DNA from: a virus
Taxonomy: Duplodnaviria > Caudoviricetes
Reading direction: 5' to 3' (one strand)
DNA: 64,000 nt
IMG/VR virus record: IMGVR_UViG_3300042868_009047
Shown here: positions 1-64,000 of the stretch, piece by piece
How positions within the stretch are numbered: position 1 is the first letter of the stretch
Layout: the number at the start of each line of letters is the position of its first letter
Made by a program: the position numbers and the translations under genes
The notes under the pieces: model-generated
Databases searched by the model: none
What the model was told of the DNA's origin: nothing
The model's input: only the letters and a program-made list of their open reading frames with translations

Positions 1-363
1 TCAGCTTTTATTGGCCTTGGTAGTGGGTTAAGTTGGTTATCTTGGGCTATTGGAACACCTACGGTTCTTATTTCAGGGTTTAGTTATCCTTTATCAGAGT
101 TTGCTGATTGCGAAAGAATTTTTAATCCAGATGTTTGTAACGGATGTTTTAACAGACATTGGTTAAATCCAGGGGATTGGGAATGGTGCCCAGATCATAA
201 AGACACACCAAGACATTTTGAATGTTCTAAAACTATTAAAACTCAAACAGTTATAGACGCTGTTGATAGACTTTTAAGTAAAAAAGAAGAGATTATTCAA
301 GAAGTTACTGAAGAGGTCTTAGAAAAAAAAGAGAAAAAAAGTTTTTTTGGTAAGTTTTTTTAG
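1..363 (+). CDS. 3' end of an autotransporter-type O-heptosyltransferase-like glycosyltransferase (GT9, TibC/Aah-like); partial, runs off the window
   Basis: Not in the ORF track. Frame 1 reads SAFIGLGSGLSWLSWAIGTPTVLISGFSYPLSEFADCERIFNPDVCNGCFN..WEWCPDHKDTPRHFECSKTI and ends at TAG 361-363. It has the GT9 'GxxSGLSWLxWA..P.VLISGF' motif and a four-Cys cluster like the iron-binding Cys set of TibC. Confidence 0.72.
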   Translation, partial: SAFIGLGSGLSWLSWAIGTPTVLISGFSYPLSEFADCERIFNPDVCNGCFNRHWLNPGDWEWCPDHKDTPRHFECSKTIKTQTVIDAVDRLLSKKEEIIQEVTEEVLEKKEKKSFFGKFF

Positions 364-364
364 G

Positions 365-372
365 TATATTTG
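365..372 (+). promoter_or_regulatory. Bacteroidota-type -7 promoter element (TATATTTG)
   Basis: Matches TAnnTTTG, 27 nt upstream of the ATG at 400. Confidence 0.5.
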
Positions 373-399
373 TTGCTATAATGTAAGATAGCAACAACT

Positions 400-969
400 A
401 TGTTTTATAAATATGATGAAAAACAACTCAGATTTGTTAAGAACAAACTGGGTATAAGAATAGCATTGGGAACCACCATTTTATTGATGGTTGGTTCCTT
501 TTTTCTTGGCAGGTATTTCCAATCAGATGCGTTGGATAATATTGAAAATGAGGTTAAAATAGTTAACCTTCAAAAAGAAAAAGATAAATTTTCAAAAGAA
601 AGATTTATTAGTGAATTAAAAAACAAAAAGGTTAAATTCCCTTACATCGTAATGGCCCAGGCTATTATGGAAAGTGGTTTGGGTAAAAGCAATTTATTTA
701 AAGAAAACCATAATTTGTTTGGGATGCGTTTGGCTAGAAGTAGGATGACAACTGCCGCAGAATCAAAAAATAATTTTGCTTATTATAATAAGTGGCAAGA
801 TTGTGTGTTGGATATGGCTTATTTCCAAGCTTCTTATTTAAACGGAATTAACACCGAAGAAAAATACCTACTATATTTAGGTGCTAATTATGCAGAATCA
901 CCAACTTACATAACAAAATTAAAAAGTGTTATAAACAATCAAAATCTAAAATCGTATTTTAATGAGTAA
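400..969 (+). CDS. GH73 glucosaminidase-family peptidoglycan hydrolase with N-terminal membrane anchor
   Basis: Motifs AQAIMESGLGKS, NHNLFGM, YxxWQDCVxD and YAESPTYITKL. Hydrophobic helix IALGTTILLMVGSFFLG near the N-terminus. Confidence 0.8.
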   Translation: MFYKYDEKQLRFVKNKLGIRIALGTTILLMVGSFFLGRYFQSDALDNIENEVKIVNLQKEKDKFSKERFISELKNKKVKFPYIVMAQAIMESGLGKSNLFKENHNLFGMRLARSRMTTAAESKNNFAYYNKWQDCVLDMAYFQASYLNGINTEEKYLLYLGANYAESPTYITKLKSVINNQNLKSYFNE

Positions 970-1795
970 AGAAAAATTAAAAGATATACTCTCCACCCCA
1001 ACTTATTGTGGGCAAGAACAATATCTTATAGCGAAAATAACAAGATATCTTAGTGAAAGTAATTTAGATTATGTTGTTGATGAACATGGCAATATCTATG
1101 TAACAAAGGGTGTTGCTGATCACTACCCTTGTATTGTTGCCCATACAGATTCAGTCCATAGGATTGTTGAAATGGATATTCTTGAACGTGAGGATGATGA
1201 GGATATTTTATACGCTGTTGAAAAGGGTACAAATAAAAGAACTGGGTGTGGCGGGGATAATAAGGCTGGTGTATACGTTTGCTTGGAATTACTTGAACGT
1301 GTTGAGATTCTTAAAGCCGCTTTTTTTGTTTCAGAAGAATATGGTTGCTTTGGTTCAATACTTTCAGATGAGACATTCTTTGAAAACGTTGGATACACAC
1401 TTCAATTTGATGCACCAGAAAATGATTGGGTAACCCATTATTGTAATGGTGTTAAACTATTTGATGAGGAAGGTGATTTTTATAAAACAATCCAACCAAT
1501 ACTAGAAGATTACATGGGTGATTATTCTTTGGGTAGACACCCGTACACAGACGTAAGCGTTTTAGGAGCTTTTCATGACTTTTCTTGTATCAACTATTCA
1601 GTTGGTTATTACAACATGCATTCAAACATGGAGTATGTCAGCGTTGGTTTTACACAACAAGCCAAAAATATCGCTTTAGAGATCATTTCATCCCTGGGTA
1701 ATATAAAGTATCCGTTTATAGATGAAACCGTCAGAATCGACAAAGAAAAGGCCAGAGAGAGGGCTTTAAAATCACTTAATGGTTTAAGAAAATAA
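962..1795 (+). CDS. M28/M42-clan zinc peptidase
   Basis: Metal and catalytic motifs VAHTDSVH, GGDNKAG, FVSEEYGCFGS, QFD, YTD and YYNMHSNME. Confidence 0.8.
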   Translation: MSKEKLKDILSTPTYCGQEQYLIAKITRYLSESNLDYVVDEHGNIYVTKGVADHYPCIVAHTDSVHRIVEMDILEREDDEDILYAVEKGTNKRTGCGGDNKAGVYVCLELLERVEILKAAFFVSEEYGCFGSILSDETFFENVGYTLQFDAPENDWVTHYCNGVKLFDEEGDFYKTIQPILEDYMGDYSLGRHPYTDVSVLGAFHDFSCINYSVGYYNMHSNMEYVSVGFTQQAKNIALEIISSLGNIKYPFIDETVRIDKEKARERALKSLNGLRK

Positions 1796-1821
1796 AAAAA
1801 GGGGTTTTAAACCCCTTTCTT
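1796..1821. terminator. Bidirectional intrinsic terminator between convergent genes
   Basis: A-tract, GGGGT/ACCCC hairpin, T-rich tail. Confidence 0.7.
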
Positions 1822-1826
1822 ATTTA

Positions 1827-4800
1827 TTATTTTTTTAAATCTTGGATTTCTTTGTCAAGATCTTTTATTGCTTCAATAAGTAGACCAACCAAGTTTGAGT
1901 AAGCTACCCCTAAGTATCCGTCAGATTCTCTTGTTGATATAACCTCTGGGATAACTTTTTGAACTTCTTGTGCAATAACACCCATTTTCAATGATTTGTC
2001 CTCAACGTCATTTCTCGTATAGTTAACACCTCTCATACTTCTAACTTTATTCAAAGCATCGCTAATTGTAACAACATTATCCTTAACTCTTTCATCTGAG
2101 AATGCAATAACATCAGCAGAAGCGTAGATAGTACCACTAACATCCAATGTATATGATGGTGAGGCATTGTTAATACCAAGTCTGTTACTAGTTGTATCAA
2201 CTTTCAAGAAGCTTACACTTTGTACTTGTGTTGCACTTGTTGTTCTAACCAAGTAGTCAGGTTGGTTTGTGAATGAACCACCACTGATACCAGATGTACC
2301 ATTAATAGATTGACCACTTGTTCCAGCAACACCTGTAGTACCATTTGTACCGTTAGCGCCTGATAAACCACCTGCACCGTTGTTACCATTGTTACCAGCT
2401 GCACCATTTGTACCGTTAGAACCATTTACACCTGATAAACCACCTGCACCGTTGTTACCGTTGTTACCAGCTGCACCATTTGTACCGTTAGAACCATTTA
2501 CACCTGATAAACCACCTGCACCGTTGTTACCATTGTTACCAGCAACACCTGAAGTACCGTTTGCACCGTTGTTACCGTTGTTACCAGCTGCACCATTTGT
2601 ACCATTTGAGCCGTTAACACCCGAAACACCACTATTACCATTACCACCGTTAAGACCATTAGCACCACCAGTACCTGTAGAACCATTAGTTCCACTTACA
2701 CCTGAGACACCACCAAGACCAACACCACCATTGTTACCGTTAGTACCGTTTGAACCATTTGAACCTGATAGACCTGATAAACCAGAGTTACCATTGTTAC
2801 CGTTGTTACCTGAAGTTCCGTTAGTACCAGTTGAACCTGAAGAACCAGAAAGTTGACTTATACCTGAAGGAACAGGTAAACCGTTTGTACCACCAGTGCC
2901 CGATGAACCTGAAGAACCACTCACCGCTGAATTACCATTACCACCAGCATTACCATTATTACCAGTTGTACCATTTGTACCTGTTGATCCTGATAGGCCT
3001 GAATTACCACTGTTACCATTAGCACCGTTGTTACCATTTGTACCAGCAGTTCCGTTAGAACCTGAAATACCACTTAAACCACTTACACCATTTCCACCAC
3101 TAGCACCTGATGTACCAGCTGTTCCGTTAGAACCTGATAGACCAGAATTACCTGAGTTACCGTTAGCACCATTATTACCGTTTGTACCATTTGTACCAGT
3201 CGATCCTGAAGAACCGCTCAATCTTGATAAACCAATAGCACCAGCATTACCTGTAGTACCGCTTGTACCTGTAGATCCAGAAGAACCAGATAAACCACTT
3301 ACACCATTTCCAGCACTAGCACCTGATGTACCAGCTGTTCCGTTAGAACCTGAAATACCACTTAAACCACTTACACCATTAGCACCATTGTTACCGTTAG
3401 TACCGTTTGATCCATTGGTCCCACTTAATCCAGAGTTACCTGAGTTACCGCTGTTACCATTGTTACCTGAAGTTCCGTTAGTACCAGTTGAACCTGAAGA
3501 ACCACTCAATCTTGATAAACCAATAGTACCAGCATTACCTGAAGTACCATTTGTACCTGAAGATCCTGAAGAACCAGAAAGTTGACTTATACCTGAAGGA
3601 ACAGGTAAACCGTTTGTACCACCAGTGCCCGATGAACCTGAAGAACCACTCACCGCTGAATTACCATTACCACCAGCATTACCTGTAGTACCTGTAGAAC
3701 CTGTTGACCCTGAAGTACCTGATAGGCCTGAATTACCGTTTCCACCAGCATTACCATTTGTACCATTTGAACCATTTGAACCTGATAAACCTGATAAACC
3801 ACTAACACCATTTCCACCACTAGCACCTGATGTACCAGCTGTTCCGTTAGAACCCGATAAACCAGATAAACCACTTACACCATTAGCACCATTGTTACCA
3901 TTTGTACCTGTAGATCCATTTGTTCCACTTAATCCAGAGTTACCGCTGTTACCGTTGTTACCTGTAGTTCCGTTAGTACCAGTTGATCCTGAAGATCCAC
4001 TATTAGCTGAAGCACCGATGTTACCAGCATTACCATTTGTACCGTTTGTACCTGTTGATCCTGAAGAACCAGAAAGTTGACTTATACCTGAAGGAACAGG
4101 TAAACCGTTTGTACCAGCAGTACCAGTCGAACCAGAGGTACCACTCACCGCTGAGTTACCATTAGCACCAGCATTACCTGTAGTACCATTTGTACCTGTT
4201 GATCCTGAAGAACCACTATTAGCACTTGCACCAATGTTACCAGCATTACCTGAAGTACCATTAGAACCTGAAGTTGCTGAAGAACCACTTAATCGTGATG
4301 AACCTGAAGCACCCGCAGTACCTGAAGAACCAGAAGAACCAGAAGTTCCTGAAGAACCACCCAAACCACTATTACCAGCAGTTCCTGAAGAACCACTTGT
4401 TCCTGAAAGAGCGCTAATACCATTTAATCCAGCCACACCACCTGTACCGTTAGAACCAGTAGAACCAGATGAACCACTTAAAGCCGAAGCTCCGATGTTA
4501 CCCGCATTACCCGATGTACCGTTAGAACCTGTTGAACCAGCAGAACCGCTTAAACCAGATGTTCCGCTAAATCCTGATTGACCTCTAAACCCTGTTGTTC
4601 CTGTTGTTCCTTCCGTACCTGAAGAACCTGAAGAACCAGCTAATCCTGAAGTCGCTGAAGAACCAGAAGTTCCAGAAGAACCTGACAATCCACTTAAACC
4701 ACTCGTACCATTTGTACCAGTTGATCCTGAAGACGCTGAACTACCAGAGTTAGCTGATAAACCATTACCACCGATTATACCTGTAGTACCATTTGTACCA

Positions 4801-7800
4801 GTTGATCCTGAAGATCCACTATTAGCTGAAGCACCGATGTTACCAGCATTACCATTTGTACCGTTTGTACCAGTTGATCCTGAAGAACCTGATAGAGTAC
4901 TTATACCAGAACCAACAGCTAAACCATTTGTACCAGCAGTACCAGTTGATCCTGAAGAACCTGAAGATGCTGAAGAACCACTTAATTGTGATAAACCTGA
5001 GTTACCAGCAGTTCCGTTTGTACCAGTTGAACCTGAAGAACCAGAAGTTCCTGAAGAACCTGAGTTATTACTAGCACCATTGTTACCAACCGTACCAATT
5101 GTACCTGAAGTTGCTGAAGTACCTGAAGTACCCGCAAAACCTGCTATTCTAGAAATACCGTCAGTACCAGCAGTACCAGTACTACCTGAACTACCTGAAG
5201 TACCACTTGATCTACTCAATGAAGACGCACCATCAGTACCATTTGTTCCAGAAGAACCAGAAGTTCCTGAAGAACCTGACGATCTACTTAAACCTGATGT
5301 ACCATTTGTACCAGTTGATCCTGAAGACGCTGAACTACCAGAGTTAGCTGATAAACCATTACCACCGATTATACCTGTAGTACCATTTGTACCAGTCGAT
5401 CCTGAAGACCCGCTTAATGCACTAGCACCTATATTTCCAGCATTACCTGAAGTACCATTAGAACCAGATGTGCCTGATGAACCTGAGTTATTACTCGCAC
5501 CATTATTACCCGCTGTACCAGTTGAACCTGAAGAACCAGCGGTTCCCGAACTTCTACTTAAACCAGACTGACCATCTGTACCATTTGTTCCTGAAGAACC
5601 AGAAGATCCAGAAGAACCTGACAATCTTGATAAACCAGCGGTACCAGCGGTACCTGTAGAACCGCTAGATGCTGAAGAACCACTTAATTGTGATAAACCT
5701 GAGTTACCAGCAGTTCCGTTTGTACCAGTTGACCCTGAACTACCAGATGTTCCTGAAGATCTACTTAAACTAGATTGACCATCGGTACCATTTGTTCCAG
5801 AAGAACCGCTTGTTCCAGAAGAACCAGAAGACCTACTTAAACCAGCAGTACCATTTGTTCCTGAAGAACCACTTGAACCGCTTGACGCACTTGATCCACT
5901 ATTTGAACTTAAACCTGATGTACCATTCGTACCAGTTGAACCTGAAGAACCTGAAGTTCCTGAGCTTCTACTTAAAGCAGACTGACCATCCGTACCATTT
6001 GTTCCAGAAGAACCTGAAGTTCCTGAAGAACCTGAAGATCTACTTAAACCTGAAGTACCATTTGTTCCTGAAGAACCAGAAGAACCTGAAGAAGCAGAAG
6101 ACCCAGACAATTGTGACAAACCTGAGTTACCTGCTGTACCATTTGTACCAGTTGAACCTGAAGTTGCAGAGCTACCTGAAGTTGAACTTAAACCACTATT
6201 ACCAGCATTACCTGATGTTCCATTTGTACCTGTAGAACCACTTGAACCTGAAGTTCCAGCTGAACCAGAACTTCTACTTAAACCTGATTGACCGTCTGTA
6301 CCAGAAGTACCAGAGGTTCCAGCTGTTGCTGAAGATCCGCTTAATCTTGATAAACCTGATGTACCAACCGTACCATTTGTTCCTGAAGACCCCGAAGATG
6401 CGCTAGAACCACTTAACTGAGATAAACCTGAGTTACCAGCGGTTCCGTTTGTACCAGTAGAACCTGAAGTAGCAGAGCTACCAGAAGATGCTGAAGCACC
6501 TGATAAACCAGATGTACCGTTAGTACCAGTTGATCCTGAAGAACCAGCAGTTCCTGATGACCCAGAACTTCTACTTAATCCAGAAAGACCATCTGTACCT
6601 GACGTACCTGTTGATCCAGAACTACCTGAAGTTCCAGAAGTATCACTTAATGCTGATTGGCCATCAGTTCCAGATGTACCTGAAGTTCCAGCTGTTGCTG
6701 AAGACCCACTTAATCTACTCGAACCGTTTGTACCAGCAGTACCAGTTGTTCCCGATGAACCTGAAGAAGCAGATGAACCACTTAATTGAGACAATCCAGA
6801 ATTACCAGCTGTTCCGTTTGTTCCCGTAGAACCAGAGGTTGCTGATGAACCTGAAGATGCTGACGCACCCGATACACCCGCAGTACCGTCAGTACCTTTA
6901 GAACCACTTGAACCAGATGTTCCTGAAGTTCCTGATGTAACAGATATACCACTATTTGCGGCAACACCTGATGTACCAACTGTACCCGAAGTAGCTGAGC
7001 TACCAGAAGTTCCAGCTGAACCACTATTATTACTTGAACCAACTGTACCATTTGTACCCGTAGAACCTGAAGAACCACTTGTGCCTGAACTTCTACTTAA
7101 AGCAGATGCTCCGTCAGTACCTGAACTACCTGTTGATCCTGAACTACCTGAAGTTCCTGAAGTATCACTTAATGCTGACTGACCATCTGTACCAGAAGTA
7201 CCAGATGTACCAGATGTTGCTGAAGACCCAGACAATCTGCCTAACCCAGATGTACCAATTGTACCCGAAGTAGCTGAGCTACCAGAAGTCGCTGAAGAAC
7301 CAGAGTTAGCTGAAGCACCGTTTGTACCAACTGTTCCAGTTGATCCTGAACTACCTGAAGTACCACTTGATCTACTTAGTGATGATTGGCCATCAGTACC
7401 ATTTGTTCCAGAAGAACCAGATGTTCCAGAAGAACCTGACGATCTACTTAAACCTGAAGTACCATTTGTTCCTGAAGAACCAGAAGATGCGCTTGAACCA
7501 CTTAACTGAGATAAACCCGAGTTACCAGCTGTTCCGTTTGAGCCAGATGTACCTGATGTAGCCGAACTACCAGCTGATCCTGAAGAACCACTTAATTGTG
7601 ATAAACCGTTTGTACCCGCAGTACCTGAAGTAGCAGAAGAACCTGATGTAGCTGAGCTACCACTATTCGCTGAAGCACCATTTGTACCGTTCGTACCAGT
7701 ACTACCAGAAGAACCAGATGTTCCTGAAGACCTACTCAATGAAGACGCACCATCCGTACCATTTGTTCCAGAAGAACCAGAAGTTCCTGAAGAACCTGAC

Positions 7801-10800
7801 GATCTACTTAAACCGCTTGTTCCGTTTGTTCCTGAAGAACCTGAAGATGCTGAAGACCCAGACAATTGTGACAAACCTGAGTTACCAGCTGTACCACTTG
7901 AACCAGAAGTTCCTGAAGTTGCTGAAGATCCCGAAGAACCACTTAACGCTGAAGAACCAACTGTACCTGCTGAACCTGAAGTTGCTGATGTACCAGAAGT
8001 TCCTGAAGAACCACTATTTGCACTAGCACCATTTGTACCAGTGGTACCAGTTGATCCTGAACTACCACTTGTACCTGAACTTCTACTTAAAGCAGAAGCA
8101 CCATCTGTACCATTTGTTCCTGAAGACCCAGAAGTTCCAGAAGAACCCGAAGATCTACTCAAACCAGAAGTACCGTTAGTACCACTTGATCCTGAAGTTG
8201 CCGAAGAACCACTTAATTGTGATAAACCTGAAGCACCCGCAGTACCGTTTGTACCTGTAGATCCGCTTGATCCTGATGTTCCAGCTGAACCAGAACTTCT
8301 ACTTAAACCTGATTGACCATCAGTTCCTGAAGTACCAGTCGATCCTGAAGAACCAGATGTACCTGAAGTATCACTTAATGCTGATTGGCCATCAGTACCT
8401 GAGGTACCCGATGTACCAGCTGTTGCTGAAGAACCTGACAATCTTGATGAACCGTTTGTACCAGCGGTACCAGTTGTTCCTGAAGAACCACTTGATGCGC
8501 TTGACCCACTTAATTGTGACAATCCCGATAAACCAGCAGTACCATTTGTACCCGTAGAACCTGAAGACGCTGAAGTACCGCTCGATCCACTATTTGCGGA
8601 TTGACCACTTGTACCAGCGCTACCTGAAGATGCTGATGAACCTGATGAACCTGATGTTCCTGAAGTTGCACTTGATCCAGCACTACCTGAAGATCCGCTT
8701 AACTGAGACAATCCTGATGTACCAACCGTTCCTGATGTTGCTGAAGAGCCTGATGTAGCTGAGCTACCTGAGTTAGCTGAAGCACCTGAAGTTCCGTTAG
8801 AACCTGTAGATCCTGAAGAACCAGATGTTCCGCTTGATCTACTTAATGATGATTGGCCATCAGTTCCTGAAGTACCAGTTGAACCTGATGAACCAGAAGT
8901 TCCTGAAGTATCACTTAACGCTGATTGACCGTCCGTACCTGAAGTACCTGACGTTCCAGCTGTTGCTGAAGACCCACTTAATCTACCCAATCCTGAGGTA
9001 CCATTTGTACCTGAAGTTGCGGAAGATCCTGAAGTTGCGGAAGAACCACTATTTGCTGAAGCACCTGAAGTTCCGTTAGAACCAGTCGATCCAGAAGAAC
9101 CCGATGTTGCTGAAGAACCAGCAGAACCACTTAACGCTGAAGAACCTGCTGTTCCTGAAGTCCCAGAAGAACCTGCGCTACCAGCTGAACCACTTAACGC
9201 TGAAGAACCAACTGTACCAGACGTACCAGAAGATGCTGATGAACCTGAAGTTCCAGCAGAACCTGAAAGTTGACTTAAACCTGAAGTACCGATTGTACCT
9301 GAAGTAGCTGAGCTACCTGAAGTAGCTGAAGAACCGCTATTTGCGCTAGCACCGTTAGTACCGTTTGTACCTGTACTACCTGAACTACCTGATGTACCAG
9401 AACTTCTACTTAATGAAGACTGACCATCTGTACCATTTGTACCTGAAGAACCCGAAGTTCCTGAAGAACCTGAAGATCTACTCAAACCTGAAGTACCATT
9501 TGTTCCTGAAGAACCGCTAGATGCTGAAGAACCGCTTAATTGAGATAATCCTGAGTTACCAGCTGTTCCATTTGAACCGCTTGTACCAGAAGTCGCTGAA
9601 GAACCAGCAGATCCACTTGAACCACTTAATGAACTTAAACCAGATGTACCCGCAGTACCACTTGTAGCAGAGCTACCAGCTGTTGCTGAAGAACCTGAAT
9701 TAGCAGATGCTCCGTTTGTACCGTTTGTACCCGTAGAACCACTTGAACCAGATGTACCAGAACTTCTACTTAACGCTGATGCACCATCCGTACCCGCTGA
9801 TCCTGAAGAACCAGAAGAACCTGATGTACCACTTGTTGCTGAAGTACCCGCTGAGCCTGAGCTACCACTTAATTGTGATACTCCAGATGTTCCAGCTGTT
9901 CCTGATGTTGCGGAACTACCAGCTGTTGCTGAAGAACCACTATTTGAACTTAATCCTGACGTACCGTTTGTTCCAGTTGATCCTGAAGAACCAGCAGTTC
10001 CTGATGAACCTGAAGATCTACTCAAACCAGATTGTCCGTCAGTTCCTGAAGTTCCCGTAGAACCTGATGATCCAGAAGTTCCTGATGTATCACTTAAAGC
10101 TGACTGACCATCTGTACCAGATGTACCAGAGGTTCCAGCTGTTGCTGAAGATCCGCTTAATCTACCCAATCCTGAGGTACCCGCAGTACCACTTGTAGCT
10201 GAACTACCAGAAGTTGCTGAAGAACCTGAATTTGCACTTGCACCTGAAGTACCAGTAGAACCTGTTGAACCACTTGATGCAGATGTTCCTGAAGAACCAC
10301 TATTTGAAGATAAACCAGATGTACCGTTTGTACCAGTTGATCCTGAAGAACCACTAGAACCTGACGTACCGCTTGATTTACTTAATGCTGAAGCTCCATC
10401 AGTACCAGATGTACCACTTGAACCTGAAGAACCAGATGTACCACTTGTTGCAGATGTTCCAGCAGAACCAGAAGAACCTGATAATTGAGACAATCCAGAT
10501 GTACCAACTGTACCTGAAGTGGCAGATGAACCAGAGGTTGCTGATGAACCGCTATTTGCTGAAGCGCCATTTGTACCGTTTGATCCAGTTGAACCACTTG
10601 AACCAGATGTTCCTGAAGATCTACTTAACGATGATTGACCATCAGTTCCTGAAGTTCCTGTTGATCCTGAAGAACCACTTGTTCCAGAAGTATCGCTTAA
10701 AGCTGATTGGCCATCTGTACCTGAAGTACCTGATGTACCAGCCGTTGCTGAAGAACCTGATAATCTACCTAAACCTGAAGTACCGTTTGTACCTGAAGTT

Positions 10801-13800
10801 GCGGAAGAACCAGATGTAGCTGAACTACCAGAGTTTGCCGATAAACCGCTTGTACCAGCTGATCCTGAAGAACCACTTGTTCCCGCTGTTGCTGAAGAAC
10901 CAGCTGAACCACTAGAACCACTTAACGCTGAAGAACCAACTGTACCTGCCGAACCTGAAGTTGCTGATGTACCGCTTGTTGCAGAAGAGCCACTATTTGA
11001 AGATAAACCAGATGTACCGTTTGTACCTGTTGATCCTGAACTTCCACTTGTACCTGAACTTCTACTTAAAGCAGATGCTCCGTCAGTACCAGCTGATCCT
11101 GAAGAACCACTTGATCCTGATGTACCTGAAGTCGCAGATGTACCAGCAGATCCAGAAGAACCTGAAAGTTGACTTAATCCTGATGTACCAATTGTACCAC
11201 TTGTTGCCGAACTACCAGAAGTTGCAGATGATCCAGAATTAGCACTTAATCCTGATGTTCCAGCTGAACCAGTACTTCCTGAAGAAGCTGATGTACCCGC
11301 TGAACCAGAAGATGCGCTTAAACCACTAGAACCTGATGTTCCTGAAGTCGCAGAAGAACCTGCGCTACCAGCAGAACCGCTTAATGCTGAACTACCTGAA
11401 GTACCAGTTGTACCGCTTGTTGCAGAACTACCAGCTGTTGCTGAAGAACCACTATTCGAACTCAACCCTGAAGTACCGTTTGTACCAGTTGAACCACTTG
11501 AACCAGAAGAACCTGAAGTTCCTGAAGATTTACTTAATGCTGATTGACCATCAGTTCCTGAAGTTCCAGTTGAACCACTTGATCCAGATGTACCAGATGT
11601 ATCACTTGTAGCAGAAACACCATCTGTACCTGAAGTACCTGATGTACCAGCTGTTGCTGAAGAACCGCTTAGTCTTGACAAACCTGAAGTACCGATTGTA
11701 CCTGATGTAGCTGAAGAACCTGAAGTTGCTGATGAACCACTATTTGCGCTAACACCTGATGTACCAGCAGTACCTGTAGATCCAGAAGAACCTGAAGTTG
11801 CTGAACTACCACTTAATGCGCTAGCCCCTGAAGTTCCAGCCGAACCACTTGAACCTGAAGTTGCTGATGTTCCAGCTGAACCAGAACTTGCTGATAGACC
11901 TGAAGACCCTGCGGTTCCTGAAGTTGCTGATGTACCAGCCGAACCTGAACTACCGCTTAATGCTGAGCTACCTGATGTACCAGTTGTACCACTTGTAGCT
12001 GAACTACCGCTTGTTGCAGATGATCCGCTATTAGCCGATAAACCTGAAGTACCATTTGTACCAGTTGATCCTGAAGATCCACTTGATCCAGATGTACCTG
12101 AAGATCTACTTAAACCTGATTGACCATCAGTTCCTGATGTACCTGTAGAACCACTTGATCCAGAAGTTCCTGAAGTATCACTTAACGCTGATTGACCGTC
12201 CGTACCTGAAGTACCTGATGTACCAGCTGTTGCTGAAGACCCACTTAATCTACCCAATCCTGAAGTACCATTTGTACCTGAAGTCGCTGATGAACCACTT
12301 GTTGCTGAGCTACCAGAGTTTGCACTAGCACCTGAAGTACCAGCAGAACCTGTTGATCCTGAAGAACCAGAAGTCGCAGAAGAACCTGCGCTACCACTTA
12401 ACGCTGAACTACCAGAAGTACCTGTTGTTCCAGAAGTAGCAGATGAACCTGCGCTCCCCGAAGATGCGCTCAATCCTGAGCTACCAGCTGTTCCTGAAGT
12501 AGCAGAGCTACCTGAAGTTGCCGAAGATCCGCTTAATTGAGATAAACCATTTGTACCAGCAGTACCAGTTGTACCAGAAGATGCTGATGTACCGCTTGAA
12601 CCACTATTTGCAGCTAAACCTGAGGTACCATTTGTACCAGAAGTTGCTGATGAACCAGAAGAAGCTGAAGTTCCTGAAGAAGCAGATGCTCCTGAAGATC
12701 CATTAGAACCTGATGAACCTGCGGTTCCTGAAGTTGCCGATGAACCAGAAGATGAACTTAATCCTGAAGACCCTGCGGTTCCAGAAGTTGCTGAAGTACC
12801 CGCTGAACCACTCAATGCAGAACTACCAGATGTACCTGTTGTACCTGAAGTTGCTGATGAACCAGAAGTTGCTGAAGAACCCGAGTTAGCGCTTAGGCCT
12901 GACGTACCATTTGTACCAGTTGATCCTGAAGATCCGCTAGAACCAGATGTACCACTTGATTTACTCAATGCAGAAGCACCATCAGTTCCTGAAGTACCAG
13001 TCGATCCTGAAGAACCAGATGTACCTGAAGTATCACTTAAAGCAGATTGACCATCAGTACCTGAGGTACCCGATGTACCAGCTGTTGCTGAAGAACCAGA
13101 CAATCTTGATAAACCTGAAGTACCATTTGTACCTGAAGTAGCAGAAGAACCAGACGATGCCGAAGTTCCTGAGGAAGCTGAAGCTCCTGAAGAACCAGCT
13201 GATCCAGCTGAACCTGATGTTCCAGCTGTTGCTGAAGAACCACTTGAAGCACTTAAACCTGAAGATCCAGCTGTTCCTGAGGTAGCCGAACTACCTGAAG
13301 TTGCTGAAGATCCGCTTAATGCACTTAAACCACTCGTACCATTTGTACCTGAAGTAGCTGAACTACCAGACGATGCTGATGTTCCTGAAGATGCCGAAGC
13401 TCCTGAAGAACCTGATGATCCCGTAGAACCTGCGGTTCCTGATGTTGCTGAACTACCAGAACTTGCACTCAACCCTGATGAACCTGCGGTTCCAGAAGTT
13501 GCTGAAGATCCTGATGTTGCTGAACTACCACTATTTGAAGATAATCCTGATGTACCGTTTGTACCTGATGTAGCTGAGCTACCTGATGTACCTGATGAAC
13601 CAGAACTATTACTATTTCCACTCGAACCTGCGGTCCCTGAAGAAGCTGAACTTCCTGAAGAACCTGATGTACCGCTAGTCGCAGATGATCCACTTGTAGC
13701 AGATGATCCCGAATTAGCAGCCAATCCTGAGGTACCATTTGTACCTGAAGTTGCTGATGAACCAGATGATGCCGAAGTTCCTGAAGAAGCTGAAGCACCT

Positions 13801-16800
13801 GAAGAACCATTAGAACCAGTTGAACCTGATGTACCGCTTGACGCTGATGTACCTGAAGAAGCGCTTAAACCTGAACTTCCAGCTGTTCCTGACGTAGCAG
13901 AGCTACCTGAAGTTGCTGAAGAACCACTATTTGAACTCAATCCCGAAGTACCGTTTGTTCCACTTGTAGCAGAAGAACCAGAACTTGCAGATGTACCTGA
14001 AGAAGCTGAAGCGCCTGAAAAACCAGCTGATCCACTTGTACCTGAAGTACCTGAAGAAGCTGAACTTCCAGATGATGCACTTAAACCAGAACTTCCAGCC
14101 GTTCCTGAGGTAGCGGAGCTACCTGAAGTTGCTGAAGAACCCGAGTTAGCGGCCAACCCTGATGTACCATTTGTACCTGAAGTAGCTGAACTACCAGACG
14201 ATGCTGATGTTCCTGAAGAAGCTGACGCACCACTTGACCCAGCTGAACCTGAAGATCCTGAGGTCGCAGAAGTTCCTGAAGAACCAGCTGAACCCGAACT
14301 ACCTGAATTAGCAGCTAAACCTGAAGTACCATTTGTACCTGAAGTAGCTGAACTACCAGACGATGCTGATGTTCCTGAAGAAGCGGAAGCCCCTGATGAA
14401 CCAACAGAACCTGTTGAACCTGAAGTTCCACTTGTTGCTGAAGACCCAGCAGAAGAACTTAAACCTGAAGATCCAGCCGTACCACTTGTAGCAGAGCTAC
14501 CTGAAGTTGCTGATGAACCACTATTACCTGATAAACCACCAGTACCATTTGTTCCTGAAGAACCAGAAGATCCTGATGTAGCTGAAATAGCTGAAATACC
14601 ATCAGCACCATCAACCCCACTTGAACCTGAAGTTCCTGATGAACCAGATGTTTTACTTGAACCAGCTAAACCACTTGTACCTGTTGTACCCGAAGTTGCT
14701 GATGAACCACTTGTTGCTGAAGACCCTGAATTAGCTGATAAACCACTTGTACCAGCTGTTCCTGAAGTTGCAGATGAACCAGATGATGCTGATGTTCCTG
14801 AAGATGCTGATGCCCCTGATGAACCTGATGTACCAGCTGTTCCACTTGTAGCTGAAGAACCTGATGTTGCAGATGTACCTGAAGAAGCTGAAGCTCCACT
14901 TGAACCTGCCGAACCACTAGTTGCAGATGTACCTGAAGAAGCTGAACTTCCAGATGATGCACTTAAACCAGAACTTCCAGCCGTTCCTGACGTTGCAGAC
15001 GAACCAGAAGAAGCCGAAGAACCCGAATTAGCAGCTAAACCTGAGGTACCGTTTGTACCTGAAGTTGCTGATGATCCTGATGTAGCTGAACTACCGCTTA
15101 AAGCAGAAGCCCCACTTGTACCTGATGAACCTGAACTACCTGATGTAGCTGAAGTACCTGAAGTTGCTGATGAACCACTATTTGCACTCAAACCTGAGGT
15201 ACCGTTTGTACCTGAAGTCGCTGACGAACCCGATGATGCACTTAAGCCTGAAGAACCAACCGTACCACTTGTTGCAGAGCTGCCTGAAGAAGCTGACGCT
15301 CCTGATGAACCATTAGAACCTGAAGTAGCAGAGCTGCCTGAAGTTGCTGATGATCCTGAGTTTGCTGATAAACCAGAAGTACCATTTGTACCTGTAGAAC
15401 CAGCTGTTCCTGAAGAACCTGAAAATTGACTTAAACCTGACGCACCAGCAGTACCATTTGTACCAGTTGATCCTGAAGAACCGCTTGATCCAGATGTTCC
15501 TGAAGTTGATGATAAATTACTATCCCCACCAATACCTGATGTTCCAGTTGAACCCGAACTACCTGAGGTCCCTGATGTTGATGATAAATTACTTTCACCA
15601 TCTATACCTGAAGTACCATTTGATCCACTTGACCCTGATGTACCTGAAGAAGAACTATCACCACTTATACCTGAGGTTCCATTGGAGCCGTCAGCTCCTG
15701 AAGAACCGTTTGTTCCAGTTGAACCTGATTCACCTGACAATCCAGATGTACCATAAGACCCATCATTTCCTGAAGATCCATCAGACCCAGTTGACCCAGA
15801 CGTACCTGATTGACCAGATGTGCCATAAGACCCATCATTTCCTGAAGATCCATCAGACCCAGTTGATCCTGATTCACCTGACAATCCAGATGTACCAAAA
15901 GAACCATCAACACCTGATAAACCCGATGTACCGTCTGATCCAGAGACACCTGAAACACCGTTAACACCATTTAAACCTGAAGAACCATCACTACCATTTG
16001 AACCTGACTCCCCACTTCGACCATTTGAACCAAAGGAACCATAAACTCCTGAAGAACCATCTGTTCCATTACTACCAGATTCACCTGAAACACCTGAAGT
16101 CCCATTGGAACCATTATTTCCTGAAGATCCATCGGATCCTGTAGAACCACTTTCACCACTTAAACCTGAAGTTCCAAAACTACCATCATTTCCTGAAGAA
16201 CCGTCAGTACCTGTACTACCAGATTCCCCTGATTGACCAGATGTTCCGAAAGAACCATCTAAACCACTCGATCCGTCTGTTCCAGTTGACCCAGATTCAC
16301 CACTTATACCTGAGGTTCCGTTGGAACCATTATTACCACTACTACCATCTGTACCTGTTGAACCAGATTCACCAGATTGACCTGAAGTTCCAAAGGAACC
16401 ATCGTTTCCTGAAGATCCATAAGTACCATTTGATCCAGATTCACCACTTATACCTGAGGTTCCGTTGGAACCTGAAACACCTGATGTACCATCAACACCA
16501 TCAACACCATCAACACCATTTGTACCACTTGATCCTGATTCTCCGCTTATACCTGAAGTTCCGTTGGAACCATTATTACCACTAATACCATCTGTACCAG
16601 TTGATCCGCTTTCACCAGATTGACCACTTGTACCAAAACTACCATCGTTTCCTGAAGATCCATCGGATCCAGTTGAACCAGACGTACCAGATTGACCTGA
16701 AGTTCCAAAACTACCGTCAGCTCCTGAAGAACCATCTGAACCTGTTGAACCAGACGTACCAGATTGACCTGAAGTTCCAAAACTACCGTCAGCTCCTGAA

Positions 16801-18074
16801 GAACCATCTGAACCTGTTGATCCAGACTCACCTGACAACCCTGAAGTTCCAAAACTACCATCAACACCTGATAAACCCGATGTACCATCTGATCCAGAGA
16901 TACCAGAACTACCATCAACACCATTTAAACCAGAAGTACCAGTTGAACCGCTTTCACCTGAAACGCCACTTGTACCAAAAGAACCATCGTTTCCTGAAGA
17001 TCCATCGGATCCAGTTGAACCGCTTTCACCTGATTGACCTGAAGTTCCAAACGATCCGTCATTTCCTGAACTACCGTCAGATCCTGTACTACCTGACTCT
17101 CCACTTACACCTGAAGTTCCATTGGAGCCATTATTACCACTACTACCATCTGAACCAGTTGAACCAGATTCACCTGATAAACCAGATGTTCCGAAAGAAC
17201 CATCAGCACCCGATAAACCGTCTGTGCCAGTGCTACCACTTTCACCGCTTATACCTGATGTACCAAAAGATCCATCATTTCCTGAAGACCCATCGGATCC
17301 TGTAGACCCGCTTTCTCCACTTATACCTGAAGTTCCGTTGGAACCAGAAACACCACTTATACCTGAAGTTCCGAAGGAACCATCAACACCACTTATACCT
17401 GATGTACCATCAACACCATCAACACCATCAACACCATTTGTACCTGAAGTACCAGAAACCCCTGATGTACCATAAGATCCGTCATTTCCTGATGAACCAT
17501 CACTACCTGTACTACCACTTTCTCCACTTACACCTGAAGTTCCGAAGGAACCATCAGCACCACTTTCGCCTGAAGTTCCTGTGGATCCAGATTCCCCTGA
17601 AACCCCTGAAGTTCCAAAAGAACCATCATTTCCTGAAGAACCATCAGAACCTGAAGAACCTGATGTTCCTGACTCACCTGAAGTACCGTAAGAACCACCT
17701 AAACCTGAATAACCTGAAGTACCAGCGGTACCAGATGTACCTGCTAATAAAGGTGAATAAGAATATTCACCAGTAACTGAATTAAACGACACGAAATAGT
17801 TTGGTGAACTATTTTGGGTCATACCAGTAACAAATAATTGATTTAATGTATAAATACCCTTAAGATCTTGGGTATTTTCCCACTGAAGCGTGGAGTTATT
17901 CCAAACTAGAATATCCCCTTCATTGGGGCCAGCGCCAGCTATTACAACGTCTGATAGATCATCTATACCTAGATTTTCTATAACGTCCTTTATATTTTGG
18001 AAGTTAGCGTCTAATTCCGCGTAGGATAGCGCCCTTCCTAGATCATCCCTAAGATAAATTGTTACTGTTGCCAT
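1827..18074 (-). CDS. Giant (5,415 aa) Gly/Ser/Thr period-3 repeat tail fibre with C-terminal peptidase S74 intramolecular chaperone
   Basis: N-terminus LRDDLGRALSYAELDANF and LSDVVI..GDILVWN resembles phage fibre N-termini. About 5,200 aa of (G/A/x)-x-(S/T/N) triplets follow. The C-terminus FSDERVKDN...GVIAQEVQKVIPE...VAYSNLVGLLIEAIKDL is the S74 chaperone signature, with the predicted cleavage Ser at 2097-2099. Confidence 0.85.
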   Translation of the reverse strand: MATVTIYLRDDLGRALSYAELDANFQNIKDVIENLGIDDLSDVVIAGAGPNEGDILVWNNSTLQWENTQDLKGIYTLNQLFVTGMTQNSSPNYFVSFNSVTGEYSYSPLLAGTSGTAGTSGYSGLGGSYGTSGESGTSGSSGSDGSSGNDGSFGTSGVSGESGSTGTSGESGADGSFGTSGVSGESGSTGSDGSSGNDGSYGTSGVSGTSGTNGVDGVDGVDGTSGISGVDGSFGTSGISGVSGSNGTSGISGESGSTGSDGSSGNDGSFGTSGISGESGSTGTDGLSGADGSFGTSGLSGESGSTGSDGSSGNNGSNGTSGVSGESGSTGSDGSSGNDGSFGTSGQSGESGSTGSDGSSGNDGSFGTSGVSGESGSTGTSGLNGVDGSSGISGSDGTSGLSGVDGSFGTSGLSGESGSTGSDGSSGADGSFGTSGQSGTSGSTGSDGSSGADGSFGTSGQSGTSGSTGSDGSSGNDGSFGTSGQSGESGSTGTDGISGNNGSNGTSGISGESGSSGTNGVDGVDGVDGTSGVSGSNGTSGISGESGSNGTYGSSGNDGSFGTSGQSGESGSTGTDGSSGNNGSNGTSGISGESGSTGTDGSSGLDGSFGTSGQSGESGSTGTDGSSGNDGSFGTSGLSGESGSTGSDGSSGNNGSNGTSGVSGESGSNGTDGSSGVYGSFGSNGRSGESGSNGSDGSSGLNGVNGVSGVSGSDGTSGLSGVDGSFGTSGLSGESGSTGSDGSSGNDGSYGTSGQSGTSGSTGSDGSSGNDGSYGTSGLSGESGSTGTNGSSGADGSNGTSGISGDSSSSGTSGSSGSNGTSGIDGESNLSSTSGTSGSSGSTGTSGIGGDSNLSSTSGTSGSSGSSGSTGTNGTAGASGLSQFSGSSGTAGSTGTNGTSGLSANSGSSATSGSSATSGSNGSSGASASSGSSATSGTVGSSGLSASSGSSATSGTNGTSGLSANSGSSATSGTSATSGSSGSSGTSGASALSGSSATSGSSATSGTNGTSGLAANSGSSASSGSSATSGTAGSSGLSASSGSSASSGTSATSGSAGSSGASASSGTSATSGSSATSGTAGTSGSSGASASSGTSASSGSSATSGTAGTSGLSANSGSSATSGSSATSGTTGTSGLAGSSKTSGSSGTSGSSGVDGADGISAISATSGSSGSSGTNGTGGLSGNSGSSATSGSSATSGTAGSSGLSSSAGSSATSGTSGSTGSVGSSGASASSGTSASSGSSATSGTNGTSGLAANSGSSGSAGSSGTSATSGSSGSAGSSGASASSGTSASSGSSATSGTNGTSGLAANSGSSATSGSSATSGTAGSSGLSASSGSSASSGTSGTSGSAGFSGASASSGTSASSGSSATSGTNGTSGLSSNSGSSATSGSSATSGTAGSSGLSASSGTSASSGTSGSTGSNGSSGASASSGTSASSGSSATSGTNGTSGLAANSGSSATSGSSATSGTSGSSGSSASSGTAGSSGNSNSSGSSGTSGSSATSGTNGTSGLSSNSGSSATSGSSATSGTAGSSGLSASSGSSATSGTAGSTGSSGSSGASASSGTSASSGSSATSGTNGTSGLSALSGSSATSGSSATSGTAGSSGLSASSGSSATAGTSGSAGSAGSSGASASSGTSASSGSSATSGTNGTSGLSRLSGSSATAGTSGTSGTDGQSALSDTSGTSGSSGSTGTSGTDGASALSKSSGTSGSSGSSGSTGTNGTSGLSANSGSSATSGSSATSGTTGTSGSSALSGSAGTSATSGTAGSSGLSSSSGSSATSGTAGSSGSNGSSGASASSGTSASSGSSATSGTNGTSGLAANSGSSGTSASSGTTGTAGTNGLSQLSGSSATSGSSATSGTAGSSGLSASSGSAGSSATSGTTGTSGSSALSGSAGSSATSGSSGSTGSAGTSGASANSGSSATSGSSATSGTNGTSGLGRLSGSSATAGTSGTSGTDGQSALSDTSGTSGSSGSTGTSGTDGQSGLSRSSGTSGSSGSSGSTGTNGTSGLSANSGSSATSGSSATSGTTGTSGSSALSGSSGSAGTSATSGTAGSSGLSASSGSAGTSATSGSSGSAGTSGASALSGSSATSGSSGSTGTAGTSGVSANSGSSATSGSSATSGTIGTSGLSRLSGSSATAGTSGTSGTDGVSATSDTSGTSGSSGSTGTSGTDGQSALSKSSGTSGSSGSSGSTGTNGTSGLSSNSGSSATAGSSATSGTTGTSGSSALSGSAGSAGSSATSGTSGSSGLSASSGSAGTSASSGSTGSAGTSGLSANSGSSATSGSSATSGTIGTSGLSQLSGSSGSAGTSATSGTSGSSGSSGSAGTDGASALSRSSGTSGSSGSTGTNGTSGLSSNSGSSATSGTSATSGSAGTVGSSALSGSSGSAGSSATAGTSGSSGSAGTSGLSANSGSSATSGSSATSGTNGTSGLGRLSGSSATAGTSGTSGTDGQSALSDTSGTSGSSGSTGTSGTDGQSSLSRSSGTSGSSGSTGSNGTNGASANSGSSATSGSSATSGTVGTSGLSQLSGSSGSAGTSATSGTSGSSGSSGTSGTDGASALSKSSGTSGSSGSSGSTGTNGTSGLSSNSGSSGTSASSGSTGSTGTSGASANSGSSATSGSSATSGTAGTSGLGRLSGSSATAGTSGTSGTDGQSALSDTSGTSGSSGSTGTSGTDGQSGLSRSSGSSGTAGSSGSTGTNGTSGLSSNSGSSATAGSSATSGTAGTSGVSQLSGSSGSAGTSATSGTSGSSGSSGSAGTDGASALSRSSGTSGSSGSTGTNGTNGASANSGSSATAGSSATSGTAGTSGLSSLSGSSGSAGSSATSGTSGSNGTAGNSGLSQLSGSSASSGSSGTNGTSGLSRSSGSSGTSGSSGTNGTDGQSSLSRSSGTSGSSGSTGTNGTNGASANSGSSATSGSSATSGTIGTSGLSQLSGSAGTSGSSASSGTSGTVGSSALSGSAGSAGSSGTSGTAGSSALSGSAGSSATSGSSGSTGSNGTSGASANSGSSATSGSSATSGTNGTSGLGRLSGSSATAGTSGTSGTDGQSALSDTSGTSGSSGSTGTSGTDGQSSLSRSSGTSGSSGSTGSNGTSGASANSGSSATSGSSATSGTVGTSGLSQLSGSSGSAGSSATSGTSGSSGSSASSGSAGTSGQSANSGSSGTSASSGSTGTNGTAGLSGLSQLSGSSASSGSSGTTGTAGTNGSSRLSGSSATAGTSGTSGTDGQSALSDTSGTSGSSGSTGTSGTDGQSGLSRSSGSAGTSGSSGSTGTNGTAGASGLSQLSGSSATSGSSGTNGTSGLSRSSGSSGTSGSSGTNGTDGASALSRSSGTSGSSGSTGTTGTNGASANSGSSGTSGTSATSGSAGTVGSSALSGSSGSSATSGTSGSSGTAGNSGLSQLSGSSASSGSSGTNGTSGLSRSSGSSGTSGSSGTNGTDGASSLSRSSGTSGSSGSTGTNGTNGASANSGSSATSGSSATSGTAGTNGLSQLSGSSGSAGSSATSGTSGSNGTAGNSGLSQLSGSSASSGSSGTNGTSGLSRSSGSSGTSGSSGTNGTDGQSSLSRSSGTSGSSGSTGTVGTNGASANSGSSATSGSSATSGTIGTSGLGRLSGSSATSGTSGTSGTDGQSALSDTSGTSGSSGSTGSSGTDGASALSRSSGTSGSSGSTGTNGTVGSSNNSGSAGTSGSSATSGTVGTSGVAANSGISVTSGTSGTSGSSGSKGTDGTAGVSGASASSGSSATSGSTGTNGTAGNSGLSQLSGSSASSGSSGTTGTAGTNGSSRLSGSSATAGTSGTSGTDGQSALSDTSGTSGSSGSTGTSGTDGLSGLSRSSGSSGTAGSSGSTGTNGTSGLSGASASSGSSATSGSTGTNGTAGNSGLSQLSGSSASSGSSGTNGTVGTSGLSRLSGSSATAGTSGTSGTDGQSGLSRSSGSAGTSGSSGSTGTNGTSGNAGNSGLSSTSGSSATSGSTGTNGTAGNSGLSQLSGSSASSGSSGSSGTNGTSGLSRSSGSSGTSGSSGTNGTDGQSALSRSSGTSGSSGSTGTNGTSGLSSNSGSSASSGSSGSSGTNGTAGLSRSSGSSGTSGSSGTNGTDGQSSLSRSSGTSGSSGSTGTNGTAGNSGLSQLSGSSASSGSTGTAGTAGLSRLSGSSGSSGSSGTNGTDGQSGLSRSSGTAGSSGSTGTAGNNGASNNSGSSGTSGSNGTSGNAGNIGASALSGSSGSTGTNGTTGIIGGNGLSANSGSSASSGSTGTNGTSGLSRSSGSSGTSGSSGTNGTDGASSLSRSSGTSGSSGSTGTAGTDGISRIAGFAGTSGTSATSGTIGTVGNNGASNNSGSSGTSGSSGSTGTNGTAGNSGLSQLSGSSASSGSSGSTGTAGTNGLAVGSGISTLSGSSGSTGTNGTNGNAGNIGASANSGSSGSTGTNGTTGIIGGNGLSANSGSSASSGSTGTNGTSGLSGLSGSSGTSGSSATSGLAGSSGSSGTEGTTGTTGFRGQSGFSGTSGLSGSAGSTGSNGTSGNAGNIGASALSGSSGSTGSNGTGGVAGLNGISALSGTSGSSGTAGNSGLGGSSGTSGSSGSSGTAGASGSSRLSGSSATSGSNGTSGNAGNIGASANSGSSGSTGTNGTTGNAGANGNSAVSGTSGSTGTAGTNGLPVPSGISQLSGSSGSTGTNGTNGNAGNIGASANSGSSGSTGTNGTTGNNGNSGNSGLSGTNGSTGTNGNNGANGVSGLSGLSGSNGTAGTSGASGGNGVSGLSGLSGSNGSNGTNGNAGGNGNSGLSGTSGSTGSTGTTGNAGGNGNSAVSGSSGSSGTGGTNGLPVPSGISQLSGSSGSSGTNGTSGNAGTIGLSRLSGSSGSTGTNGTSGNNGNSGNSGNSGLSGTNGSNGTNGNNGANGVSGLSGISGSNGTAGTSGASAGNGVSGLSGSSGSTGTSGTTGNAGAIGLSRLSGSSGSTGTNGTNGNNGANGNSGNSGLSGSNGTAGTSGASGGNGVSGLSGISGSNGTAGTNGNNGANGNSGNSGLSGSTGTNGTTGNNGNAGGNGNSAVSGSSGSSGTGGTNGLPVPSGISQLSGSSGSTGTNGTSGNNGNNGNSGLSGLSGSNGSNGTNGNNGGVGLGGVSGVSGTNGSTGTGGANGLNGGNGNSGVSGVNGSNGTNGAAGNNGNNGANGTSGVAGNNGNNGAGGLSGVNGSNGTNGAAGNNGNNGAGGLSGVNGSNGTNGAAGNNGNNGAGGLSGANGTNGTTGVAGTSGQSINGTSGISGGSFTNQPDYLVRTTSATQVQSVSFLKVDTTSNRLGINNASPSYTLDVSGTIYASADVIAFSDERVKDNVVTISDALNKVRSMRGVNYTRNDVEDKSLKMGVIAQEVQKVIPEVISTRESDGYLGVAYSNLVGLLIEAIKDLDKEIQDLKK
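2359..2543 (-). repeat. 72-bp near-exact tandem repeat (about 2.5 copies) inside the fibre gene
   Basis: Unit cctgataaaccacctgcaccg... starts at 2359, 2431 and 2503; it encodes 24-aa GNNGNNGAGGLSGVNGSNGTNGAA-type units. Confidence 0.85.
2836..3683 (-). repeat. 119-bp exact dispersed duplication inside the fibre gene
   Basis: 2836-2954 is identical to 3565-3683 (729 bp apart, in frame). It encodes the GNAGGNGNSAVSGSSGSSGTGGTNGLPVPSGISQLSGSSG block. Confidence 0.8.
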
Positions 18075-18105
18075 TTATATATACGTTAGTTTAAACATAC
18101 TAACA

Positions 18106-18113
18106 TATAAATA
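18106..18113 (-). promoter_or_regulatory. TATTTATA putative phage late-promoter motif upstream of the fibre gene
   Basis: Same motif recurs 5-35 nt upstream of many starts on both strands (see findings). Confidence 0.55.
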
Positions 18114-18164
18114 GTACTAAAACTCAATAAGGCAACAGTAACAAGCTTTTTTTTATTATTTTTT

Positions 18165-20630
18165 TTACTCGGTAATACTCACGTTTATTTTTTCAGCCTT
18201 AGTATTATAGGTTATAACTATTTTACCAGATTTAGGCATTTGTTTACGTAACATTTCATCAGAAATCGGATCTTCAATATATTTTTGTATGGTTCTTTGG
18301 ATCTCTCTTGCACCATATAATTTATTAAAACCTTTTTCTAAAATAAAATCTTTAGTTTTTTTATCAATTTTAACAGTAAAGCCAATTTCTTTTAAATGAT
18401 TCTCAAAATCTTTTAATTGTAAATCAATGATTTTAATCACATCATCTTGTGTTAAGTAATTAAAATAGACAATCTCATCCAAACGATTAATAAATTCTGG
18501 TTTAAAAGTTTTCTTAAGATTTTTTTCAATAATACTTTTTGAATTAGTATTAGACTCAGTTTCAGAATCGCTAAAACCTATCTTTGTACCAAAATCTTGA
18601 ACTTCTTTTAAACCAATATTTGATGTCATTATAATAATGGTATTTTTAAAGTTAATTTTTCTACCATTAGCATCAGTTAAGAAACCTTCATCCAATAATT
18701 GTAGCATCACATTAAAAATATCTGGGTGAGCCTTTTCAATTTCATCGAATAAAACCAAGGAGTATGGTTTATTCTTAACCTTTTCGGTTAATTGACCACC
18801 TTCGTTATACCCAACATAACCTGGGGGTGCTCCAATTAATTTACTAATGTTAAATTTTTCGGAATATTCTGACATATCAACACGAATAATCGCATCCTTT
18901 GAACCAAAAACTTTTTCAGCTAAACATTTCGCTAACTCTGTTTTACCAACTCCAGTTGGTCCGATAAATAAAAATGAGCCGATTGGTTTAGATTGTTTCC
19001 TAATACCAGTTCTGTTTCTTTTAATTGAAGAAACAACTTTATCAATTGCATCCGACTGACCAATAACACAATTAGCTAACTCACTATCCATTGATAATAA
19101 CTTTGATATTTCATTCTCAGACACTTTACTAACAGGTATACCTGTCATCATTGACACTACTTCTGAAATCATATCATCTGTCACAATATTTCTTTTATCG
19201 TTAATCGATAATTTCCAACTTGAATTTTCTTTATCCAATTCAGTGAGAATCTTTTTTTCCTGATCACGAAGTTGAGCCGCTTGTTCAAAGTTCTGTGTTT
19301 TAACAACCTGTTGTTTTTGATCTTTAATTTCTTTTAGCTTGGCTTCAAGATCTTTGATTTTTTGTGGTGCTTTAACAGCAACCTGTGTTCTAGACCCAGC
19401 TTCATCCATAATATCGATGGCTTTATCAGGGAACTCTCTATTTGTAATGTAACGGTCAGCTAATGTAATAATTTCATCAATAGCCTCTTCAGTATAAGTT
19501 ACTTTATGAAAATCCTCATATTTTTCCTTAATATTCATAAGGATTTCTTTTGTCTCACCCAATTGTGGTGGGTTAACCATAACTTTTTGGAACCTACGAT
19601 CTAAAGCACCATCTTTTTCAATATGTTCACGATACTCATCAAGAGTAGTAGCACCAATACATTGTAGTTCTCCACGAGCCAACGCTGGTTTAAAAACATT
19701 TGCGGCATCCAAAGAACCAGATGAGTTACCAGCACCAACAATTGTATGCAGTTCATCGATAAATAAAATTACATTAGGATTATCTTTAGCCTCATCAACA
19801 ATAGCCTTAATCCTTTCTTCAAATTGACCACGATATTTTGTGCCAGCAACAAGTGAAGTCATATCTAATGTTACGACACGTTTGTTCATTAATGGTCTTG
19901 GGCAATCACCATTAGCAATTTTAATCGCTAAGCTTTCAGCAATTGCAGTTTTACCAACACCTGGATCACCAATAAGGATTGGGTTATTTTTCTTTCTTCT
20001 TGTTAAGATTTGACAAACTCTTTCAACTTCTGATGCACGCCCAATAACAGGATCTAACTTACCTTCTTGTGCTAATACCGTTAAATCACGACCAAAGTTA
20101 TCCAATGTCGGTGTTTTTGACTTAATGTTTTTATTAGCCTCATTTAATGGTTTTCTATCTCTAGGTAATTCATCATCATTAGAAAACACACTTGCTTGTG
20201 GGGTTGATAACTGTTTAATTTTTTTAGCGATAAATGTTTTTGTTAAACCATATTCTTTAAAAAGTTTAACAATAGCATTTTCTTTCTCCATTGAAATAAG
20301 AAAGAAAAGTTCAACTGTAATGTAATCAGTCGGTTTTTTCCTTAAAATACATTCTTTTATTATTTCCTGTAATTCTGGTTCAAAAGGTAATATACCATCT
20401 TGTTTACCACTAGATGAGTCCGATAACCTTTTATTGATATCATTTAAATCATTAACCATGACATCGAAATCCAATACCTTGTTTTTAACAACTTCATATA
20501 TCATATTTTCGGTAGTAAGTATACCGAAAATAACATGCTGTAACCTAAGCATTGAATCATCATACTTAACCGCTACGGATTGGCCTCTAGTAAAGGCGCT
20601 TCTTAATTCGTTTGTCATTCTTTCTTTCAT
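18165..20630 (-). CDS. clpC: ClpC-like AAA+ unfoldase (Clp N-domain, two AAA modules, UVR coiled coil)
   Basis: [50 protein letters not shown] motif [49 protein letters not shown]. Start moved to ATG 20630 because the GTG at 20651 abuts the promoter. Confidence 0.92.
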
Positions 20631-20652
20631 GTCTGAATATATATATTTCACG

Positions 20653-20700
20653 CAAAGATAGGAATAATCTTGACATAACCAAACTTTTTTCTTACTTTTG
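20653..20700. promoter_or_regulatory. Divergent Bacteroidota-type promoters
   Basis: TATCTTTG on minus (20653-20660) before clpC; TACTTTTG on plus (20693-20700) with upstream TTG before ATG 20716. Confidence 0.65.
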
Positions 20701-20715
20701 TTAAAAATAAATATT

Positions 20716-20964
20716 ATGGAAAAAACAACAATCTATTTTAAAGACGGTAATTTTATAGAATATTCTAATTATGACGGGAATAATGCTGTCTCTATGATTA
20801 GTGGAGACCATTTAATCGTAACAACAAAATCAACAGAAGAGACTGAAAATGGGCCATTTATCATTAATAATACCGTAATCTATAACCTAGATACGGTAAA
20901 AAACTTTGTAAAAATAACACCAACAAAAAAATTTAATATCGAAGAAAATGTCAGTAACAAGTAA
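20716..20964 (+). CDS. Hypothetical protein
   Basis: ORF track; start moved to ATG 20716 downstream of the -7 element. Confidence 0.6.
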   Translation: MEKTTIYFKDGNFIEYSNYDGNNAVSMISGDHLIVTTKSTEETENGPFIINNTVIYNLDTVKNFVKITPTKKFNIEENVSNK

Positions 20965-21190
20965 ACAGTATTTGGGTGAGAACGTAGTAGTTTCGTATGA
21001 AAGCTCAAACATTAAAGAAGGTAAGTACAACACCAACACTAAAAAACTACAGGTAACATTTAATAATGGTGCAATATATGAATACGATGATGTACCCCAT
21101 GAAACTTTTGCTGCTATGAATTTAGCGGAAAGTCAGGGTAAATACTTCAACACAAATATCGCAAAATCATTCACTTATAGAAAACTTTAA
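20948..21190 (+). CDS. KTSC domain protein
   Basis: SSNIKEGKYN...LQVTFNNGAIYEYDDVP...AESQGKYFNTNI matches the KTSC pattern. Confidence 0.85.
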   Translation: MSVTSKQYLGENVVVSYESSNIKEGKYNTNTKKLQVTFNNGAIYEYDDVPHETFAAMNLAESQGKYFNTNIAKSFTYRKL

Positions 21191-21193
21191 TAT

Positions 21194-21658
21194 ATGTACG
21201 TTGATATACGCCACGAATCAAGAGCTAACATAACTTTCCATAATATGGCAAAGGTTTCCATACGTGGTAACCAGAATTATTTAGTTAAATGGTACTATAA
21301 CAACGAGTTTTTCGGTGAAATGCCTTTAAACGGTGGAACATGGGGAGCTTATCCGATGAATGAGATAGGTCATTGGAGAGTAGAATTTTGGCAAGAAAAT
21401 AAGTTAATCTATACCTATACCAATATTCTGGAAAAAAATAATATCCTTATATTATTCGATAATGATGGTAATGACTTTGGTAAATTTGCTAGAAAAGTTA
21501 AAGAATATTCCGATGATATATCGAATAAGTTTGGCTGTAACGCCTTTGTCTTCTTTAAAAATTCAGAATTATGTGATTTTACCGATCATAAGGGTATACC
21601 ATTAAGATTAAATGATGATATTAACAGCTTTAAAATTATTTATAACAAAACATTATAA
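21194..21658 (+). CDS. Hypothetical protein, predicted beta-rich N-terminal half
   Basis: ORF track; stop/start overlap with the next gene. Confidence 0.6.
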   Translation: MYVDIRHESRANITFHNMAKVSIRGNQNYLVKWYYNNEFFGEMPLNGGTWGAYPMNEIGHWRVEFWQENKLIYTYTNILEKNNILILFDNDGNDFGKFARKVKEYSDDISNKFGCNAFVFFKNSELCDFTDHKGIPLRLNDDINSFKIIYNKTL

Positions 21659-22323
21659 TGGATAATTTAATTAAAATATACGAAAACGCTATCCCCAGAG
21701 AAGTTTGTGATTTTATTATAAACGAATTTGAAACATCTAAAAACCAAACTGAAGGTATTAGTGGTGCTGGTGTCAATAAACTCGTTAAATCCTCAACAGA
21801 TTTGATGATTCATTTGAATTTAGATAACCCAAACTGGGTTTATATCTATGACTATTTAAGAGAAAATTTATTAGGTAATTTGGTCGATTATATCGAACAA
21901 AACACTTTTATGACAATTACAGGTGGATTTGCGTCAAAAGCTTCTGCTGTAAGAACAGCTCAATCTTGTTATATGGCTGGTAATAACGGTCAACCACATA
22001 TGCAAATGCAAAGATACATTGATGATCAAGGTTACTATGCTTGGCATCATGAAAATGAAGGTGGTACAACCGCTAAAAGAGAATTGTTTTTCATTTATTA
22101 TTTAAATGATGTTGATAACGGTGGTGAGACAGAATTCAAGTTTAACCCAAAAAAGGTAAAACCAGAAGCTGGTAAATTAGTTATAGCCCCAGCTTTATGG
22201 ACACACAAGCATCGTGGTAACCCACCACAAAATGGGCAATACAAATATATTATCACGGGTTGGATCGAAAAAAAGGATGAACACTATATTTCTGAGGAAT
22301 TTGAGGAAGATTACCTAATTTAA
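21658..22323 (+). CDS. 2OG-Fe(II) oxygenase (prolyl-hydroxylase-like superfamily)
   Basis: YYAWHHE, FIYYLNDVDNGGETEF, GKLVIAPALWTHKHRG, KYIITGW. Confidence 0.85.
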   Translation: MDNLIKIYENAIPREVCDFIINEFETSKNQTEGISGAGVNKLVKSSTDLMIHLNLDNPNWVYIYDYLRENLLGNLVDYIEQNTFMTITGGFASKASAVRTAQSCYMAGNNGQPHMQMQRYIDDQGYYAWHHENEGGTTAKRELFFIYYLNDVDNGGETEFKFNPKKVKPEAGKLVIAPALWTHKHRGNPPQNGQYKYIITGWIEKKDEHYISEEFEEDYLI

Positions 22324-22348
22324 CTGAAAATAGAGATATTTATCTCAT

Positions 22349-23092
22349 ATGGACAATATTTTAAAAAGTTTTACTATCCAACCTAGTTTATATTCGGATA
22401 TTTGGGAAAACCCATCATCTGATAATTTTAATGAGATAAAACTTAAAAAAGAAATTAGAGAACGTTTAATTGCGATAGGAAAAGATTTTATTGAAAGTCT
22501 TAGTATTGATAGTTTTGCTATCGAGGATATTTTGTTTGTTGGTAGTTTAGCTAATTATAACTGGTCAGAATATTCTGATATTGATTTACATATTGTTATA
22601 GACAAAAAAGCTGTTAATGATGATAATATTTTAGTTGATGAATTTTTTACAGCTAAAAAAGAGTTATACAATTTAAAACATGATATAAAAATCAAAGGTT
22701 TTGACGTTGAATTATATGTACAAGATGTTGAAGAAGTTTTAGATGCAGCTGATGGTATATATAGCATACTCTATAGTAAATGGAGAAAAGAACCAAGCAA
22801 AGAAAAACCAGAAATAAATAAAAAAGATATTGTTAAAAAAGTAAGAGAGTTTGATAAAAAATTAACGGATATTGCTAATGAAAAGGATGCGGATGCCAAA
22901 ATTTTAAAACTAAAAAAACTAAAAGAAAAAATCAGAGCTTACAGAAAAAGCGGTTTAAATGCAACTGGCGAGTTTAGTACTGAGAATTTAGTTTTTAAAT
23001 ATTTAAGAAGATCTGGGTATATGGATAGATTAGCTGATATGGGTATTGATGTCAAAGATGAATTTTTATCCCTAGAAAATATAGGGTATTGA
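22349..23092 (+). CDS. Pol-beta superfamily nucleotidyltransferase
   Basis: GSLANYNWSEYSDIDLHI (GS..DxD) and a third acidic strand DVELYVQD. Confidence 0.75.
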   Translation: MDNILKSFTIQPSLYSDIWENPSSDNFNEIKLKKEIRERLIAIGKDFIESLSIDSFAIEDILFVGSLANYNWSEYSDIDLHIVIDKKAVNDDNILVDEFFTAKKELYNLKHDIKIKGFDVELYVQDVEEVLDAADGIYSILYSKWRKEPSKEKPEINKKDIVKKVREFDKKLTDIANEKDADAKILKLKKLKEKIRAYRKSGLNATGEFSTENLVFKYLRRSGYMDRLADMGIDVKDEFLSLENIGY

Positions 23093-23150
23093 TATTTTAC
23101 TTTTTTTGCTTATATTTATAAGAAGAATAATTATTTTAAATAACTAAGAT

Positions 23151-24076
23151 ATGAAACCAATAGGTTCTGAAAAAATAGAAAACGTAGACGATAAATTAGC
23201 TAGGATCTTAGAGATCGCTGGTATTAAAAAAGAATTGGTGAATGAAAGCACACCAACTCTTGGTCACTTGTCTAGTGTATTGCACGAAGCTTTAGCGTCT
23301 AACGGTACTGAATATGGTATCGTACAAGAAGAAAAACACGTTTACATTAAATCTAAAAATGAAAACGGTGGATATGATTATTTAACGGGTGTTCAAAATA
23401 TCCACGAACATTCTTACAAATCATATGCGGATGCTTTAAAGCATTTAAACATGATGTTTAGAGAAATTAACGAATCTGTTGATTTTAAAGAAAACATTGA
23501 TGTTTTAAAAAAAAAAGTATAACCGAGCGTTATATCCTAAAACTTAAAAACACTGGTTCCGCACCAGCAGCTGATACAATGGCTGATATGGGTGTGGATA
23601 CAACAACTGCGCCAGCAGAAGAACCAGCTGATTTAGCCACAGATTTTTCAAGCGAAACACCCACCGATGCGGGCGTTGACACAACAGCTGATCCAGGAAT
23701 GGACGCAACAGCTATGCCAGCAGAAGACCCAGCACAAGAAACAGGTGTTGAAAACGTTGATGAACCCATCTTAAAAACGGTTCAAAAACTTACTGGTAAG
23801 TTAACCCAAAAAATGAGAGATGGTGCCCAGGAATTAGAGTCAAAAGATTATAAATACGTTGTTAATTCAATTTTATCCGCAATCGATATGACGAAGATAA
23901 CAGAAGAGGATATGAACGACATGTTAAATAAACTCCAAAACAAAGATTCCGAAGATACAACAGAAGCTGAACCAGGTGCCGAAGAAATGGCTCCAGAAGA
24001 ACAACCAGTTCAAGAACAACCAAGACGATTTAAAAAATCAGTTATAGACGAATTCCTAAGTACTTTAGGTAGATAA
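23151..24076 (+). CDS. Probable single protein split by a -1 frameshift at an A10 run (ORFs 23151-23522 and 23579-24076)
   Basis: ORF1 ends GTT TTA AAA AAA AAA GTA TAA. The -1 frame is open from the run (AGT ATA ACC GAG CGT TAT ATC CTA AAA = SITERYILK) straight into ORF2, giving about 308 aa. Confidence 0.55.
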
Positions 24077-24079
24077 ATA

Positions 24080-24107
24080 AAATCCCCGAAAGGGGATTTG
24101 TTTTTTT
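24080..24107 (+). terminator. Intrinsic terminator
   Basis: AAATCCCC-GAAA-GGGGATTT hairpin followed by a T-tract. Confidence 0.8.
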
Positions 24108-24143
24108 AAAATATTTTTACTATTATTGTACAATAAGTATAAA

Positions 24144-24713
24144 ATGATAGTAGGTATTTTAGGAAAAAAACGTTCGGGTAAAGATACAACAGGCGATTAC
24201 CTTGTTGCTAATAAAAATTTTGTAAAATATAGTTTTGCTAACCCAATTAAACGTGGGGCTATGGAGTTGTTCGGTTTTACCGAAGAACAAGTTTTTGGTG
24301 ATGCTAAGGATGAAATTGACCCAACCTGGGGAATTACACCAAGATTAGTTTTACAAATAATGGGTACTGAGGTGTTTCAATACGATATGCCAAAGTATAT
24401 ACCAGAATTACAAGCATTTGGTCGTGGTTTCTGGGTTAAACGTTTTGAGCAATGGTATGAACAAAACAGACATTTAGATGTTGTTATTTGCGATGTAAGA
24501 TTTCAGCACGAAGTTGATTCTATATTAAAAATGGGTGGTGCTATTTGGTCTGTAAATCGTCCAAATTTAACTGGTGGTGATGAGCATGCGTCTGAAAAAG
24601 AAATGGATTTAATTACTGGCATAACATCTGAGATAATAAACGATCGTACCTTACATGATTTGTACGATAAGATTGATAATCAATTAAATGATTTACGAAA
24701 ATCCGTTAGCTGA
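24144..24713 (+). CDS. Deoxynucleoside monophosphate kinase (T4 gp1-like)
   Basis: IVGILGKKRSGKDT P-loop, SFANPIK, TPRLVLQIMGTE, WVKRF, VVICDVRFQHE, HASE. Confidence 0.85.
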   Translation: MIVGILGKKRSGKDTTGDYLVANKNFVKYSFANPIKRGAMELFGFTEEQVFGDAKDEIDPTWGITPRLVLQIMGTEVFQYDMPKYIPELQAFGRGFWVKRFEQWYEQNRHLDVVICDVRFQHEVDSILKMGGAIWSVNRPNLTGGDEHASEKEMDLITGITSEIINDRTLHDLYDKIDNQLNDLRKSVS

Positions 24714-25074
24714 GATACTATCAGTACATAAGTTTAAAGTTAATAGGGCTACGGCTGAAATGTTATGTTACACTTTTAACAAAGAAGTTAAATGTGAAAG
24801 AAAAATTAATATACAATTATTTAGTAGATTTGCTAAATACAATCCGTTATACATCTTCAGTTATGGTGGGGTATTAAATTATGAAATAAAAGACCAACCC
24901 ATAGCATTACAGGGTGTCGAAATTGTTGTTCCACCTGGAAAAGAGGAAGAGTTTATGGATGAAAATTCTAATTTTATATTCTATGGTGGATCAAACTCTG
25001 GTATAGAATGGTTAGATATGGATGATACTAATAATTTTACTGGTGTATATGGTAGTTGTAGAGTTAACTTTTAG
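24688..25074 (+). CDS. Hypothetical protein
   Basis: ORF track; overlaps the kinase stop. Confidence 0.55.
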   Translation: MIYENPLAEILSVHKFKVNRATAEMLCYTFNKEVKCERKINIQLFSRFAKYNPLYIFSYGGVLNYEIKDQPIALQGVEIVVPPGKEEEFMDENSNFIFYGGSNSGIEWLDMDDTNNFTGVYGSCRVNF

Positions 25075-25342
25075 TTATCTTTAACTTAAGATTACCAGTA
25101 CCTTTTATAACTCTATGCCAATCATGTCTTGCTATTTTTAGTGAGACATTTTCTTTTAAGGGTATTGGCAATTGGTTATCGTATTGAAATTTCCAATCAG
25201 TTGTATTTAAAACTTCAACAACACGATCCTCGTTATCCCTATGCCACATAAGTTCAATTGGATCGATATTCTCGTCAAATTCCCTTACGACATAGTTATC
25301 ACCAATCTCAATGTCTTTATATGGTTTACCAGAATCCACCAA
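25064..25342 (-). CDS. Small cupin-like conserved phage protein
   Basis: WHRDNEDRVV...WKFQYDNQLP...WHRVIKG has two His motifs spaced like a cupin. Confidence 0.5.
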   Translation of the reverse strand: MVDSGKPYKDIEIGDNYVVREFDENIDPIELMWHRDNEDRVVEVLNTTDWKFQYDNQLPIPLKENVSLKIARHDWHRVIKGTGNLKLKITKS

Positions 25343-26273
25343 ATTTAGATTTTAGACCAAGCAAACTAGCATATCTAGGTAATCTACATGACCAATAAGA
25401 TGCTTTTGTTCTATCCTTCTTATTAGCGCAATCATGTCTGGCAGCGAATGATTTACGAGCCGCTGGGTTATTTAATTTAACAGATAAACCAGTTGTATCA
25501 CCAAAAGAAACTTTTTTAATACCACCACCTGGCTTTCTAACATAAACGTAGAATTTTTTAGAACCACCTCTTTTTGGTTTACCTATTTCAACATCTTTAC
25601 CTTGGTATTTAGCTTCAGCGATAAGCTCATCTTCAGCCATATTCTCGGTAAACGGTAAATCCAATGGGACCATTTGATTCTCGTATAAACCAAATCTACC
25701 TAAATCTGTGTTTTCAAATAATTTTGTATCTAACGCTGATAACTTAATGATTTTTTTCTCCCAAAGTTCTCTAGCTTCTTTGATGACCATAGCATGTTTT
25801 TCACTACCAGGTCTGTATTCATTTTCTAATAAAGGTATACTGTTACTAAGGTGATACTTTACGTCTTCAGAAATCATATCTTTTAAAACCCAAGTATCAA
25901 AATTTTCCATTAATTTTTTTTCAATGGATAACTCAAAACACTCTTCGCAAACGACATTTGATTCAGAAACTAATGCTTCAAAGTCCTTATTTTCATACAT
26001 ATCATTAATAACCTCAAAAACAAAAGAAAGATCTTTATATTCTGGGTTTACAACAACATGGTAACAATCATCAGATTTTTCCGTCATTGGTTTACCAAAA
26101 TGTTCCTTATCTTTTGATATATAAAAAGTTGGGTTCTCAGCTTCTTCATGAATCGAAAACAATTCTGAAATCACATCAAGATCCAAACCTTCATCTTTAG
26201 TTGATGATACAGCTTTATTGTTCAAAATTTTGGCCACTTGGCCTTCTGTCATCTTGTATATTTTTTTACTCAT
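25326..26273 (-). CDS. Hypothetical protein with basic, Cys-containing C-terminal domain
   Basis: C-terminus AKYQGKDVEIGKPKRGGSKKFYVYV..KKVSFGD..RKSFAARHDC..YWSC is a pattern I recall from large phages; TATTTATA upstream at 26290-26297. Confidence 0.6.
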   Translation of the reverse strand: MSKKIYKMTEGQVAKILNNKAVSSTKDEGLDLDVISELFSIHEEAENPTFYISKDKEHFGKPMTEKSDDCYHVVVNPEYKDLSFVFEVINDMYENKDFEALVSESNVVCEECFELSIEKKLMENFDTWVLKDMISEDVKYHLSNSIPLLENEYRPGSEKHAMVIKEARELWEKKIIKLSALDTKLFENTDLGRFGLYENQMVPLDLPFTENMAEDELIAEAKYQGKDVEIGKPKRGGSKKFYVYVRKPGGGIKKVSFGDTTGLSVKLNNPAARKSFAARHDCANKKDRTKASYWSCRLPRYASLLGLKSKFGGFW

Positions 26274-26302
26274 TACTATGATATTATAATATAAATACCC
26301 AG

Positions 26303-26857
26303 TTAAATGAATAAATTCTTAAAGTCGTACACATTATTTGGTATAGGTCTTAAACGGTCAAAACCGTAAAACGCACTCATATTTGATTGCTCTCTTATTG
26401 TTTGGTTATTAACCAGCATTTTTGAGTGGAAACTGTCAATTATTCTTGGTGTGGCGTATCCGCATACAATAAATTCGGTGTCACTAATTTTACAAACAAA
26501 AACAGCTTTTTTATACATTGGCCTATAAAAAATTGGAAACTCATTGTAATTGAATATAATAACATCAACCCACTTTTCAAATGAAGTTCTTAATTGCTGC
26601 AACGGTTCAACATTAACGTTATTATAATCCATGATTGGATGTTTTATACGTTTTGAAATGGCTGTTATTGCGCATACTAACGTGAACATATCTTTGTATT
26701 TCTCATTATTTTTATTTAATTTTGTTGTATTATGTTTGTGTTTAACAACAGCCCTAATATAAGAAACACAGTTATGGATATCCTTTTCATCCAACTTAAT
26801 TTTACTAAATTTTTTGATGTGCGTATCAAACGCACCTTTAAATGTTATAATACTCAT
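26303..26857 (-). CDS. Hypothetical protein
   Basis: ORF track; start moved to MSIITFKG (26857), directly below a -7 element. Confidence 0.55.
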   Translation of the reverse strand: MSIITFKGAFDTHIKKFSKIKLDEKDIHNCVSYIRAVVKHKHNTTKLNKNNEKYKDMFTLVCAITAISKRIKHPIMDYNNVNVEPLQQLRTSFEKWVDVIIFNYNEFPIFYRPMYKKAVFVCKISDTEFIVCGYATPRIIDSFHSKMLVNNQTIREQSNMSAFYGFDRLRPIPNNVYDFKNLFI

Positions 26858-26862
26858 GTTTA

Positions 26863-26910
26863 CAAAAGTAAAAAAAAATTTGTTTATAACCAAATAAATT
26901 ACTAATTTTG
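26863..26910. promoter_or_regulatory. Divergent Bacteroidota-type promoters
   Basis: TACTTTTG on minus (26863-26870) and TAATTTTG on plus (26903-26910), each about 5 nt before an ATG. Confidence 0.6.
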
Positions 26911-26915
26911 TAAAC

Positions 26916-28313
26916 ATGAAAGGATACACTAAAGAACAACTTGAGTTTATTGAGTTTAGCGGACCAGAATCCGTAATATTATCAGCAACAGCTGGGAGCG
27001 GGAAAACTCACTCAACAGTAGGTAGATTAAATCACCTATTAGAAAGCGGTGTTGACCCAAGTAGAATAATTTTCTTTTCTTTTACGAATGATGCTGTAAA
27101 TGAATTAAGAAGTCGTATTGATAACGAAGTAAAGATTACAACCATACATAGCTTTACAAGTAGTACATTAGGTAAATTAGGTAAGTTTAAACCAATTGTA
27201 ACCTTTTATGATTTTGTAAGCTGGTATCGTGATAAAAAGAAGCCATCGTTTAAAGACCCAAGAAAAATAAGGGAAGAATATTATGCAACTATTGAAAGAT
27301 TTTATGAAGAGGGTGCTGGTATATCCTCAACATTTTCATCCTATAAACTACAATTCTATGACGGTATCAAAGCGCCTAAACCAAATTTTTATGATCATTA
27401 CGTTGCGTTTTTAAAAGAAACTAATAGCCGTGATTTCTCTGATATGTTAATTGATACCGAAAAATTAACTAGAGACCCTAAGCATAAGGAGTTTTTTAAT
27501 GGTATGTATGATTACATCTTTATTGATGAGTACCAAGATACATCAACACTTCAAATGAAAATCTTATCCGCAATTAACGCAAAACAATATTACCTTATCG
27601 GTGATAAAAACCAATCAATCTACGGTTTTTCTGGGGCAAATTGTGAAAAAATTGAGTCGTTACTAAAACAAAAGAAAACTGTTGTTGAGTTAACCTTAAC
27701 AAAGAATTTTAGGTCACATAAAAAAATTGTTGAGAATGCAAACAAATTTAGCTCTTTAATAGCGATACCCGAATCAAAAGATGATGGTTTTGTTGATGAA
27801 AAATTCATAACAAAAAAGAGATTGTTTGAGATGTTACAAGATGGGAAACCGTTAACTGTGCTTGTTAGGACAAATAATATTATTAAAGAGATTGAAAAAC
27901 AAGCCATGAAGAAAAAGATACCAATGCGTTATTTCAATTACATAACAAAGACGGATCTTGATAACATTAAGAAATCTAACATAACCGATAGTCTCAAAAA
28001 GAAGTTAAATGACGTATTACCTTATTTTTTAAACAACCAAGACTTCGCTGATTTTATTGAATCAAATAGTGACTCCGATGTTTTTGTAACCTCAATACAT
28101 AAAAGTAAAGGTCGTGAATTCCCAAGATGCGTTGTTATTAACTCAGCTGATCCAGACATGTTAATTAAACATGGTAGTTTAACACATAGTTTAACCGAAT
28201 ATTCGTTTATAACAGATGATGGGGATATTGATGAAGAGGGTAGAAATATACATTATGTTGCGGTAACCAGACCAAAAGAAGAACTCTATTTCATGATTTA
28301 CGATGATTTATAA
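26916..28313 (+). CDS. UvrD/Rep-family SF1 helicase (compact)
   Basis: ATAGSGKT, FSFTNDA, TIHSF, FIDEYQDTS, IGDKNQSIYGFSGA, LTKNFRS, TSIHKSKGREF, YVAVTRPK. Confidence 0.9.
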   Translation: MKGYTKEQLEFIEFSGPESVILSATAGSGKTHSTVGRLNHLLESGVDPSRIIFFSFTNDAVNELRSRIDNEVKITTIHSFTSSTLGKLGKFKPIVTFYDFVSWYRDKKKPSFKDPRKIREEYYATIERFYEEGAGISSTFSSYKLQFYDGIKAPKPNFYDHYVAFLKETNSRDFSDMLIDTEKLTRDPKHKEFFNGMYDYIFIDEYQDTSTLQMKILSAINAKQYYLIGDKNQSIYGFSGANCEKIESLLKQKKTVVELTLTKNFRSHKKIVENANKFSSLIAIPESKDDGFVDEKFITKKRLFEMLQDGKPLTVLVRTNNIIKEIEKQAMKKKIPMRYFNYITKTDLDNIKKSNITDSLKKKLNDVLPYFLNNQDFADFIESNSDSDVFVTSIHKSKGREFPRCVVINSADPDMLIKHGSLTHSLTEYSFITDDGDIDEEGRNIHYVAVTRPKEELYFMIYDDL

Positions 28314-28320
28314 AATATAA

Positions 28321-28348
28321 AAGCCACCAATTACGGTGGCTTTTTTTT
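28321..28348 (+). terminator. Intrinsic terminator
   Basis: AAGCCACC/GGTGGCTT hairpin plus T8. Confidence 0.8.
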
Positions 28349-28457
28349 ATAGAGAGTGTTTAAATTTTTGACTTTACTGTGCCATATGTATTGGTTCAAG
28401 AATAATCACAATTAACTCATAATTATTTCCCTACCTGATTTGAATTTATTTCTAAAG

Positions 28458-28619
28458 TTATCTTTTACCTTGACCTCTATTTTGTTTTTTATAATGTTTG
28501 CTATTTTTGCTTTTACTACTTTTATTTTTAGAGTGAACACCCTTTCTGTTTTTTTTGATTTTACCTCTGAACTCCTTAACACTTGCTGAAGAAGTTTTCT
28601 TTTTACCTGATGCTGCCAT
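28458..28619 (-). CDS. 53-aa highly basic small protein (below the ORF-track cutoff)
   Basis: MAASGKKKTSSASVKEFRGKIKKNRKGVHSKNKSSKSKNSKHYKKQNRGQGKR; TATTTAT motif at 28644-28650 upstream. Confidence 0.7.
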   Translation of the reverse strand: MAASGKKKTSSASVKEFRGKIKKNRKGVHSKNKSSKSKNSKHYKKQNRGQGKR

Positions 28620-28707
28620 TTTAATTAGTTTTTAGTATTTTCAATAAATATCTTGATAAAAACAAAAATTAACCTACTATTCTAAATATTTATTAATAAA
28701 CAAACAT

Positions 28708-28866
28708 ATGATTATTTTTTACAATAGATTCGACAAAACCAGAGAGGCGATTGGTAAGACCAATAATCATGCTTCGAGATTAGAAGCTGCAAAATTTTTT
28801 GCTGAAATTAAAAAAATGAGTCTTAAGGATTTTTTGAAAGTATTTACTGTTAGTATAATAAAATAA
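28708..28866 (+). CDS. 52-aa small hypothetical protein (below the ORF-track cutoff)
   Basis: MIIFYNRFDKTREAIGKTNNHASRLEAAKFFAEIKKMSLKDFLKVFTVSIIK; TATTTAT at 28687-28693 upstream. Confidence 0.6.
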   Translation: MIIFYNRFDKTREAIGKTNNHASRLEAAKFFAEIKKMSLKDFLKVFTVSIIK

Positions 28867-28885
28867 AAAAATCAAAAAAAGAATT

Positions 28886-29713
28886 ATGTTATTAAAAGTA
28901 GGTTCAAAAGGAGATGATGTAAAAAAACTCCAAGCGAAATTAGGTACAAGCCCAGACGGAAGTTTTGGCCCTGGTACAGAAAAATTAGTCAAAGAATGGC
29001 AAACTAAAAACGGGTTAACAGCTGACGGTATTGTTGGTGATGGAACTTGGGCAAAAATGGGTTTGAACGAAGGTTCAGTACCAGCTGCTGCACCTGTAGC
29101 TATTCCAGCATCTAGCTTTAAGTTAGAGGCATTAAAAGGTCACGTTCCTGATGCGGTTATTGCTCAGATCCCTGACACAGCAGCTAAATTTGGTATTACA
29201 AACACTTTAAGATTAGCCCATTTCTTAGCGCAATGCGGTCACGAATCAGGTGGTTTTAAAGCTGTAAAAGAAAATTTAAATTATAGTGCTGATGGTCTTA
29301 AAAAAATATTCCCAAAATATTTTCCTGGTAATATAAGTGAGTCTTATTCACGCCAACCAGAAAAGATTGCTAATCGTGTTTATTCATCTCGTATGGGTAA
29401 TGGTGATGAGGCATCTGGTGAAGGTTTCAAATTTTGTGGTAGAGGTTATATCCAATTAACTGGTAAATCAAACTATACAGCGTTTGATAAAATGGTTGAG
29501 GAAAACATCTTACAAAACCCAGAGTTAGTGGCAACTAAATATCCTTTAGCTTCAGCAGCATTCTTTTTTAACTCAAATAACCTATGGTCTATTTGTGATA
29601 AAGGCGCTGACACAGCAACCGTTACAGCTGTAACGAAGAGAGTTAATGGTGGTACAATAGGTCTTGACGATCGTATTAAACACTTTAATGAATTCTATAA
29701 CTTATTGAAATAA
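28886..29713 (+). CDS. Endolysin: N-terminal peptidoglycan-binding domain plus GH19 catalytic domain
   Basis: LKVGSKGDDVKKLQ..DGSFGPGT..WQ..GLTADGIVG (PG_binding_1); AHFLAQCGHESGGF, ENLNYS, GRGYIQLTG, RVNGGTIGLDDR (GH19). Confidence 0.9.
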   Translation: MLLKVGSKGDDVKKLQAKLGTSPDGSFGPGTEKLVKEWQTKNGLTADGIVGDGTWAKMGLNEGSVPAAAPVAIPASSFKLEALKGHVPDAVIAQIPDTAAKFGITNTLRLAHFLAQCGHESGGFKAVKENLNYSADGLKKIFPKYFPGNISESYSRQPEKIANRVYSSRMGNGDEASGEGFKFCGRGYIQLTGKSNYTAFDKMVEENILQNPELVATKYPLASAAFFFNSNNLWSICDKGADTATVTAVTKRVNGGTIGLDDRIKHFNEFYNLLK

Positions 29714-29719
29714 CTTATC

Positions 29720-29923
29720 ATGGCTTTACCTTGCCCAAATTGTCATACTCCTCTAGGCATTAGTTTAGACTTTATTATTAAAAATCCTTTATCGGTATGT
29801 CCGACATGTCAAACCGTGTTTAATTTTGCGGTAAATGACGAAATTATCAAAACTTTTAGGGAAACTTTAAATGAAATAGAGGATATAAAAAAACAATATA
29901 AGGGTATGGTTAAATTCGGGTAA
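29720..29923 (+). CDS. Small zinc-ribbon protein
   Basis: CPNC...CPTC. Confidence 0.65.
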   Translation: MALPCPNCHTPLGISLDFIIKNPLSVCPTCQTVFNFAVNDEIIKTFRETLNEIEDIKKQYKGMVKFG

Positions 29924-29966
29924 TTATCTATAAACAAAAAAATAAAAACAAAAAAAAAACAAAATT

Positions 29967-30566
29967 ATGGCAGCAGACATTTCCGCTCAATTTACAGGTC
30001 TTCCTATTGAAGATCTGATCGTGTCACCTATCGTTGGTATGGCGAAGGGACAAGCAAAATTAAACGATGTAACATGGAAGTACATCAACGAAGTTGCATT
30101 CCAAACAGATAAAGACGGTAATACAACAGCTCGTTCTTTAGACGTTCAAATGCAAAGAGTTATGACCGATCCTACAGATGGAACTCAATCAGTTAAAACT
30201 TTATATTCTAAAGTTGCGATGTTACCTTTGGTTCCACTTCCAGCGTTAGCTATCACATCAGCTGATATCGCTTTTACTATGGAAGTTAAAACATCTGAGG
30301 TAGACAAAACATCAGAAGATAAAAGCGGTAGCTTTAGTGCTAGTGCAACTGGTGGATTCTGGGGTATGAAATATTCAGTTAATATGTCTGGTAGTGTTGC
30401 AACTCACAAAGAGAACACAAGAAGTACAGATAATTCAGCTAAATATGAAGTAAAAGTACACGCAGAACAATTGCCACCAACAGAAGGTATGTTGAAATTA
30501 TCGGATTACCTAACACAAATGTTAGAACCGACTACAATCGCACCATCTGTTAACGCAAACGCTTAA
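29967..30566 (+). CDS. DUF2589-like protein (long member)
   Basis: FTGLPIEDLIVSP, AKGQAKL, VAMLPLVPLPALAITSADIAFTMEVK, SAKYEVKVHAEQ..EGMLKL. Confidence 0.75.
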   Translation: MAADISAQFTGLPIEDLIVSPIVGMAKGQAKLNDVTWKYINEVAFQTDKDGNTTARSLDVQMQRVMTDPTDGTQSVKTLYSKVAMLPLVPLPALAITSADIAFTMEVKTSEVDKTSEDKSGSFSASATGGFWGMKYSVNMSGSVATHKENTRSTDNSAKYEVKVHAEQLPPTEGMLKLSDYLTQMLEPTTIAPSVNANA

Positions 30567-30625
30567 TACCAATAACTTGACTTTATGAAAAAATTTTACT
30601 ACTTTTGTATAAAATTACAACATAT

Positions 30626-31108
30626 ATGTCAAGATTAAATATTGAGGAGTTAGTAGGTGGGCTTTTAGAGGCCGCAATGGTTTCTCAGGGTATAAGTGAA
30701 AGACAGCATATTAATGCTCTCAGAAACTACTTTAATGAAGATGGTACACCCAAACTTCAAACCTTTGTAATAGGGGATAAAACTTTGGATGTACCGCTTT
30801 ATATTTTAGCTGATCACTCGTCTATTGGTTTAGATGAATTAGATATTGAATTTGAAGCTAGACTTATTTTTGGGGATGGTAAGGGTGAGGTATCTGATCT
30901 TAAAAAATCTTTACTAGGTCTTTTTAAAAAGAAGGGGTATCAACACAATATTAAAGGTATTGAAGTTGATTCTGGTAAAAATACCGATAGATCTGGTATG
31001 GCTAAAATAAAAGTAAAATTTAAAGCGGATGAGAAACCTGAAGCTGTTAGTAGATTAGTAGATTCCTATATCCAAAAAATGACAGGAACTGGCACTAAAA
31101 AAAATTAA
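30626..31108 (+). CDS. DUF2589-like protein (short member)
   Basis: LDVPLYILADHSSIGLDELDIEFEA...KVKFK..PEAVSRL. Own -7 element TACTTTTG at 30600-30607, so start moved to MSRLNIEE. Confidence 0.65.
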   Translation: MSRLNIEELVGGLLEAAMVSQGISERQHINALRNYFNEDGTPKLQTFVIGDKTLDVPLYILADHSSIGLDELDIEFEARLIFGDGKGEVSDLKKSLLGLFKKKGYQHNIKGIEVDSGKNTDRSGMAKIKVKFKADEKPEAVSRLVDSYIQKMTGTGTKKN

Positions 31109-31146
31109 TAAAATAAAATAAACAAAAAACTAAAAAAACAATTAAA

Positions 31147-31401
31147 ATGGCATTTGTAAAAAATTTAAACGGAAAAGCTGTAGTATGTGAGTATGAAGAT
31201 GGTGCACAATTAGTACCAGAAACTGGTTATATTGCTGCTATCGTTCAAAATGACGGGATTCAGTTCTATGGCGCTAGTGATGACGCTGGTATTATCGCTA
31301 TTGGATCAACAGCTAACGGAAGCGCAGTTGAGACATTGGCTGAGGCTAAAACGGCTATCGCTACTTTAGGTACACTATTCTTAGATGGTACAGCTATCTA
31401 A
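31147..31401 (+). CDS. Hypothetical protein
   Basis: ORF track; A-rich leader; followed by a terminator. Confidence 0.6.
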   Translation: MAFVKNLNGKAVVCEYEDGAQLVPETGYIAAIVQNDGIQFYGASDDAGIIAIGSTANGSAVETLAEAKTAIATLGTLFLDGTAI

Positions 31402-31420
31402 TTAAAAACTAAAAAAAAAT

Positions 31421-31451
31421 AAAAGGCTTGGTTTTTACCAGGCCTTTTTTA
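31421..31451 (+). terminator. Intrinsic terminator
   Basis: GGCTTGGT/ACCAGGCC hairpin plus T-tract. Confidence 0.75.
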
Positions 31452-31461
31452 TTATTGTATT

Positions 31462-31662
31462 ATGGGTTTTAATAAAAGATATGTTGATAGTGGTAAAATT
31501 TTAATATATAAAGATAGGTTGGAAGACCTCTTTACTAATAAAATAGATGCGTTTATATTTAGTGATAATTTCTCAAAAGAAATATTTGATTTATATGAAG
31601 AAAAAGAATTTGATTTAATTAGGAATCGAATACTTGAATATGAGGCTAAATCTTTGATCTAA
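31462..31662 (+). CDS. Small hypothetical protein (MGFNKRY...)
   Basis: ORF track; 3' end overlaps the convergent gene. Confidence 0.55.
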   Translation: MGFNKRYVDSGKILIYKDRLEDLFTNKIDAFIFSDNFSKEIFDLYEEKEFDLIRNRILEYEAKSLI

Positions 31663-32352
31663 AGGTTGTATATTTTTATTTAATTCAGAACTAATTGTTG
31701 ATAAATAACCCTCGTAAACAAAGCCAATTGATGTTGTTTTAGCTATGGATTTGGTTATTGATAAATTATAATTACCAACAGTATTTCTCGCCCATATTAA
31801 ATCATTAGTTGACGCAACAGCTGGTTGTATTAAAACATTATTTTCAATAGTAATATCTTTAACTTTATATTTTAAACTGTGTCTGTAAGAAGCTCTCTTA
31901 CTACCGAACCAAAGTTTTGATATCTCTGATCTATCATACACATAAGCGAGTGATACACTACCGCCCAATTTATTTGTCTTAAAAGATTTTTTAACACCTA
32001 TACCACCTGAAACACTTAAATCTAAATTTTTAACCAGCGAATGCTCTACTGTTGAGAATAAAATAGCGCTGTAATTATTTTTAATCTCTTTCCAGGAAAA
32101 TATGTTTAACCTAGCGTCTTCAGATTGTTTAATAAACTCATTATTTTTTTGACCATAAAATAAAAAATAATACGGGTTTAAACTAACACCAATATCCTTT
32201 TTTTTATTATTAAGTTCATAACTCATTTTAGACGTTATCTGAACGTTTTTATTGTTTCCTGTAAGTAATACCCCACCTAAGTCAAAACTCTTTATTTGGG
32301 CCTCTAAATGGCCAAAAACGCATATTAATAGTGCTGTTATAAAATATTTCAT
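31615..32352 (-). CDS. Putative outer-membrane beta-barrel protein (DUF481-like)
   Basis: Signal peptide ending HLEA-Q; GGVLLTGN start; many alternating amphipathic strands. Confidence 0.55.
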   Translation of the reverse strand: MKYFITALLICVFGHLEAQIKSFDLGGVLLTGNNKNVQITSKMSYELNNKKKDIGVSLNPYYFLFYGQKNNEFIKQSEDARLNIFSWKEIKNNYSAILFSTVEHSLVKNLDLSVSGGIGVKKSFKTNKLGGSVSLAYVYDRSEISKLWFGSKRASYRHSLKYKVKDITIENNVLIQPAVASTNDLIWARNTVGNYNLSITKSIAKTTSIGFVYEGYLSTISSELNKNIQPLDQRFSLIFKYSIPN

Positions 32353-32353
32353 A

Positions 32354-32842
32354 TTATAATTTACTTATCGCATCAATTATAGCCTTTTTCATCGCAATAC
32401 CTATTGATGATTTACTAAAAGGAACTTTCCCTTCTTTTAATTCAATAAAGGCGTAACTAGCGGTTGTAGCTGACTCACCAATACCATCGACAATTGTGTC
32501 ACCAAAATGAACTTTTAGTAATATTTGTGTCGTTTCCGTTGCCGCACCAATACCAGCAATTCTAAAAGTGGTTGATGGTGTACCAACTCTAATGATTTCA
32601 ACCATAACTGGTATGGTGTTTTTTTCACATAACGAATACTTTTCGGATAAGACTTCTTCAGTGATTTGTTTAACACCAAATAAGATATTTCTATCTTTAA
32701 ATTCTTTTATTTTCATTGTGCTGTAAACTGAATCTACACTAACACAAATTTGAGGGAACACTGAGATCGGTTCACTGGTTTGAGAAAATGCTGAATTTGA
32801 TACTGTGAGTATAAAAATTAGCGTAAAAATAAACTGTTTCAT
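32354..32842 (-). CDS. Exported protein, possibly a short CsgG/TolB-N-like alpha/beta fold
   Basis: Signal peptide ending SAFS-Q; GVKQITEEVL...GIGESAT...FSKSSIGIAMKKA parallels motifs in the 36730 protein. Confidence 0.5.
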   Translation of the reverse strand: MKQFIFTLIFILTVSNSAFSQTSEPISVFPQICVSVDSVYSTMKIKEFKDRNILFGVKQITEEVLSEKYSLCEKNTIPVMVEIIRVGTPSTTFRIAGIGAATETTQILLKVHFGDTIVDGIGESATTASYAFIELKEGKVPFSKSSIGIAMKKAIIDAISKL

Positions 32843-32848
32843 AATTTT

Positions 32849-35131
32849 TTATTGTTTGTAACCTGTTCTTATTATATAAATATTTGTTGCTCCGTTTAAC
32901 ACTAAAGCGTCAAATGTTAATGATTGCGCCCCTGAATAAGTTGGGACTAAATTTGTATTTGATATGTTAATTACCGACCATTGAGCTGAGGTAAATAACC
33001 TGTACGTTGGTATTGTAAATAACCAACTGTTTAAATTAATTTTATAGTAGATTAAATAAACATCTGTTATTGTTAAAATATTATTATTATTAACATCCAT
33101 CCTATAGTAATCTTTAGCGTTAAAAGATTGTGTTAAAACTTTTTGGTTAAAAAAGTTAATATCTGTTATTGTTGGACTTGATAACGGTGCATTGTCAATT
33201 GTTAATCTATAATCATTTAAACTTGAACTGGCTGTCGTTGTTATTGTATATTTACCAGTTGCATCGGTTGTATATGAACTATATAAACTATAGGTTGAAG
33301 AAGTTTTTTGTTTATAAAATAGTTTTACAGTGACGTTTGATACACCTACATTCTCAGCGTTATAAACATAACCTGAGTAAGTAAATGGACCCACTATTAT
33401 CATACCAGAAGCTGAGTAAGCGTATCCACACGAACCACTCTGTAACTGTGCTCTAAATAATGTACCATCCGTCTGATTAGTGTAATTATAAGTTGCCGCT
33501 GTATTAACTATATCGGTCCAAGTAACCCCACTGTTTGTTGACCTTTGCCATTTCACAACCGTACCAGTGTAACCACTTAGTGTTAAAGTCCCAGAGTTTG
33601 TTGACGTTGCATGCGTTGCTGATGAAACCGAACCACCTGTTGGTGGCGTACCTGTTGTAACAGTAATTAATTTACTTGTTGAATAAACAGCACTACCGCA
33701 GTTTGGTGTTTGCACCTCAACACGATAATAATAACTACCTGATGATGATATTGTTTCAGTTAAAGATGTTGTTGTATTTGTTACATCAGTCCAGTTTATA
33801 TTATTTGTAGATCGTTGCCATTTATTAACACTACCTTGTTGGCCAGATAAAGTTAATTCAGCGACCCCACCAGAACATATTGTATTGTTTGCCGCAAACA
33901 CAGACCCAGAAAGAGTTGGTTTTACGGATAAAAATATACTCGATGATGCTAATGAGTTACAACTAACAGGGCTCGTTGAATTTACAATTGCACGGTAATA
34001 AGTTGTTTTTGTTATATTTGAGATTGTTATACTTGATGATGTACTTGTAATTGTCGTACCAGCAGTAAAAAAGTTATCAAATGAAGACTCCCATCTAACA
34101 ACACTACCAGTCATATTGTTAAGTGTCAATGTTGTACTATTTGAACCAGAACAAACATTTATATTACCACCACTGATTGTGCCAGAAGAACCATTACTAA
34201 TCGTAAGATCCCTTGTAAAAATGGTTATGCTTGATGTTAAATCACCTGGCATGTCCCCGTATTCACAAATATAGCCACCTAATGTACTGTTAGCTAAATC
34301 ATTCCATTGCCCATTATTTGATGAATAGAATTGTCCAAACGCTTCTGAGGTACCGTTAGGTTCACCACCAGCCCATTTATGATACATACCTGATACTAAG
34401 GTTGTGCTTGGTGTATTCCCATTTGAAAAGTTTTGGCCTTTTTCAGGACCAGTTACCCAATGCCATTTACCTTCAGATGCAGCTTGGTTAGCGTAAACAG
34501 TTGAACCCTTTGCGGTGTTGATATAACCGTAGTCATCTGAAGCTCCAAACCAAGCATCACTCGACATTAATTTCCAGATAAAGTTGTTCTCCGCTTCAGA
34601 TAATATTGTCGCCAAATAACCAGCCCTACCAAAATAAGATTTAGCTGTTGATACATTATATGCGTTTGTCCAGCTCGTACTACCCGCAACATATTCATAA
34701 AAATGTGATGTTAATGGGTTATAATAAACTGTACCAGCAACAAAAGTAACCCTTCTAAGATTTGCGTAACAAGTTGTTGTTGTTGATTTAAAAGTTACCG
34801 TTCTTAAGAGAGTCTGCCAGTTAGCCGCTGTTGTTGTACCGTTAAAACTTAAAACACCTGTTGTTGAGTTCCAACTTGCCGTTACACCGCTCGGTAAAGT
34901 CCCTGTGTAAGTTAGGACATCCCCAGTGATATATGTTTGTGATATTTGAACCCTAAAACCTGTTATATTACCATTTGCAGTTATTGTTAAATTAGGGTCA
35001 ACAACAGTAGCTGTATTATAAGTTGCGGATAAACTTGATGAGGTACCGCCTAATGTAACAGATGTTGCCTGTGCGTTTAGTTTTACCGCACTTAAGACAA
35101 TCACCAAGAACACAAAAAACTTTTTCATCAT
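32849..35131 (-). CDS. Exported adhesin: Ig-like domain, C-type-lectin-like domain, three Ig-like repeats, B-domain and dockerin-like module
   Basis: Signal peptide ending KLNA-Q. Lectin motifs SWTNA..GYLATILSEAENNFI..W.G..EGKWHW..WAGGEPN..WNDL..YICEYG. Three GxVxxW(Q/E)xS repeats. DYYRMDVNNNNILTITDV (EF-hand/dockerin-like). No T9SS tail. Confidence 0.7.
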   Translation of the reverse strand: MMKKFFVFLVIVLSAVKLNAQATSVTLGGTSSSLSATYNTATVVDPNLTITANGNITGFRVQISQTYITGDVLTYTGTLPSGVTASWNSTTGVLSFNGTTTAANWQTLLRTVTFKSTTTTCYANLRRVTFVAGTVYYNPLTSHFYEYVAGSTSWTNAYNVSTAKSYFGRAGYLATILSEAENNFIWKLMSSDAWFGASDDYGYINTAKGSTVYANQAASEGKWHWVTGPEKGQNFSNGNTPSTTLVSGMYHKWAGGEPNGTSEAFGQFYSSNNGQWNDLANSTLGGYICEYGDMPGDLTSSITIFTRDLTISNGSSGTISGGNINVCSGSNSTTLTLNNMTGSVVRWESSFDNFFTAGTTITSTSSSITISNITKTTYYRAIVNSTSPVSCNSLASSSIFLSVKPTLSGSVFAANNTICSGGVAELTLSGQQGSVNKWQRSTNNINWTDVTNTTTSLTETISSSGSYYYRVEVQTPNCGSAVYSTSKLITVTTGTPPTGGSVSSATHATSTNSGTLTLSGYTGTVVKWQRSTNSGVTWTDIVNTAATYNYTNQTDGTLFRAQLQSGSCGYAYSASGMIIVGPFTYSGYVYNAENVGVSNVTVKLFYKQKTSSTYSLYSSYTTDATGKYTITTTASSSLNDYRLTIDNAPLSSPTITDINFFNQKVLTQSFNAKDYYRMDVNNNNILTITDVYLIYYKINLNSWLFTIPTYRLFTSAQWSVINISNTNLVPTYSGAQSLTFDALVLNGATNIYIIRTGYKQ

Positions 35132-36723
35132 AATGCCAATCTTGTACCAATCATTACCGTATAGTTTAATACGTTATCACCAATAGAATAAGCACCACCA
35201 AAATTAAAATTTAATTTAAATGTTTTTGTAACACCCAAGTTCATACCAACAATTGGTAAAATAACAAATGGTGATTTTAACACCGCATCATCATAATACC
35301 TAACAAACGGTGCATAAACAAATAAAGCCATTGTTTTAATATCAATACGTTTACCCACTTTAAAATCTCTATTACCACCCACAATTGCAGCGGAACCATA
35401 ATAGGATTCTTTATATATTTGTCCAGCTGAGGCTGTAAGCATATAAACAGCTTTAAATTTTTTAATACTTCTCATCTGCCCAAAAGCAATAGTGTTATAC
35501 ATAGACCCACTACCAGTAAAACCAATTGTAACCGTATTAGAAAGTAACGTAATAGCCTTACGATTTATCCAGGCATAATAACCAGTGATATTACCACCTT
35601 GTATTGAAGATGTGTAATCAACCATAACGCCATGTGATCTTAGACCATCATATCTTACTGATGAGTAACCCGCATTAACTTTTGAACCTTTACTAACCTC
35701 ACCTTCATTAAATTGAAAACCAACTAAATCACTACTCATGAGTATAGATGGTCTACCACCGTTTTTACTTGTAGCTGAGCCTTTGCTATTGCTACTACTA
35801 CCACTTTTTACTGCATTAGTTGTCCCACCTACAGCATCCGATTTTTTATCCGAACCACCATCTGTTTGATTTGGTGTAGAACCATTACCAGTCCCGCCAC
35901 CAGAACCTGAGCCGCTTGTGGTGGTACCACCTGAGCCACCAGAACCGTTGTTAGTGGTTCCACCTGACGCACCAGACCCACCAGGATTGTTGTTGGTTGC
36001 ACCACTTGACTCTCCAGTTTTTTCACCTGATCCAGTGGTTCCACCTGAAGCGCCTGATCCAGTTGTTCCACCTGACGCACTTGATCCACCAGCCTGTTCG
36101 CCTGATCCACTTGACCCAGTTGATCCACCTGAAGCACCTGATCCAGTGGTTCCACCTGATCCACTCGACCCATTCGAACCATTATTATTTTCAGTATTAT
36201 TAGAACTACCATTACTTCCGCTACCAGAACCACCAGAAGTTGTTGATCCACTAGAATTGTCCCCATTTTTATTTTCTTTTTTATTGTCAGAAGGTTTGGA
36301 ATCACCTTTACCACCACCAACATTATTTACAGACCCAGCAGCCGCCATTATATTACCCGTACCACTAGATGCCATATCACTAATAGCTGATAAAGCCCCA
36401 AATATACTAATAACATTTAAAGCAGTGCTTTGTGTTTGTGATACAGTAACAGCTGTTCCTATACTACCGCATGGCGAAGCGTTCTTATATTGATTAAAAA
36501 CACCAGCGGCCCAGTTATCGAACGCACCGTTATTAAAATCATTAGCTGTAAACGTATTTACTTGACCGTAGTACGTTACAGCTATTTGATTTTGCCCGTA
36601 AGGAATTGATAAATTGTAAACCTTGCCATTGCAAGGATCGGTGTAAGAATAGTTAAATGTCTGCGCAGTTGTTATATTGCACAGCAAAGATAAAAAAATA
36701 ACTATAAGGAATTTTATTCTCAC
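35128..36723 (-). CDS. Exported protein: N-terminal domain, long Ser/Gly/Thr linker, C-terminal putative beta-barrel
   Basis: Signal peptide ending TTA-Q; about 180-aa low-complexity linker; amphipathic strands ending GTRLAL. Confidence 0.6.
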   Translation of the reverse strand: MRIKFLIVIFLSLLCNITTAQTFNYSYTDPCNGKVYNLSIPYGQNQIAVTYYGQVNTFTANDFNNGAFDNWAAGVFNQYKNASPCGSIGTAVTVSQTQSTALNVISIFGALSAISDMASSGTGNIMAAAGSVNNVGGGKGDSKPSDNKKENKNGDNSSGSTTSGGSGSGSNGSSNNTENNNGSNGSSGSGGTTGSGASGGSTGSSGSGEQAGGSSASGGTTGSGASGGTTGSGEKTGESSGATNNNPGGSGASGGTTNNGSGGSGGTTTSGSGSGGGTGNGSTPNQTDGGSDKKSDAVGGTTNAVKSGSSSNSKGSATSKNGGRPSILMSSDLVGFQFNEGEVSKGSKVNAGYSSVRYDGLRSHGVMVDYTSSIQGGNITGYYAWINRKAITLLSNTVTIGFTGSGSMYNTIAFGQMRSIKKFKAVYMLTASAGQIYKESYYGSAAIVGGNRDFKVGKRIDIKTMALFVYAPFVRYYDDAVLKSPFVILPIVGMNLGVTKTFKLNFNFGGAYSIGDNVLNYTVMIGTRLAL

Positions 36724-36729
36724 GCACCT

Positions 36730-37449
36730 TTAATTCTTGAATAAACCTTTTTTAATTAATTTTACAACAAGTCTAGATGACGCAGTTTCTAACGCCTTTT
36801 TAGTTGATGTTCCTATTGTTGATTGATTAAATTTGATTTCATCCACATCATCTAGAATTGTTGACATTTTTACTGTTTTTGCTTCACCTAAACCAGAACC
36901 AACAATAACTTCACCAGTTTCAGCGTCAACAAATTTAACTTGCATACCTAATCTGGTTGTTTGTGTTGCAGTAGCTTTACCACTAACCTTAACAACTTCA
37001 TCCTCAGATACACTAAAATCATAAACCTCAATGTAAACAAAGTATTTAGCTAATTTAATTTTACCTCTACCATCAACTTTGTTTTCTGTAAAACCTTTAT
37101 CAGATGCTTTAAATTGATTAACCATTCTTTCTTTAATCTCTAATTTATCTTCAGTGAAGACAAACCTATTAGTCATTTCAAGAAATTCGATTACAATATT
37201 AGTTACACCCAAACCAACCCTTTTATCTTTTAATTCAGGGTACATTTCATAAAGTTCTTCGGTAAACCCAATTTTTAATAATTGGATAGGATATTTGATT
37301 GTGTCGGTATAGTTTGAAACAACATCAATTGATTGAGTCTGTTCAAAACTAGCTTTATATTCTTCGGTTTTAACACTACCAATATTCTGTGCCTGAGTTT
37401 TACAAGCACAGAATAATATTGGTAATATAATGAATAATAATTTTTTCAT
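36730..37449 (-). CDS. CsgG/HfaB-family protein
   Basis: GLGVTNIVIEFLEMTNRF, YFVYIEVYDF, RLGMQVKFVDAETGEV, STIGTSTKKALE. Start moved to MKKLLF. Confidence 0.7.
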   Translation of the reverse strand: MKKLLFIILPILFCACKTQAQNIGSVKTEEYKASFEQTQSIDVVSNYTDTIKYPIQLLKIGFTEELYEMYPELKDKRVGLGVTNIVIEFLEMTNRFVFTEDKLEIKERMVNQFKASDKGFTENKVDGRGKIKLAKYFVYIEVYDFSVSEDEVVKVSGKATATQTTRLGMQVKFVDAETGEVIVGSGLGEAKTVKMSTILDDVDEIKFNQSTIGTSTKKALETASSRLVVKLIKKGLFKN

Positions 37450-37450
37450 A

Positions 37451-37843
37451 TTAAACTTCTGTTGTATTCGATAAAGATACACCGTCTTCTTCGTCAACTT
37501 TTTGGATTAACATTTTGTCCCTATCTTCTGAGTTGAACCAGTAGTCAACAACCTTATTTAAATTACCAACAAAGGCACCTAATAAAATTAATAACATTTC
37601 TTTCCAATCCTCACCAATAGATGCACCTAAAAATACAGCTGCGTTGATACCAACAATGATTAATGTGAACAATCCTAATACAATTGCTGTTATTCTCCAT
37701 CTATTAGCTTGCATTTGTTGCAACATGTAATAGAATCTATTTTTATCTTCTACCTGCACAGGGGCTGGTGTACTAACCATATTTTTTAAAGTTTCTTTAA
37801 GTTTCATATCTTCTTCGTTTGTTTTATTTATTTTCTTTTTCAT
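37451..37843 (-). CDS. Two-TM membrane protein
   Basis: Hydrophobic segments ITAIVLGLFTLIIVGINAAVFLG and MLLILLGAFVG; TAATG coupling to the upstream gene. Confidence 0.6.
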   Translation of the reverse strand: MKKKINKTNEEDMKLKETLKNMVSTPAPVQVEDKNRFYYMLQQMQANRWRITAIVLGLFTLIIVGINAAVFLGASIGEDWKEMLLILLGAFVGNLNKVVDYWFNSEDRDKMLIQKVDEEDGVSLSNTTEV

Positions 37844-38172
37844 TACCAAGGACTATCTTCAGTTTCTGATTTTTTAGCTGGTTTTTCTTCTTTAACTGGT
37901 GCAGCTTTTTCAACCACAGTTGTTTTTTCTTTAATGATTGTGTTAGTACCACCACCAGCATTATTTTTAGAAGAGTTATCGACACTTATGTTGATTGCTG
38001 GCGCTGGAGCCGCTTGTTCTGTCTTTGTTTCTTCTTTATCACCACCACCAAATAAAGTTGTGGTAAAGTAAGTACCACCAGCCATAACAGCTGTTGAAAT
38101 GATACCAATTATTGTTTTCTTTAAACCTGACCATGTTCCGTCTGATTCAGGTACGTTTGTTTCTTCTGACAT
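37843..38172 (-). CDS. Single-TM membrane protein
   Basis: IIGIISTAVMAGGTYF helix followed by a low-complexity tail. Confidence 0.6.
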   Translation of the reverse strand: MSEETNVPESDGTWSGLKKTIIGIISTAVMAGGTYFTTTLFGGGDKEETKTEQAAPAPAINISVDNSSKNNAGGGTNTIIKEKTTVVEKAAPVKEEKPAKKSETEDSPW

Positions 38173-38184
38173 TTTTTTTAAATT

Positions 38185-40083
38185 TTAATTTAGTTTTATT
38201 GTTTTATTTGTTTTGGTTTGAGATCCTGTTTGTAAAACACCGTAATATGTACCAGGTGTAACGTTAGTTAAGTCAACTGGATAAAGGTACTTACCTTCAT
38301 ACATTTTACCACTAAAAACCGTGTATACTAATTTTCCGTTTACATCATAAAAACCAACGGTTATCTCACCATCTTCAGGTACGCTAAAACTCACAAGAGC
38401 CAAACCTTCTGTTGGGTTAGGGCATACCATTATTTCACAATCTTTTGTTAATACACCACCACCATTTATTCTGAATATTTTAACAACACCATTTGTTGGT
38501 GTTATTCTTAAATCGGTTGCGTTTGCATCACCAGCATATTTTCTAATAACATATAAAGGACTATTGTTCCAGCTTGTTTGTGGTGATAGTGCTGTGAATT
38601 GTAAAGTTAAAATATTATCACCATCATTAGCTAAATATTTATTATTACTCATATCAGCACCAGCCCATTCAATAACACCGTTGTTAGGGTTTAAGAATGA
38701 CATCCAGTTCATAAATTTTTCTTCAGTTTTAATACCCTTGAACTCCAATAAAGTTTTGTCATAAGCTAAAGCTAATTGAGCTGAACCAACTTGATTACCA
38801 TAAGTTAAAACTTTCATTGGTACGTTTACTAAACTACCTTCAGTGATTTCGATTTTTGGTAAATTAATTTCGATTGTTGATGTAGGGAAATCATACTCAA
38901 CAGTTTCGTCAATAATATATTTAGGAGTTTTGCTTGGGTTTAAAATTTCAATAGGGATTGTACGAGCCATGTTGAATCCAGTACCGTTAGCATCACCACC
39001 ACCTAATACATAATACGTTACTGAGTCTGGTTGACCAGCAATGATATCAAATGTTAGGTTAGTTACACCAGCAATTGATGAGGTATAGTTAGTTGAAGAA
39101 CCGTTGATGGTTCCATATTGTGAAACTGTGAAGAATCTTACATCTTGTACAGAGTTTGGCCATACAGAGAATCTACCCGCTAAACGACCATAGATAGCTG
39201 ATACGTCAGCGATTGTAATACTATTTGATCCGTTAACGTCTGAAGCGTAATAATCAAACCCAGTTGGTGTCATTTCGCCAAGAATATATTTGTTAACTCT
39301 TTGTGCATCAGCAACAGATACCGTGTTACCAACACCCATTGTATCACCCTTAACATATAAATGAGCATCCCAATAAGTTGTATCCAAGATTTCATCAAAA
39401 GCGAAATAACCAGTAAGATCTGTTGTGTCAAGCTTTACTTGAGTCCAAGCACCACTTGATGTCTTAGGTCTTTTCTCAAGAGCAACTGTAATGTTCTTAG
39501 AACCAGAACCTGTTACGTTTGTGAATCTACCGTGGTATTTCAATCTATTCATCTTAAATTCACCACCATAACTGTGTAAAGATAACGTTGTATCCATACC
39601 AGCAATTGTTGAGGCATAAGATGGAAATGTCAAAGTACCAGTTACCTTTAAACTATCAATACTTGTCAAAGCTTGGAAGGCTGTTGAGTTTTGATGGAAG
39701 AACTTTATTTGGAACGCAGTACCAGTAGAATATGTAAATGCGGTGTTTGTACCTGTGTAAGCCAATGTAACAGTAATATTACCGTTAACAGAATCGGCAA
39801 CATATTGCATGTACTGATCAGTAGAACTGTACTGTAAAGTTACAATTGGTTTTGCACCACCAAAAGCTACTTTGTCGTAAAATACACGAAACTGTAAACC
39901 AGCGATTTTAGTCGTTGTTGTGTTGTCATAATAAAGGTTAGCTAAAGTGTAACCTTGAGATTGCGGACCAACATTGTAAGAAGAGTCAACGATAACCCAA
40001 TTACCATTTGATGGTGCGGTTGTTTGTGCATAACCAATTACGGTTACAAACGCCAGCACTAGCGTTAAAAAGAAATTTTTCAT
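38185..40083 (-). CDS. T9SS-secreted protein: cohesin-like domain, B-domain, dockerin-like module, cohesin-like domain, T9SS type A sorting domain
   Basis: Signal peptide ending GYA-Q; AGLQFRVFYD and GSAQLALAYDKTLLEF (cohesin-like); YYASDVNGSNSITIADV (dockerin-like); C-terminus CPNPT...FYDVNGKLV...PGTYYGVL...KTIKLN. Confidence 0.8.
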   Translation of the reverse strand: MKNFFLTLVLAFVTVIGYAQTTAPSNGNWVIVDSSYNVGPQSQGYTLANLYYDNTTTTKIAGLQFRVFYDKVAFGGAKPIVTLQYSSTDQYMQYVADSVNGNITVTLAYTGTNTAFTYSTGTAFQIKFFHQNSTAFQALTSIDSLKVTGTLTFPSYASTIAGMDTTLSLHSYGGEFKMNRLKYHGRFTNVTGSGSKNITVALEKRPKTSSGAWTQVKLDTTDLTGYFAFDEILDTTYWDAHLYVKGDTMGVGNTVSVADAQRVNKYILGEMTPTGFDYYASDVNGSNSITIADVSAIYGRLAGRFSVWPNSVQDVRFFTVSQYGTINGSSTNYTSSIAGVTNLTFDIIAGQPDSVTYYVLGGGDANGTGFNMARTIPIEILNPSKTPKYIIDETVEYDFPTSTIEINLPKIEITEGSLVNVPMKVLTYGNQVGSAQLALAYDKTLLEFKGIKTEEKFMNWMSFLNPNNGVIEWAGADMSNNKYLANDGDNILTLQFTALSPQTSWNNSPLYVIRKYAGDANATDLRITPTNGVVKIFRINGGGVLTKDCEIMVCPNPTEGLALVSFSVPEDGEITVGFYDVNGKLVYTVFSGKMYEGKYLYPVDLTNVTPGTYYGVLQTGSQTKTNKTIKLN

Positions 40084-40212
40084 GTTTAGTTGTTTTGATT
40101 ACTTATAAATATAAAAAAAACTTAAAAAAACCATTTACTTTGAAAAAAAAAGTGTTAAACATGAAATAACTTTTGCAATAAATACGGATATTTATTGATT
40201 AAAAAATAGGGT

Positions 40213-40458
40213 ATGAATAAAATTGCACTTGAATACTTAAAAGAATTACAACAACAGTTAATAATATTAGCTGATGAACAACAAAATAAATTAGGAGAAA
40301 TCAATAATGAGAACTTTAAAGATGATGTATCTGAAAACATTTTTGGCAGAATAGATGATGTCCTTTATGAGATTGAAACTATAATAACCGATATCGAAGA
40401 AGGTTATTATATTAATGAAAAAAGTGAGTTTGATGATGACCAGGATGATGATTTTTAA
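40213..40458 (+). CDS. Acidic helical hypothetical protein
   Basis: ORF track; TATTTAT at 40189-40195. Confidence 0.6.
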   Translation: MNKIALEYLKELQQQLIILADEQQNKLGEINNENFKDDVSENIFGRIDDVLYEIETIITDIEEGYYINEKSEFDDDQDDDF

Positions 40459-40498
40459 AAAAAATTAAAAAAAACTTGTTTATTAAAGGAACTTTGCT

Positions 40499-40506
40499 TA
40501 CTTTTG
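40499..40506 (+). promoter_or_regulatory. Bacteroidota-type -7 element for the tRNA array leader
   Basis: TACTTTTG with TTG about 20 nt upstream. Confidence 0.6.
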
Positions 40507-40530
40507 TACTAATTATAACAATAACGTAAA

Positions 40531-40629
40531 ATGAAAAATATGAACCTACATATCGCAGTGATTAAACCGATGGCAATTTGCCAGTGGTATCGTCATGCCG
40601 TGCCAGGTTCAGACCAAGTATTTTCATAA
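40531..40629 (+). CDS. Putative 32-aa leader peptide
   Basis: MKNMNLHIAVIKPMAICQWYRHAVPGSDQVFS lies between the promoter and a terminator. Confidence 0.4.
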   Translation: MKNMNLHIAVIKPMAICQWYRHAVPGSDQVFS

Positions 40630-40665
40630 TGTTATAGAATAAAACTAAAACTAGAAAACACAAAG

Positions 40666-40696
40666 CCCTGGACCTACAAGTTCAGGGTTTTTTTTT
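40666..40696 (+). terminator. Leader terminator upstream of the tRNA array
   Basis: CCCTGGAC/GTTCAGGG hairpin plus T9. Confidence 0.75.
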
Positions 40697-40726
40697 GCAG
40701 TTCTTTGACGTATTGGTAATTTATTT

Positions 40727-40802
40727 CAGGATATGGGGGAGTCAGGTCGTCCCTACCTGCCTTGGACGCAGGGGATCGCTGGTTCGAATCCAGCTATCCT
40801 GA
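40727..40802 (+). tRNA. trnP: tRNA-Pro(TGG)
   Basis: CAGGATA/TATCCTG acceptor, CCTGC-CTTGGAC-GCAGG anticodon arm, GCTGG-TTCGAAT-CCAGC T arm. Confidence 0.9.
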
Positions 40803-40808
40803 CAAAAT

Positions 40809-40883
40809 GTCTTCGTAGCTCAGTTGGTTTAGAGCACCTCACTTTTAATGAGGGAGTCATGAGTTCGAATCTCATCGGGGACA
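40809..40883 (+). tRNA. trnK: tRNA-Lys(TTT)
   Basis: Full cloverleaf; CCTCA-CTTTTAA-TGAGG. Confidence 0.92.
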
Positions 40884-40888
40884 CAAAT

Positions 40889-40958
40889 GTATAAGTTGAT
40901 CGTGGTGGTCGGTTGGTCTGCAACACCAACGGTGTTGGTTCGATTCCAACCTTATACT
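40889..40958 (+). tRNA. trnC: tRNA-Cys(GCA) with shortened D-loop
   Basis: GTATAAG/CTTATAC acceptor, U73 discriminator, TTGGT-CTGCAAC-ACCAA; D-loop only about 5 nt. Confidence 0.75.
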
Positions 40959-40967
40959 CAAATACAC

Positions 40968-41040
40968 ACGTCTGTAGCTCAGTTGGTAGAGCACTGGTCT
41001 CCAAAACCAGGTGTCGTTGGTTCGAATCCAGCCAGGCGTG
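40968..41040 (+). tRNA. trnW: tRNA-Trp(CCA)
   Basis: CTGGT-CTCCAAA-ACCAG; G73. Confidence 0.92.
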
Positions 41041-41046
41041 CTAAAT

Positions 41047-41126
41047 GCCCTTGTAGGCGAATGGTATAGCCGCTGGTCTTAGAAACCAGAGCGAAAGCAT
41101 TGCAAGTTCGAGTCTTGCCAGGGGTA
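41047..41126 (+). tRNA. trnL: tRNA-Leu(TAG)
   Basis: CTGGT-CTTAGAA-ACCAG; long variable arm. Confidence 0.9.
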
Positions 41127-41131
41127 CACAT

Positions 41132-41204
41132 GCACCTTTAGCTCAGTTGGTAGAGCGCTGCCCTTACATGGCAGATGTCATAGGTTCGAGTCCTATAGGG
41201 TGTA
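41132..41204 (+). tRNA. trnV: tRNA-Val(TAC)
   Basis: CTGCC-CTTACAT-GGCAG; canonical D and T arms. Confidence 0.92.
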
Positions 41205-41207
41205 CAA

Positions 41208-41340
41208 AGGTTGATCGGGGAATGATCACATTAATAGTTCGAGAGTGAATACTGACTGGTGTGATCGGAGTTTGTAGGTATTCACCTAAGTAATGCCGAT
41301 CGTAAAAGAGGATGTCCACTAGACCATCTTCCTCTTTCCT
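41208..41340 (+). ncRNA. Candidate structured RNA of unknown class inside the tRNA array
   Basis: Pairings 41213-18/41296-301, 41245-52/41278-85, 41224-30/41260-66 (pseudoknot) and 41306-11/41331-36; no cloverleaf. Confidence 0.5.
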
Positions 41341-41345
41341 TACTT

Positions 41346-41427
41346 GCCAGTATCGCATAGCGGCAATTGCAGCGGATTGTAAACCCGCTCTCATTTGAGT
41401 TCGGTGGTTCGAGTCCACCTGCTGGCA
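41346..41427 (+). tRNA. trnY: tRNA-Tyr(GTA)
   Basis: GCGGA-TTGTAAA-CCCGC; long variable arm; GGTGG-TTCGAGT-CCACC. Confidence 0.88.
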
Positions 41428-41439
41428 CTATTTATTAGT

Positions 41440-41898
41440 ATGAGAAAACTAATAATAATCATAATGGTTTTATCCACAACGATTTGTAAATCACAAATTG
41501 TAATAGATAAAGCTGGGGATGGTTGGGATCTAAAAGCTGATAGCGCATTAGCGATTATTAAGCAAACAGATACCACAACTTATAAACTTGTGTTACAAGT
41601 TTGTGATAAAATAACTTTTTGGTCTGGTGGTTACTCAACAAATGAGGGTTCTAAAGATACAAAAGGAAGTATAATAATATCATCTACAGATGCTAAGGCT
41701 AAATCCTTAAATAATCTCGCTGCTGTTATTGTACACGAATCTTTACATCTTTATCTTAGACATAGGGGTATTCAAGAATCACCAAGAGAAGAAATACTTT
41801 GTTATTCATATGAGTATGACTTCTTAAGGAAAATACCTAATGTTGAACAGTATCTGTTGACCCATTGTTTAAAACAGATACGTCTTCGACAAAATTAA
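41440..41898 (+). CDS. Exported zincin-like (HEXXH) protein embedded in the tRNA array
   Basis: Signal peptide MRKLIIIIMVLSTTICKS-Q; VIVHESLHL...EEILC; TATTTAT at 41429-41435. Confidence 0.65.
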   Translation: MRKLIIIIMVLSTTICKSQIVIDKAGDGWDLKADSALAIIKQTDTTTYKLVLQVCDKITFWSGGYSTNEGSKDTKGSIIISSTDAKAKSLNNLAAVIVHESLHLYLRHRGIQESPREEILCYSYEYDFLRKIPNVEQYLLTHCLKQIRLRQN

Positions 41899-41899
41899 T

Positions 41900-41972
41900 G
41901 GGGTCATAGCTCAATTGGCTGAGCGCTACCCTTGCAAGGTAGAGGATGTGGGTTCAAGTCCCACTGGCTCCA
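41900..41972 (+). tRNA. trnA: tRNA-Ala(TGC)
   Basis: G3:U70 present; CTACC-CTTGCAA-GGTAG. Confidence 0.92.
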
Positions 41973-41978
41973 CTATAT

Positions 41979-42049
41979 TGTCCTGTGGTGTAAAGGCAGC
42001 ACATCTGGTTTTGATCCAGAGAATAGAGGTTCGAATCCTCTCAGGACAA
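41979..42049 (+). tRNA. trnQ: tRNA-Gln(TTG)
   Basis: TGTCCTG/CAGGACA; TCTGG-TTTTGAT-CCAGA. Confidence 0.9.
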
Positions 42050-42078
42050 CAACTATCTCGCCAGATTGGCGAGAAAAT

Positions 42079-42153
42079 GGCGAGATAGCTCAGAGGAAGA
42101 GCATTCGGCTCATATCCGAAAGGTCGGGATTTCGAAACTCCCTCTCGCTACCA
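42079..42153 (+). tRNA. trnM: tRNA with CAT anticodon (elongator Met; Ile2 not excluded), CCA encoded
   Basis: GGCGAGA/TCTCGCT; TTCGG-CTCATAT-CCGAA; ACCA end. Confidence 0.82.
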
Positions 42154-42158
42154 TACAT

Positions 42159-42232
42159 GGTGTCTGTAGCTCAATCGGGAGAGCATTGGTTTGTGGAACC
42201 AAAGGTAGTGGGATCGAAACCCATCAGTCACC
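42159..42232 (+). tRNA. trnH: tRNA-His(GTG)
   Basis: G-1:C73; TTGGT-TTGTGGA-ACCAA; T-loop ATCGAAA. Confidence 0.85.
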
Positions 42233-42238
42233 CAAAAT

Positions 42239-42312
42239 ACCTTCATAGCTCAATGGATTAGAGTATTTCAATACGAATGAAAGGGTTGGGAGTTCGAGTC
42301 TCTCTGAAGGTA
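42239..42312 (+). tRNA. trnR: tRNA-Arg(ACG)
   Basis: ACCTTCA/TGAAGGT; TTTCA-ATACGAA-TGAAA. Confidence 0.88.
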
Positions 42313-42372
42313 CAATAAACCTGTTTTTGCTACGATAAAGCAACCTACTTTATTGTGCAAAATCTAATTTAT

Positions 42373-42446
42373 CGTCCTGTAGCTCAGTTGGTTAGAGCAT
42401 TTTCCTGATACGAAAAAGGCCGCTGGTTCGAATCCAGCTAGGACGA
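42373..42446 (+). tRNA. trnI: tRNA-Ile(GAT)
   Basis: TTTTC-CTGATAC-GAAAA; GCTGG-TTCGAAT-CCAGC. Confidence 0.9.
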
Positions 42447-42512
42447 CTTAACATTTAAATTACCAGTACCGTCTTTTTTTCATTTATAAAAGTATTTATA
42501 ATAAACGCTTTT

Positions 42513-43874
42513 ATGAAAAAAATTAGTTTAAACGAAGAACTTACCAGAATACAAGAAATGATGGGTGTTACCCATACTAGCCCAGATACCATAAAAGAAC
42601 TTTCCCCTTCAGATATAGTAAACTCAATGAGAGAAGAAGAGATGGGTGAAAACGATGAGGTTAAAGATAAATTCAAAGATCAATACGGTAAAGAAAAAGG
42701 TGAAGAAGTTTATTACGCAACCGCTAATAAACAAGATAGAGATCCAGAAACATTTGAAAAAAATGAAGCGTTTGACCCTAGTGATAGTGATGGTGAAGGT
42801 CTTTCAGATTGTTGTGGTGCACCTATTGTTATGCATGACATTTGTTCTGAATGTGGTGAGCATTGTGAGGCTGAAGAAGAAATAGATGAGAATATTAGTA
42901 AATCAACCGCTATTTTGAATAGACCATCTAACAGGATGACTTTCGAACAGATGGGTATGATTATGGTTCTTGCAGATGAATTGGGTGGGGAAGAAAACAC
43001 TAAAGCCAACGAGTTTGTTTCTGGTGTTGTTACGAAGATGAATGCTGATGAATATATTAAAGAACTTATAACTAAAATTGATAATGAACAAGAAACACCC
43101 AAAGATATCCCTGGGTTCGAAGATACTAGAGACGCATTAGATAATTTAGGTATTAGAGAAGAGGTTGACGAGGAGTCAGCGATCGGTGGTTGGGATCTTG
43201 CTATGGAAAGTATTGATAAATTACAAAAAGAGCTTGAGGAAGAAGAAAAATCTTTTATGGAAACTAGAGGTGGTAAAGATGGTCCAGTTTATGAAAACAA
43301 AGAAATGGGTGAGGCTAGAAAAATCCAACAAGAAACGTATTTTGAGACTCAAGCGGGTGCTTTAGAATCAGCAGAAGAATATGCCACAAATAAAGGTTAT
43401 ACTGTTAATTGGGAAAGTATTAACCCAGAACATGTTGCTTATGGTCAAACGGTTAGTTACAGCGTTGAATTAATGGTTAAAGAGGTTAAAATTAAGGTAA
43501 CTGAATTAGGTATAATTGAATTAAATAAATATGGTGGTTTTACCGCAGATAACTATGAAAAAACTTTTTCGAGTCAATCGGGTGGAAGAACAAAATCGGT
43601 AACGCAACCTACTGATTTCTTTACCAATTCTGGTACTGGAAAGGTTTTTACTTTATCATTTGATTTTAATGAAAATACATTAAAAATGTATTCACAAGGA
43701 GAGTTTCTTGCTTCATTTAAATTTAAATCACTTAAACCTGGCGAAGAAGATGATAGAGGTTGGTTTAAAATAGTGGGAGATTCAAAGGATGGTATGCCAG
43801 CTAGAAAAATGTTACAGATCTCTTTATATAGAATGGAATCTGGTAGATATGAATTAACAAACTACATTAATTAA
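42513..43874 (+). CDS. Acidic multidomain protein carrying the LNE..MMG tag
   Basis: MKKISLNEELTRIQEMMG; CCGAP..CSECGEHC zinc knuckle; C-terminus RKMLQISLYRMESGRYELTNYIN; TATTTATA at 42493-42500. Confidence 0.7.
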   Translation: MKKISLNEELTRIQEMMGVTHTSPDTIKELSPSDIVNSMREEEMGENDEVKDKFKDQYGKEKGEEVYYATANKQDRDPETFEKNEAFDPSDSDGEGLSDCCGAPIVMHDICSECGEHCEAEEEIDENISKSTAILNRPSNRMTFEQMGMIMVLADELGGEENTKANEFVSGVVTKMNADEYIKELITKIDNEQETPKDIPGFEDTRDALDNLGIREEVDEESAIGGWDLAMESIDKLQKELEEEEKSFMETRGGKDGPVYENKEMGEARKIQQETYFETQAGALESAEEYATNKGYTVNWESINPEHVAYGQTVSYSVELMVKEVKIKVTELGIIELNKYGGFTADNYEKTFSSQSGGRTKSVTQPTDFFTNSGTGKVFTLSFDFNENTLKMYSQGEFLASFKFKSLKPGEEDDRGWFKIVGDSKDGMPARKMLQISLYRMESGRYELTNYIN

Positions 43875-43875
43875 A

Positions 43876-44142
43876 ATGATAAATTTCATCAAACTATACG
43901 TGATACCCTTTTTGGTTTTGATGATGTTCCAATGTGGTTTTGCGTATCTTACTTTAGTTTATTTAATCGGTAAAGCAAACCCTTTAGATTGGCACCCAGT
44001 ATTATATACATTATTTTTTCAGTTTGTGTTATTCATAGGTTACACAAGTTATAGGGCTTTAACAGATAATGACGAATTTATTGATATAGAAAGTAATCAT
44101 TTTAATTATAAACACGAAGAAGAAAATAAAGACAAAGATTAA
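43876..44142 (+). CDS. Small two-TM membrane protein
   Basis: Two hydrophobic segments. Confidence 0.55.
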   Translation: MINFIKLYVIPFLVLMMFQCGFAYLTLVYLIGKANPLDWHPVLYTLFFQFVLFIGYTSYRALTDNDEFIDIESNHFNYKHEEENKDKD

Positions 44143-44145
44143 TTT

Positions 44146-44676
44146 ATGGAAAACATTAACGAACAAATATCACGTATAAAAACTATGATGGGTTTAAATG
44201 AGGATGGGTCAACCCCACAATCGCAAAACCCAACTGGTACAACAAAACATAAATGGACTGATAAGGTTGTTCGTGGCCCAGGTAATCCTGTCGGTAATGC
44301 ACCCTCTACCATAAGAACAAACCATGGTCCAGGAAACCCTATTGAATTGGCCGAAGATGAATCAACAAAACTTGAATCATTTGCTGAAACAAGATTGGGT
44401 GGTGCTGAAACAATTGCTGGTAACGCCAAAGAAAAAGGTGGTGCCGCTTTATTAACGTACCACCATTTCGAAGTTAAATTAGAATATTACGAAAAAGCTT
44501 CCAAAGGTGAGTTGGATATGGAAGACGCTAAGAAAGAATACAAAGATTTGTTAGAAAAACTATACACATCCACTAAAGATGATATGGGTATTGAACAAAT
44601 AGATTTTCAAGAACTGCTCGGGAAAATGGAAGTTCTAGGTGAACTAATAATTAAAGAAAATGAAAAAGGAGCTTAA
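44146..44676 (+). CDS. Hypothetical protein carrying the LNE..MMG tag
   Basis: MENINEQISRIKTMMGLNE. Confidence 0.65.
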   Translation: MENINEQISRIKTMMGLNEDGSTPQSQNPTGTTKHKWTDKVVRGPGNPVGNAPSTIRTNHGPGNPIELAEDESTKLESFAETRLGGAETIAGNAKEKGGAALLTYHHFEVKLEYYEKASKGELDMEDAKKEYKDLLEKLYTSTKDDMGIEQIDFQELLGKMEVLGELIIKENEKGA

Positions 44677-44692
44677 AAGCTCCTTTTTTTTT
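44663..44692. terminator. Bidirectional terminator between convergent genes
   Basis: AAAAAGGAGCT-TAAA-AGCTCCTTTTT. Confidence 0.8.
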
Positions 44693-44713
44693 TGTCTTAA
44701 GAAATTGTAATTG

Positions 44714-46378
44714 TTATAATCCGTATTTTGATTTATCCGCATTAAAGTTTTGTAATACTTGTGCTGAGGTAAGCGCTGCGTTGTATAAACGAGTTATACC
44801 AATTTTTCCATCAAAGTATTGAGAGTATTCCCCACCATTATAACTACCTATGTAAAGTGGGTTAGTTGAGTTTAATATACTTGGTAAACTATGACTTACA
44901 CTTCCTATACTTACACCATTTACAAATGTTTCAAGTGTATTAGATGCGACATTAGTAAACACATAAACTATCTGATACCAAGTACCAATCGTTCCAACGT
45001 AGTTTGTACTATTAACAAACAATGATGAACCACTACCACTACCTGAACCCAATTGAGCGTAGTATGTAGTATTGGTTGTTCTGATACTATAACTTACATC
45101 TATAGTTAACCCCCCATTATCAAACTTTCCAAGAACAACATCATTACCTAAAACTGCTTGATTCACCCATACTTCCATAGTCCAATCCCCACTTCCAGGC
45201 TCTAATAATACATTATCCGCAATTGCTATTTGTGATGAAGAACCATTATATGTAAAGTATGGTGATGTATATGTGATATTGGACATTGTACCATTCAAAC
45301 CATTACCTGATAAATCATTAATTGTCGTACCTGTTCCAGGGTAACTTGATAAATTACTTGGGTCATAATATAACCTAAGGTTACTTGTTACAGGTGCCAC
45401 AAATCTTGGGGCCAAATAATTGTATTGTTGTGTTATTTCTCCTAACGTTAATTTCCTATTATAAAAATATAAATTCGCTATGTATCCAAATGGTTGTCCT
45501 GCGGTGACATTATTACCCCATTCTAGATGAGTATCTCCACCCGCACCATAAGCAACCGTTCCAACCTGAGTTCCGTTAATATAAAAAATACTTGATGTAT
45601 CATCTCCGACTACCGCATATTGTACCCACACATCTTCATCTGGTGTAACATCATACCCCGAATCTCGGAATACGGAATCATAGTAACCCAAATTATCAGT
45701 TGCAACTTCAACTAAAAGTGGAACACTATTGTTGGTTCTAAGTAAAGATCTCCAATTAGCAGAACTTGAAATGATTCTTGCCCAAGTAATATATGTGTAT
45801 CCCGAAGTTGGTAAGGTAGGACCAGTTCCATCCACGACAACTCTTTTAGTTCCTGTTGTGCAATCAAAACATTTAATTCCATCAAGCACGGTATATGTAG
45901 CTCCCGTTAAAGTATGGTTATACGAACCACTTTGTAAATTAAATACCGTTGTTCCTGAACCTGGGTAACTATCGGTTTCATTAGCGTCTAATTGCATAAT
46001 AAGTCCCGAAGTTACGAGATTTGGTGTATTAATCAAATAATATTTGTTACTAGCGTTAACCCAGATTACAGCAGCCGCAACCGTATTCAACAAAGCCATA
46101 CCACGTCTGTCGTTTAATTTGTTTACTATCGCTAAAAAATCAGCATCACTGCTAGCCACCCAAAATAAAGGTTTTGCGTTACCTTGCGTGCTAAACCCAA
46201 GCTCATATGAGTTGGAAATCATAACATAATCATTGCTATGTGTGGGTGAGTTATACCAAGTTAAACCACCAGTATTCACCCTATAGTCATTAGCAACCGT
46301 ACCAACTTCATGGTTACCATATTTGGTACCATAAGCTGTTACTGTTCCACTATTATATGCTACGACTTTATTGGCCAT
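44714..46378 (-). CDS. Virion-type protein: shared N-terminal domain plus two LamG/concanavalin-A-like domains
   Basis: LDANETDSYPGSGTT and YDPSNLSSYPGTGTT..DLSGNG; W.Q.V.V...FVNG; IGSYNG..FDGKIG..RLYN.AL...V.QNFNA. Confidence 0.8.
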   Translation of the reverse strand: MANKVVAYNSGTVTAYGTKYGNHEVGTVANDYRVNTGGLTWYNSPTHSNDYVMISNSYELGFSTQGNAKPLFWVASSDADFLAIVNKLNDRRGMALLNTVAAAVIWVNASNKYYLINTPNLVTSGLIMQLDANETDSYPGSGTTVFNLQSGSYNHTLTGATYTVLDGIKCFDCTTGTKRVVVDGTGPTLPTSGYTYITWARIISSSANWRSLLRTNNSVPLLVEVATDNLGYYDSVFRDSGYDVTPDEDVWVQYAVVGDDTSSIFYINGTQVGTVAYGAGGDTHLEWGNNVTAGQPFGYIANLYFYNRKLTLGEITQQYNYLAPRFVAPVTSNLRLYYDPSNLSSYPGTGTTINDLSGNGLNGTMSNITYTSPYFTYNGSSSQIAIADNVLLEPGSGDWTMEVWVNQAVLGNDVVLGKFDNGGLTIDVSYSIRTTNTTYYAQLGSGSGSGSSLFVNSTNYVGTIGTWYQIVYVFTNVASNTLETFVNGVSIGSVSHSLPSILNSTNPLYIGSYNGGEYSQYFDGKIGITRLYNAALTSAQVLQNFNADKSKYGL

Positions 46379-46400
46379 CTTTTAAAAAATTAAAACCTAT

Positions 46401-47255
46401 TTATGGATTTTGATCAACAAACCCAAAACAAACTGTGCAATAGTATTCTGTAACAGTATAAGTAAAACTTACACTAGTTACTGTGCCATCTATACGGATA
46501 ATATTAAATCCTTCTTGTCCAGTAAATTGAGTGTATTGTGTTGGTCCTGATGCATTTTGATAAGTTGTATCCACACCAAAAATTGGTGTGAACGGTGCAG
46601 ATACTTGAACTGGAACCTGTAACCCTGGGTTACCAACACTAGCAAACGCAACCAAAGGATCGGTAACAGGTTGACTAAATGTTGCTGTAAACACACCTGT
46701 TGTGGTGTTTCGGATCTGATCCCCAGTGATTGGTACGCCATATGTTTCTGGGAACGTGCTAGCGCTGTACATACCTGGATTCTCTGTTTGCATACCACCG
46801 TTGCTTTGTGTAATAGAAACGGTAATACCGTTTTGACCCACCCCAGCCGCTGAAGAACTTCCGATACTAGTCATTGTCATCCATTGGAATCCTGAACTAC
46901 CAAAACCAGACCAGCTGCTCCAGTAACCTTGGCCATCTAACCAAATCTTTGCATCCCCGCCTGAATCAAAATTTTGACCAAATTGTGTGTTAACCAACCC
47001 AAGAAAAGATTCTTCTGTTAAAGCACCTGATCTGATAAAACGAACAGAAGCTGTTACACCAGGTATTGGTGTTGGTTGTGTGTTACCTGAAACTGGTAAT
47101 GCGATTGTATAACCCAACTCTTCGTCAGGTCCGTTCCAAAATTGTGGATCATTTGTGAAACCATAATCTGGAAATCCAACTGCTAAATCACCAAGCTGTT
47201 CTGTTCCAGCTATTGGTGATCCAGGATTATATGCGAAAGGTCTTGCTGTTGCCAT
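46401..47255 (-). CDS. Virion-type protein: related N-terminal domain plus a different beta-rich C-terminal domain
   Basis: MATARPFAYNPG..QFWNGPDEELGY resembles the N-termini of the LamG genes. Confidence 0.6.
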   Translation of the reverse strand: MATARPFAYNPGSPIAGTEQLGDLAVGFPDYGFTNDPQFWNGPDEELGYTIALPVSGNTQPTPIPGVTASVRFIRSGALTEESFLGLVNTQFGQNFDSGGDAKIWLDGQGYWSSWSGFGSSGFQWMTMTSIGSSSAAGVGQNGITVSITQSNGGMQTENPGMYSASTFPETYGVPITGDQIRNTTTGVFTATFSQPVTDPLVAFASVGNPGLQVPVQVSAPFTPIFGVDTTYQNASGPTQYTQFTGQEGFNIIRIDGTVTSVSFTYTVTEYYCTVCFGFVDQNP

Positions 47256-47258
47256 GAT

Positions 47259-48179
47259 TTAATTAATTGTTTGTGTTTTAAATAATTCTTCATTATATTG
47301 ACTAATTTTTTCAGTCATACTAATAAGCTCCTCAAAAGCGTCTGCTAACTGATACACTGTCATAGAGTGGTTATCAAGTTGATTTGCTAAGTCATCTAGT
47401 GTTCTAATATTATCTGGGTATTCACCAACTTCATACATCTCAACGATGTCATAAAACTTGTTAAATTTACTCTCAAGGTATTTTCTACTTGCTTCCATTT
47501 TTTGGTGGGCGGCTTTCATTTTTTCCAAGTTTTCAAAAACGCTAACTAGAGATGAATTAACAACCGCTGATCCAAATTTTTCGATCAACGCTGTACCCAT
47601 TTGAATATCTTTTTTTGCCTCAACAATAAACTCATCTATCTTTGATGGGTCGTATGAAATACCCTCTTCGTTTAACGAAGCGGTAATTTCGTTTATTTGA
47701 AAAATCTTTCCACCAGGTTGGTTTATCATCTCAACCTCACGAGCGCTGGTCACAGGCTCTTCGGTATCTCTATAAACAAACGTATCATATTTGTATGGAT
47801 CATATGTTATTGATTTTGAGCTACTTGCTGATGGTATGTCAGTTGATTGGTATGGTTTAAAGTCAACCAAATCCCCAATAACGAATGCATGTACATTCTT
47901 TGACATCTCAGATCTAACTTTTTCCATACCACCTTGTCTAACTCTAAACTCAACGTTATTAAGTTTAACATAGTCAGCATGTGCTATTACCAAACCTTTA
48001 TATTGTATTGAGAATGTTTTTTTATGAAGGTTATAGTATACCATAACCCTTTTACCAATATTAGAATCCTCAGCGGGTGCTTCATCATCTGTACCAGTAA
48101 ACATATCCAGTTGGTCTTCATTCAAACCCATCATGGAACGCATCTTAGATATTTCTTCTGTTAATATTGGTTTTTTCAT
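47259..48179 (-). CDS. Tagged protein with conserved phage domain (VYYNLHKK..KNVHAFV)
   Basis: MKKPILTEEISKMRSMMGLNE; helical acidic C-terminus. Confidence 0.65.
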   Translation of the reverse strand: MKKPILTEEISKMRSMMGLNEDQLDMFTGTDDEAPAEDSNIGKRVMVYYNLHKKTFSIQYKGLVIAHADYVKLNNVEFRVRQGGMEKVRSEMSKNVHAFVIGDLVDFKPYQSTDIPSASSSKSITYDPYKYDTFVYRDTEEPVTSAREVEMINQPGGKIFQINEITASLNEEGISYDPSKIDEFIVEAKKDIQMGTALIEKFGSAVVNSSLVSVFENLEKMKAAHQKMEASRKYLESKFNKFYDIVEMYEVGEYPDNIRTLDDLANQLDNHSMTVYQLADAFEELISMTEKISQYNEELFKTQTIN

Positions 48180-48189
48180 TTAAAATAAT

Positions 48190-49002
48190 TTATTTAGTAT
48201 ATTTAATACCACTTTCTACTTCTTGATCAGCTTTTCTAACAAGAGCGTTTGTATCAACCCCATCATCTTTAAAATATTGAAGACCTAAAACCCATAATGG
48301 GTGCTCTCTACAATCATCCATATTAGCTACTTCTGTACTATAAAGATCTGTTGATATAATTCCATCTTCAGCATCAAAATCATATACTAGATTTTTAGGA
48401 GTTAATCGTTTACTTGTATTAGCCATTCTTTCGCTTTGATAAGCCATTCCAGCGTTCATTATCTTTGCTTCTGTTGGAGACATAGCTCTTTTAAATTTAC
48501 CACCTTGGCTAGTAGCAAATCTATCTAAATTACCAGATGCTGAATCAACATCATATGTTTTTTCACCAGAATCATTTGATGATATTTTAATTTTACTATT
48601 TGTATTCTGCTGATTAGAGATATCATATGTTGTTCTACGAGCCCCAAAATTGTAACCTACACCGCCAGTATCTTTTGTACAAGAAACTAATCCAGTGGCT
48701 AAAATAGTACAAACTATCCCAACCATTAATTTATCTTTTATAGCTTCATCTATGTCCATTACGTTAATATTACCACTTTCGTCTTGGCCCATAGTAACAG
48801 TTTTTTCTTCACCATTATGACCTTCACGTTTATCAATTAACTTAACCTCTACTGGTCCGTTATTACCAGTAATGTATGTTTTCATTGATTTTTTAAGTTG
48901 TGCTAATATATCTTTATCGTCAAACATATCCATTTCAGTTTCTTCTAAACCCATCATGGAACGCATCTTAGATATTTCTTCTTTTAGTATTAATTTTTTC
49001 AT
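48190..49002 (-). CDS. Tagged protein with internal hydrophobic helix and lipobox-like LVSC
   Basis: MKKLILKEEISKMRSMMGLEE; IDEAIKDKLMVGIVCTILATGLVSCTKD. Confidence 0.6.
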   Translation of the reverse strand: MKKLILKEEISKMRSMMGLEETEMDMFDDKDILAQLKKSMKTYITGNNGPVEVKLIDKREGHNGEEKTVTMGQDESGNINVMDIDEAIKDKLMVGIVCTILATGLVSCTKDTGGVGYNFGARRTTYDISNQQNTNSKIKISSNDSGEKTYDVDSASGNLDRFATSQGGKFKRAMSPTEAKIMNAGMAYQSERMANTSKRLTPKNLVYDFDAEDGIISTDLYSTEVANMDDCREHPLWVLGLQYFKDDGVDTNALVRKADQEVESGIKYTK

Positions 49003-49032
49003 TTAACTTTTTTTTAATATTTGCTTTTTCAT

Positions 49033-49791
49033 TTATGAGAACATTTTTGACACATTTTCGTACCAATCTGGGAAATATCCTCTTAAATAATATGTCATGG
49101 CTTTTCTTACTAAACCATCCCTATCGGTATTATATTCTTCCCAATCATCCCAAAAATGATCAACGGCTTTAGCGGACGCAGCTTTTAAATCATCAAACAT
49201 CCCGAAGTTAAATTCTGTTGGTTCATTAAGATTAGAATGAATCATTTTATTCATATATCCTTGATCAGAACTACCCCAATCTTCATCGATTGCACCTGAC
49301 TCAACGTCATCGTAATTTTTTGAAGCGTATTTGTTGGCCTCTTCCTCATCGTGAGCATCGATCATTTCTTGATCCCCTGGTGACATACCATCGGTATCCT
49401 GTGCCAATAAATCATCAAATGAGACCATTTTTTCTTCTGGATCACCTTCAAATAGTTCGCTATCCATTTCATCTTTAGCTTTCATAGGTGAATCATAATC
49501 CTTTAAATCACCAACTGGATATCTCTCCCCAGTTTTAGCATTGTACTTAAAGATTGTTTTACCGTTATCACCATCACCTATAAAGTAATGTACGTTATCG
49601 TCACTAAGACTATAGTATAATGGTCTGTCGTAATCATCAAATTCTCTTTGAGCAACTTCTTCACCACTTGCTGATTCAATGGCCGACTTTTCAAAATTAA
49701 ATTCTTCTTTTGAAGACATTTCAAAGTTTTCGTTAAGACCCATTATTTTACGTAAACGTAAAATCTCTTCATTTAATATTAATTTTTTCAT
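49033..49791 (-). CDS. Acidic tagged hypothetical protein
   Basis: MKKLILNEEILRLRKIMGLNE; TATTTATA at 49812-49819. Confidence 0.65.
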   Translation of the reverse strand: MKKLILNEEILRLRKIMGLNENFEMSSKEEFNFEKSAIESASGEEVAQREFDDYDRPLYYSLSDDNVHYFIGDGDNGKTIFKYNAKTGERYPVGDLKDYDSPMKAKDEMDSELFEGDPEEKMVSFDDLLAQDTDGMSPGDQEMIDAHDEEEANKYASKNYDDVESGAIDEDWGSSDQGYMNKMIHSNLNEPTEFNFGMFDDLKAASAKAVDHFWDDWEEYNTDRDGLVRKAMTYYLRGYFPDWYENVSKMFS

Positions 49792-49880
49792 ATTTAATCT
49801 CATATTATTTATATAAATATCACAAAAATGGTGATAAAACCCATTTTCATTGAATTATTTTTTTTCAGTTATGTTGATTA

Positions 49881-50153
49881 TTATATCCCACCCATTAGTG
49901 GATTTGGATCAGTCCATTCTGGTGTTGCCAAAATTGATAGGATTTCACTATAAGTATAAGGACCTTCTTTGGTTGTTAATGTTGAAATGAATAATGGTTG
50001 GTCACCTTCCCATTTTACAAAAGTTTTTGTGCCGTCCACTGATCTGCGAACCGTTTCTGATGATGTTTCTAAAACCTCTGTGAAGTTAATTTGATTTAAT
50101 TCTGATACATTAAATATCATGAATTGTCTATTTGTATATTCTTGTGTTTCCAT
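49881..50153 (-). CDS. Small protein downstream of the LamG pair (possible assembly partner)
   Basis: FMIFNVSELNQINFTEVLETS..RRSVDGTKTFVKWEG. Confidence 0.6.
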   Translation of the reverse strand: METQEYTNRQFMIFNVSELNQINFTEVLETSSETVRRSVDGTKTFVKWEGDQPLFISTLTTKEGPYTYSEILSILATPEWTDPNPLMGGI

Positions 50154-50159
50154 ATTTTT

Positions 50160-51173
50160 TTATAATCCGAATTTTGTTTTTTGTGCGTCAAAGTTTTGAA
50201 GGACTTCTGATGCAGAGAGGGCTCGGTTATAACTTCTAACAACACCTATTTTACCGTCAAAATGAAGTTGATTATAAGTATAAAAAACACCAATTCTTGT
50301 AACAGCATTTTCCACATACGATATTTCTCTTATTACACTATTTTCTTGCACCCCATTTACATATAAAACATTTAAATTATCGGAACTTCTATGAGTTGCA
50401 ACTATGTGATACCACACACCTACTAATGGTGTCCAAGATGTTGTTAAATATTGACCACTAATCATTGCAGCAATGTTTTGTATGGGACCTATTTGTAAAC
50501 TAAAACCCGTGCCCCAACTTGGCATATTTGAAATAATACCATGCCAATTAATCATAACATCCGTATTAACCCAAGCTTCTTGTGTGATATCGCTATTTAA
50601 TAAACCTATTTTATAACCAATATCTACATAATCATCAACACCATCAAACACAATGGAACCACCGTTGGAAGAATTGTATGTTGGGCTATTGGTTAGTATC
50701 CCGTCATTAGCACCAGCTAAATCATACCAAGTTGTCCCAGAACCAGGGTAAGAACCTTTTTGTGAAGCGTCCACATTCAAAACCAAACCATTGGTCACAA
50801 TGTTATCAAGCGTACCGCTAACCATATTAAAAACACTACTCGCAGCAACCCAAGCAAGAGCTGAGTCAATTGTTGTAAAAGGTGCTTGGTTATTCCTTGT
50901 TGGTAATCCATTTATCATCCTAAGCACATTAGCATCAGTCATATCACCGCTTGCCCAGCAAACTGGTTTAGCGTTAGCCAATGTTGTCATACCCAAACTA
51001 AATGTGTCAGAGTAAATTACATATTGATTGGTGGAGTCAGCTCCATTAAACCAAGTTAACCCACCTGGGTTACTTGAGTAACTATCAGACGCAAGACCTA
51101 TCTCTATCTTATTTTTCTTGATGGAGTTGTTGGTCTTGGTTGAGTTATTAAACGCTATTGGTCTTCTTGCCAT
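50160..51173 (-). CDS. LamG-domain virion-type protein (paralogue 2)
   Basis: N-terminal about 150 aa nearly identical to 51179-52222; divergent LamG C-terminus. Confidence 0.8.
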   Translation of the reverse strand: MARRPIAFNNSTKTNNSIKKNKIEIGLASDSYSSNPGGLTWFNGADSTNQYVIYSDTFSLGMTTLANAKPVCWASGDMTDANVLRMINGLPTRNNQAPFTTIDSALAWVAASSVFNMVSGTLDNIVTNGLVLNVDASQKGSYPGSGTTWYDLAGANDGILTNSPTYNSSNGGSIVFDGVDDYVDIGYKIGLLNSDITQEAWVNTDVMINWHGIISNMPSWGTGFSLQIGPIQNIAAMISGQYLTTSWTPLVGVWYHIVATHRSSDNLNVLYVNGVQENSVIREISYVENAVTRIGVFYTYNQLHFDGKIGVVRSYNRALSASEVLQNFDAQKTKFGL

Positions 51174-51178
51174 AATAT

Positions 51179-52222
51179 TTATAACCCGTATTTAGTTTTT
51201 GATGCGTTAAAGTTTTGTGTAATTTCAGAACCAGATAACGCTTTATTATAGAATCTAACGGCACCTATTTTACCGTTCCAGTAATAATCACCCCAAACAT
51301 ATGTATGACCACCAATCATAACATTATTAGACCTGTTTTGGTTTATCGTTGGGTTTACTGATGTTTTGGAGCCAGCTAATGTCCCGTTAATGTAGAAAGA
51401 ACTTACAGATCCATTCCATGTGTAAACAATATGATACCAAATATTAGCTGTTGGAAAAGCGTTTACACCAAAATCCATATCATTTGTATGACCACCAGCT
51501 GTGTTCCAGTAAACTAAGTTTAAGTTTGAATTATCTTGATAAAACGCCCACTCCCAACTTGGGTATTCTTTTCCTATAATACCGTAATTACCACCAGATA
51601 TTGTTGATGGTCTCATCCAAAAATCAACACTAACCGAATTAGTGTTATTCCAACTCAAATCATAACCACTATCAACATAATCATTAACACCATCAGAAGA
51701 CATAATACCACTGTCGCTGGCGCTATATACTGCACCATTAGTTAATGTTGATGTAACCCCACCAGCTAAATCATACCAACTTGACCCAGAACCTGGGTAT
51801 GAACCTTTTTGTGAACCATCTAAATTAAAAACCAAACCATCGGTAACAATGTTATCAAGCGTACCGCTAACCATATTATAAATCGAACTAGCTGTAATAA
51901 ACTCCAACGCTGAAGCGATGGTTGTAAAAGGTGCCTGATTGTATCTTGTGGGTAATCCGTTAATTGTTCTAAGAACATTTACATCCGTTAGGTCACCACT
52001 AGCCCAGCAAACTGGTTTGGCGTTTGCAAGAGTGGTCATACCAAGACTAAAGGTATCTGAATAAATAACATATTGCGATGTTGAGTCCGCACCATTAAAC
52101 CAAGTTAGCCCACCTGGACTACTTGCGTAGTTATCAGACGCAACACCAACTTCCACCTTATTTTTTTTAATGGAATTAGCGGTTTTTGTTGAATTATTGA
52201 ACGCAATTGGTCTTCTTGCCAT
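51179..52222 (-). CDS. LamG-domain virion-type protein (paralogue 1)
   Basis: MARRPIAFNNSTK..GGLTWFNGAD..; LDGSQKGSYPGSG..WYDL; WYHIVYTWNG..FYING; GKIGAVRFYNKAL; TATTTATA at 52233-52240. Confidence 0.8.
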   Translation of the reverse strand: MARRPIAFNNSTKTANSIKKNKVEVGVASDNYASSPGGLTWFNGADSTSQYVIYSDTFSLGMTTLANAKPVCWASGDLTDVNVLRTINGLPTRYNQAPFTTIASALEFITASSIYNMVSGTLDNIVTDGLVFNLDGSQKGSYPGSGSSWYDLAGGVTSTLTNGAVYSASDSGIMSSDGVNDYVDSGYDLSWNNTNSVSVDFWMRPSTISGGNYGIIGKEYPSWEWAFYQDNSNLNLVYWNTAGGHTNDMDFGVNAFPTANIWYHIVYTWNGSVSSFYINGTLAGSKTSVNPTINQNRSNNVMIGGHTYVWGDYYWNGKIGAVRFYNKALSGSEITQNFNASKTKYGL

Positions 52223-52276
52223 CTTTTTTTATTATAAATATTTACACTTTCCATAAACTTGCTATATTTATACCAG

Positions 52277-52353
52277 ATGCATCGAAAAAAACAAAATAAA
52301 AATAATATAATCATGTGAATGAAAGCCTCTTCCTTTTGAAGAGGTTTTTTTTT
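52277..52353 (+). promoter_or_regulatory. Leader: short ORF MHRKKQNKNNIIM (52277-52318) followed by a terminator hairpin
   Basis: TATTTATA at 52265-52272; CCTCTTC/GAAGAGG stem (52326-52344) plus T9, upstream of ATG 52378. Confidence 0.5.
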
Positions 52354-52377
52354 GCCCTAAAAAAAACAAAAAAAGAA

Positions 52378-53196
52378 ATGAAAAACACAGAAACTTACCA
52401 CGAGCTGGTACAAAAAATGAGAAGCTTCTTCGTCCAAAGAGGATTTAAAGAAGTACCAACACAATCAAGATTATCAATCCTTGCTGCATGTGAGAACCCA
52501 CACTCAGTTAAAACATTTGAGTACAGCGGAGAGATCTGGCCATTGCCTCAAACGGGACAAATGTGGCTTGAACATGAATTATTAATGAACCCTGAATGGG
52601 AAGGTGTGTTCTGCATCTCAACATCGTACAGAGAAGAGAAGAATCCGATCCCAGGTAGACACGAATTAATATTTCCGATGTTTGAATTTGAATCAAAAGG
52701 AACAATGGAAGACCTGATCAAATTGGAAGGTGACCTTTTGGCACATCTTGGATTTGCCGATTCAATGCATGAGGTGCAATACGAAGATGTATGTGAAGAA
52801 TACGGTGGGGTTCCAATCTTGGAAGACGAACACGAATCAAGAATGTGGAAGGAAAAAGGAAACATCATTTCGCTTCAACATTTCCCAGTTAGAACAAATC
52901 CATTCTGGAATATGAAACATGATGAAGATGGAATCTTTAATAAGGTGGATGTTATTATGTATGGACAAGAGACAATCGGATCCGCAGAGAGAAGTTGTGA
53001 CGTGGACAAAATGAAACAAATGTTCTACACAATTGAAAATGGTGGTTACGCCAACAAATTGTTTGAACTATTCGGCAAAGACCGTGTGGAAGCTGAACTT
53101 GAAAAGTTTTTGGAATTTAATTTCTTCCCAAGATTTGGCGGGGGAATCGGAATGACCAGATTGGCAAGAGCTTATGAGTTAATGAAGGGGGAGTAA
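52378..53196 (+). CDS. Class II aaRS catalytic-domain-only paralogue (Asn/Asp-RS-like; candidate asparagine synthetase of the AS-AR type)
   Basis: MRSFFVQRGFKEVPT (motif 1), LPQTGQMWLE, STSYREE..RH..FPMFEFE (motif 2), ETIGSAER, RFGGGIGMTRL (motif 3). No anticodon-binding OB domain. Start moved to MKNTETY. Confidence 0.75.
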   Translation: MKNTETYHELVQKMRSFFVQRGFKEVPTQSRLSILAACENPHSVKTFEYSGEIWPLPQTGQMWLEHELLMNPEWEGVFCISTSYREEKNPIPGRHELIFPMFEFESKGTMEDLIKLEGDLLAHLGFADSMHEVQYEDVCEEYGGVPILEDEHESRMWKEKGNIISLQHFPVRTNPFWNMKHDEDGIFNKVDVIMYGQETIGSAERSCDVDKMKQMFYTIENGGYANKLFELFGKDRVEAELEKFLEFNFFPRFGGGIGMTRLARAYELMKGE

Positions 53197-53211
53197 TCTC
53201 CCTTTTTTTTT
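53185..53211 (+). terminator. Intrinsic terminator
   Basis: GGGAG-TAAT-CTCCC plus T9. Confidence 0.7.
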
Positions 53212-53232
53212 GACTATTTATAGAAAAAAATT

Positions 53233-53502
53233 ATGTCGGAAAATCAAGGCAACATCACGGACACATTCTTTAGCAAACTAAAGGAACAATCATTTACGAT
53301 CATATTATTGGTCGGTATATTATGGTACCAGAATAATACATACAAGTCAAATCTTGCGGATTATAAAGATCAACTTGATAAAAGGGATGAACAGATTATG
53401 AAACTGGTTGATGATGAAAGACAAAGGATTATTGAAAGAAATGAATCTTTGATGAGTCAAAGGGATAAATATGTAGATGAATTGCTTAGTAAAGAGAAAT
53501 AA
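53233..53502 (+). CDS. Small TM plus coiled-coil protein
   Basis: FTIILLVGILWY then heptad-like tail; TATTTATA at 53215-53222. Confidence 0.6.
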   Translation: MSENQGNITDTFFSKLKEQSFTIILLVGILWYQNNTYKSNLADYKDQLDKRDEQIMKLVDDERQRIIERNESLMSQRDKYVDELLSKEK

Positions 53503-53553
53503 CAGGCTCTTTACCTATTTTAAATATATTTATCTTTAGATTATAAAAATTTT

Positions 53554-54192
53554 ATGTACATTAATACACCTTACAAAATTGTCTATGATACTGAAAAGTA
53601 TCCGTTTAAAGAAGTTCTAAAAGAAATCTTTGGGGTTAATAGTTTGGAAAAAATCCACCAACTTGAAAACTACGATTTATTATCAAGAGATAAGGATCAA
53701 TCAACCGCATGGCACAAAGCCTACTATAATAACTTTGAGGAGAAACTCCAACCATTGTATGTTGAATTTGTTAAGCACCTTGCTGAAAAATTTGGTTACG
53801 ATTCAATTATCTACCAAAAAATCCCTACATTCCGTGCACACTTGGTTAATAATCTTGGTGTTGGTGAATGGCATAAGGATAAAACCTATAACCACGGTGT
53901 TGACGAACTTAACTTTTGGTTACCCTTTACAGATACTTATGACACAAATACAATTTGGTGTGAAAGTATTGAGGATCTTGGGGATTACAGATCATATGAA
54001 GTTAAGTACGGTGAGATATTAGTTTTTAGCGGTGCTAACTTAATGCATGGTAATAAAATTAATACAACCGAAGATACACGTGTTTCTGTTGATTTCCGTT
54101 TGGTTGATCCAGCTAAATTTATTAATAACGAAAAACAATCAATAAACGGAATCACCAATTTCACAATAGGTGGTTATTTCGAACAAATCTAA
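53554..54192 (+). CDS. StrG/PhyH-like Fe(II)-dependent dioxygenase
   Basis: YQKIPTFRAHL, WHKD (HxD), NFWLPFTD, LMHGNKIN, TRVSVDFR. Confidence 0.7.
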   Translation: MYINTPYKIVYDTEKYPFKEVLKEIFGVNSLEKIHQLENYDLLSRDKDQSTAWHKAYYNNFEEKLQPLYVEFVKHLAEKFGYDSIIYQKIPTFRAHLVNNLGVGEWHKDKTYNHGVDELNFWLPFTDTYDTNTIWCESIEDLGDYRSYEVKYGEILVFSGANLMHGNKINTTEDTRVSVDFRLVDPAKFINNEKQSINGITNFTIGGYFEQI

Positions 54193-54194
54193 AT

Positions 54195-55037
54195 TTATTT
54201 GATTCCCATTCTCTCTTTTAATTGAGGGAGAAATCTTTGAATCTCAAAATTATCTTCATCATTATACTTGTTTTTGTAAGCGGCCTCATCTGGGTATGTT
54301 CTGCCCCATAATTTATATATGGCTATCTTTTCTTCTGTATAAGCTAAATCTCTGAATGTGTAATGGTTAATAACCATGTTATTCAACACCTGTAATTTTG
54401 TGGAGTATTTATCTGGTGTAATATTATACGGGTTACCCAATGAATCGGTGTGTAAATAATTTGATTTAATTGTACCCCAGTGCACAGATGGCAAGTGAAC
54501 AAACGCTTCCTTCCTCATAAAACATTTTGTATGTCTTTGTTCATCCCATTGGGTTCCGTTATCTTTAAAACTTGATTTTGTTAATTTATCAACGATTAAC
54601 TCCCCCTCACCAAGGGTGTAGTTTGAATTCCCCATTAATCTCCAGTTAACCCCGACTTGACCAATGTTTGATGCATATTTGCTCAACACATCTTTTAAAT
54701 TGTTATCAGTTGGTGGGTATAAAAACTCATCAGCATTTAAATGGATGATCCAATCAGCATCAGCTCCTTTAATATGATTATTGGCAATAACCATTGAATG
54801 TGTTACCAAAGAAACCTCATTATCATATGAGTTTTCACCGTTATTGGTTTCGATTAATAGGTCTGTGATTTTTACAATACCCTTATCAACATAAGGTTGT
54901 AAAACTTCAAGGTAATTATCTTTGCTAAGGTGATTAGTTAAATAAAATTTATCAACCCCAACAAGTAGATGGAATTCAATCCACTCTTTTAGGTATCTTG
55001 CTTCATCTCTAAATTGTGATATAATAGCTACTTTCAT
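54195..55037 (-). CDS. GT-A fold glycosyltransferase (GT92/GT2-like)
   Basis: FRDEARYLKEWIEFH..GVDKFYL, WIIHLNADEFL, HTKCF, INHYTFRD. Confidence 0.8.
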   Translation of the reverse strand: MKVAIISQFRDEARYLKEWIEFHLLVGVDKFYLTNHLSKDNYLEVLQPYVDKGIVKITDLLIETNNGENSYDNEVSLVTHSMVIANNHIKGADADWIIHLNADEFLYPPTDNNLKDVLSKYASNIGQVGVNWRLMGNSNYTLGEGELIVDKLTKSSFKDNGTQWDEQRHTKCFMRKEAFVHLPSVHWGTIKSNYLHTDSLGNPYNITPDKYSTKLQVLNNMVINHYTFRDLAYTEEKIAIYKLWGRTYPDEAAYKNKYNDEDNFEIQRFLPQLKERMGIK

Positions 55038-55073
55038 TTAATAAAAATAAACTTATTTTGGTAAAAAGAAATA

Positions 55074-56111
55074 TTAACCAACAAAATTTGTATTATAACC
55101 CATCTCACCGTTGTTGCTTTCGTTTTCAATCTTTTGAGCACTGGTCTTAATTTTAATATATTCTTTTAAATTATTAACTTTATACTTCCTGAGATCATAA
55201 CCCAACATCTCCATTACAAATTTATATTTAGGCTCCGCTTTTGTTCGCATATTATGAAGTTCAGATGACATAACACTATAATATTCGTAATCATATGCAG
55301 CATTTGGCATCAAATAATTATAAAGTTCTTTTTTATAACCAGCTTCCAAATACTCCAATTCACTCTCATCAAATTTAAAAAAATCTAATATTTTTTTTCT
55401 ATTACTTTCATCATTATGCATTAATAAATATAAAAGTCTATCAACACCATATAACTTATTATCTTTAGGTACATATCTTTCTTCTTCATTCCATGATAAT
55501 ACTTTATAAGGATCCACAGCTTTATCTTTAATTTGATTAAAAAAATACCTACGTTCAGTATAAAAATAAATTGGAATGTTATTCTTCTTTACGTAACTCA
55601 TTAATTCGTCTAATTCATCTTTGTACATTTTACCACCACTTTCAATGGAAACATGTATTTCAATAATGTAATCGCTGGCGTTAGGTATTGTGGGTTTATC
55701 TAAGACAATCCTGTCTTCCAATTCCTTACTCTTTAAAGCGTTAATATAATCAGCCTTATCACTCCAATCGGATTCTTTAGAGGAGTATTGCCAATAATCA
55801 ACAGGGAAACCTTTATATCTTTGATTTAATTTTTTACCATCCAATACAATCTTAACTGGGCTTCTGCCATATCCAGCACCTTTACCCTCACCACCTCTAC
55901 TTCTGGTAGCTGAAAAAAAGAAAAACTTGCCACGACTTGTATTTAAATCAGAAGGGGAACCGATATTTGTTGAAGCGTGAAATTCATTCTGTTTTAATAT
56001 ATTAACTAAATTACGAATATACGTAAAATGATATAGGATATCGCTTAAACCTTCATTAAGACCCATCATCTTGCGCATCTTGGCGATTTCGTTTAATATA
56101 TTTTTTTCCAC
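55074..56111 (-). CDS. Tagged protein with putative ADP-ribosyltransferase-like domain
   Basis: MEKNILNEIAKMRKMMGLNE; LYHFT..IL, FFSATRS, ELEDRI spaced like ART-fold catalytic strands. Confidence 0.5.
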   Translation of the reverse strand: MEKNILNEIAKMRKMMGLNEGLSDILYHFTYIRNLVNILKQNEFHASTNIGSPSDLNTSRGKFFFFSATRSRGGEGKGAGYGRSPVKIVLDGKKLNQRYKGFPVDYWQYSSKESDWSDKADYINALKSKELEDRIVLDKPTIPNASDYIIEIHVSIESGGKMYKDELDELMSYVKKNNIPIYFYTERRYFFNQIKDKAVDPYKVLSWNEEERYVPKDNKLYGVDRLLYLLMHNDESNRKKILDFFKFDESELEYLEAGYKKELYNYLMPNAAYDYEYYSVMSSELHNMRTKAEPKYKFVMEMLGYDLRKYKVNNLKEYIKIKTSAQKIENESNNGEMGYNTNFVG

Positions 56112-56118
56112 AATAAAA

Positions 56119-56607
56119 TTAATCTTCTTTAGGTCTATTTAAAAAATTTTTTAATCTATCATTACTATAGGTTAAACCAAGTTCCTTAGTTAGTTTTTCA
56201 AGGGCTGTAACCACTTGAGTCTTATACGGATCCATATGAGCTCTAACAAAAGAACCAGAACCACGATTAAACATAAAACCGTGTAATCGCTGGTCTATTT
56301 GACTAATAGCATATTTTTTCTTTTCTTCTGGTTCTGTTGGCATTCGGTCAACATACTGTTGATTCGATTCAACAAAATCAGTTACCAGTTTATTAAAAGC
56401 TTCCACAAATTCTCTTGCTTTTGTTGGACTTTCTTGCCAAACATCGTTAACGCTAACGCCTTTAACGGACAAACTTTTAATTATTGGTTCCATAGCTCTA
56501 AAACCGTCATCAATTATTTTAACAGAATCAACAAACTCATTTAAATTTTCATTAAGACCCATCATCTTGCGCATCTTGGCGATTTCATTCAACATATTCT
56601 TTTCCAT
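56119..56607 (-). CDS. Tagged hypothetical protein
   Basis: MEKNMLNEIAKMRKMMGLNE; TATTTAT at 56625-56631. Confidence 0.65.
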   Translation of the reverse strand: MEKNMLNEIAKMRKMMGLNENLNEFVDSVKIIDDGFRAMEPIIKSLSVKGVSVNDVWQESPTKAREFVEAFNKLVTDFVESNQQYVDRMPTEPEEKKKYAISQIDQRLHGFMFNRGSGSFVRAHMDPYKTQVVTALEKLTKELGLTYSNDRLKNFLNRPKED

Positions 56608-56763
56608 AATAATCGATTATAAACATAAATACTTGAAACTTTTTTAAAATTTCCTATATTTATTGAAGACCTTGTGATTGGGTTCCATGCGTACTGGATG
56701 CGTTTGAGTTGGAATTGATGCCAACGATATGGACACCAAATACAAAAAAAAATATAAGGAAAA

Positions 56764-57609
56764 ATGTTATACACGTACATTCATACTGTACCTGCGCCAA
56801 GTGCGTTCATCACAGTAAACAAACAAAGACTCCGTCAAGACGGAAAGTCGGTCTACATGAAAGACCAAACCGAGTTCGAGATCGAACTCTACAATCCCAC
56901 AAAAGAAAAAATAATGGCAATGATCGAAATGAATGGTTCACCCATTTCAGATTCGGGCATCATCTTGAAACCAGGCCAAAGGGTATTCCTTGAAAGGTTT
57001 CTGGACAATGAGAAAAAGTTCCTTTACGAAACTTATGTTGTGAACAATAATAATCAAACCAAGGAAGCTATCCAGAACAACGGAAAGGTAACGGTTAAAT
57101 TCCACAAGGAATCAAAAGCGAGACCAAGAAGCATAATCTACGGATCTGTATTTAATAGCTTTGGAAATGGTTTTGGTTCCAATGATACAACCGTTTACAC
57201 TTACACAACAAATTACGAACCCAAAATTACAACCAATTTTTGTAATGATGTGATAGGAACCATAACCCCATCATCCAACAATATCAGCGCTGCCATCAAC
57301 AGCAGCAGAAAGGTGGAGACGGGTTCAGTTGAGCAAGGTGCAAATAGTAATCAGGAATTAAAATCAAGTTATGGAAACTTTGAATGGTTTTACACATGGA
57401 GTAATGAATGGCAGATCATGCCAAACAGCCAACAACCAGTTCAAGCAAAGGATTTGGTTGATAGATGCACAAAATGCAACACCAAATTAAAATCAAACCA
57501 TAAGTTCTGTCCAGAATGCGGTGAAAAGAACATGGGTAAACAAGATCCAGACGAATTCTTGCAATCATTGACAAAGGAACAGTTGATTGAACTATTAAGA
57601 ACAAAATAA
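56764..57609 (+). CDS. Protein with beta-sandwich N-terminal domain and C-terminal zinc ribbon
   Basis: FEIELYNP..NGSPIS..LKPGQRVFLERFLD..KF.YETY; CTKC..CPECG. Confidence 0.7.
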   Translation: MLYTYIHTVPAPSAFITVNKQRLRQDGKSVYMKDQTEFEIELYNPTKEKIMAMIEMNGSPISDSGIILKPGQRVFLERFLDNEKKFLYETYVVNNNNQTKEAIQNNGKVTVKFHKESKARPRSIIYGSVFNSFGNGFGSNDTTVYTYTTNYEPKITTNFCNDVIGTITPSSNNISAAINSSRKVETGSVEQGANSNQELKSSYGNFEWFYTWSNEWQIMPNSQQPVQAKDLVDRCTKCNTKLKSNHKFCPECGEKNMGKQDPDEFLQSLTKEQLIELLRTK

Positions 57610-57630
57610 AATAAGCTTCACAAGGTCATA

Positions 57631-57655
57631 AATCCCGCCAAAAGCGGGATTTTTT
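57631..57655 (+). terminator. Intrinsic terminator
   Basis: AATCCCGC/GCGGGATT plus T-tract. Confidence 0.8.
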
Positions 57656-57694
57656 GTTGTTTTTGGTGATATATATAGGAAAAAGCCCTATATT

Positions 57695-57892
57695 ATGACA
57701 AATGAAGAGATTACAGAGGAAATCTACCACGAAGCCCACGCCAATGGCTTTATTGAAGAATTAAGACAAAAAATTGATGAGTTTAAGGTTTGCATCCATA
57801 ATCACAAACTTCCGCACCATGAAATGGTCCATAAAGCATATTATATGGTAAAACCAGAGGAAACAAACCAAGATTTAGAAGTATTTATATAG
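57695..57892 (+). CDS. Small hypothetical protein
   Basis: ORF track. Confidence 0.55.
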   Translation: MTNEEITEEIYHEAHANGFIEELRQKIDEFKVCIHNHKLPHHEMVHKAYYMVKPEETNQDLEVFI

Positions 57893-57894
57893 AT

Positions 57895-58746
57895 ATGAGC
57901 GTTTTCGATCAATTAAAGGCCAGACATCCAGAAGTAAGGTTCGAACTTTACCCAACGGTTAAGAGTGACACCAAGCGTGTATACCTTACAGGATTCATGG
58001 TACCTTATAGTATGAGAGGAAAGGGACTTGGAACAAAGTTGATGGAAGACCTTATTGAGGTTGCCGATGAAAACGGATTTAAGATAACGCTTACACCATC
58101 AAGCAGTTACGGTGGCAACGTTACCAGGTTGAAAGCTTTTTACAAAGGATTTGGTTTTGTTGAGAACAAGGGAAAAAACGCAGATTTCTCACACAAAGAG
58201 GGTATGTACAGAGATCCAAAAGGGTTGAACGAACATTTAAGAAGATTAAAGCAGGTAATGGGTATTGTTACAGAAACAAGACAAGGAATGCTTAATTGGT
58301 TAAAAGACAAACTACCAAACACTCCTGAATATGTAATAAGGGATTGGGTTTATAAAATGGTTACACAATCAGATGATATAAGCACAAATGAGGGTATTAC
58401 AGAATGGATTGATGAGTGGGTTAAAAATATGAAATGGGAAACTAAGACAAATTTTCCTATAACAATGGATATTTTTACTGATAATACAAAAAAACAGTTG
58501 GAAAGTAGAATTGGGGGTGAAGTAAGACAAGATGTTGACAAAGATACTGAAAGACACGGAACACAAAAAGAATTATTACAGAGTAAGGGGGTTTCCAAAG
58601 AACCAATTATTCTGTTTAAAACCAAAGATGGTAAATATGAATTAGGTGAAGGTTGGCATAGAACCACACAGACATTTATACAATTCCCCGATGGATTTAT
58701 ACAACCTAATGTGTATATCGGACTAAATGCCAAATGGCTAGATTAA
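57895..58746 (+). CDS. GNAT acetyltransferase fused through an internal tag to a ParB/Srx-like domain
   Basis: FMVPYSMRGKGLGTKLM..RLKAFYKGFGF (GNAT); LNEHLRRLKQVMG linker; PIILFK..YELGEGWHR (ParB-like). Confidence 0.65.
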   Translation: MSVFDQLKARHPEVRFELYPTVKSDTKRVYLTGFMVPYSMRGKGLGTKLMEDLIEVADENGFKITLTPSSSYGGNVTRLKAFYKGFGFVENKGKNADFSHKEGMYRDPKGLNEHLRRLKQVMGIVTETRQGMLNWLKDKLPNTPEYVIRDWVYKMVTQSDDISTNEGITEWIDEWVKNMKWETKTNFPITMDIFTDNTKKQLESRIGGEVRQDVDKDTERHGTQKELLQSKGVSKEPIILFKTKDGKYELGEGWHRTTQTFIQFPDGFIQPNVYIGLNAKWLD

Positions 58747-58765
58747 TTATTAACTTATAAATAAC

Positions 58766-59221
58766 ATGGGAACCGAATTAAAAAAGAAAAAACAGCTGAT
58801 AGAAAGATTAAACAGAAGATTGCTTTCTGAATCTGAAATGGAATGCCCGAGAGCGGCCAAGGATATTGAGTTGAACACCAGAAACAGGGACAAGGCAATA
58901 AAAGCTGACTATATTCAATATGGTCCTCTTAATGTTGACGAACCAGCGGGTTACTGGGATGAGTTGGCCAATCACTGGAATACATCAGTTGAGGCGGCAA
59001 AAAAATCATTGTGCGGAAATTGTGTCGCATTTGATGTCTCACCAAGAATGGAAGAATGCATGCCAGGTGAAATTAGTGATGAGGATGGAAAATTGGGTTA
59101 CTGCTGGATGCACCATTTTAAATGTCACTCAGCAAGAACATGCAGAACATGGGCAAAGGGTGGTCCGATAACTGATAATAAAATATCAAACGACTGGCAA
59201 GAAAGAAACCAAAACGATTAA
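58766..59221 (+). CDS. Cys-rich conserved hypothetical protein
   Basis: CP..NTRNR..YGPLN..CGNC..GYCWMHHFKCHSARTC..W..GG. Confidence 0.6.
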   Translation: MGTELKKKKQLIERLNRRLLSESEMECPRAAKDIELNTRNRDKAIKADYIQYGPLNVDEPAGYWDELANHWNTSVEAAKKSLCGNCVAFDVSPRMEECMPGEISDEDGKLGYCWMHHFKCHSARTCRTWAKGGPITDNKISNDWQERNQND

Positions 59222-59222
59222 C

Positions 59223-60314
59223 ATGGAGCAAATGGATTTGAATAGACTTGTTGAGGTGATGGTCTTTATCAACGATGATTTGGTAATCAAAGAAGGAAAA
59301 AAGAAGAAGGCCGACCGTTGTCTTAAGATTGCGAGAAGGAAATATGATAAGCCATCGGCTTACAGATCTGGTGCCATTGTAAGATGTCGTCAGGGAAAGA
59401 TTTGGAAAGGTTTAAGTGAATCTGATATCAATGATGCTCCTGAGGATGTTAAGGATTTAATATATAAAGCTCACGATGCGATCACCAGACCAAAGGGAAA
59501 AGAATACGCCCCAGACGTTCACGAATTGCAAGATTGGATTAACAATCATATTGAACAACAGTCCCAGGGAATGGACGAGGCAAAAAAGACGGACTTCTCA
59601 AAGGAGAAGAAAAGCGGACTCCACGGATGGTTCTCAAGAAGGGGCGGTGGCGGAAGCAAAGGATGGGTTGATTGCAACACATGCAGAAAGGTTGACGGCA
59701 AAAAGAAATGCAAAGCATGCGGAAGACAAAAGGGTGAAACCAGATCAAAGTACCCTTCATGCAGACCAACGCCAGCATCTTGCGGAACACCAGGAAAAGG
59801 AAAGAATTGGGGAAAGACAAAGGAAGAGTCTTACGATATTATGAATGAAGCTGAAGAAAAGGAAAAGAAAAGAATTGCATTGTTGTTCATTGTGATCGAC
59901 AATAAGGTATTGTTATTCAAGAGAAGCCCAGAGGAAACAACAAACGCTGGAAAATACGGAATGTTGGGTGGACACATTGAAAAGGGTGAATCACCAGAGG
60001 CGGCATTGAAAAGGGAAATCAAAGAGGAAGCGGGAGTTGAATTAAAATCCTTCAAGAAATTAAAGACATATGAATTGGATGGCGTTCAATTGAATGTATT
60101 CTATACAAATGAATTCGACACGGAGAATATCAAGTTGGATAAGAAGGAACATACAGGAAAGAAATTCTTCACACTGGAACAACTGGATGAGATGTCCCCA
60201 GAAGAATGCATTGATACAAATAAAGGAATCGCCAAAGATTACAACAAGAAGGCAAAAGAGGATAAACAGCTCAATGAAACCATTGAGAGAATGAAATCCA
60301 TCATAGGTTTATAA
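59223..60314 (+). CDS. Multidomain protein: basic Cys-rich modules plus NUDIX hydrolase, with C-terminal tag
   Basis: Nudix box GGHIEKGESPEAALKREIKEEAG; ends LNETIERMKSIIGL. Confidence 0.75.
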   Translation: MEQMDLNRLVEVMVFINDDLVIKEGKKKKADRCLKIARRKYDKPSAYRSGAIVRCRQGKIWKGLSESDINDAPEDVKDLIYKAHDAITRPKGKEYAPDVHELQDWINNHIEQQSQGMDEAKKTDFSKEKKSGLHGWFSRRGGGGSKGWVDCNTCRKVDGKKKCKACGRQKGETRSKYPSCRPTPASCGTPGKGKNWGKTKEESYDIMNEAEEKEKKRIALLFIVIDNKVLLFKRSPEETTNAGKYGMLGGHIEKGESPEAALKREIKEEAGVELKSFKKLKTYELDGVQLNVFYTNEFDTENIKLDKKEHTGKKFFTLEQLDEMSPEECIDTNKGIAKDYNKKAKEDKQLNETIERMKSIIGL

Positions 60315-60318
60315 TTCA

Positions 60319-60927
60319 ATGTTATTGAACGAACAAATATCGAAAATGAAAACAATTATGGGCATTTCTGAAGAAATGATAGAGATACCCAATGATAGCA
60401 GTTTAATGAATTTCTTTCATGGTGGCGACTTGGATGAGATCAAATACGATATACAACAAAAAACTGACAGGCAACAATACGGTTCTGGTTTATACCTGAC
60501 AACATATTATGACGTTGCAAAAAAATATGCAAAGGGCAATAGAAAGATGTATTTGGTTTCGGTGCAAAAGGGCATGGATATAAACGATAAGAAGGTGGAT
60601 ATCGAAACTTTAATGCAATTCCTTAATCAAAGCTTCCCCAAAAAAACGGCACAGACCATACTTAATTTAGCTAATTACAGAATACACAATGATGGCATAC
60701 CATTATATTTGGTGAATAACATATTAATAAACCACAATTACCTTAAAGGTCCCAAATCAGTTGCATGGAGAACGTTTCTGGTTGGTTTGGGCGTTGATTA
60801 CGAGATTGTGGATAACGCTTTTGGTTATGGTGACACAATGATGGTTTTATATAACCCAAGTTTAATAAAGAATGTTAAACGAATTGAACCAAAGGATACA
60901 TTGCCCACGTACAATTTAGCGAAATAA
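60319..60927 (+). CDS. Tagged protein with ADP-ribosyltransferase-like (polyvalent-protein type) domain
   Basis: MLLNEQISKMKTIMG; FFHGG..QYGSGLYLTT..VAKKYA..MYLV; terminal MVLYNPSLIK strand. Confidence 0.6.
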   Translation: MLLNEQISKMKTIMGISEEMIEIPNDSSLMNFFHGGDLDEIKYDIQQKTDRQQYGSGLYLTTYYDVAKKYAKGNRKMYLVSVQKGMDINDKKVDIETLMQFLNQSFPKKTAQTILNLANYRIHNDGIPLYLVNNILINHNYLKGPKSVAWRTFLVGLGVDYEIVDNAFGYGDTMMVLYNPSLIKNVKRIEPKDTLPTYNLAK

Positions 60928-60956
60928 AAAGAAAGTTATCAGTAGGCAAAAATAAC

Positions 60957-60984
60957 AACCCTCAGAGAGATCTGGGGGTTTTTT
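60957..60984. terminator. Terminator between convergent genes
   Basis: AACCCTCAG/CTGGGGGTT hairpin plus T-tract. Confidence 0.7.
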
Positions 60985-61504
60985 ATTGTGGTATATGATC
61001 GTTAACGTCCTTTTTAACTTTTGATATCATCTTAAGCATATTGGTGTTATCGGTCTTGATGATGGTCTTTGTCTGAACAACTGGTTCTTCAATTCGCATC
61101 ATGGAAACCTTATGGTCACCATCAGGCTGCTCATCACCACCGAAACGATTTTCATTTCTTCTCTCTTCCAGGATGGTAACCTTGCCGTTGGTCTTTTTGG
61201 CCTCAGCTTCCAGTGAAGATATCATGATAAGAATTTCCTGTTCCCTTTGAACAAATTTATTGGTGCAAGACATCTGACCATCGATGAGTTGATTGTTTAA
61301 CTGCGTCACTCTTTGTGTAAGTGTTTGAATTTCAGCACGTTGGTTCTCCACCTTAATCTTTAGTTCTTCGGTGTCATGGGTTAATGAGTCGATAATCTTT
61401 GGCCCCACAGAGATGAAGGTGATGGAGAGCAATAGGAATATAAGCGCAAGCAGACGCTGGCCGACTGATAATTTTGAAAGGATCTCTGAGATGTGCTTGA
61501 ACAT
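60983..61504 (-). CDS. N-terminal TM plus coiled-coil protein (spanin-like topology)
   Basis: LLALIFLLLSITFISVG then long heptad region; TATTTATA at 61520-61527. Confidence 0.55.
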   Translation of the reverse strand: MFKHISEILSKLSVGQRLLALIFLLLSITFISVGPKIIDSLTHDTEELKIKVENQRAEIQTLTQRVTQLNNQLIDGQMSCTNKFVQREQEILIMISSLEAEAKKTNGKVTILEERRNENRFGGDEQPDGDHKVSMMRIEEPVVQTKTIIKTDNTNMLKMISKVKKDVNDHIPQ

Positions 61505-61530
61505 GGTTTTTGATTTACATATAAATAGTC

Positions 61531-62060
61531 TGTTTACAGTAAACTAACAACTGTAAACATCTTATCGCGACAAATATCGCGACAGTGTGTCGCAATAAGA
61601 TATCGTTTAAAAGGCCGATATTTCGGAATAAAAAATTCCCCAGAAATTTTTTTGAAAAACGGTTTTAGAATAAAAAGGGGGTCATGTTTTGAAAATGGGT
61701 CTTTCGCCAGAATGGGGGTACCGCTCGCAGAGGGGGTCCGAAATTTTGGAAAAAAAATACCTGGAAATTTTTTTTTGGAAAAAGTTCATACGGATATCTG
61801 AGCCCCCCTTTTGGCACGGGGTGGGGGGGTATATGGGGGGGTAAAGGTGAGGGGGGGGGTCATATACTACTTACTGACCAAATAACCTAATATAGTTATC
61901 CACATTGCTGACCAAGTTATCCACAGGGTCTATTAGCCATTTTAAAGCGATTTAAGGGGTTTTTGTTTTAATCTATATAAAGATACCACCCGTATATAGA
62001 TAAGCGAATAGCGGCAAAATAAGGCATAAAAAAAGGGGTGCTTTGTTGCACCCCTCTCTT
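61531..62060. other. Non-coding structured region (inverted/direct repeats, A/T tracts, G-tracts, two DnaA boxes): candidate origin, packaging site or genome-end region
   Basis: TTATCCACA at 61896-61904 and 61917-61925; G4-G7-G7-G9 at 61818-61859; TATCGCGACA twice plus an inverted copy at 61563-61597; 10-bp inverted repeat 61531-61559. Confidence 0.55.
62028..62058 (-). terminator. Intrinsic terminator
   Basis: GGGGTGC/GCACCCC with A7 on the plus strand. Confidence 0.75.
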
Positions 62061-62079
62061 ATCTTTAATAAGCACTTAC

Positions 62080-62628
62080 CTAAAAGGTAAGCACTTGTTT
62101 GTTTGACCTTACTTCTTTGATGCCCTCAATTTTGATAGTCCTAAAAATAACATCGTTTTCCAAGCCTTGATTAACTGCTTTTGCTACCTTTGGTTTGAAC
62201 TGCTTAATAGTTTCAATTTGCTCACTTGTAGCCTCAATACCATTAACATAGTATTGTTTAGTTTCAGCACTATTAACGATGCCCGAAAGGTATCTATCAT
62301 CTACCTTGTTACGATTGCGAACGATTGAACCATTATTGCTATCGTAAACTTTTTCGTGCCAATTTTGTTTGGCTTCAAAATCGGCTTCATTGCCCTCTTT
62401 AATTCGCTTGTTATTTACGGCATTTTCGTAAACACAATTTAAACTAAAATTGTAATTAACCAATTTAGTAATTTCATCATTGGCTAAGGGATTGCCACGC
62501 TTTAATTGTTTTTCGCTTACTACTGCAATAATGTAAGCGAATGTAGCACTACCACCATCGTTGATAGTGTTCATAATTTGTGCCTCTTTTTCAGTTAGGA
62601 CTTTAACGCTGTTTTGTTGATTGTTCAT
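62080..62628 (-). CDS. Hypothetical protein in a promoter-gene-terminator cassette
   Basis: KRGNPL..LNCVYENAVN..KEG..F; bracketed by the repeated promoter and terminator. Confidence 0.65.
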   Translation of the reverse strand: MNNQQNSVKVLTEKEAQIMNTINDGGSATFAYIIAVVSEKQLKRGNPLANDEITKLVNYNFSLNCVYENAVNNKRIKEGNEADFEAKQNWHEKVYDSNNGSIVRNRNKVDDRYLSGIVNSAETKQYYVNGIEATSEQIETIKQFKPKVAKAVNQGLENDVIFRTIKIEGIKEVRSNKQVLTF

Positions 62629-62651
62629 AATACTAATTGTTTAAATTTGTA

Positions 62652-62718
62652 ATGCAAAGAACGGCATAAAAAACTTTACAAACAAATTTATTTTAATTAA
62701 TATCAAAATATTTTTTTT
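62652..62718 (-). repeat. 67-bp promoter-like repeat, copy 1
   Basis: 62/67 identical to 63835-63901; partial third copy at 62784-62807. Confidence 0.85.
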
Positions 62719-62893
62719 CTATGGATCTATAAAGCACCCCAAAAAAAAATTCCCCTATCTTATATTTGATAAAATATGTTATTAAAAGTTTACAAACAAA
62801 TTTATTTGCAATTATTTTTTTATATTAATCAAAACTGATTTTAAGCCGTTTTAAGCCACTTTAATAGTTTAACTGATAAAATACCTATAAAAC

Positions 62894-62920
62894 AAAAAAG
62901 GGTGCATTTAGCACCCCTTT
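62894..62920 (-). terminator. Intrinsic terminator (same GGGTGC/GCACCC stem as 62028)
   Basis: Hairpin with A-tract on the plus strand. Confidence 0.75.
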
Positions 62921-62937
62921 CCGTTCGTTTGTGGCGA

Positions 62938-63807
62938 TTACTTAACCACCTCTGCAAACTGCTCAAACAATCTGCGTTCCTTTTGAGCCACTGAACCAAA
63001 CATTTTGGTATCATCTTTATCAGAACCCAACATATGTGTTGTGTACTTCGTTACACCACTGAATAAACCCCACATTGTTTTACCTTTGTAAGTAGTTTCT
63101 TGAGCCAAGGCATCACGAAAACGCATAATGTTATTTTTGTTTCGTGTGCTGATTGTATCTGCATCTGCTTTAACATCTGCCAAAGATACTGCGAATAACC
63201 CCTTTAAAACTTCATCAACCCACTTGTCTGACATTGGCACTTCTGACAATTTTTTGATAGTTTCAAAGTTTGCCTTTTCCTCTGCTCTCACTTGCTCTGC
63301 TGACTTTAACAAATCATCAATTTTGATTACCATAGATTTAGTATGTTTAATCTTTGAACTCAAACCACGATAAGCACCAAAGAAAGTGTTTTGGCAACTG
63401 ATTGTAGTGGTTGAATGACCGAATGCAAGGCTTGTAGAACCGTCAAATGAATTAACTGCGGTAAGGTATCCTTTTACCATATCGCCATAGGCTAAATTCA
63501 AATCATCAGTTTTTAACTGAATGAATACTTTTGAACCACCACCCAATAAACCCGCATTGTGAATTGGCAAATCTGCTGACTGCGATAATTGAAATAACAA
63601 TTCAGCCATTTGCTGATTTTGGAAAACTTCGTAAGATGCTTTATGCACCCCCAAGATTTTTTGGTTATCCTCACGAACGATAGCAACGCTATCTGTAATG
63701 ATACCACTTGCAGTCTGCAATACTTCTTTGTTTGCTGACCAATTTAAACCTGCTTTTTCTAAAAGCATAAAAGCGTTAACGCTGTCGTTGTTGTTAATGT
63801 AAAACAT
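62938..63807 (-). CDS. DUF932/DUF945-family phage protein
   Basis: LEKAGLNW..AIVREDN..LG..Y..FQN..GLLGGGSKVF..NSFDGSTS..SCQNT..HT..TMWGLFSGVTKY. Start moved to MFYINN. Confidence 0.8.
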   Translation of the reverse strand: MFYINNNDSVNAFMLLEKAGLNWSANKEVLQTASGIITDSVAIVREDNQKILGVHKASYEVFQNQQMAELLFQLSQSADLPIHNAGLLGGGSKVFIQLKTDDLNLAYGDMVKGYLTAVNSFDGSTSLAFGHSTTTISCQNTFFGAYRGLSSKIKHTKSMVIKIDDLLKSAEQVRAEEKANFETIKKLSEVPMSDKWVDEVLKGLFAVSLADVKADADTISTRNKNNIMRFRDALAQETTYKGKTMWGLFSGVTKYTTHMLGSDKDDTKMFGSVAQKERRLFEQFAEVVK

Positions 63808-63834
63808 ATATTTATTTTTTAGTTGTTTAACTTG

Positions 63835-63901
63835 ATGCAAAGTACGACATAAAAAAGTTTACAACCAAATTTATTTTAATTAATATGAAAATATTTTTTT
63901 T
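63835..63901 (-). repeat. 67-bp promoter-like repeat, copy 2
   Basis: Lies 27 nt upstream of ATG 63807; see copy 1. Confidence 0.85.
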
Positions 63902-64000
63902 ATCTTAAACAATTTCTTTCGTATTTCAAAGGTATAAACAAACCTAAACTTGTGGTAATTTGTTTATTGGTGCTAACATCAATTTTAACCCAACCAATGT

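Follow-up and report, generated by a model that had tools for sequence, protein, structure and literature searches.

A single open reading frame of 5,415 amino acids fills positions 1827–18074 on the minus strand of the 64,000-nt stretch of DNA analyzed here (the window). We consider it somewhat probable, judging from sequence and gene neighborhood, that it encodes a giant trimeric, glycosylated collagen-like virion fiber of a large uncultured lake phage, with an imperfect middle. Such a fiber would act as a host-catching thread, probably sugar-coated and possibly micron-long. The protein consists of a 111-aa anchor, 1,714 triplets (aa 112–5253), a 72-aa tip and a Peptidase_S74 chaperone, and the same architecture was found again in dozens of independent contigs. 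The frame is not a chance one, since it stays open for 16.2 kb between flanks of 30–33% G+C, matches Pfam Collagen in every zone and recurs in these dozens of contigs. The gene family is conserved among lake phages, with 2,000–7,500 aa of fiber coding per locus, sometimes in two genes. CheckV estimates for relatives place the genome size of the phage at ∼300 kb, and the host is probably a Bacteroidota bacterium. Moraphage represents another lineage, and the paper describing it does not mention this gene (PMC12619734).

The triplet polymer and its zones

The original prediction placed a proline-poor, period-3 polymer of about 5,200 residues at 2300–17740, which proved right to within 1%. From aa 112 to 5253 (window 2316–17741; 5,142 residues), one register is kept throughout the 1,714 consecutive triplets with zero slips, and proline occurs only six times. 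Position 1 is Gly in 80.3% of triplets and Ala in 13.4%, followed by Arg (2.3%), Ser (1.2%) and Gln (1.2%); residues other than Gly and Ala (R/Q/S/D/K/N/V/T) amount to ∼7%. Position 2 is mostly Ser (35%), Thr (35%), Leu (11.5%) or Asn (7%), and position 3 is Ser (66%), Asn (10.6%), Ala (8%), Thr (6%) or Asp (5%). Bulky and variable residues (L, V, I, E, Q) are confined to X and small ones (S, N, A, T, D) to Y, preferences that we counted as a fit to collagen geometry. Ser and Thr together make up 47% of the repeat. Gly is missing from position 1 in 337 of the 1,714 triplets, including 27 double breaks, and all interruptions are commensurate, of the G5G/G8G type only. At the DNA level, tandem repeats detected by TRF have unit lengths in multiples of 9 nt, mostly of 72 nt, and form super-repeats of 24 to 123 aa that differ by zone.

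Composition changes along the chain, and five 300-aa samples all exceeded the Pfam Collagen (PF01391) threshold of 27.2 bits. The four zones proposed beforehand are compositionally real, as judged by position-1 Gly and charge, but zones 2 to 4 are gradients and not sharp blocks, with position-1 Ala declining steadily from ∼30% to ∼2%. The N-proximal zone 1 (aa 112–807; 15654–17741, minus strand, as are all segments of the gene) is the strict, acidic Gly-X-Y stretch that had been anticipated. All of its 232 triplets carry Gly, and 70 D+E against one K+R give a net charge of −69; GES, GSD, GND and GSF/GSY are nearly confined to it. It has a 24/48-aa super-repeat (TRF periods of 72 and 144 nt, 66–84% identity), and its sample (aa 301–600) scored 160.6 bits. 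In the transition that follows (aa 808–903; 15366–15653), acidity is lost and position 1 departs from Gly for the first time, to S, N or Q.

The expected replacement of Gly by Ala is found in zone 2 (aa 904–1620; 13215–15365), where position 1 is Gly in 67% and Ala in 31% of triplets (ATS, ASS), often alternating (GSS-ATS). Ser+Thr reach 56% there, charge is nearly nil, and aa 1201–1500 scored 76.5 bits. Zone 3 (aa 1621–4500; 4575–13214) holds the bulky residues at the Gly site that had been noticed before: position 1 is Gly in 76%, Ala in 15% and another residue in 9% of triplets (R/Q/S/D/K, as in RSS, RLS, QLS, DTS and KSS). Its breaks are stereotyped (GLS-RLS, GLS-QLS, ALS-DTS, ALS-RSS), acidic and basic residues balance (D+E = K+R = 42), super-repeats span 69–123 aa, and its samples scored 83.4 and 88.1 bits. 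Zone 4 (aa 4501–5253; 2316–4574) is Asn-rich as described (16.7% Asn; GNN, GNA, GAN, GTN). Position-1 Gly is back at 93% there, in perfect runs of up to 59 triplets. The zone scored 116.3 bits and contains a near-perfect 72-nt tandem array at 2313–2561. Across aa 904–4500, by comparison, Gly occupies position 1 in 67–76% of triplets, and no perfect run between aa 904 and 4476 is longer than nine. With the non-Gly triplets and these short runs, the middle breaks the textbook collagen rule, in line with the earlier view that it cannot be canonical collagen, but it still matches Pfam Collagen at 76–88 bits.

We further compared the repeat with its relatives. Across ∼20,000 residues from five of them, the register slips only where a globular domain has been inserted and never inside collagen-like runs, and indels between relatives are multiples of three residues, which together point to selection on the register. 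Zone 1 Gly is 100% here and 99–100% in relatives, while Gly and Ala are freely exchanged between relatives in the middle, showing that the two regions are under different constraints.

Ends of the chain and length of the gene

The anchor (aa 1–111; 17742–18074) opens with the motif MATVTIYLR..G.AL...ELDANF, conserved in an alignment of family members. Residues ∼33–78 are one copy of a widespread fiber repeat, present in 5–15 copies in other long fiber proteins, and a cap (SP.Y.VSF....GEYSY) immediately precedes the triplets. The anchor is 51–95% identical at fiber-gene starts in 31 IMG/VR loci, each directly downstream of a ClpB-like gene. It gave no Pfam match in a scan of 22 family members, no match in a PDB profile search and none by tblastn in 50,697 phage records; with a model built from a 22-sequence alignment (pLDDT 58), Foldseek returned nothing from the PDB below E 1. 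A weak lead connects it to T4 gp9/gp10-type N-terminal domains (PF07880), through phrog_677 (E 5e-4) and language-model neighbors (0.93, 151–154 shared features).

At the other end, the distal tip (aa 5254–5325; 2100–2315) opens with two residues that break the register (GQS-IN-GTS). The last three triplets come next, followed by a short non-repeat segment that would be the mature C terminus after the predicted self-cleavage. The tip aligns with C-terminal portions of tail-fiber PHROGs and is 77–86% identical in the closest relatives (L037–L049) and 63% or less in more distant ones. The S74 chaperone that had been recognized at the C terminus (aa 5326–5415 and stop codon; 1827–2099) is confirmed by a match to PF13884 (6e-15) that covers profile positions 1–56 of 58 and, at 55.7 bits, clears the cut-off of 22. 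Its catalytic dyad Ser5326/Lys5331, in the motif AFSDERVK, aligns in register with the MYRF ICA domain 7DC3, whose Ser is mutated; MYRF is the sole match of tip and chaperone among solved structures. The C-terminal chaperone supplies a trimerization and registration domain next to the polymer, indicating that the protein is built as a trimeric fiber.

In some relatives the fiber is encoded by two genes, or its reading frame is interrupted, by a stop codon in frame or by a frame break. Where the fiber is split, the proximal gene encodes the anchor, a rod and a globular joint, and the distal gene supplies a short cap, a rod, the tip and the chaperone. We matched the two genes to this chain by composition and end domains; BLASTP was uninformative, since it aligns all collagen-like stretches with one another. 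One relative of 5,825 aa has the same one-piece layout, with one in-frame stop.

Could the gene be real and its length or internal order wrong, through repeats collapsed, expanded or mis-joined, or through two genes fused? The full 16.2-kb span is present in one assembly, and most other short-read assemblies stop inside the gene; contigs found by the exact upstream ClpB-like protein end 277–488 codons into the fiber. Logan unitigs within the gene are 400–900 nt long and non-bridging, with many repeat-induced joints, contig L001 has the 72-nt array one unit longer, and the existence of split or broken relatives would also fit an artifact. However, outside the array at 2313–2561 the DNA repeats are only 60–85% identical, enough for unique assembly. 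An independent ENA contig covers window 2561–7938 from another sample with two synonymous differences, none of them in 4575–7938, and three lake metagenomes (2018, 2020, 2024) contain exact unitigs of even, flank-like depth from one end of the gene to the other. In all, 18 lake-water samples contain the sequence. In addition, the zones shift as an orderly gradient, the 5,825-aa relative shares the layout, and the ∼190-aa globular joint of split relatives has left no trace in this chain. We therefore regard an assembly error as improbable. Most unlikely of all is a role outside the virion, with the infected cell releasing or displaying the protein as a matrix, decoy or surface coat. The gene lies apart from any baseplate module recognizable in the window, its neighbors include chaperone, glycosylation and cell-wall-hydrolase genes, and an exported-protein block lies in the same window. 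The conserved N terminus nevertheless has neither a signal peptide nor a membrane segment, the C terminus matches dozens of tail-fiber PHROGs (1e-33 to 1e-12), and the N-terminal module is paired in relatives with other fiber-type distal domains, as in tail fibers.

RNA-library contigs of 175–380 nt with 95–99% identity were also found on window 9460–14819; they come from one run, form a small share of it and could reflect DNA carry-over.

Glycosylation cassette and structural reading

The fiber gene lies in conserved synteny, with the ClpB-like gene on one side and a TibC-like O-heptosyltransferase cassette on the other. The cassette is convergent to the fiber gene and extends beyond the window start. 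Its last glycosyltransferase, the TibC-like GT9, enters the window with its 3′ end (last 120 codons; 1–363, plus strand), the full gene being present in L001. The cassette also encodes two GT1-type transferases, a carbamoyltransferase and a methyltransferase. Between the two convergent units, a G+C-rich hairpin read from the sequence (1798–1818; AAAGGGG/CCCCTTT, flanked by A- and T-runs) is likely a bidirectional intrinsic terminator. The GT9 matches TibC (PDB 4RAP) over nearly its full length (E 2.5e-58) and keeps D110, K230, R286, W305 and the iron-finger Cys339/342/358/370, with T226 replaced by Ser (residue list from PMC4358343). Among loci with an available flank, a GT9 was found in 20 of 20 with a Ser- or Asn-rich collagen-like S74 fiber vs 0 of 18 with other S74 fibers. 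The 20 loci include a sister lineage with a GT9 only 35–39% identical, whose 4,184-aa fiber consists purely of (G-S/T-S)n (99.7% Gly). As for the ClpB-like gene, present upstream at all 31 anchor loci, we rejected it as an obligate partner, as it is absent from one GT9-bearing relative (147 kb, 93% complete, 3,190-aa fiber).

This neighborhood suggests that the fiber is probably O-glycosylated by the cassette. The idea of a glycosylated tether thus gains comparative support from the conserved cassette, but the argument from frequent NGT/NGS sequons does not stand. We counted 121 N-X-S/T sequons against 131 ± 6 in a position-wise shuffle, so composition alone accounts for them, and N-glycosylation was set aside, the neighboring enzyme being of the O-linking type. 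Of the collagen stabilizers considered (imino acids or Lys-Glu/Asp inter-chain pairs; taken from PMC11923368 and PMC3368898), the repeat makes use of neither: it contains 5 Lys, and KGE, KGD and RGE/RGD are all at zero. Since Pro/Hyp and Lys-Glu/Asp clamps are both lacking, and by analogy with the glycosylated Thr that stabilizes worm cuticle collagen, we infer that Ser is most likely glycosylated instead.

We propose that the C-terminal chaperone would align three chains in register, nucleate folding and then cleave itself off at Ser5326, and that the polymer would zip from the C to the N terminus. A collagen-type triple helix would form where Gly is strict (aa 112–807 and most of 4501–5253). 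The 3,600-residue middle, in which one “Gly” site in five is taken by Ala, Arg, Gln, Ser, Asp or Lys in stereotyped contexts, would make a looser, kink-rich rod that keeps the three-residue period. Ser at Y would most likely be O-heptosylated and then further decorated by the neighboring cassette. The product would be a thin, hydrophilic and flexible thread with a contour length of up to ∼1.5 μm; the earlier figure of that size is correct arithmetic, at 1.47 μm, if the whole polymer is a triple-helical rod. Such a thread could enlarge the capture radius of the particle, with first host contact made through the small tip or the glycan coat. Two features complicate this picture. The charge of zone 1 (−69 per chain, with no counter-charge) should oppose trimer packing, and the middle may be unfolded, given the 337 non-Gly triplets of the repeat, some with axial Arg and Gln, which exceed the tolerance of any triple helix characterized to our knowledge.

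We give less credence to a possible alternative to the continuous rod. Only the strict-Gly ends (aa 112–807 and ∼4501–5253) would be triple-helical, and the middle would be three separate O-glycosylated chains, akin to mucins or antifreeze glycoproteins, serving as an entropic leash or brush whose three-residue beat was inherited from ancestral collagen-like units. This fits the 20% non-Gly at position 1 and the short perfect runs, the free swapping of Gly and Ala between relatives, a Ser+Thr content of 52–56% with 3.6–5.6% hydrophobics, a Pfam Collagen score half that of zone 1 and the adjoining TibC-like cassette. DNA periods in multiples of 9 nt moreover show growth by unit duplication, which preserves the register automatically. 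Yet the repeats are old, as their 60–85% identity shows, and have accumulated zero 1- or 2-residue indels in 3,600 residues or in relatives, which speaks for selection on the period. Position 1 of the middle is also Gly or Ala in 91–98% of triplets and its bulky exceptions sit in conserved contexts (GLS-R/Q-LS), with Ser at position 3 in 98%, none of which a random coil would need. A different fold altogether, in which the Ala-rich middle is a β-solenoid, triple β-helix or polyglycine-II bundle with one 24-residue super-repeat per turn, is still harder to credit than an assembly error. Triple β-helices are the folds with which S74 chaperones are best known to assist, and hydrophobic and Asn positions recur here with a 24-residue (8-triplet) period; known TibC substrates are likewise β-helical, as autotransporters (PMC4358343). 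But hydrophobic residues number just one or two per 24, with no in/out alternation, and super-repeats ranging from 24 to 123 aa across zones leave no constant rung. Polyglycine-II bundles of the type seen in snow-flea antifreeze protein and phage S16 gp38 consist of short GXX/GGX helices that turns join into a compact bundle, and the triplets of their inner helices carry more than one Gly, whereas Gly here occupies 0.6% of position 2 and 1.0% of position 3 and no periodic turn motif was found. The sister lineage with its pure (G-S/T-S)n is a collagen-type sequence, and an AlphaFold2 monomer of aa 1900–2187 had no secondary structure (pLDDT 31, weak evidence from a single sequence). The earlier suggestion of a polyglycine-II bundle or β-solenoid is thus not supported. 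The strict register and the Collagen matches of the middle argue, at the level of sequence, for a relaxed collagen-type/PPII geometry.

A bolder version of the glycosylated collagen-like fiber, which we hold as doubtful, is that serine-based “glyco-collagen” is a distinct structural class. Processive O-heptosylation of Y-Ser by a ring-shaped TibC-like enzyme would replace proline, hydroxyproline and salt bridges, and the helix would tolerate Ala, Arg or Gln at every fifth axial Gly, giving micron-long tentacles. If so, these would be the longest known tailed-phage appendages and a new way of building collagen. Should the sugar cassette be what lets the strict zones fold as collagen in the absence of proline and charge pairs, this would be a third, genetically compact route to triple-helix stability. 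A thread of up to ∼1.5 μm in dilute lake water would change estimates of adsorption radius and host encounter. The family itself, modular in its swappable anchors and fused or split rods of 2,000 to 7,500 residues, offers a natural series for the tuning of fiber length.

Comparison with known systems

Like the long tail fiber of T4 (gp34–gp37), this fiber family is segmented, with relatives split into proximal and distal genes. The T4 rods are β-structured where ours are collagen-like, and the present phage makes one chain with the joint absent; no sequence similarity to the T4 fiber was seen for the anchor against 50,697 phage records or for the tip and chaperone against solved structures. 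With S74 fibers and spikes (endosialidase, T5 pb1, MYRF ICA), the protein shares the C-terminal domain and its Ser/Lys dyad at the end of a trimeric fiber. In characterized members this domain follows a triple β-helix or β-rich stalk, while here it follows a collagen-like polymer and a ∼70-residue tip.

The cuticle collagen of Riftia, which is of micron scale, carries galactosyl-Thr at Y. Riftia cuticle collagen and the collagen-like region of Bacillus BclA resemble our repeat in having triplets rich in hydroxy-amino acids and poor in imino acids, and in both, sugars at Y are thought to replace hydroxyproline. They differ in using Thr where this repeat uses Ser, and glycosylation is here a prediction, with a cytoplasmic heptosyltransferase of the TibC type as the candidate enzyme.

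Gly-X-Y repeats in a trimeric phage fiber, with separate trimerization modules and length steps of three residues, are also known from EPclA-D of E. coli O157 prophages (PMC3368898). Their collagen domains are at most 322 aa long, with Pro at about half of X, many charged pairs and a single conserved interruption. The present fiber, in contrast, has 5,142 aa, almost no Pro, no Lys-Glu/Asp pairs, a Ser+Thr share of nearly half and hundreds of non-Gly triplets. In size class and frequent interruptions it is closer to the very long prokaryotic and viral collagen-like proteins, which reach 2000 triplets (∼6000 aa) with many interruptions (PMC11923368). KGE/KGD salt-bridge clamps have been proposed as a universal stabilizer, especially around interruptions (PMC11923368), whereas the present repeat has none and its interruptions are only commensurate.

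The pairing of a BAHT-type GT9 with an adjacent, very Ser-rich and repetitive adhesin-like protein recalls TibC/TibA and Aah/AIDA-I (PMC4358343), and the GT9 here retains the iron finger together with the catalytic Asp and the residues that bind sugar. TibA and AIDA-I are autotransporters with a barrel and 19-residue β-helix repeats, while the present protein is a barrel-less phage fiber with a three-residue period, an S74 end and extra cassette enzymes at its side. If the cassette does act on the fiber, TibC-type protein heptosylation would extend from virulence autotransporters to phage particles.

A single triplet register in a 5,415-residue fiber

The fiber protein is encoded by a single ORF of 5,415 codons on the minus strand (window 1827-18074), whose G+C content, 43-47% against 30-33% in the flanks, fits codons rich in Gly, Ser, Thr and Ala. 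Residues 112-5253 form 1,714 consecutive triplets in one register, without one- or two-residue slips; they include 6 Pro and 5 Lys and lack Cys, His and the triplets KGE and KGD. This bears out the original prediction of a proline-poor repeat held in register throughout, and its extended length of about 1.5 micrometers agrees with the 1.47 micrometers computed for 5,142 residues at the collagen rise of 0.286 nm per residue. The axial position 1 is occupied by Gly (80.3%), Ala (13.4%), Arg (2.3%), Ser (1.2%) and Gln (1.2%), with Asp, Asn, Val, Lys and Thr rare; position 2 by Ser (35%), Thr (35%), Leu (11.5%) and Asn (7%); and position 3 by Ser (66%), Asn (10.6%), Ala (8%), Thr (6%) and Asp (5%). 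Numerous plus-strand ORFs of 100-244 codons also lie within the gene (window 2380-17776); these are not genes and arise merely from the repetitiveness of the fiber codons.

Composition by position recovered all four zones that had been proposed, although not as sharp blocks, since zones 2-4 grade into each other. Zone 1 (aa 112-807) has Gly at position 1 in 232/232 triplets and carries 70 acidic residues and 1 basic; GES, GSD, GND and GSF/GSY are almost confined to it. Through a transition (aa 808-903; position-1 Gly 81%), where Ser, Asn and Gln first appear at position 1, the chain passes to the nearly chargeless zone 2 (aa 904-1620; position-1 Gly 67%, Ala 31%) with frequent Gly/Ala alternation (GSS-ATS). 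Zone 3 (aa 1621-4500) has position-1 Gly at 76%, Ala at 15% and bulky or polar residues at 9%, with 42 acidic and 42 basic residues, and zone 4 (aa 4501-5253) returns to 93% Gly, with 16.7% Asn and perfect runs of up to 59 triplets. The 337 non-Gly triplets, in 283 single and 27 double breaks, are stereotyped: Ser fills position 3 in 93-98%, Arg or Gln at position 1 usually follows GLS and is followed by Leu or Ser (GLS-RLS, GLS-QLS), and Asp at position 1 is preceded by ALS.

At the DNA level, repeat families are zone-specific, with 60-85% identity and periods of 72-369 nt that are all multiples of 9 nt and mostly of 72 nt; in the protein, hydrophobic and Asn positions show a 24-residue super-period in their spectrum. 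At window 2313-2561, a 72-nt unit is repeated 3.5 times in tandem, almost perfectly (98%). The NGT/NGS sequons described as very frequent do not stand out: N-X-S/T occurs 121 times against 131 ± 6 expected from a shuffle preserving composition per position, and sequons therefore carry no extra signal.

An independent ENA contig from another sample (L001) differs from window 2561-7938 at two sites, both synonymous, and beyond that only by one added unit (24 aa) in the 72-nt array, caused either by polymorphism in copy number or by slippage during assembly. In three lake metagenomes (2018, 2020, 2024), the whole fiber gene is lined with exactly matching unitigs (400-900 nt) whose depth equals that of the flanks. 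None bridges the gene and other short-read assemblies end within it, and total length therefore rests on one assembly. The diverged repeats, the orderly zone gradient and a one-piece relative of 5,825 aa with the same layout argue against gross assembly error. In that relative (L016:10763, genome G003), one in-frame stop follows codon 254, and in another (L041) the frame breaks within the rod; either interruption may be a true defect or stem from a sequencing error. Contigs of 175-380 nt, 95-99% identical to window 9460-14819, were found in one freshwater metatranscriptome and may be transcripts of a close relative or DNA carry-over.

Fiber ends and the fiber family

In line with the S74 chaperones invoked in the original prediction, the final 90 residues of the fiber form a Peptidase_S74 intramolecular chaperone (6e-15; 55.7 bits, cut-off 22), in which Ser5326 and Lys5331 (AFSDERVK) align with the catalytic Ser and Lys of the MYRF domain 7DC3, a crystal structure with the catalytic Ser mutated. 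Dozens of tail-fiber PHROGs match, through their C-terminal parts, residues 5230-5415 (186 residues, from the final triplets through the tip to the chaperone). The tip spans 72 residues, so a large receptor-binding domain is absent from the mature distal end. At the other end, the conserved anchor (first 111 residues) contains one copy of a repeat that recurs many times in other long fiber proteins. Pfam, PDB and fold searches returned no relatives of it, with weak leads only to T4 gp9/gp10-type baseplate domains. It closes in a short cap, SP.Y.VSF....GEYSY, directly before the triplets, as do further N-terminal module types in the family.

The anchor (51-95% identity) and the tip with chaperone (40-86%) recur in IMG/VR lake contigs, from genomes of ~300 kb as implied by CheckV completeness, other lineages being closer to 150 kb. 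Gene order is conserved: a ClpB-like AAA+ gene precedes the fiber gene (or genes), and a glycosylation cassette in convergent orientation follows. In the window, the ClpB/ClpC-like double AAA+ gene (18165-20630, minus; start at ATG 20630, not GTG 20651) lies 90 nt upstream of the fiber gene on the same strand. It is upstream in 31/31 anchor-bearing loci (71-97% identity), and its absence from a 93%-complete 147-kb relative with a similar fiber rules it out as an obligate partner; its product may be a lineage-specific folding helper.

Fiber coding per locus comprises 1,104 + 888, 5,415 (the window phage), 5,825, 3,513 + 3,682 or 2,574 + 4,969 aa. In split loci, gene 1 encodes the same anchor, an acidic strict-Gly rod and a ~190-aa globular end, and gene 2 a short cap followed by a rod that is first rich in Ala and Ser and later in Asn, with tip and chaperone at its end. 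In composition, the zone 1/zone 2 boundary thus matches the point where such relatives switch from one gene to the next, and the fiber looks like a fused proximal and distal fiber without the joint. BLASTP did not place the junction in the 5,415-aa chain, because all rods cross-align.

Register slips in relatives are absent inside collagen-like runs and occur only at inserted ~100-aa globular domains, and insertions or deletions that separate relatives always comprise whole triplets of residues. Zone 1 Gly, invariant in the window phage, stands at 99-100% across relatives, while the middle exchanges Gly and Ala freely, with some Arg and Gln sites conserved. Thus the period is under selection throughout, and axial-site constraint differs between zones. 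The 3,513-aa proximal fiber, first gene of L089 (G001:C1:7600-27500), has a globular domain directly after the anchor and two copies of a ~100-aa globular domain (FGC..LPYIWGFD...GYVYTVSS) between collagen-like runs, its register shifting only at these inserts.

A TibC-like enzyme beside Ser-rich rods

A seven-gene cassette (L001:1616-10215; window 1-1795) is convergent with the fiber gene. Its first four genes, read from L001 before the window start, encode a GT1-type transferase (917 aa), a methyltransferase, a second GT1-type transferase (316 aa) and a NodU/CmcH-type carbamoyltransferase. They are followed by a TibC-like GT9, a putative protein O-heptosyltransferase of 423 aa (last 120 codons at window 1-363), a glucosaminidase (400-969) and a phrog_4191 protein (962-1795). 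A hairpin between cassette and fiber gene (AAAGGGG-loop-CCCCTTT, window 1798-1818), with A- and T-runs on either side, looks like a bidirectional terminator.

Among solved structures, GT9 matches only two TibC entries, the better being 4RAP (E 2.5e-58, near full length). By published TibC residue definitions (PMC4358343), it retains the catalytic Asp110 along with Lys230, Arg286, Trp305 and the full set of four iron-finger cysteines; at Thr226 it has Ser instead. We scored co-occurrence in the 40 loci from the S74-end search bearing most of that end (L037-L076), leaving out eight short partial matches (L077-L084). GT9 flanks 20/20 loci with a Ser-/Asn-rich collagen-like fiber and flank available and 0/18 with other fiber kinds; one further Ser-rich locus lacks its flank, and the remaining locus was not scored because of its short length. 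The GT9-bearing loci span at least four divergence classes. In one, at 35-39% GT9 identity, the 4,184-aa fiber consists almost wholly of (G-S/T-S)n: Gly accounts for 99.7% of position 1 and Ser for 96% of position 3. This distant-lineage fiber (L092, G004:C1:36400-49500, minus strand; ~1,250 triplets) also ends in an S74 domain but starts with another N-terminal module and has a larger tip; a GT9 of 35% identity lies nearby. The recurrence of this pairing makes the strongest case for rod Ser as the substrate of the TibC-like enzyme.

Fold, stabilization and assembly

Every zone scores above the Pfam Collagen threshold, the middle at half the score of zone 1. Position preferences are collagen-like, with Gly and next Ala far ahead at the axial site, bulky and acidic residues at X and small polar residues at Y, and agree with collagen geometry. 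A polyglycine-II bundle or beta-solenoid, raised for the middle in the original prediction, finds no support in position composition, breaks or monomer prediction; the middle may form a relaxed triple helix or, alternatively, three loose chains carrying glycans. Both recognized collagen stabilizers are absent: imino acids, which stabilize E. coli prophage collagens (PMC3368898), and Lys-Glu/Asp clamps, which have been put forward as stabilizers of microbial collagens of great length (PMC11923368). A prolyl-4-hydroxylase-type 2OG-Fe(II) oxygenase (PF13640; window 21658-22323, plus) lies near the fiber locus in all relatives (78-96% identity); the fiber offers it scarcely any Pro or Lys as hydroxylation sites. 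A third known collagen stabilizer is a sugar on a hydroxy-amino acid at Y, and the gene neighborhood suggests this one.

We propose that three chains would be made in the cytoplasm, where the TibC-like enzyme would heptosylate Ser and the other transferases add further decoration. The C-terminal chaperone would then trimerize the chains and set their register, folding would run towards the anchor, and the chaperone would cleave itself at Ser5326, leaving a predicted mature chain of 5,325 aa, 454 kDa and pI ~4 with 2,491 Ser + Thr, whose anchor would attach to the virion. Close to the particle, the acidic strict rod could hold fibers apart, and the long imperfect middle could give reach and flexibility; as a rough estimate, a worm-like chain of 1.47 micrometers would have a radius of gyration near 90-170 nm if its persistence length lies between 15 and 60 nm. 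First host contact would be made by the Asn-rich strict rod and small tip, or by the glycan coat itself. In the literature searched we found no paper on a Ser-based, proline-free, TibC-coupled fiber family; S74 chaperones, collagen-like phage fibers (PMC3368898) and collagen-like microbial ORFs of great length (PMC11923368) have already been described.

Follow-up and report, generated by a model that had tools for sequence, protein, structure and literature searches.

Clusters of csgG and csgF, known as 'curli' clusters, have been described in pelagimyophages (HTVC008M group) and in the methylophage Melnitz (PMC7029224, PMC9004378), and sibling capture, uptake and the timing of lysis have been put forward as their functions (PMC7029224, PMC9004378). 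The locus described here, part of a 64,000-nucleotide stretch of DNA (the window), resembles these clusters in that lytic aquatic phages encode a CsgG-family outer-membrane lipoprotein among the exported products of one small operon, without curlin subunits, and in both cases functions are proposed only. The published clusters hold recognisable CsgG and CsgF proteins close to proteobacterial ones, whereas here the CsgG-like protein has diverged beyond a direct Pfam match and CsgF was not found. The module further differs by a T9SS-tagged protein with cohesin and dockerin-like parts, a swappable lectin, a predicted tethered 12-strand barrel and a putative mini-zincin, and its hosts are Bacteroidota. 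The csgG/csgF precedent (PMC7029224, PMC9004378) therefore weakens the claim of the initial annotation that such a system is undescribed in phages, although the same make-up did not turn up in the literature searched.

A conserved and transcribed phage gene block

Eight open reading frames lie on the minus strand between 31615 and 40083, and with the likely ATG starts they are separated, from gene 1 to gene 8, by 12 nt, a 1-nt overlap, 1 nt, 6 nt, a 4-nt overlap, 6 nt and 1 nt, in agreement with the tight coupling claimed for them (12 nt at most). That every product has a signal peptide or membrane helix also held when the protein sequences were read by eye; by the same inspection, six of the eight have a hydrophobic N-terminal leader with Ala-Gln after it, as is usual around cleavage sites in Bacteroidota. 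The motif TATTTATA to which a promoter role had been assigned is present (40104-40111), this role being a guess only; the longer AT-rich element TATATTTATA read directly at this site (40104..40113, minus strand) lies, like the shorter motif, 20 nt upstream of the ATG of gene 1 and is possibly a TAnnTTTG-like Bacteroidota -7 box. A scan for consensus sigma-70 promoters gave a chance-level result in the AT-rich DNA of the window. Downstream, a GC-containing hairpin of 12 bp, bordered by runs of A and T (31421..31448), separates the module from the converging endolysin operon and is likely a bidirectional terminator.

The flanking genes encode an endolysin, a dNMP kinase, an L5 gp82-like protein and virion proteins recognised by PHROG; the DNA is phage-like and belongs to a large phage that occurs in lakes and has Flavobacterium-type hosts. 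The order 1-2-(3)-4-5-6-7 is kept in 80 diverse IMG/VR viral contigs, across which gene 4 is 66-96% identical, and in immuto, a cultured phage that infects Flavobacterium sp. LMO8. Of 185,579 species genomes only two had a close copy, in each case on a MAG contig of a metagenome bin and in one of them with the whole module, and the sampled Bacteroidota genomes held only distant CsgG homologues in unrelated contexts. Neither a recently captured host locus nor an unconserved gene order, two of the outcomes that the initial annotation had named as damaging to its proposal, was found among these loci and genomes, and the comparison supports the block as a conserved phage unit rather than a recent host acquisition. 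The module was detected in at least 18 lake metagenome runs. It is naturally transcribed, as seen from lake RNA-library contigs (∼94% identical) that span genes 1-4 into gene 5 as well as genes 8 and 7; these contigs come from one study and are informative on neither a single transcript nor timing.

These data bear on a further reading, in which the block is a passenger of host origin that contributes nothing to infection, or else a group of virion components. The component families are indeed typical for Bacteroidota surface proteins, and phage fibres too can hold lectin and Ig-like domains. However, the conservation of order and sequence over the viral contigs, the coverage by RNA-library contigs, the failure to find a close chromosomal counterpart and the lack of a PHROG structural match speak against this reading, as do the Sec signal peptides and T9SS tail, which direct the products away from the cytoplasm, the site of virion assembly. 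We consider both versions highly improbable.

A T9SS-tagged cohesin protein and a lectin with a dockerin-like tail

Gene 1 (P0001, 632 aa; 38185..40083, minus strand), examined by Pfam and NCBIfam matches, encodes a signal peptide, an N-terminal domain, a beta-sandwich with a dockerin-like module (∼180-350), a cohesin (405-536) and a T9SS type A sorting domain (555-629). As in T9SS type A cargo (Por_Secre_tail, TIGR04183), the signal peptide is combined with a C-terminal domain of ∼75 aa exceeding both the Pfam (30 bits, cut-off 27) and the NCBIfam curated thresholds, which confirms the sorting domain noted earlier; unlike the usual Bacteroidota cargo, the gene is carried by a virus. The tail is also retained in gp015 of phage immuto. 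In immuto and in L026 gene 1 is divided in two, so that the half with cohesin and tail may have no signal peptide there. Two cohesin-like domains had been assigned to the protein, one of which is significant (33.7 bits, cut-off 24.1); the N-terminal one has no detectable similarity to it and is possibly cohesin-like, its nearest clusters in a language-model look-up, which gives a lead only, being cohesin-bearing (score 0.92). Cohesin and Por_Secre_tail occur in all 20 gene 1 homologues and Dockerin_1 in 6 of the 20. In the window's copy the dockerin call falls just below the Pfam threshold (20.2 bits, cut-off 22.9), and relatives reach or approach significance. Taken together, the domain matches support the gene 1 product as T9SS cargo bearing a cohesin. 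Within the tests made, the virus was not seen to encode T9SS parts in the window, and such a cargo would therefore depend on the machine of the host.

The lectin is encoded by gene 6 (P0006, 760 aa; 32849..35131, minus strand) and was analysed with Pfam and by BLASTP against gene 1. A signal peptide is followed by a C-type-lectin-like domain (∼143-291), three Ig-like repeats and a C-terminal beta-sandwich with dockerin-like module (575-760); a T9SS tail is absent. That this last unit is common to P0001 and P0006 was borne out (BLASTP E 1e-13), and the C-type lectin call, like that of the dockerin, is sub-threshold in the window's copy (Lectin_C 19.8 bits, cut-off 22.6), with relatives at or near significance. 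The heads vary among 20 homologues (Lectin_C in 13, Laminin_G_3 in 6, PA14 in 2, plus pentaxin, GEVED and Ig_7). The protein thus joins a variable head for sugar binding to a constant tail, a paralogue of the dockerin-like module in gene 1, and this arrangement fits an adaptor docking on a conserved partner.

In the PDB the best match of the tail profile is the X-module-dockerin of cellulosomal CipA (E 0.0037), and the dockerin-like module has the conserved Asp-x-Asn-x-Asp/Asn...Asp pattern of a calcium loop. The likeness to the complex of CipA X-module-dockerin and type II cohesins from cell-surface anchors (PDB 2b59) extends to the cohesin on a surface-targeted protein and to a carbohydrate-binding protein that ends in a beta-sandwich plus calcium-loop dockerin-like module. 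Unlike in the cellulosome, anchoring would be by a T9SS tail instead of SLH domains, the parts are phage-encoded and comprise lectins only and no enzymes, the dockerin is sub-threshold, and docking is a proposal based on sequence.

Envelope proteins and the neighbouring endolysin

Gene 4 (P0004, ∼239 aa with the ATG at 37449; 36730..37449, minus strand) encodes a lipoprotein-like member of the CsgG/LpoB superfamily with, besides its leader, a Cys at a lipobox-like position, as seen by eye. A direct comparison with Pfam CsgG gave nothing significant, but 14 of 38 relatives match this family (best E 1.9e-17), and the AF2 model (pLDDT 80) has CsgG as its top Foldseek matches (E 1.6e-8, TM 0.51-0.57), so that the CsgG-like nature of the protein is upheld by fold and by transitive homology. 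The long predicted hairpin, which would be expected to span the membrane, is polar, and a CsgG-type pore is for this reason not established. Gene 7 (P0007, 162 aa; 32354..32842, minus strand), described earlier as a shorter relative, proved to be a true paralogue (BLASTP E 2e-7; hhalign 97.8%, E 9.5e-13, 115 columns), secreted, compact and without the helical insert.

Gene 5 (P0005, 531 aa; 35128..36723, minus strand) was analysed by alignments, an AF2 model and Foldseek; it was also covered by the language-model look-up, as a lead only. Its product has a signal peptide, a conserved N-terminal domain with two invariant Cys, a disordered Gly/Ser/Thr/Asn linker of ∼200 aa and, as modelled, a C-terminal 12-strand outer-membrane beta-barrel behind this long tether. 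The barrel matches autotransporter beta-domains (among them EstA, EspP, NalP and BrkA), NanC/KdgM, FapF and intimin. The arrangement of signal peptide, small N-terminal domain, long linker and barrel is that of type Va autotransporters and FapF, from which it differs by the absence of a Pfam autotransporter match and of a predicted helix in the pore, by the small, disulfide-bonded N-terminal domain and by the ∼200 disordered residues of the linker. Of the two barrels initially suggested, that of gene 5 is well founded, whereas gene 8 (P0008, 245 aa; 31615..32352, minus strand), secreted and DUF481-like, is a putative outer-membrane barrel: the Pfam DUF481 match is not significant (E 0.054), and the nearest clusters in the look-up are DUF481 (score 0.97). 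Among the 80 loci, gene 8 is confined to near relatives and one other group.

Genes 4 and 5 could be taken for a curli-like (type VIII) system, in which a CsgG-type channel of gene 4 would export a disordered substrate, for example gene 6 or the part of gene 5 rich in Gly/Ser/Thr, and so build fibres on the cell. The CsgG fold and family link of gene 4, the start of gene 5 only 6 nt after it with some 200 disordered residues to offer, the resemblance of its barrel to FapF, the amyloid exporter of Pseudomonas, and the pelagimyophage precedent (PMC7029224, PMC9004378) are in line with this. Yet no CsgA-, CsgB-, CsgE- or CsgF-like protein was detected, the profile of the gene 5 N-terminal domain did not match CsgF, the linker is of low complexity rather than built of curlin repeats, the gene 4 hairpin is polar and the 12-strand barrel is a generic fold, which makes fibre export improbable.

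Gene 2 (P0002, 109 aa; 37843..38172, minus strand), found in most of the 80 loci, combines by inspection an acidic N-terminus containing a conserved DGTWSGLKKT, one Gly-rich membrane helix and a Pro/Ala/Glu/Lys-rich tail; it probably sits in the inner membrane with its tail in the periplasm and had no family match in Pfam, NCBIfam or PHROG. The small membrane protein of gene 3 (P0003, ∼130 aa with the ATG at 37843; 37451..37843, minus strand) shows by eye one clear hydrophobic helix and a second, weaker one; its C-terminal tail is charged. Within the block its sequence is the most constrained (75-93% identity in loci where gene 1 has ∼46%). It is not found in cultured phages, and none of its 2,539 relatives is informatively named, most being 'hypothetical protein' or unnamed.

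Two observations add to the initial account, a ninth gene and a recurrent link to an endolysin. The ninth gene (P0279 from residue 16, ∼152 aa; 41440..41898, plus strand) is displaced in the window, lying between tRNA-Tyr and tRNA-Ala inside a tRNA array; a homologue was found in 54 of the 80 loci, and in most loci other than this one the gene comes directly after gene 7. Its secreted product has an invariant HESxH with a downstream EE and weak SprT-like matches (10 of 13 members), features of a putative mini-metallopeptidase (mini-zincin) that we assign to the module. The endolysin (PG_binding_1 and GH19 by Pfam; 28886..29713, plus strand) converges on the module.

The main rival explanation starts from this enzyme: the block would be its envelope-breaching partner in lysis and egress, with genes 2 and 3 as holin/antiholin or as that half of a spanin-like device which sits in the inner membrane. 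The outer membrane would be weakened or opened by the CsgG-like lipoprotein and the barrel, and the lectin and cohesin proteins would be accessories. In 53 of the 80 loci the fetched flanks contain an endolysin homologue, which often adjoins the module on the same strand, and the nearest small membrane proteins are those of genes 2 and 3. The window's endolysin has neither a signal peptide nor an adjoining membrane protein, so that a holin must be encoded elsewhere, and a part of phage CsgG/CsgF in the timing of lysis has been suggested in print (PMC9004378). Against this, gene 3 is lacking, or has another gene in its place, in roughly one third of the loci and in immuto, whose endolysin is of a different type and 6 kb away; no gene matched a holin or spanin family; gene 4, with ∼220 aa and a CsgG fold, is unlike known o-spanins; and a T9SS-tagged cohesin or a 760-aa lectin with swappable heads has no obvious use in lysis. 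We regard a lysis cassette as unlikely, though less so than the other alternatives.

Proposed remodelling of the host surface during infection

The best explanation, held with a confidence somewhat short of even, is that this module of large phages infecting T9SS-bearing Bacteroidota (Flavobacterium-type) places phage proteins in the envelope and on the surface of the host during infection; most likely, the eight or nine exported proteins of the block rebuild the surface of the infected cell. Sec would carry all parts into the periplasm, and the host T9SS would read the gene 1 tail and take the scaffold to the cell surface. The gene 6 lectin, which lacks a T9SS tail, would attach to the scaffold via its dockerin-like module and for this reason possibly do so while still in the periplasm. 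The gene 5 barrel, the gene 4 lipoprotein, gene 7, genes 2 and 3 and the mini-zincin may serve outer-membrane anchoring, passage or processing.

Several observations count against surface remodelling: no outer-membrane route is known for gene 6, profile searches found no CsgF, CsgE or curlin-like partners, the dockerin and lectin calls are sub-threshold, the second cohesin is unsupported by sequence, the gene 4 hairpin is polar, gene 1 is split in immuto and L026, the RNA contigs stem from a single study, and the frequent adjacency of an endolysin would fit lysis equally well.

Surface-conversion and superinfection-exclusion lipoproteins, e.g., Llp of phage T5, are single small phage envelope proteins, each directed at one receptor. 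Surface remodelling by the module would likewise alter the outward face of the infected cell with phage-made envelope proteins, but with a block of eight or nine genes that includes a scaffold, a lectin and a barrel. A multivalent lectin tuned to host-type glycans would then be shown by the infected cell or its debris and, if true, could either hide the phage receptor or mediate adhesion to host cells nearby ('sibling capture').

Organization, phage context and distribution of the block

The initial annotation had described eight minus-strand open reading frames in the block (31615–40083), numbered here as genes 1 to 8, and all of them are present at their positions. When the most likely ATG starts are used (37843 for gene 3, 37449 for gene 4), the successive junctions from gene 1 to gene 8 measure 12 nt, a 1-nt overlap, 1 nt, 6 nt, a 4-nt overlap, 6 nt and 1 nt, distances that match a translationally coupled operon. 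The AT-rich motif reported upstream of the block is also there, and nothing shows that it acts as a promoter. A strong hairpin (31421–31448) lies between the block and a converging plus-strand operon, and a 66-aa open reading frame, putatively a gene (31462–31662, plus strand), shares 48 nt with the 3′ end of gene 8. Export signals were read by eye, without a signal-peptide predictor, and in this reading all eight products have a signal peptide or a membrane helix, as had been claimed. Six carry an N-terminal hydrophobic leader followed by Ala-Gln, a typical cleavage context in Bacteroidota, while gene 2 has a single Gly-rich hydrophobic stretch and gene 3 one strong and one weaker helix. The leader of gene 4 places a Cys at a lipobox-like position, where the family consensus has Gly-Cys.

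The window is phage DNA. Its flanks encode an endolysin with PG_binding_1 and GH19 domains, a dNMP kinase, an L5 gp82-like protein, a UvrD-type helicase and a ClpB-like ATPase, as well as virion proteins recognized by PHROGs and 13 tRNAs, and contigs as long as 208,802 bp encode an identical gene 3 protein, in agreement with a phage genome size of about 200 kb. A single open reading frame of 5,415 aa (1827–18074, minus strand), with a G+C content of ∼45% compared to ∼32% in the remaining window, probably encodes a giant Ser/Thr/Gly-rich fibre. A DNA search of cultured phages gave no near match to the window; the same block is found as gp013–gp019 in the cultured Flavobacterium phage vB_FspM_immuto (160 kb, hereafter immuto).

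Scanning IMG/VR with gene 4 yielded 202 confirmed matches, from which 80 loci were kept, the contigs being 4 to 434 kb long. In the synteny check proposed along with the initial annotation, the order 1-2-(3)-4-5-(6)-7 was kept in all 80 loci and in immuto. Genes 3 and 4, at about 70–96% identity (gene 4: 66–96%) against ∼46% for gene 1, are far more constrained than the latter. The gene 4 family is abundant but narrow, since its 5,650 relatives (E ≤ 0.001, 90% clusters of a 5.8-billion-protein collection) collapse into 233 clusters when grouped at 50% identity. A scan of 185,579 species genomes with a single protein, which picks up close relatives only, detected a close copy in two, both times on a contig of a metagenome-assembled genome, one of which contains the whole block. 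Of 300 sampled Bacteroidota genomes, 35 have CsgG homologs, all of them distant (at most 65 bits vs. 276), and the four homologs that we inspected lie beside sigma-factor, MutS and ABC-type genes, in surroundings where nothing of the block is seen. From the rarity in species genomes, the synteny across 80 loci and these unrelated contexts, the block is a phage module and not a recently captured host locus, which had been raised as the case that would undo the initial interpretation. We regard it as very improbable that the block is a mere passenger or a set of virion parts; none of the module proteins had a match in PHROGs.

DNA of the block was recovered nearly whole from at least 18 lake-water metagenome runs of many studies, two of which are possibly the source of the window itself. 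Contigs ∼94% identical to the window are present in two metatranscriptome runs from lakes, both of the same study; one contig (3.7 kb) covers 36401–40081, running from gene 1 into the beginning of gene 5, and others cover the endolysin as well as genes 8 and 7. The very uneven contig depth over 18 kb argues against plain DNA carry-over, and the gaps over genes 5 and 6 could stem from sequence divergence of the relative instead of a lack of expression. Such contigs cannot establish that the block is one transcript, nor where transcription starts or when it takes place. Two tandem DUF2589 genes lie in the bins (29606–31408) where the summed contig depth of the two RNA libraries is highest (about 35–267, values that are unfit for ranking genes).

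The cohesin protein and the lectin protein

The T9SS type A sorting domain assigned to gene 1 (P0001, residues 555–629) was confirmed above the curated thresholds of both Pfam (PF18962, 30 bits vs. 27) and NCBIfam (TIGR04183, 29.2 vs. 23), together with an N-terminal signal peptide. Of the two cohesin domains proposed for this protein, the C-terminal one (PF00963, residues 405–536) was recovered above threshold (33.7 bits vs. 24.1), whereas the N-terminal one has no detectable relation to it: the N-terminal 160 aa showed no similarity to the C-terminal cohesin in BLASTP or hhalign, and no match in a profile search of the PDB. The nearest named clusters of this N-terminal domain in Atlas, a language-model look-up of protein clusters, do carry Cohesin (score 0.92), which is only a lead to a cohesin-like nature. 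In a diverse set of 20 homologs, Cohesin and Por_Secre_tail were both present in every one (best cohesin E-value 8e-13), and immuto gp015 keeps the cohesin and the tail (sorting domain 34.6 bits). The best-supported step of the proposed mechanism is that this protein would be exported through Sec and then handed over to the T9SS of the host; the sorting tail occurs in every homolog examined. In two lineages gene 1 is split into a dockerin-like part and a cohesin-tail part, by a frame change in immuto (locus L001, NC_055915, 11598–13422) and by an in-frame stop in the related viral locus L026 (7243–9135); the split may represent recoding, decay or sequencing error, and the cohesin-tail half would be without a signal peptide.

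The claim that genes 1 and 6 share a B-domain and a dockerin-like module held up, as the C-terminal 186 aa of gene 6 (P0006) are paralogous to residues 170–350 of gene 1 (E 1e-13), and the same is true for the lack of a T9SS tail in gene 6. Within this shared region, gene 1 scores just below the threshold for Dockerin_1 (PF00404, residues 254–297, 20.2 bits vs. 22.9) and gene 6 has no PF00404 match; sub-threshold Dockerin matches were obtained for 6 of 20 gene 1 homologs and 4 of 20 gene 6 homologs. The tail of gene 6 contains one canonical calcium loop (Asp-x-Asn-x-Asp … Asp) followed by a helix, with D105, N107 and D116 invariant or nearly so and a degenerate first repeat, and the best PDB match of its profile is the X-module-dockerin of CipA (E 0.0037). 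A complex prediction of the gene 1 cohesin with the gene 6 dockerin-like module and calcium scored 0.13 against a mark of 0.32 and gave no verdict.

The head of gene 6 in the window falls below the threshold for a C-type lectin (PF00059, 19.8 bits vs. 22.6), while Lectin_C is found in 13 of 20 homologs (best E-value 3.5e-17) and reaches 57 bits in immuto gp013. Among these 20 homologs the head is swapped between Lectin_C, Laminin_G_3, PA14, pentaxin and GEVED with the tail remaining constant, an arrangement that fits an adaptor docking on a conserved partner. The dockerin-like tail would dock on such a partner, for which the cohesin of gene 1 is the obvious candidate, and in the absence of a sorting tail of its own the lectin protein would travel bound to gene 1 or by another route. 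A lectin scaffold displayed on the infected cell or its debris is the reading we favor, with a chance that we put slightly short of even. Paralogs of gene 6 elsewhere in the window, e.g., in tail fibres, were not found. A 554-aa protein (44714–46378, minus strand) has two Laminin_G_3 (concanavalin-like lectin) domains, the type that also replaces the C-type lectin head in some related phages.

CsgG-like proteins, barrels and the endolysin link

Gene 4 (P0004), annotated as a CsgG-like pore, had no direct Pfam match, including to CsgG (PF03783), but 14 of 38 aligned relatives match CsgG (best E-value 1.9e-17) and 7 match LpoB. The best Foldseek hits of its AF2 model (pLDDT 80) are the CsgG structures 4uv2, 4uv3 and 6l7a (E 1.6e-8; TM 0.51–0.57 over ∼230 columns), followed by PelC, FlgT and GNA1162. 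The model has long hairpins whose candidate membrane stretch is polar and charged, so that the CsgG fold is supported and a membrane pore is not. As had been noted, a shorter relative is present, gene 7 being a compact paralog of gene 4 (hhalign 97.8%, E 9.5e-13). A sequence search of the PDB with P0004 and profile searches with genes 4 and 7 and the mini-zincin described below returned chance matches only. An exporter of unfolded substrate resembling the curli system, to which the CsgG fold would point, appears distinctly unlikely given this polar hairpin and the lack of any match to CsgF, CsgE, CsgA or CsgB among the module proteins in Pfam and NCBIfam. A by-eye likeness of the mature N-terminus of gene 5 to the CsgF plug motif was discarded, as profile searches of PDB chains and Pfam found no CsgF.

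The initial annotation had listed two putative barrels. Gene 5 combines a conserved N-terminal domain containing two invariant Cys, ∼200 disordered residues that differ in length among relatives, and a C-terminal 12-strand barrel modeled with confidence (strands at 326–530, pLDDT 80–90, AF2), with Foldseek matches to the autotransporter beta-domains of EstA, EspP, NalP and BrkA (E 4e-7 to 5e-6), NanC/KdgM, FapF and intimin. It shares the 12-strand barrel with type Va autotransporters, but lacks a Pfam autotransporter match and a predicted pre-barrel helix. Gene 8 (P0008) appears DUF481-like from a weak Pfam match (PF04338, 13.9 bits vs. 21.1, E 0.054) and from its nearest Atlas clusters (DUF481, 0.97, a lead only).

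Most loci have a ninth gene, of ∼150 aa, that overlaps with the last part of gene 7. Its secreted product has an invariant HESxH and a downstream Glu pair, which reads as the minimal signature of a zincin, and weak SprT-like matches in 10 of 13 members. In the window, the 13-tRNA array (40727–42447, plus strand; Pro, Lys, Cys, Trp, Leu, Val, Tyr, Ala, Gln, Met, His, Arg, Ile) has a 470-nt gap between tRNA-Tyr and tRNA-Ala where the mini-zincin gene of the module, displaced in this genome, is located (about 41440–41898, plus strand).

The most serious rival to surface display comes from the genomic neighborhood. An endolysin homolog lies within the examined flanks of 53 of the 80 loci, often immediately ahead of gene 1 or right behind the final gene of the module and in the same orientation, and the endolysin of the window has neither a signal peptide nor an adjoining membrane protein, so that a role of the block as a lysis or egress device must be considered, even if we judge it unlikely. 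The endolysin of immuto, however, is of a different type and 6 kb away, gene 3 is missing from immuto and about one third of the loci, and genes 2 to 4 have no holin or spanin match in Pfam, NCBIfam or PHROGs; no relative of gene 3 is named holin or spanin, in sources whose names are uninformative. In some loci gene 3 has a C-terminal extension of 60–100 aa (L015, 9343–9993; L019, 9441–9992), which in L015 contains many Asp-Gly repeats resembling calcium-binding motifs. Directly after the endolysin of the window follow a 67-aa open reading frame with two Cys-x-x-Cys pairs (29720–29923, plus strand; zinc-ribbon-like), which has no membrane helix and is not a holin candidate, and two tandem DUF2589 genes (29967–31108, plus strand).

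Relation to known phage modules and implications

Among published systems, the csgG/csgF cluster of pelagimyophages and the methylophage Melnitz comes closest, and the same ideas on function have been proposed for it (PMC7029224, PMC9004378). The block differs from it in the host phylum, in a much more diverged CsgG and in the absence of CsgF, and adds the layer of T9SS, cohesin, dockerin-like module and lectin. We rate it as a phage-encoded envelope module built around a CsgG-family protein, of which examples are already known; the csgG/csgF clusters weaken the earlier statement that no described phage system has this make-up, although for the block itself our literature searches found no description.

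What the CsgG-like pair, the tethered barrel, both small membrane proteins and the mini-zincin may do is inferred from location only. It is tempting to speculate, as a rather unlikely scheme when taken as a whole, that large Bacteroidota phages hijack the host T9SS to cover the surface of infected cells with a cohesin-dockerin scaffold that assembles by itself and bears a lectin for host glycans, which lacks a T9SS tail and piggybacks on the tagged scaffold, so that infected cells would capture neighbors or hide the phage receptor, with the diverged CsgG ring and the tethered barrel as phage-built outer-membrane fittings. The probability left over by the four readings, i.e., surface display, lysis or egress, curli-like export, and passenger or virion parts, belongs to something not yet thought of.

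The block is of interest as it is abundant, constrained, covered by contigs of lake RNA libraries and experimentally tractable, and with the cultured immuto and its host Flavobacterium sp. LMO8 either display or lysis is directly testable. If lysis were its function, the block would supply the missing outer-membrane lysis step of Bacteroidota phages. The hijacking scheme, if true, would represent a new class of virus-driven change of the host surface and the first piggyback export via T9SS. If display is correct, phages of a major freshwater and marine phylum would reprogram adhesion or receptor exposure through the T9SS of their hosts, which would matter for how cells aggregate, how particles form and how phages are transmitted in dilute waters.

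Follow-up and report, generated by a model that had tools for sequence, protein, structure and literature searches.

A family of structured RNAs of about 140 nucleotides within the tRNA arrays of phages

Between its genes for tRNA-Val(TAC) and tRNA-Tyr(GTA), the tRNA array of a tailed phage carries a member of a real, widespread, and previously uncatalogued family of structured RNAs, which are about 140 nt long and absent from Rfam 15. The DNA analyzed here, referred to as the window, is a stretch of 64,000 nt from the IMG/VR record IMGVR_UViG_3300042868_009047. Its contents are those of phage DNA (virion structural proteins, a helicase, a ClpB-like ATPase, and an ORF of 5415 codons), and a Bacteroidota host is indicated, since one of its proteins has a type IX secretion sorting domain. 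Phage tRNA arrays are seen as tools for the takeover of translation and for escape from tRNA-cleaving defenses. To our knowledge, the non-tRNA RNAs that lie inside such arrays (T4 species 1 and 2, GOLLD, and freshwater-1) remain unexplained after decades. An earlier note, made from the letters of the window, had proposed a new class of pseudoknotted ncRNA at this site, and had named a comparison with Rfam and a covariation analysis of homologues as checks. Both were run: no known Rfam family matches the element, and compensatory changes are present among the homologues in all four helices that had been claimed. The proposal of a new class thus stands, in the form of a covariation-supported, pseudoknotted family without a match in Rfam 15.

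The element and its place in the array

According to ARAGORN and Rfam, the window has 13 tRNA genes, all on the + strand, at 40727-42447. The spacers in this array are mostly 4-8 nt long; the exceptions are a gap of 140 nt, a 152-codon ORF that follows tRNA-Tyr, and two longer spacers (28 and 59 nt). The 140-nt gap is filled by the element. As the earlier note had stated, it is free of ORFs and of cloverleafs: none of the former was found between tRNA-Val and tRNA-Tyr, and ARAGORN makes no tRNA or tmRNA call in 41206-41345. The limits of the element are the edges of conservation in alignments A2, A3, and A5, and 41200-41347 of the window is scored by the covariance models R1 (179 bits) and R2 (176 bits). 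With window position 41206 counted as position 1, the element and its neighbors are laid out as follows.

41132-41205, + strand: tRNA-Val(TAC), the upstream neighbor, with its discriminator base at 41204 (ARAGORN, Rfam)
41206-41345, + strand: the entire element (positions 1-140), which takes up the gap from tRNA-Val to tRNA-Tyr
41207-41210, + strand: helix E, 5' strand AAGG, pairing with 41338-41341 (positions 2-5 / 133-136)
41213-41218, + strand: helix A, 5' strand GATCGG, pairing with CCGATC at 41296-41301 (positions 8-13 / 91-96)
41224-41230, + strand: helix B, 5' strand GATCACA, pairing with TGTGATC at 41260-41266 (positions 19-25 / 55-61)
41236-41238, + strand: helix F, 5' strand AGT, inside the B loop, pairing with ACT at 41255-41257 (positions 31-33 / 50-52)
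41245-41252, + strand: pseudoknot 1, 5' strand GTGAATAC, in the B/F loop (positions 40-47 / 73-80)
41255-41257, + strand: helix F, 3' strand ACT
41260-41266, + strand: helix B, 3' strand TGTGATC
41270-41273, + strand: pseudoknot 2, 5' strand GTTT, within the invariant CGGAGUU junction (positions 65-68 / 116-119)
41278-41285, + strand: pseudoknot 1, 3' strand GTATTCAC, pairing with 41245-41252 and crossing helix B
41296-41301, + strand: helix A, 3' strand CCGATC
41305-41311, + strand: helix D, 5' strand AAAGAGG, pairing with CCTCTTT at 41331-41337 (positions 100-106 / 126-132)
41312-41330, + strand: loop of hairpin D, 19 nt, with near-invariant GUCCAC and CCAUCUU
41321-41324, + strand: pseudoknot 2, 3' strand AGAC, in the loop of hairpin D
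41331-41337, + strand: helix D, 3' strand CCTCTTT
41338-41341, + strand: helix E, 3' strand CCTT, directly after helix D with zero nt between
41346-41428, + strand: tRNA-Tyr(GTA), the downstream neighbor, starting 4 nt past the last pair of helix E

A fold supported by covariation

Taken singly, the sequence folds no better than its shuffles (z = -0.65 for the + strand and -1.74 for the - strand; not significant on either), and the helices therefore had to be tested on relatives. Two alignments were used for this: (i) A2, consisting of 20 close members aligned with MAFFT and not structure-fitted; and (ii) A5, consisting of 95 members chosen for diversity, whose aligning model contained pseudoknot 1 and no helix B, so that the test of helix B is an unfitted one. 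Among the 20 close members, 99.2% of the cells are paired and 16 of 38 pairs have changes on both sides, and among the 95 diverse members the corresponding values are 96.2% and 29 of 36. In the controls on these 95 members, none of 500 shuffles reaches the observed value, and partners slid by 1-3 columns pair at 38-49%. G-U cells far outnumber A-C cells (208 vs. 10), which indicates that the RNA is read from the tRNA strand.

The four helices claimed in the earlier note correspond to A, B, D, and pseudoknot 1; each of them lies where it had been placed, and each has compensatory changes. Helix A is 99.8% paired in the 95 diverse members, with changes on both sides in four of its six pairs (e.g., GATTAG/CTAATC and GATTGG/CCAATC). 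In helix B, all seven pairs have such changes on A5, and 99.3% of its cells are paired on A2. Helix D is 99.2% paired in the 95 members, where its central pair occurs as G-C (54), A-U (19), C-G (14), and U-A (8). The pseudoknot that had been claimed, pseudoknot 1, covaries in eight of eight pairs and is 97.5% paired in the same members. Its whole sequence is replaced in other subgroups with the pairing kept (GTGTGTAT/GTACACAC, GTTTATAC/GTATAAAC, GATGAT/ATCATC, GGTAG/CTACC, and TGTCAGT/ACTGTCA), and compensatory changes from A-U to G-C and from C-G to U-A are already found in the unfitted A2.

Three elements of the fold go beyond the earlier note, namely the closing helix E, the small helix F, and a second pseudoknot. 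In the 95 diverse members, 92% of the cells of helix E are paired; its outer pair is A-U in 34 and U-A in 32, and its third pair is G-C in 92 and A-U in 3. Helix F belongs to the subgroup of the window's type (among the 20 close members, G-C 18 and U-A 2 at one pair, U-A 18 and C-G 2 at another) and is longer or different in other subgroups. Pseudoknot 2 is the strongest unexplained pair outside the modeled helices in a mutual-information scan. In 153 unique sequences its outer pair is U-G in 85, G-C in 58, and U-A in one, with nine non-pairs, and pair 66/118 is U-A in 149 and G-C in two, the rare change of A118 to C being matched by a change of U66 to G.

The supported strands follow one another in the order E5'-A5'-B5'-PK1(5')-B3'-PK2(5')-PK1(3')-A3'-D5'-PK2(3')-D3'-E3', where PK1 and PK2 are the two pseudoknots. 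The covariation shows a three-way junction, in which helix E clamps both ends and abuts hairpin D, while an arm of A and B (with F) branches off between E and D. No nucleotide separates helices D and E in all but one sequence of alignments A3 and A4, and the two helices probably stack for this reason. In this fold, pseudoknot 1 is shown by its paired changes to be formed by the B loop folding back on the strand after B, and pseudoknot 2 likewise to pin the D loop to the junction after B.

Other pairings were considered and set aside. An AUG/CAU extension of hairpin D, suggested by energy minimization, has its first pair unpaired in 39 of the 95 members and does not covary. A pairing of the 5' GGUUGA with the D loop has no change on both sides, and 40-55 of the 95 members leave two of its six pairs unpaired; where positions 118 and 4 change, the compensating change is found in pseudoknot 2 and in helix E, not in this pairing. 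The second GATCGG, from which the earlier note had derived an alternative fold, is indeed present at 41263-41268, but a full alternative helix can be formed in only 2 of the 95 members and is a coincidence of the window's lineage.

These comparisons also decide against the reading that the gap holds decayed tRNA genes or chance inverted repeats without function, for which one could cite its length of about two tRNAs and the failure of the lone sequence to fold better than shuffles; with compensatory changes in seven helices, 199 distinct members among the matches listed, no cloverleaf, and loops that stay near-invariant across members with differing flanking tRNAs, this reading is refuted by the covariation counts and its probability is negligible.

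The conserved core and a shorter paralogue

About 35 unpaired nucleotides, located in the junctions and in the D loop, are near-invariant across all subgroups. They comprise GGGGAAU after A, CGGAGUU after B, AGUAAnG before the 3' strand of A, and GUAAAA at the A/D junction, in addition to the D loop, which varies only at its first two nucleotides and at the four between GUCCAC and CCAUCUU. The string GTCCAC-NNNN-CCATCTT is present in every member that was found by searches anchored elsewhere in the element, and the loops are near-invariant also where the flanking tRNAs differ between members. According to the modeled fold, the two pseudoknots would gather the near-invariant nucleotides into one compact core. 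Such invariance would suit catalysis as well as binding.

In about 12 loci a shorter paralogue of 110-132 nt, here called type B, lies in tandem directly 5' of the main copy (e.g., at about 5500-5640 on the + strand of locus L044; also in L113, L087, L070, L194, L208, L250, and L248). Type B keeps helices E, A, and D and the D loop (AUGUCCACGCACCCAUCUUC), and has no pseudoknot 1; its GGUU and AG(A/U)AAUG segments are fused. The models R1 and R2 do not report the type B copies. What this reduced form retains shows the essential parts of the element and marks its minimal core.

Size and spread of the family

Relatives were collected by several routes. A neighboring ORF led to 12 IMG/VR loci, and in 10 of these the element is present with 94-97% identity. 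IMG/VR was also scanned for three exact words, each taken from a different part of the element, and a gapped pattern was searched in metagenomes, where it is found in more than 120 contigs, a lower bound. Among the matches listed, the family comprises 199 distinct element sequences from about 300 viral and metagenome contigs, with one main copy per array or locus. Two of the relatives, L010 and L011, share the flanking ORF and have neither the element nor any of the array.

The same gapped pattern has one match in 185,579 species genomes, on a 2.7-kb tRNA-array contig that was binned in a Sphingobacteriaceae MAG. No member was found in the 50,697 phage records of INPHARED by blastn with different members as queries. 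Since the records of cultured phages have no member, the family is so far known only from uncultured phages. A weak blastn match in Marine virus AG-345-E15 is not a member (5.6 bits with R1, and no tRNAs).

Genomic context

A survey of 220 distinct loci shows that the element is embedded in tRNA arrays in a constant orientation, with 2260 of 2265 neighboring tRNAs on the same strand and 5 on the opposite one. In 170 loci (81%), a tRNA starts 2-10 nt (mode 4-5) past helix E. This downstream tRNA is tRNA-Tyr(GTA) in 111 of the 170, and tRNA-Val, -Trp, -Thr, -Arg, -Asn, -His, -Glu, -Met, or -Gln in others. On the upstream side, a tRNA ends at most 9 nt away in 138 of 217 assessable loci (64%). 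Between the tRNAs of these loci, the most frequent spacer is 5 nt; since the spacers beside the element are equally short, it takes up a slot in the manner of a tRNA. In loci without a directly adjoining upstream tRNA, its place is taken by type B, by freshwater-1 RNA (RF02979), by another, unclassified hairpin-rich RNA, or by a short promoter-like motif, or the gap is simply longer.

On the tRNA strand of the window, a consensus scan found nothing that resembles a promoter or a terminator at or beside the element; it placed a + strand terminator at 40662-40691, ahead of the array. Because the element lies on the strand of the tRNAs, without a promoter or terminator beside it and with short spacers on both sides, we infer, with good support, that it is processed together with the tRNAs, as the earlier note had supposed.

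No conserved partner protein was found for the element: when 3398 ORFs from the loci were clustered all-against-all, even the most common families each accompanied 27 or fewer of 92 element types. The recurrent neighbor families are DUF6915, DUF6878, HAD_SAK_2, Peptidase_M23, HNH endonucleases, and DUF5856.

Comparison with known RNAs

Rfam 15 was searched at three thresholds. At the gathering score, nothing in the window overlaps the element; at E ≤ 0.05, nothing falls on it in seven loci; and at E ≤ 10, in the gap of the window and six short loci, nothing falls on it either, with HDV-like ribozymes, tRNA, tRNA-Sec, tmRNA, and riboswitches among the models covered.

The element is most readily compared with rnaC (species 1, 139 nt) and rnaD (species 2, 119 nt) of phage T4, which are likewise non-tRNA RNAs of 120-140 nt on the tRNA strand inside a phage tRNA cluster, and which are annotated as small stable RNAs. 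Species 1 and 2 are made from a tRNA precursor, and we know of no function established for them so far. The 3' end of rnaC forms a tRNA-like T arm and an acceptor-like stem. Its T arm is the canonical GGTTCGAATCC, whereas the element has a 19-nt loop (GUCCAC...CCAUCUU) and two pseudoknots. Model R1, run unfiltered on T4 68000-76000, gave a best score of 7.9 bits (E 0.8), which is not at rnaC or rnaD; all scores in this region are at noise level (8 bits or less), and homology to the two was rejected.

HDV-like ribozymes are built on a nested double pseudoknot (P1 crossing P2; P1.1 between L3 and J1/4; P3; and an optional P4); their catalytic C is the first nucleotide of J4/2, and they cleave themselves at the 5' end of P1. 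The earlier note could not fit this topology by eye, and the supported order of helices does give a different one: the element is a three-way junction with two separate loop-to-strand pseudoknots, and no HDV-type Rfam model matches it, so that HDV-like or theta identity was rejected. No J4/2 can be assigned in the element because of this difference in topology. Theta ribozymes, which are minimal HDV-like ribozymes, are like the element small pseudoknotted RNAs at phage tRNAs; they occur in Caudoviricetes with Bacteroidota or Bacillota hosts, directly after tRNA genes, and are proposed to process tRNA 3' trailers (PMC10879173). They are tied to the upstream tRNA, however, while the element is tied more tightly to the downstream one.

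Freshwater-1 RNA (RF02979) is, like the element, an orphan structured RNA in a slot of the same tRNA arrays. It has 62 model positions and a different sequence and fold, and RF02979 matches the neighboring gap and never the element. In L283 it matches 2907-2969 on the - strand, between tRNA-Asn and the element (74.5 bits vs. a gathering score of 72). Gaps of 67-71 nt after tRNA-Asn or tRNA-Trp in L311, L050, L299, L267, L095, and L071 were likened to it by sequence similarity only, and RF02979 is not among the listed matches for L095 (at E ≤ 0.05) or L050 (at the gathering score).

GOLLD (PMC5737381) and ROOL (PMC12286853) are RNAs of phages or prophages that are often found beside tRNAs or within tRNA arrays. 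With a length of several hundred nucleotides and an assembly into homo-oligomeric cages, they differ from the 140-nt element, which has no sequence relation to them (no Rfam match).

The tRNA-like domain of tmRNA has its parts in the same order as the element: the 5' strand of a terminal stem comes first, followed by a connecting helix that carries a pseudoknotted body, then by a hairpin, and finally by the 3' strand of the stem. On the other hand, the terminal stem of tmRNA has 7 pairs vs. 3-4 in the element, which also lacks a T-loop consensus, the G-U identity pair for alanine, and a tag ORF. The identification of the element as a tRNA or tmRNA was rejected, since ARAGORN makes no call and the Rfam models of tRNA, tRNA-Sec, and tmRNA do not overlap it at E ≤ 10.

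A search of the literature found no paper that describes the family. An unnamed motif with occasional overlap of tRNA-Tyr calls, which may or may not be this family, is mentioned in a catalogue of 10,006 viral candidate RNAs (PMC10690425). The RNAs of the Minerva preprint are other RNAs, not this family.

Possible functions of the element

The function that we favor, with somewhat less than even confidence, is that of a stable small RNA of tRNA-like shape, which would be released by RNase P and RNase Z and act in trans by binding a factor. The element would be transcribed as a passenger within the polycistronic tRNA precursor. Its 5' end would be made by the RNase Z-type 3' processing of the upstream tRNA, where a cut after the discriminator is expected because CCA is not encoded in these tRNA genes, and its 3' end (...CCUUACUU) by the RNase P cut at +1 of the downstream tRNA. 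End processing by RNase P and RNase Z-type enzymes is an established part of bacterial tRNA maturation. The two cuts together would release a stable small RNA, with its ends held together by helix E and with a 4-nt 3' tail that starts with A. In its predicted layout, E stacked on D (3-4 plus 7 pairs) and the D loop tied to the other arm would recall the elbow of a tRNA. This likeness is read from the topology, with helix E at only 3-4 pairs, and is treated as a resemblance only, because no tRNA or tmRNA model matches. The partner of the conserved core may be a component of the tRNA or translation machinery, or else a host defense factor that senses tRNA-like RNA, in which case the element could be the functional counterpart of species 1 and 2, the stable RNAs in the tRNA cluster of T4.

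A bolder proposal, which we regard as possible but unlikely, is that the family is a new class of catalytic or tRNA-mimicking RNA, i.e., either a self-cleaving ribozyme whose fold resembles no known class and that punctuates phage tRNA precursors, or a tRNA-shaped decoy. The mimic, which shares this joint estimate, would be recognized by RNase P, RNase Z, and the CCA-adding enzyme, and would occupy or decoy a tRNA-binding host factor such as a tRNA-targeting defense nuclease.

If the ribozyme is taken by itself, the core of such a new self-cleaving class would cleave the precursor at the 5' edge of helix E, or close to it, and thereby free the 3' end of the RNA upstream, the role proposed for theta ribozymes; in a variant, it would cleave in the 4-5-nt linker before the downstream tRNA. 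The compact fold with two pseudoknots and the roughly 35 near-invariant junction and loop nucleotides are consistent with this, as is the setting in a phage tRNA array, where the element lies 1-3 nt past a tRNA discriminator in 64% of the loci, comparable to theta ribozymes (PMC10879173). More speculatively, the RNA-repair-type phosphatase HAD_SAK_2 found near the arrays could handle cyclic-phosphate ends. However, 36% of the members have no tRNA directly upstream, the ordinary tRNA-tRNA junctions of the same arrays do without such an element, and no candidate cleavage site stands out. As the topology is other than the nested double pseudoknot of HDV, and no known ribozyme family matches at E ≤ 10, we consider self-cleavage improbable.

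The closer tie to the downstream tRNA than to the upstream one (81%, with a fixed linker of 4-5 nt and the consensus A-N-U-U, vs. 64%) would be expected of a cis-acting leader that modulates the access of RNase P to this tRNA, or its folding or the timing of its release, and in 111 of 170 cases the tRNA in question is tRNA-Tyr(GTA). Such a leader is nonetheless distinctly improbable, since the linker has the length of an ordinary inter-tRNA spacer, the tRNA varies (Val, Trp, Thr, Arg, Asn, His, Glu, Met, or Gln), 19% of the members have no adjacent downstream tRNA, and a 140-nt core with a double pseudoknot far exceeds what the role requires.

A riboswitch-like aptamer that couples a metabolite or an ion to the processing of the array is very improbable: invariant junction nucleotides enclosed by pseudoknots do resemble aptamer pockets, but there is no expression platform, no conserved alternative pairing, no consistent downstream ORF, and no match to a riboswitch family.

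With 110-150 nt, a fold with a double pseudoknot backed by covariation, few invariant nucleotides to mutate, and a minimal natural form in type B, the family is a compact test case and a strong candidate for bench work, in which its ribozyme nature, tRNA mimicry, and binding partner are directly testable questions. If the RNA is catalytic, it would represent a new class of ribozyme; if it serves as a decoy, it would be a novel form of RNA-based counter-defense.

Further features of the arrays and the window

The motif GTTCTTTGAC(A/G)TATTGG is present in the window at 40697-40714, before the first tRNA of the array and directly after the terminator at 40662-40691. It also precedes the 152-codon ORF in the array-less L010 and L011 (at about 3900-3930), and lies 23-55 nt upstream of the element in L200, L253, L190, and L125. 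It looks like a phage promoter or a processing signal.

Within the array, the 152-codon ORF itself (41440-41898, + strand) separates tRNA-Tyr from tRNA-Ala. It matches nothing in Pfam or PHROG and is kept at 83-92% in 12 IMG/VR contigs, two of them without the array. The single ORF of 5415 codons (1827-18074, - strand) has a G+C content of 0.45-0.47, vs. 0.31-0.38 elsewhere in the window.

In L058, an ORF at 7467-8087 (- strand) encodes the HAD phosphatase domain of the "Swiss Army Knife" RNA-repair proteins (PF18143, E 5e-20). Homologues of this HAD_SAK_2 domain are found in 44 loci, with 27 of the 92 element types, and the HNH endonucleases there are of the homing type.

In several loci, unclassified non-tRNA stretches that are closed by long stems immediately precede the element on its 5' side; they measure 82-92 nt in L148, L151, L057, and L089; 92 nt in L041, L058, and L271; 107 nt in L147 and L205; and 118 nt in L186 and L198. 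In the six loci scanned, these stretches have no Rfam match at E ≤ 0.05. About a quarter of the same-strand gaps between tRNAs in the surveyed loci are 61-160 nt long, and the arrays may for this reason hold several more unclassified small RNAs.

Known RNAs other than tRNAs are found in the loci as well. The 3' part of a tmRNA, cut by the contig end, lies at 1-179 (+ strand) of L194 (41 bits vs. a gathering score of 47, E 1e-13). Group I introns (52.7 and 85.5 bits) are located at 1381-1567 (- strand) of L283 and at 7071-7287 (+ strand) of L175, one of them beside a partial tRNA match.
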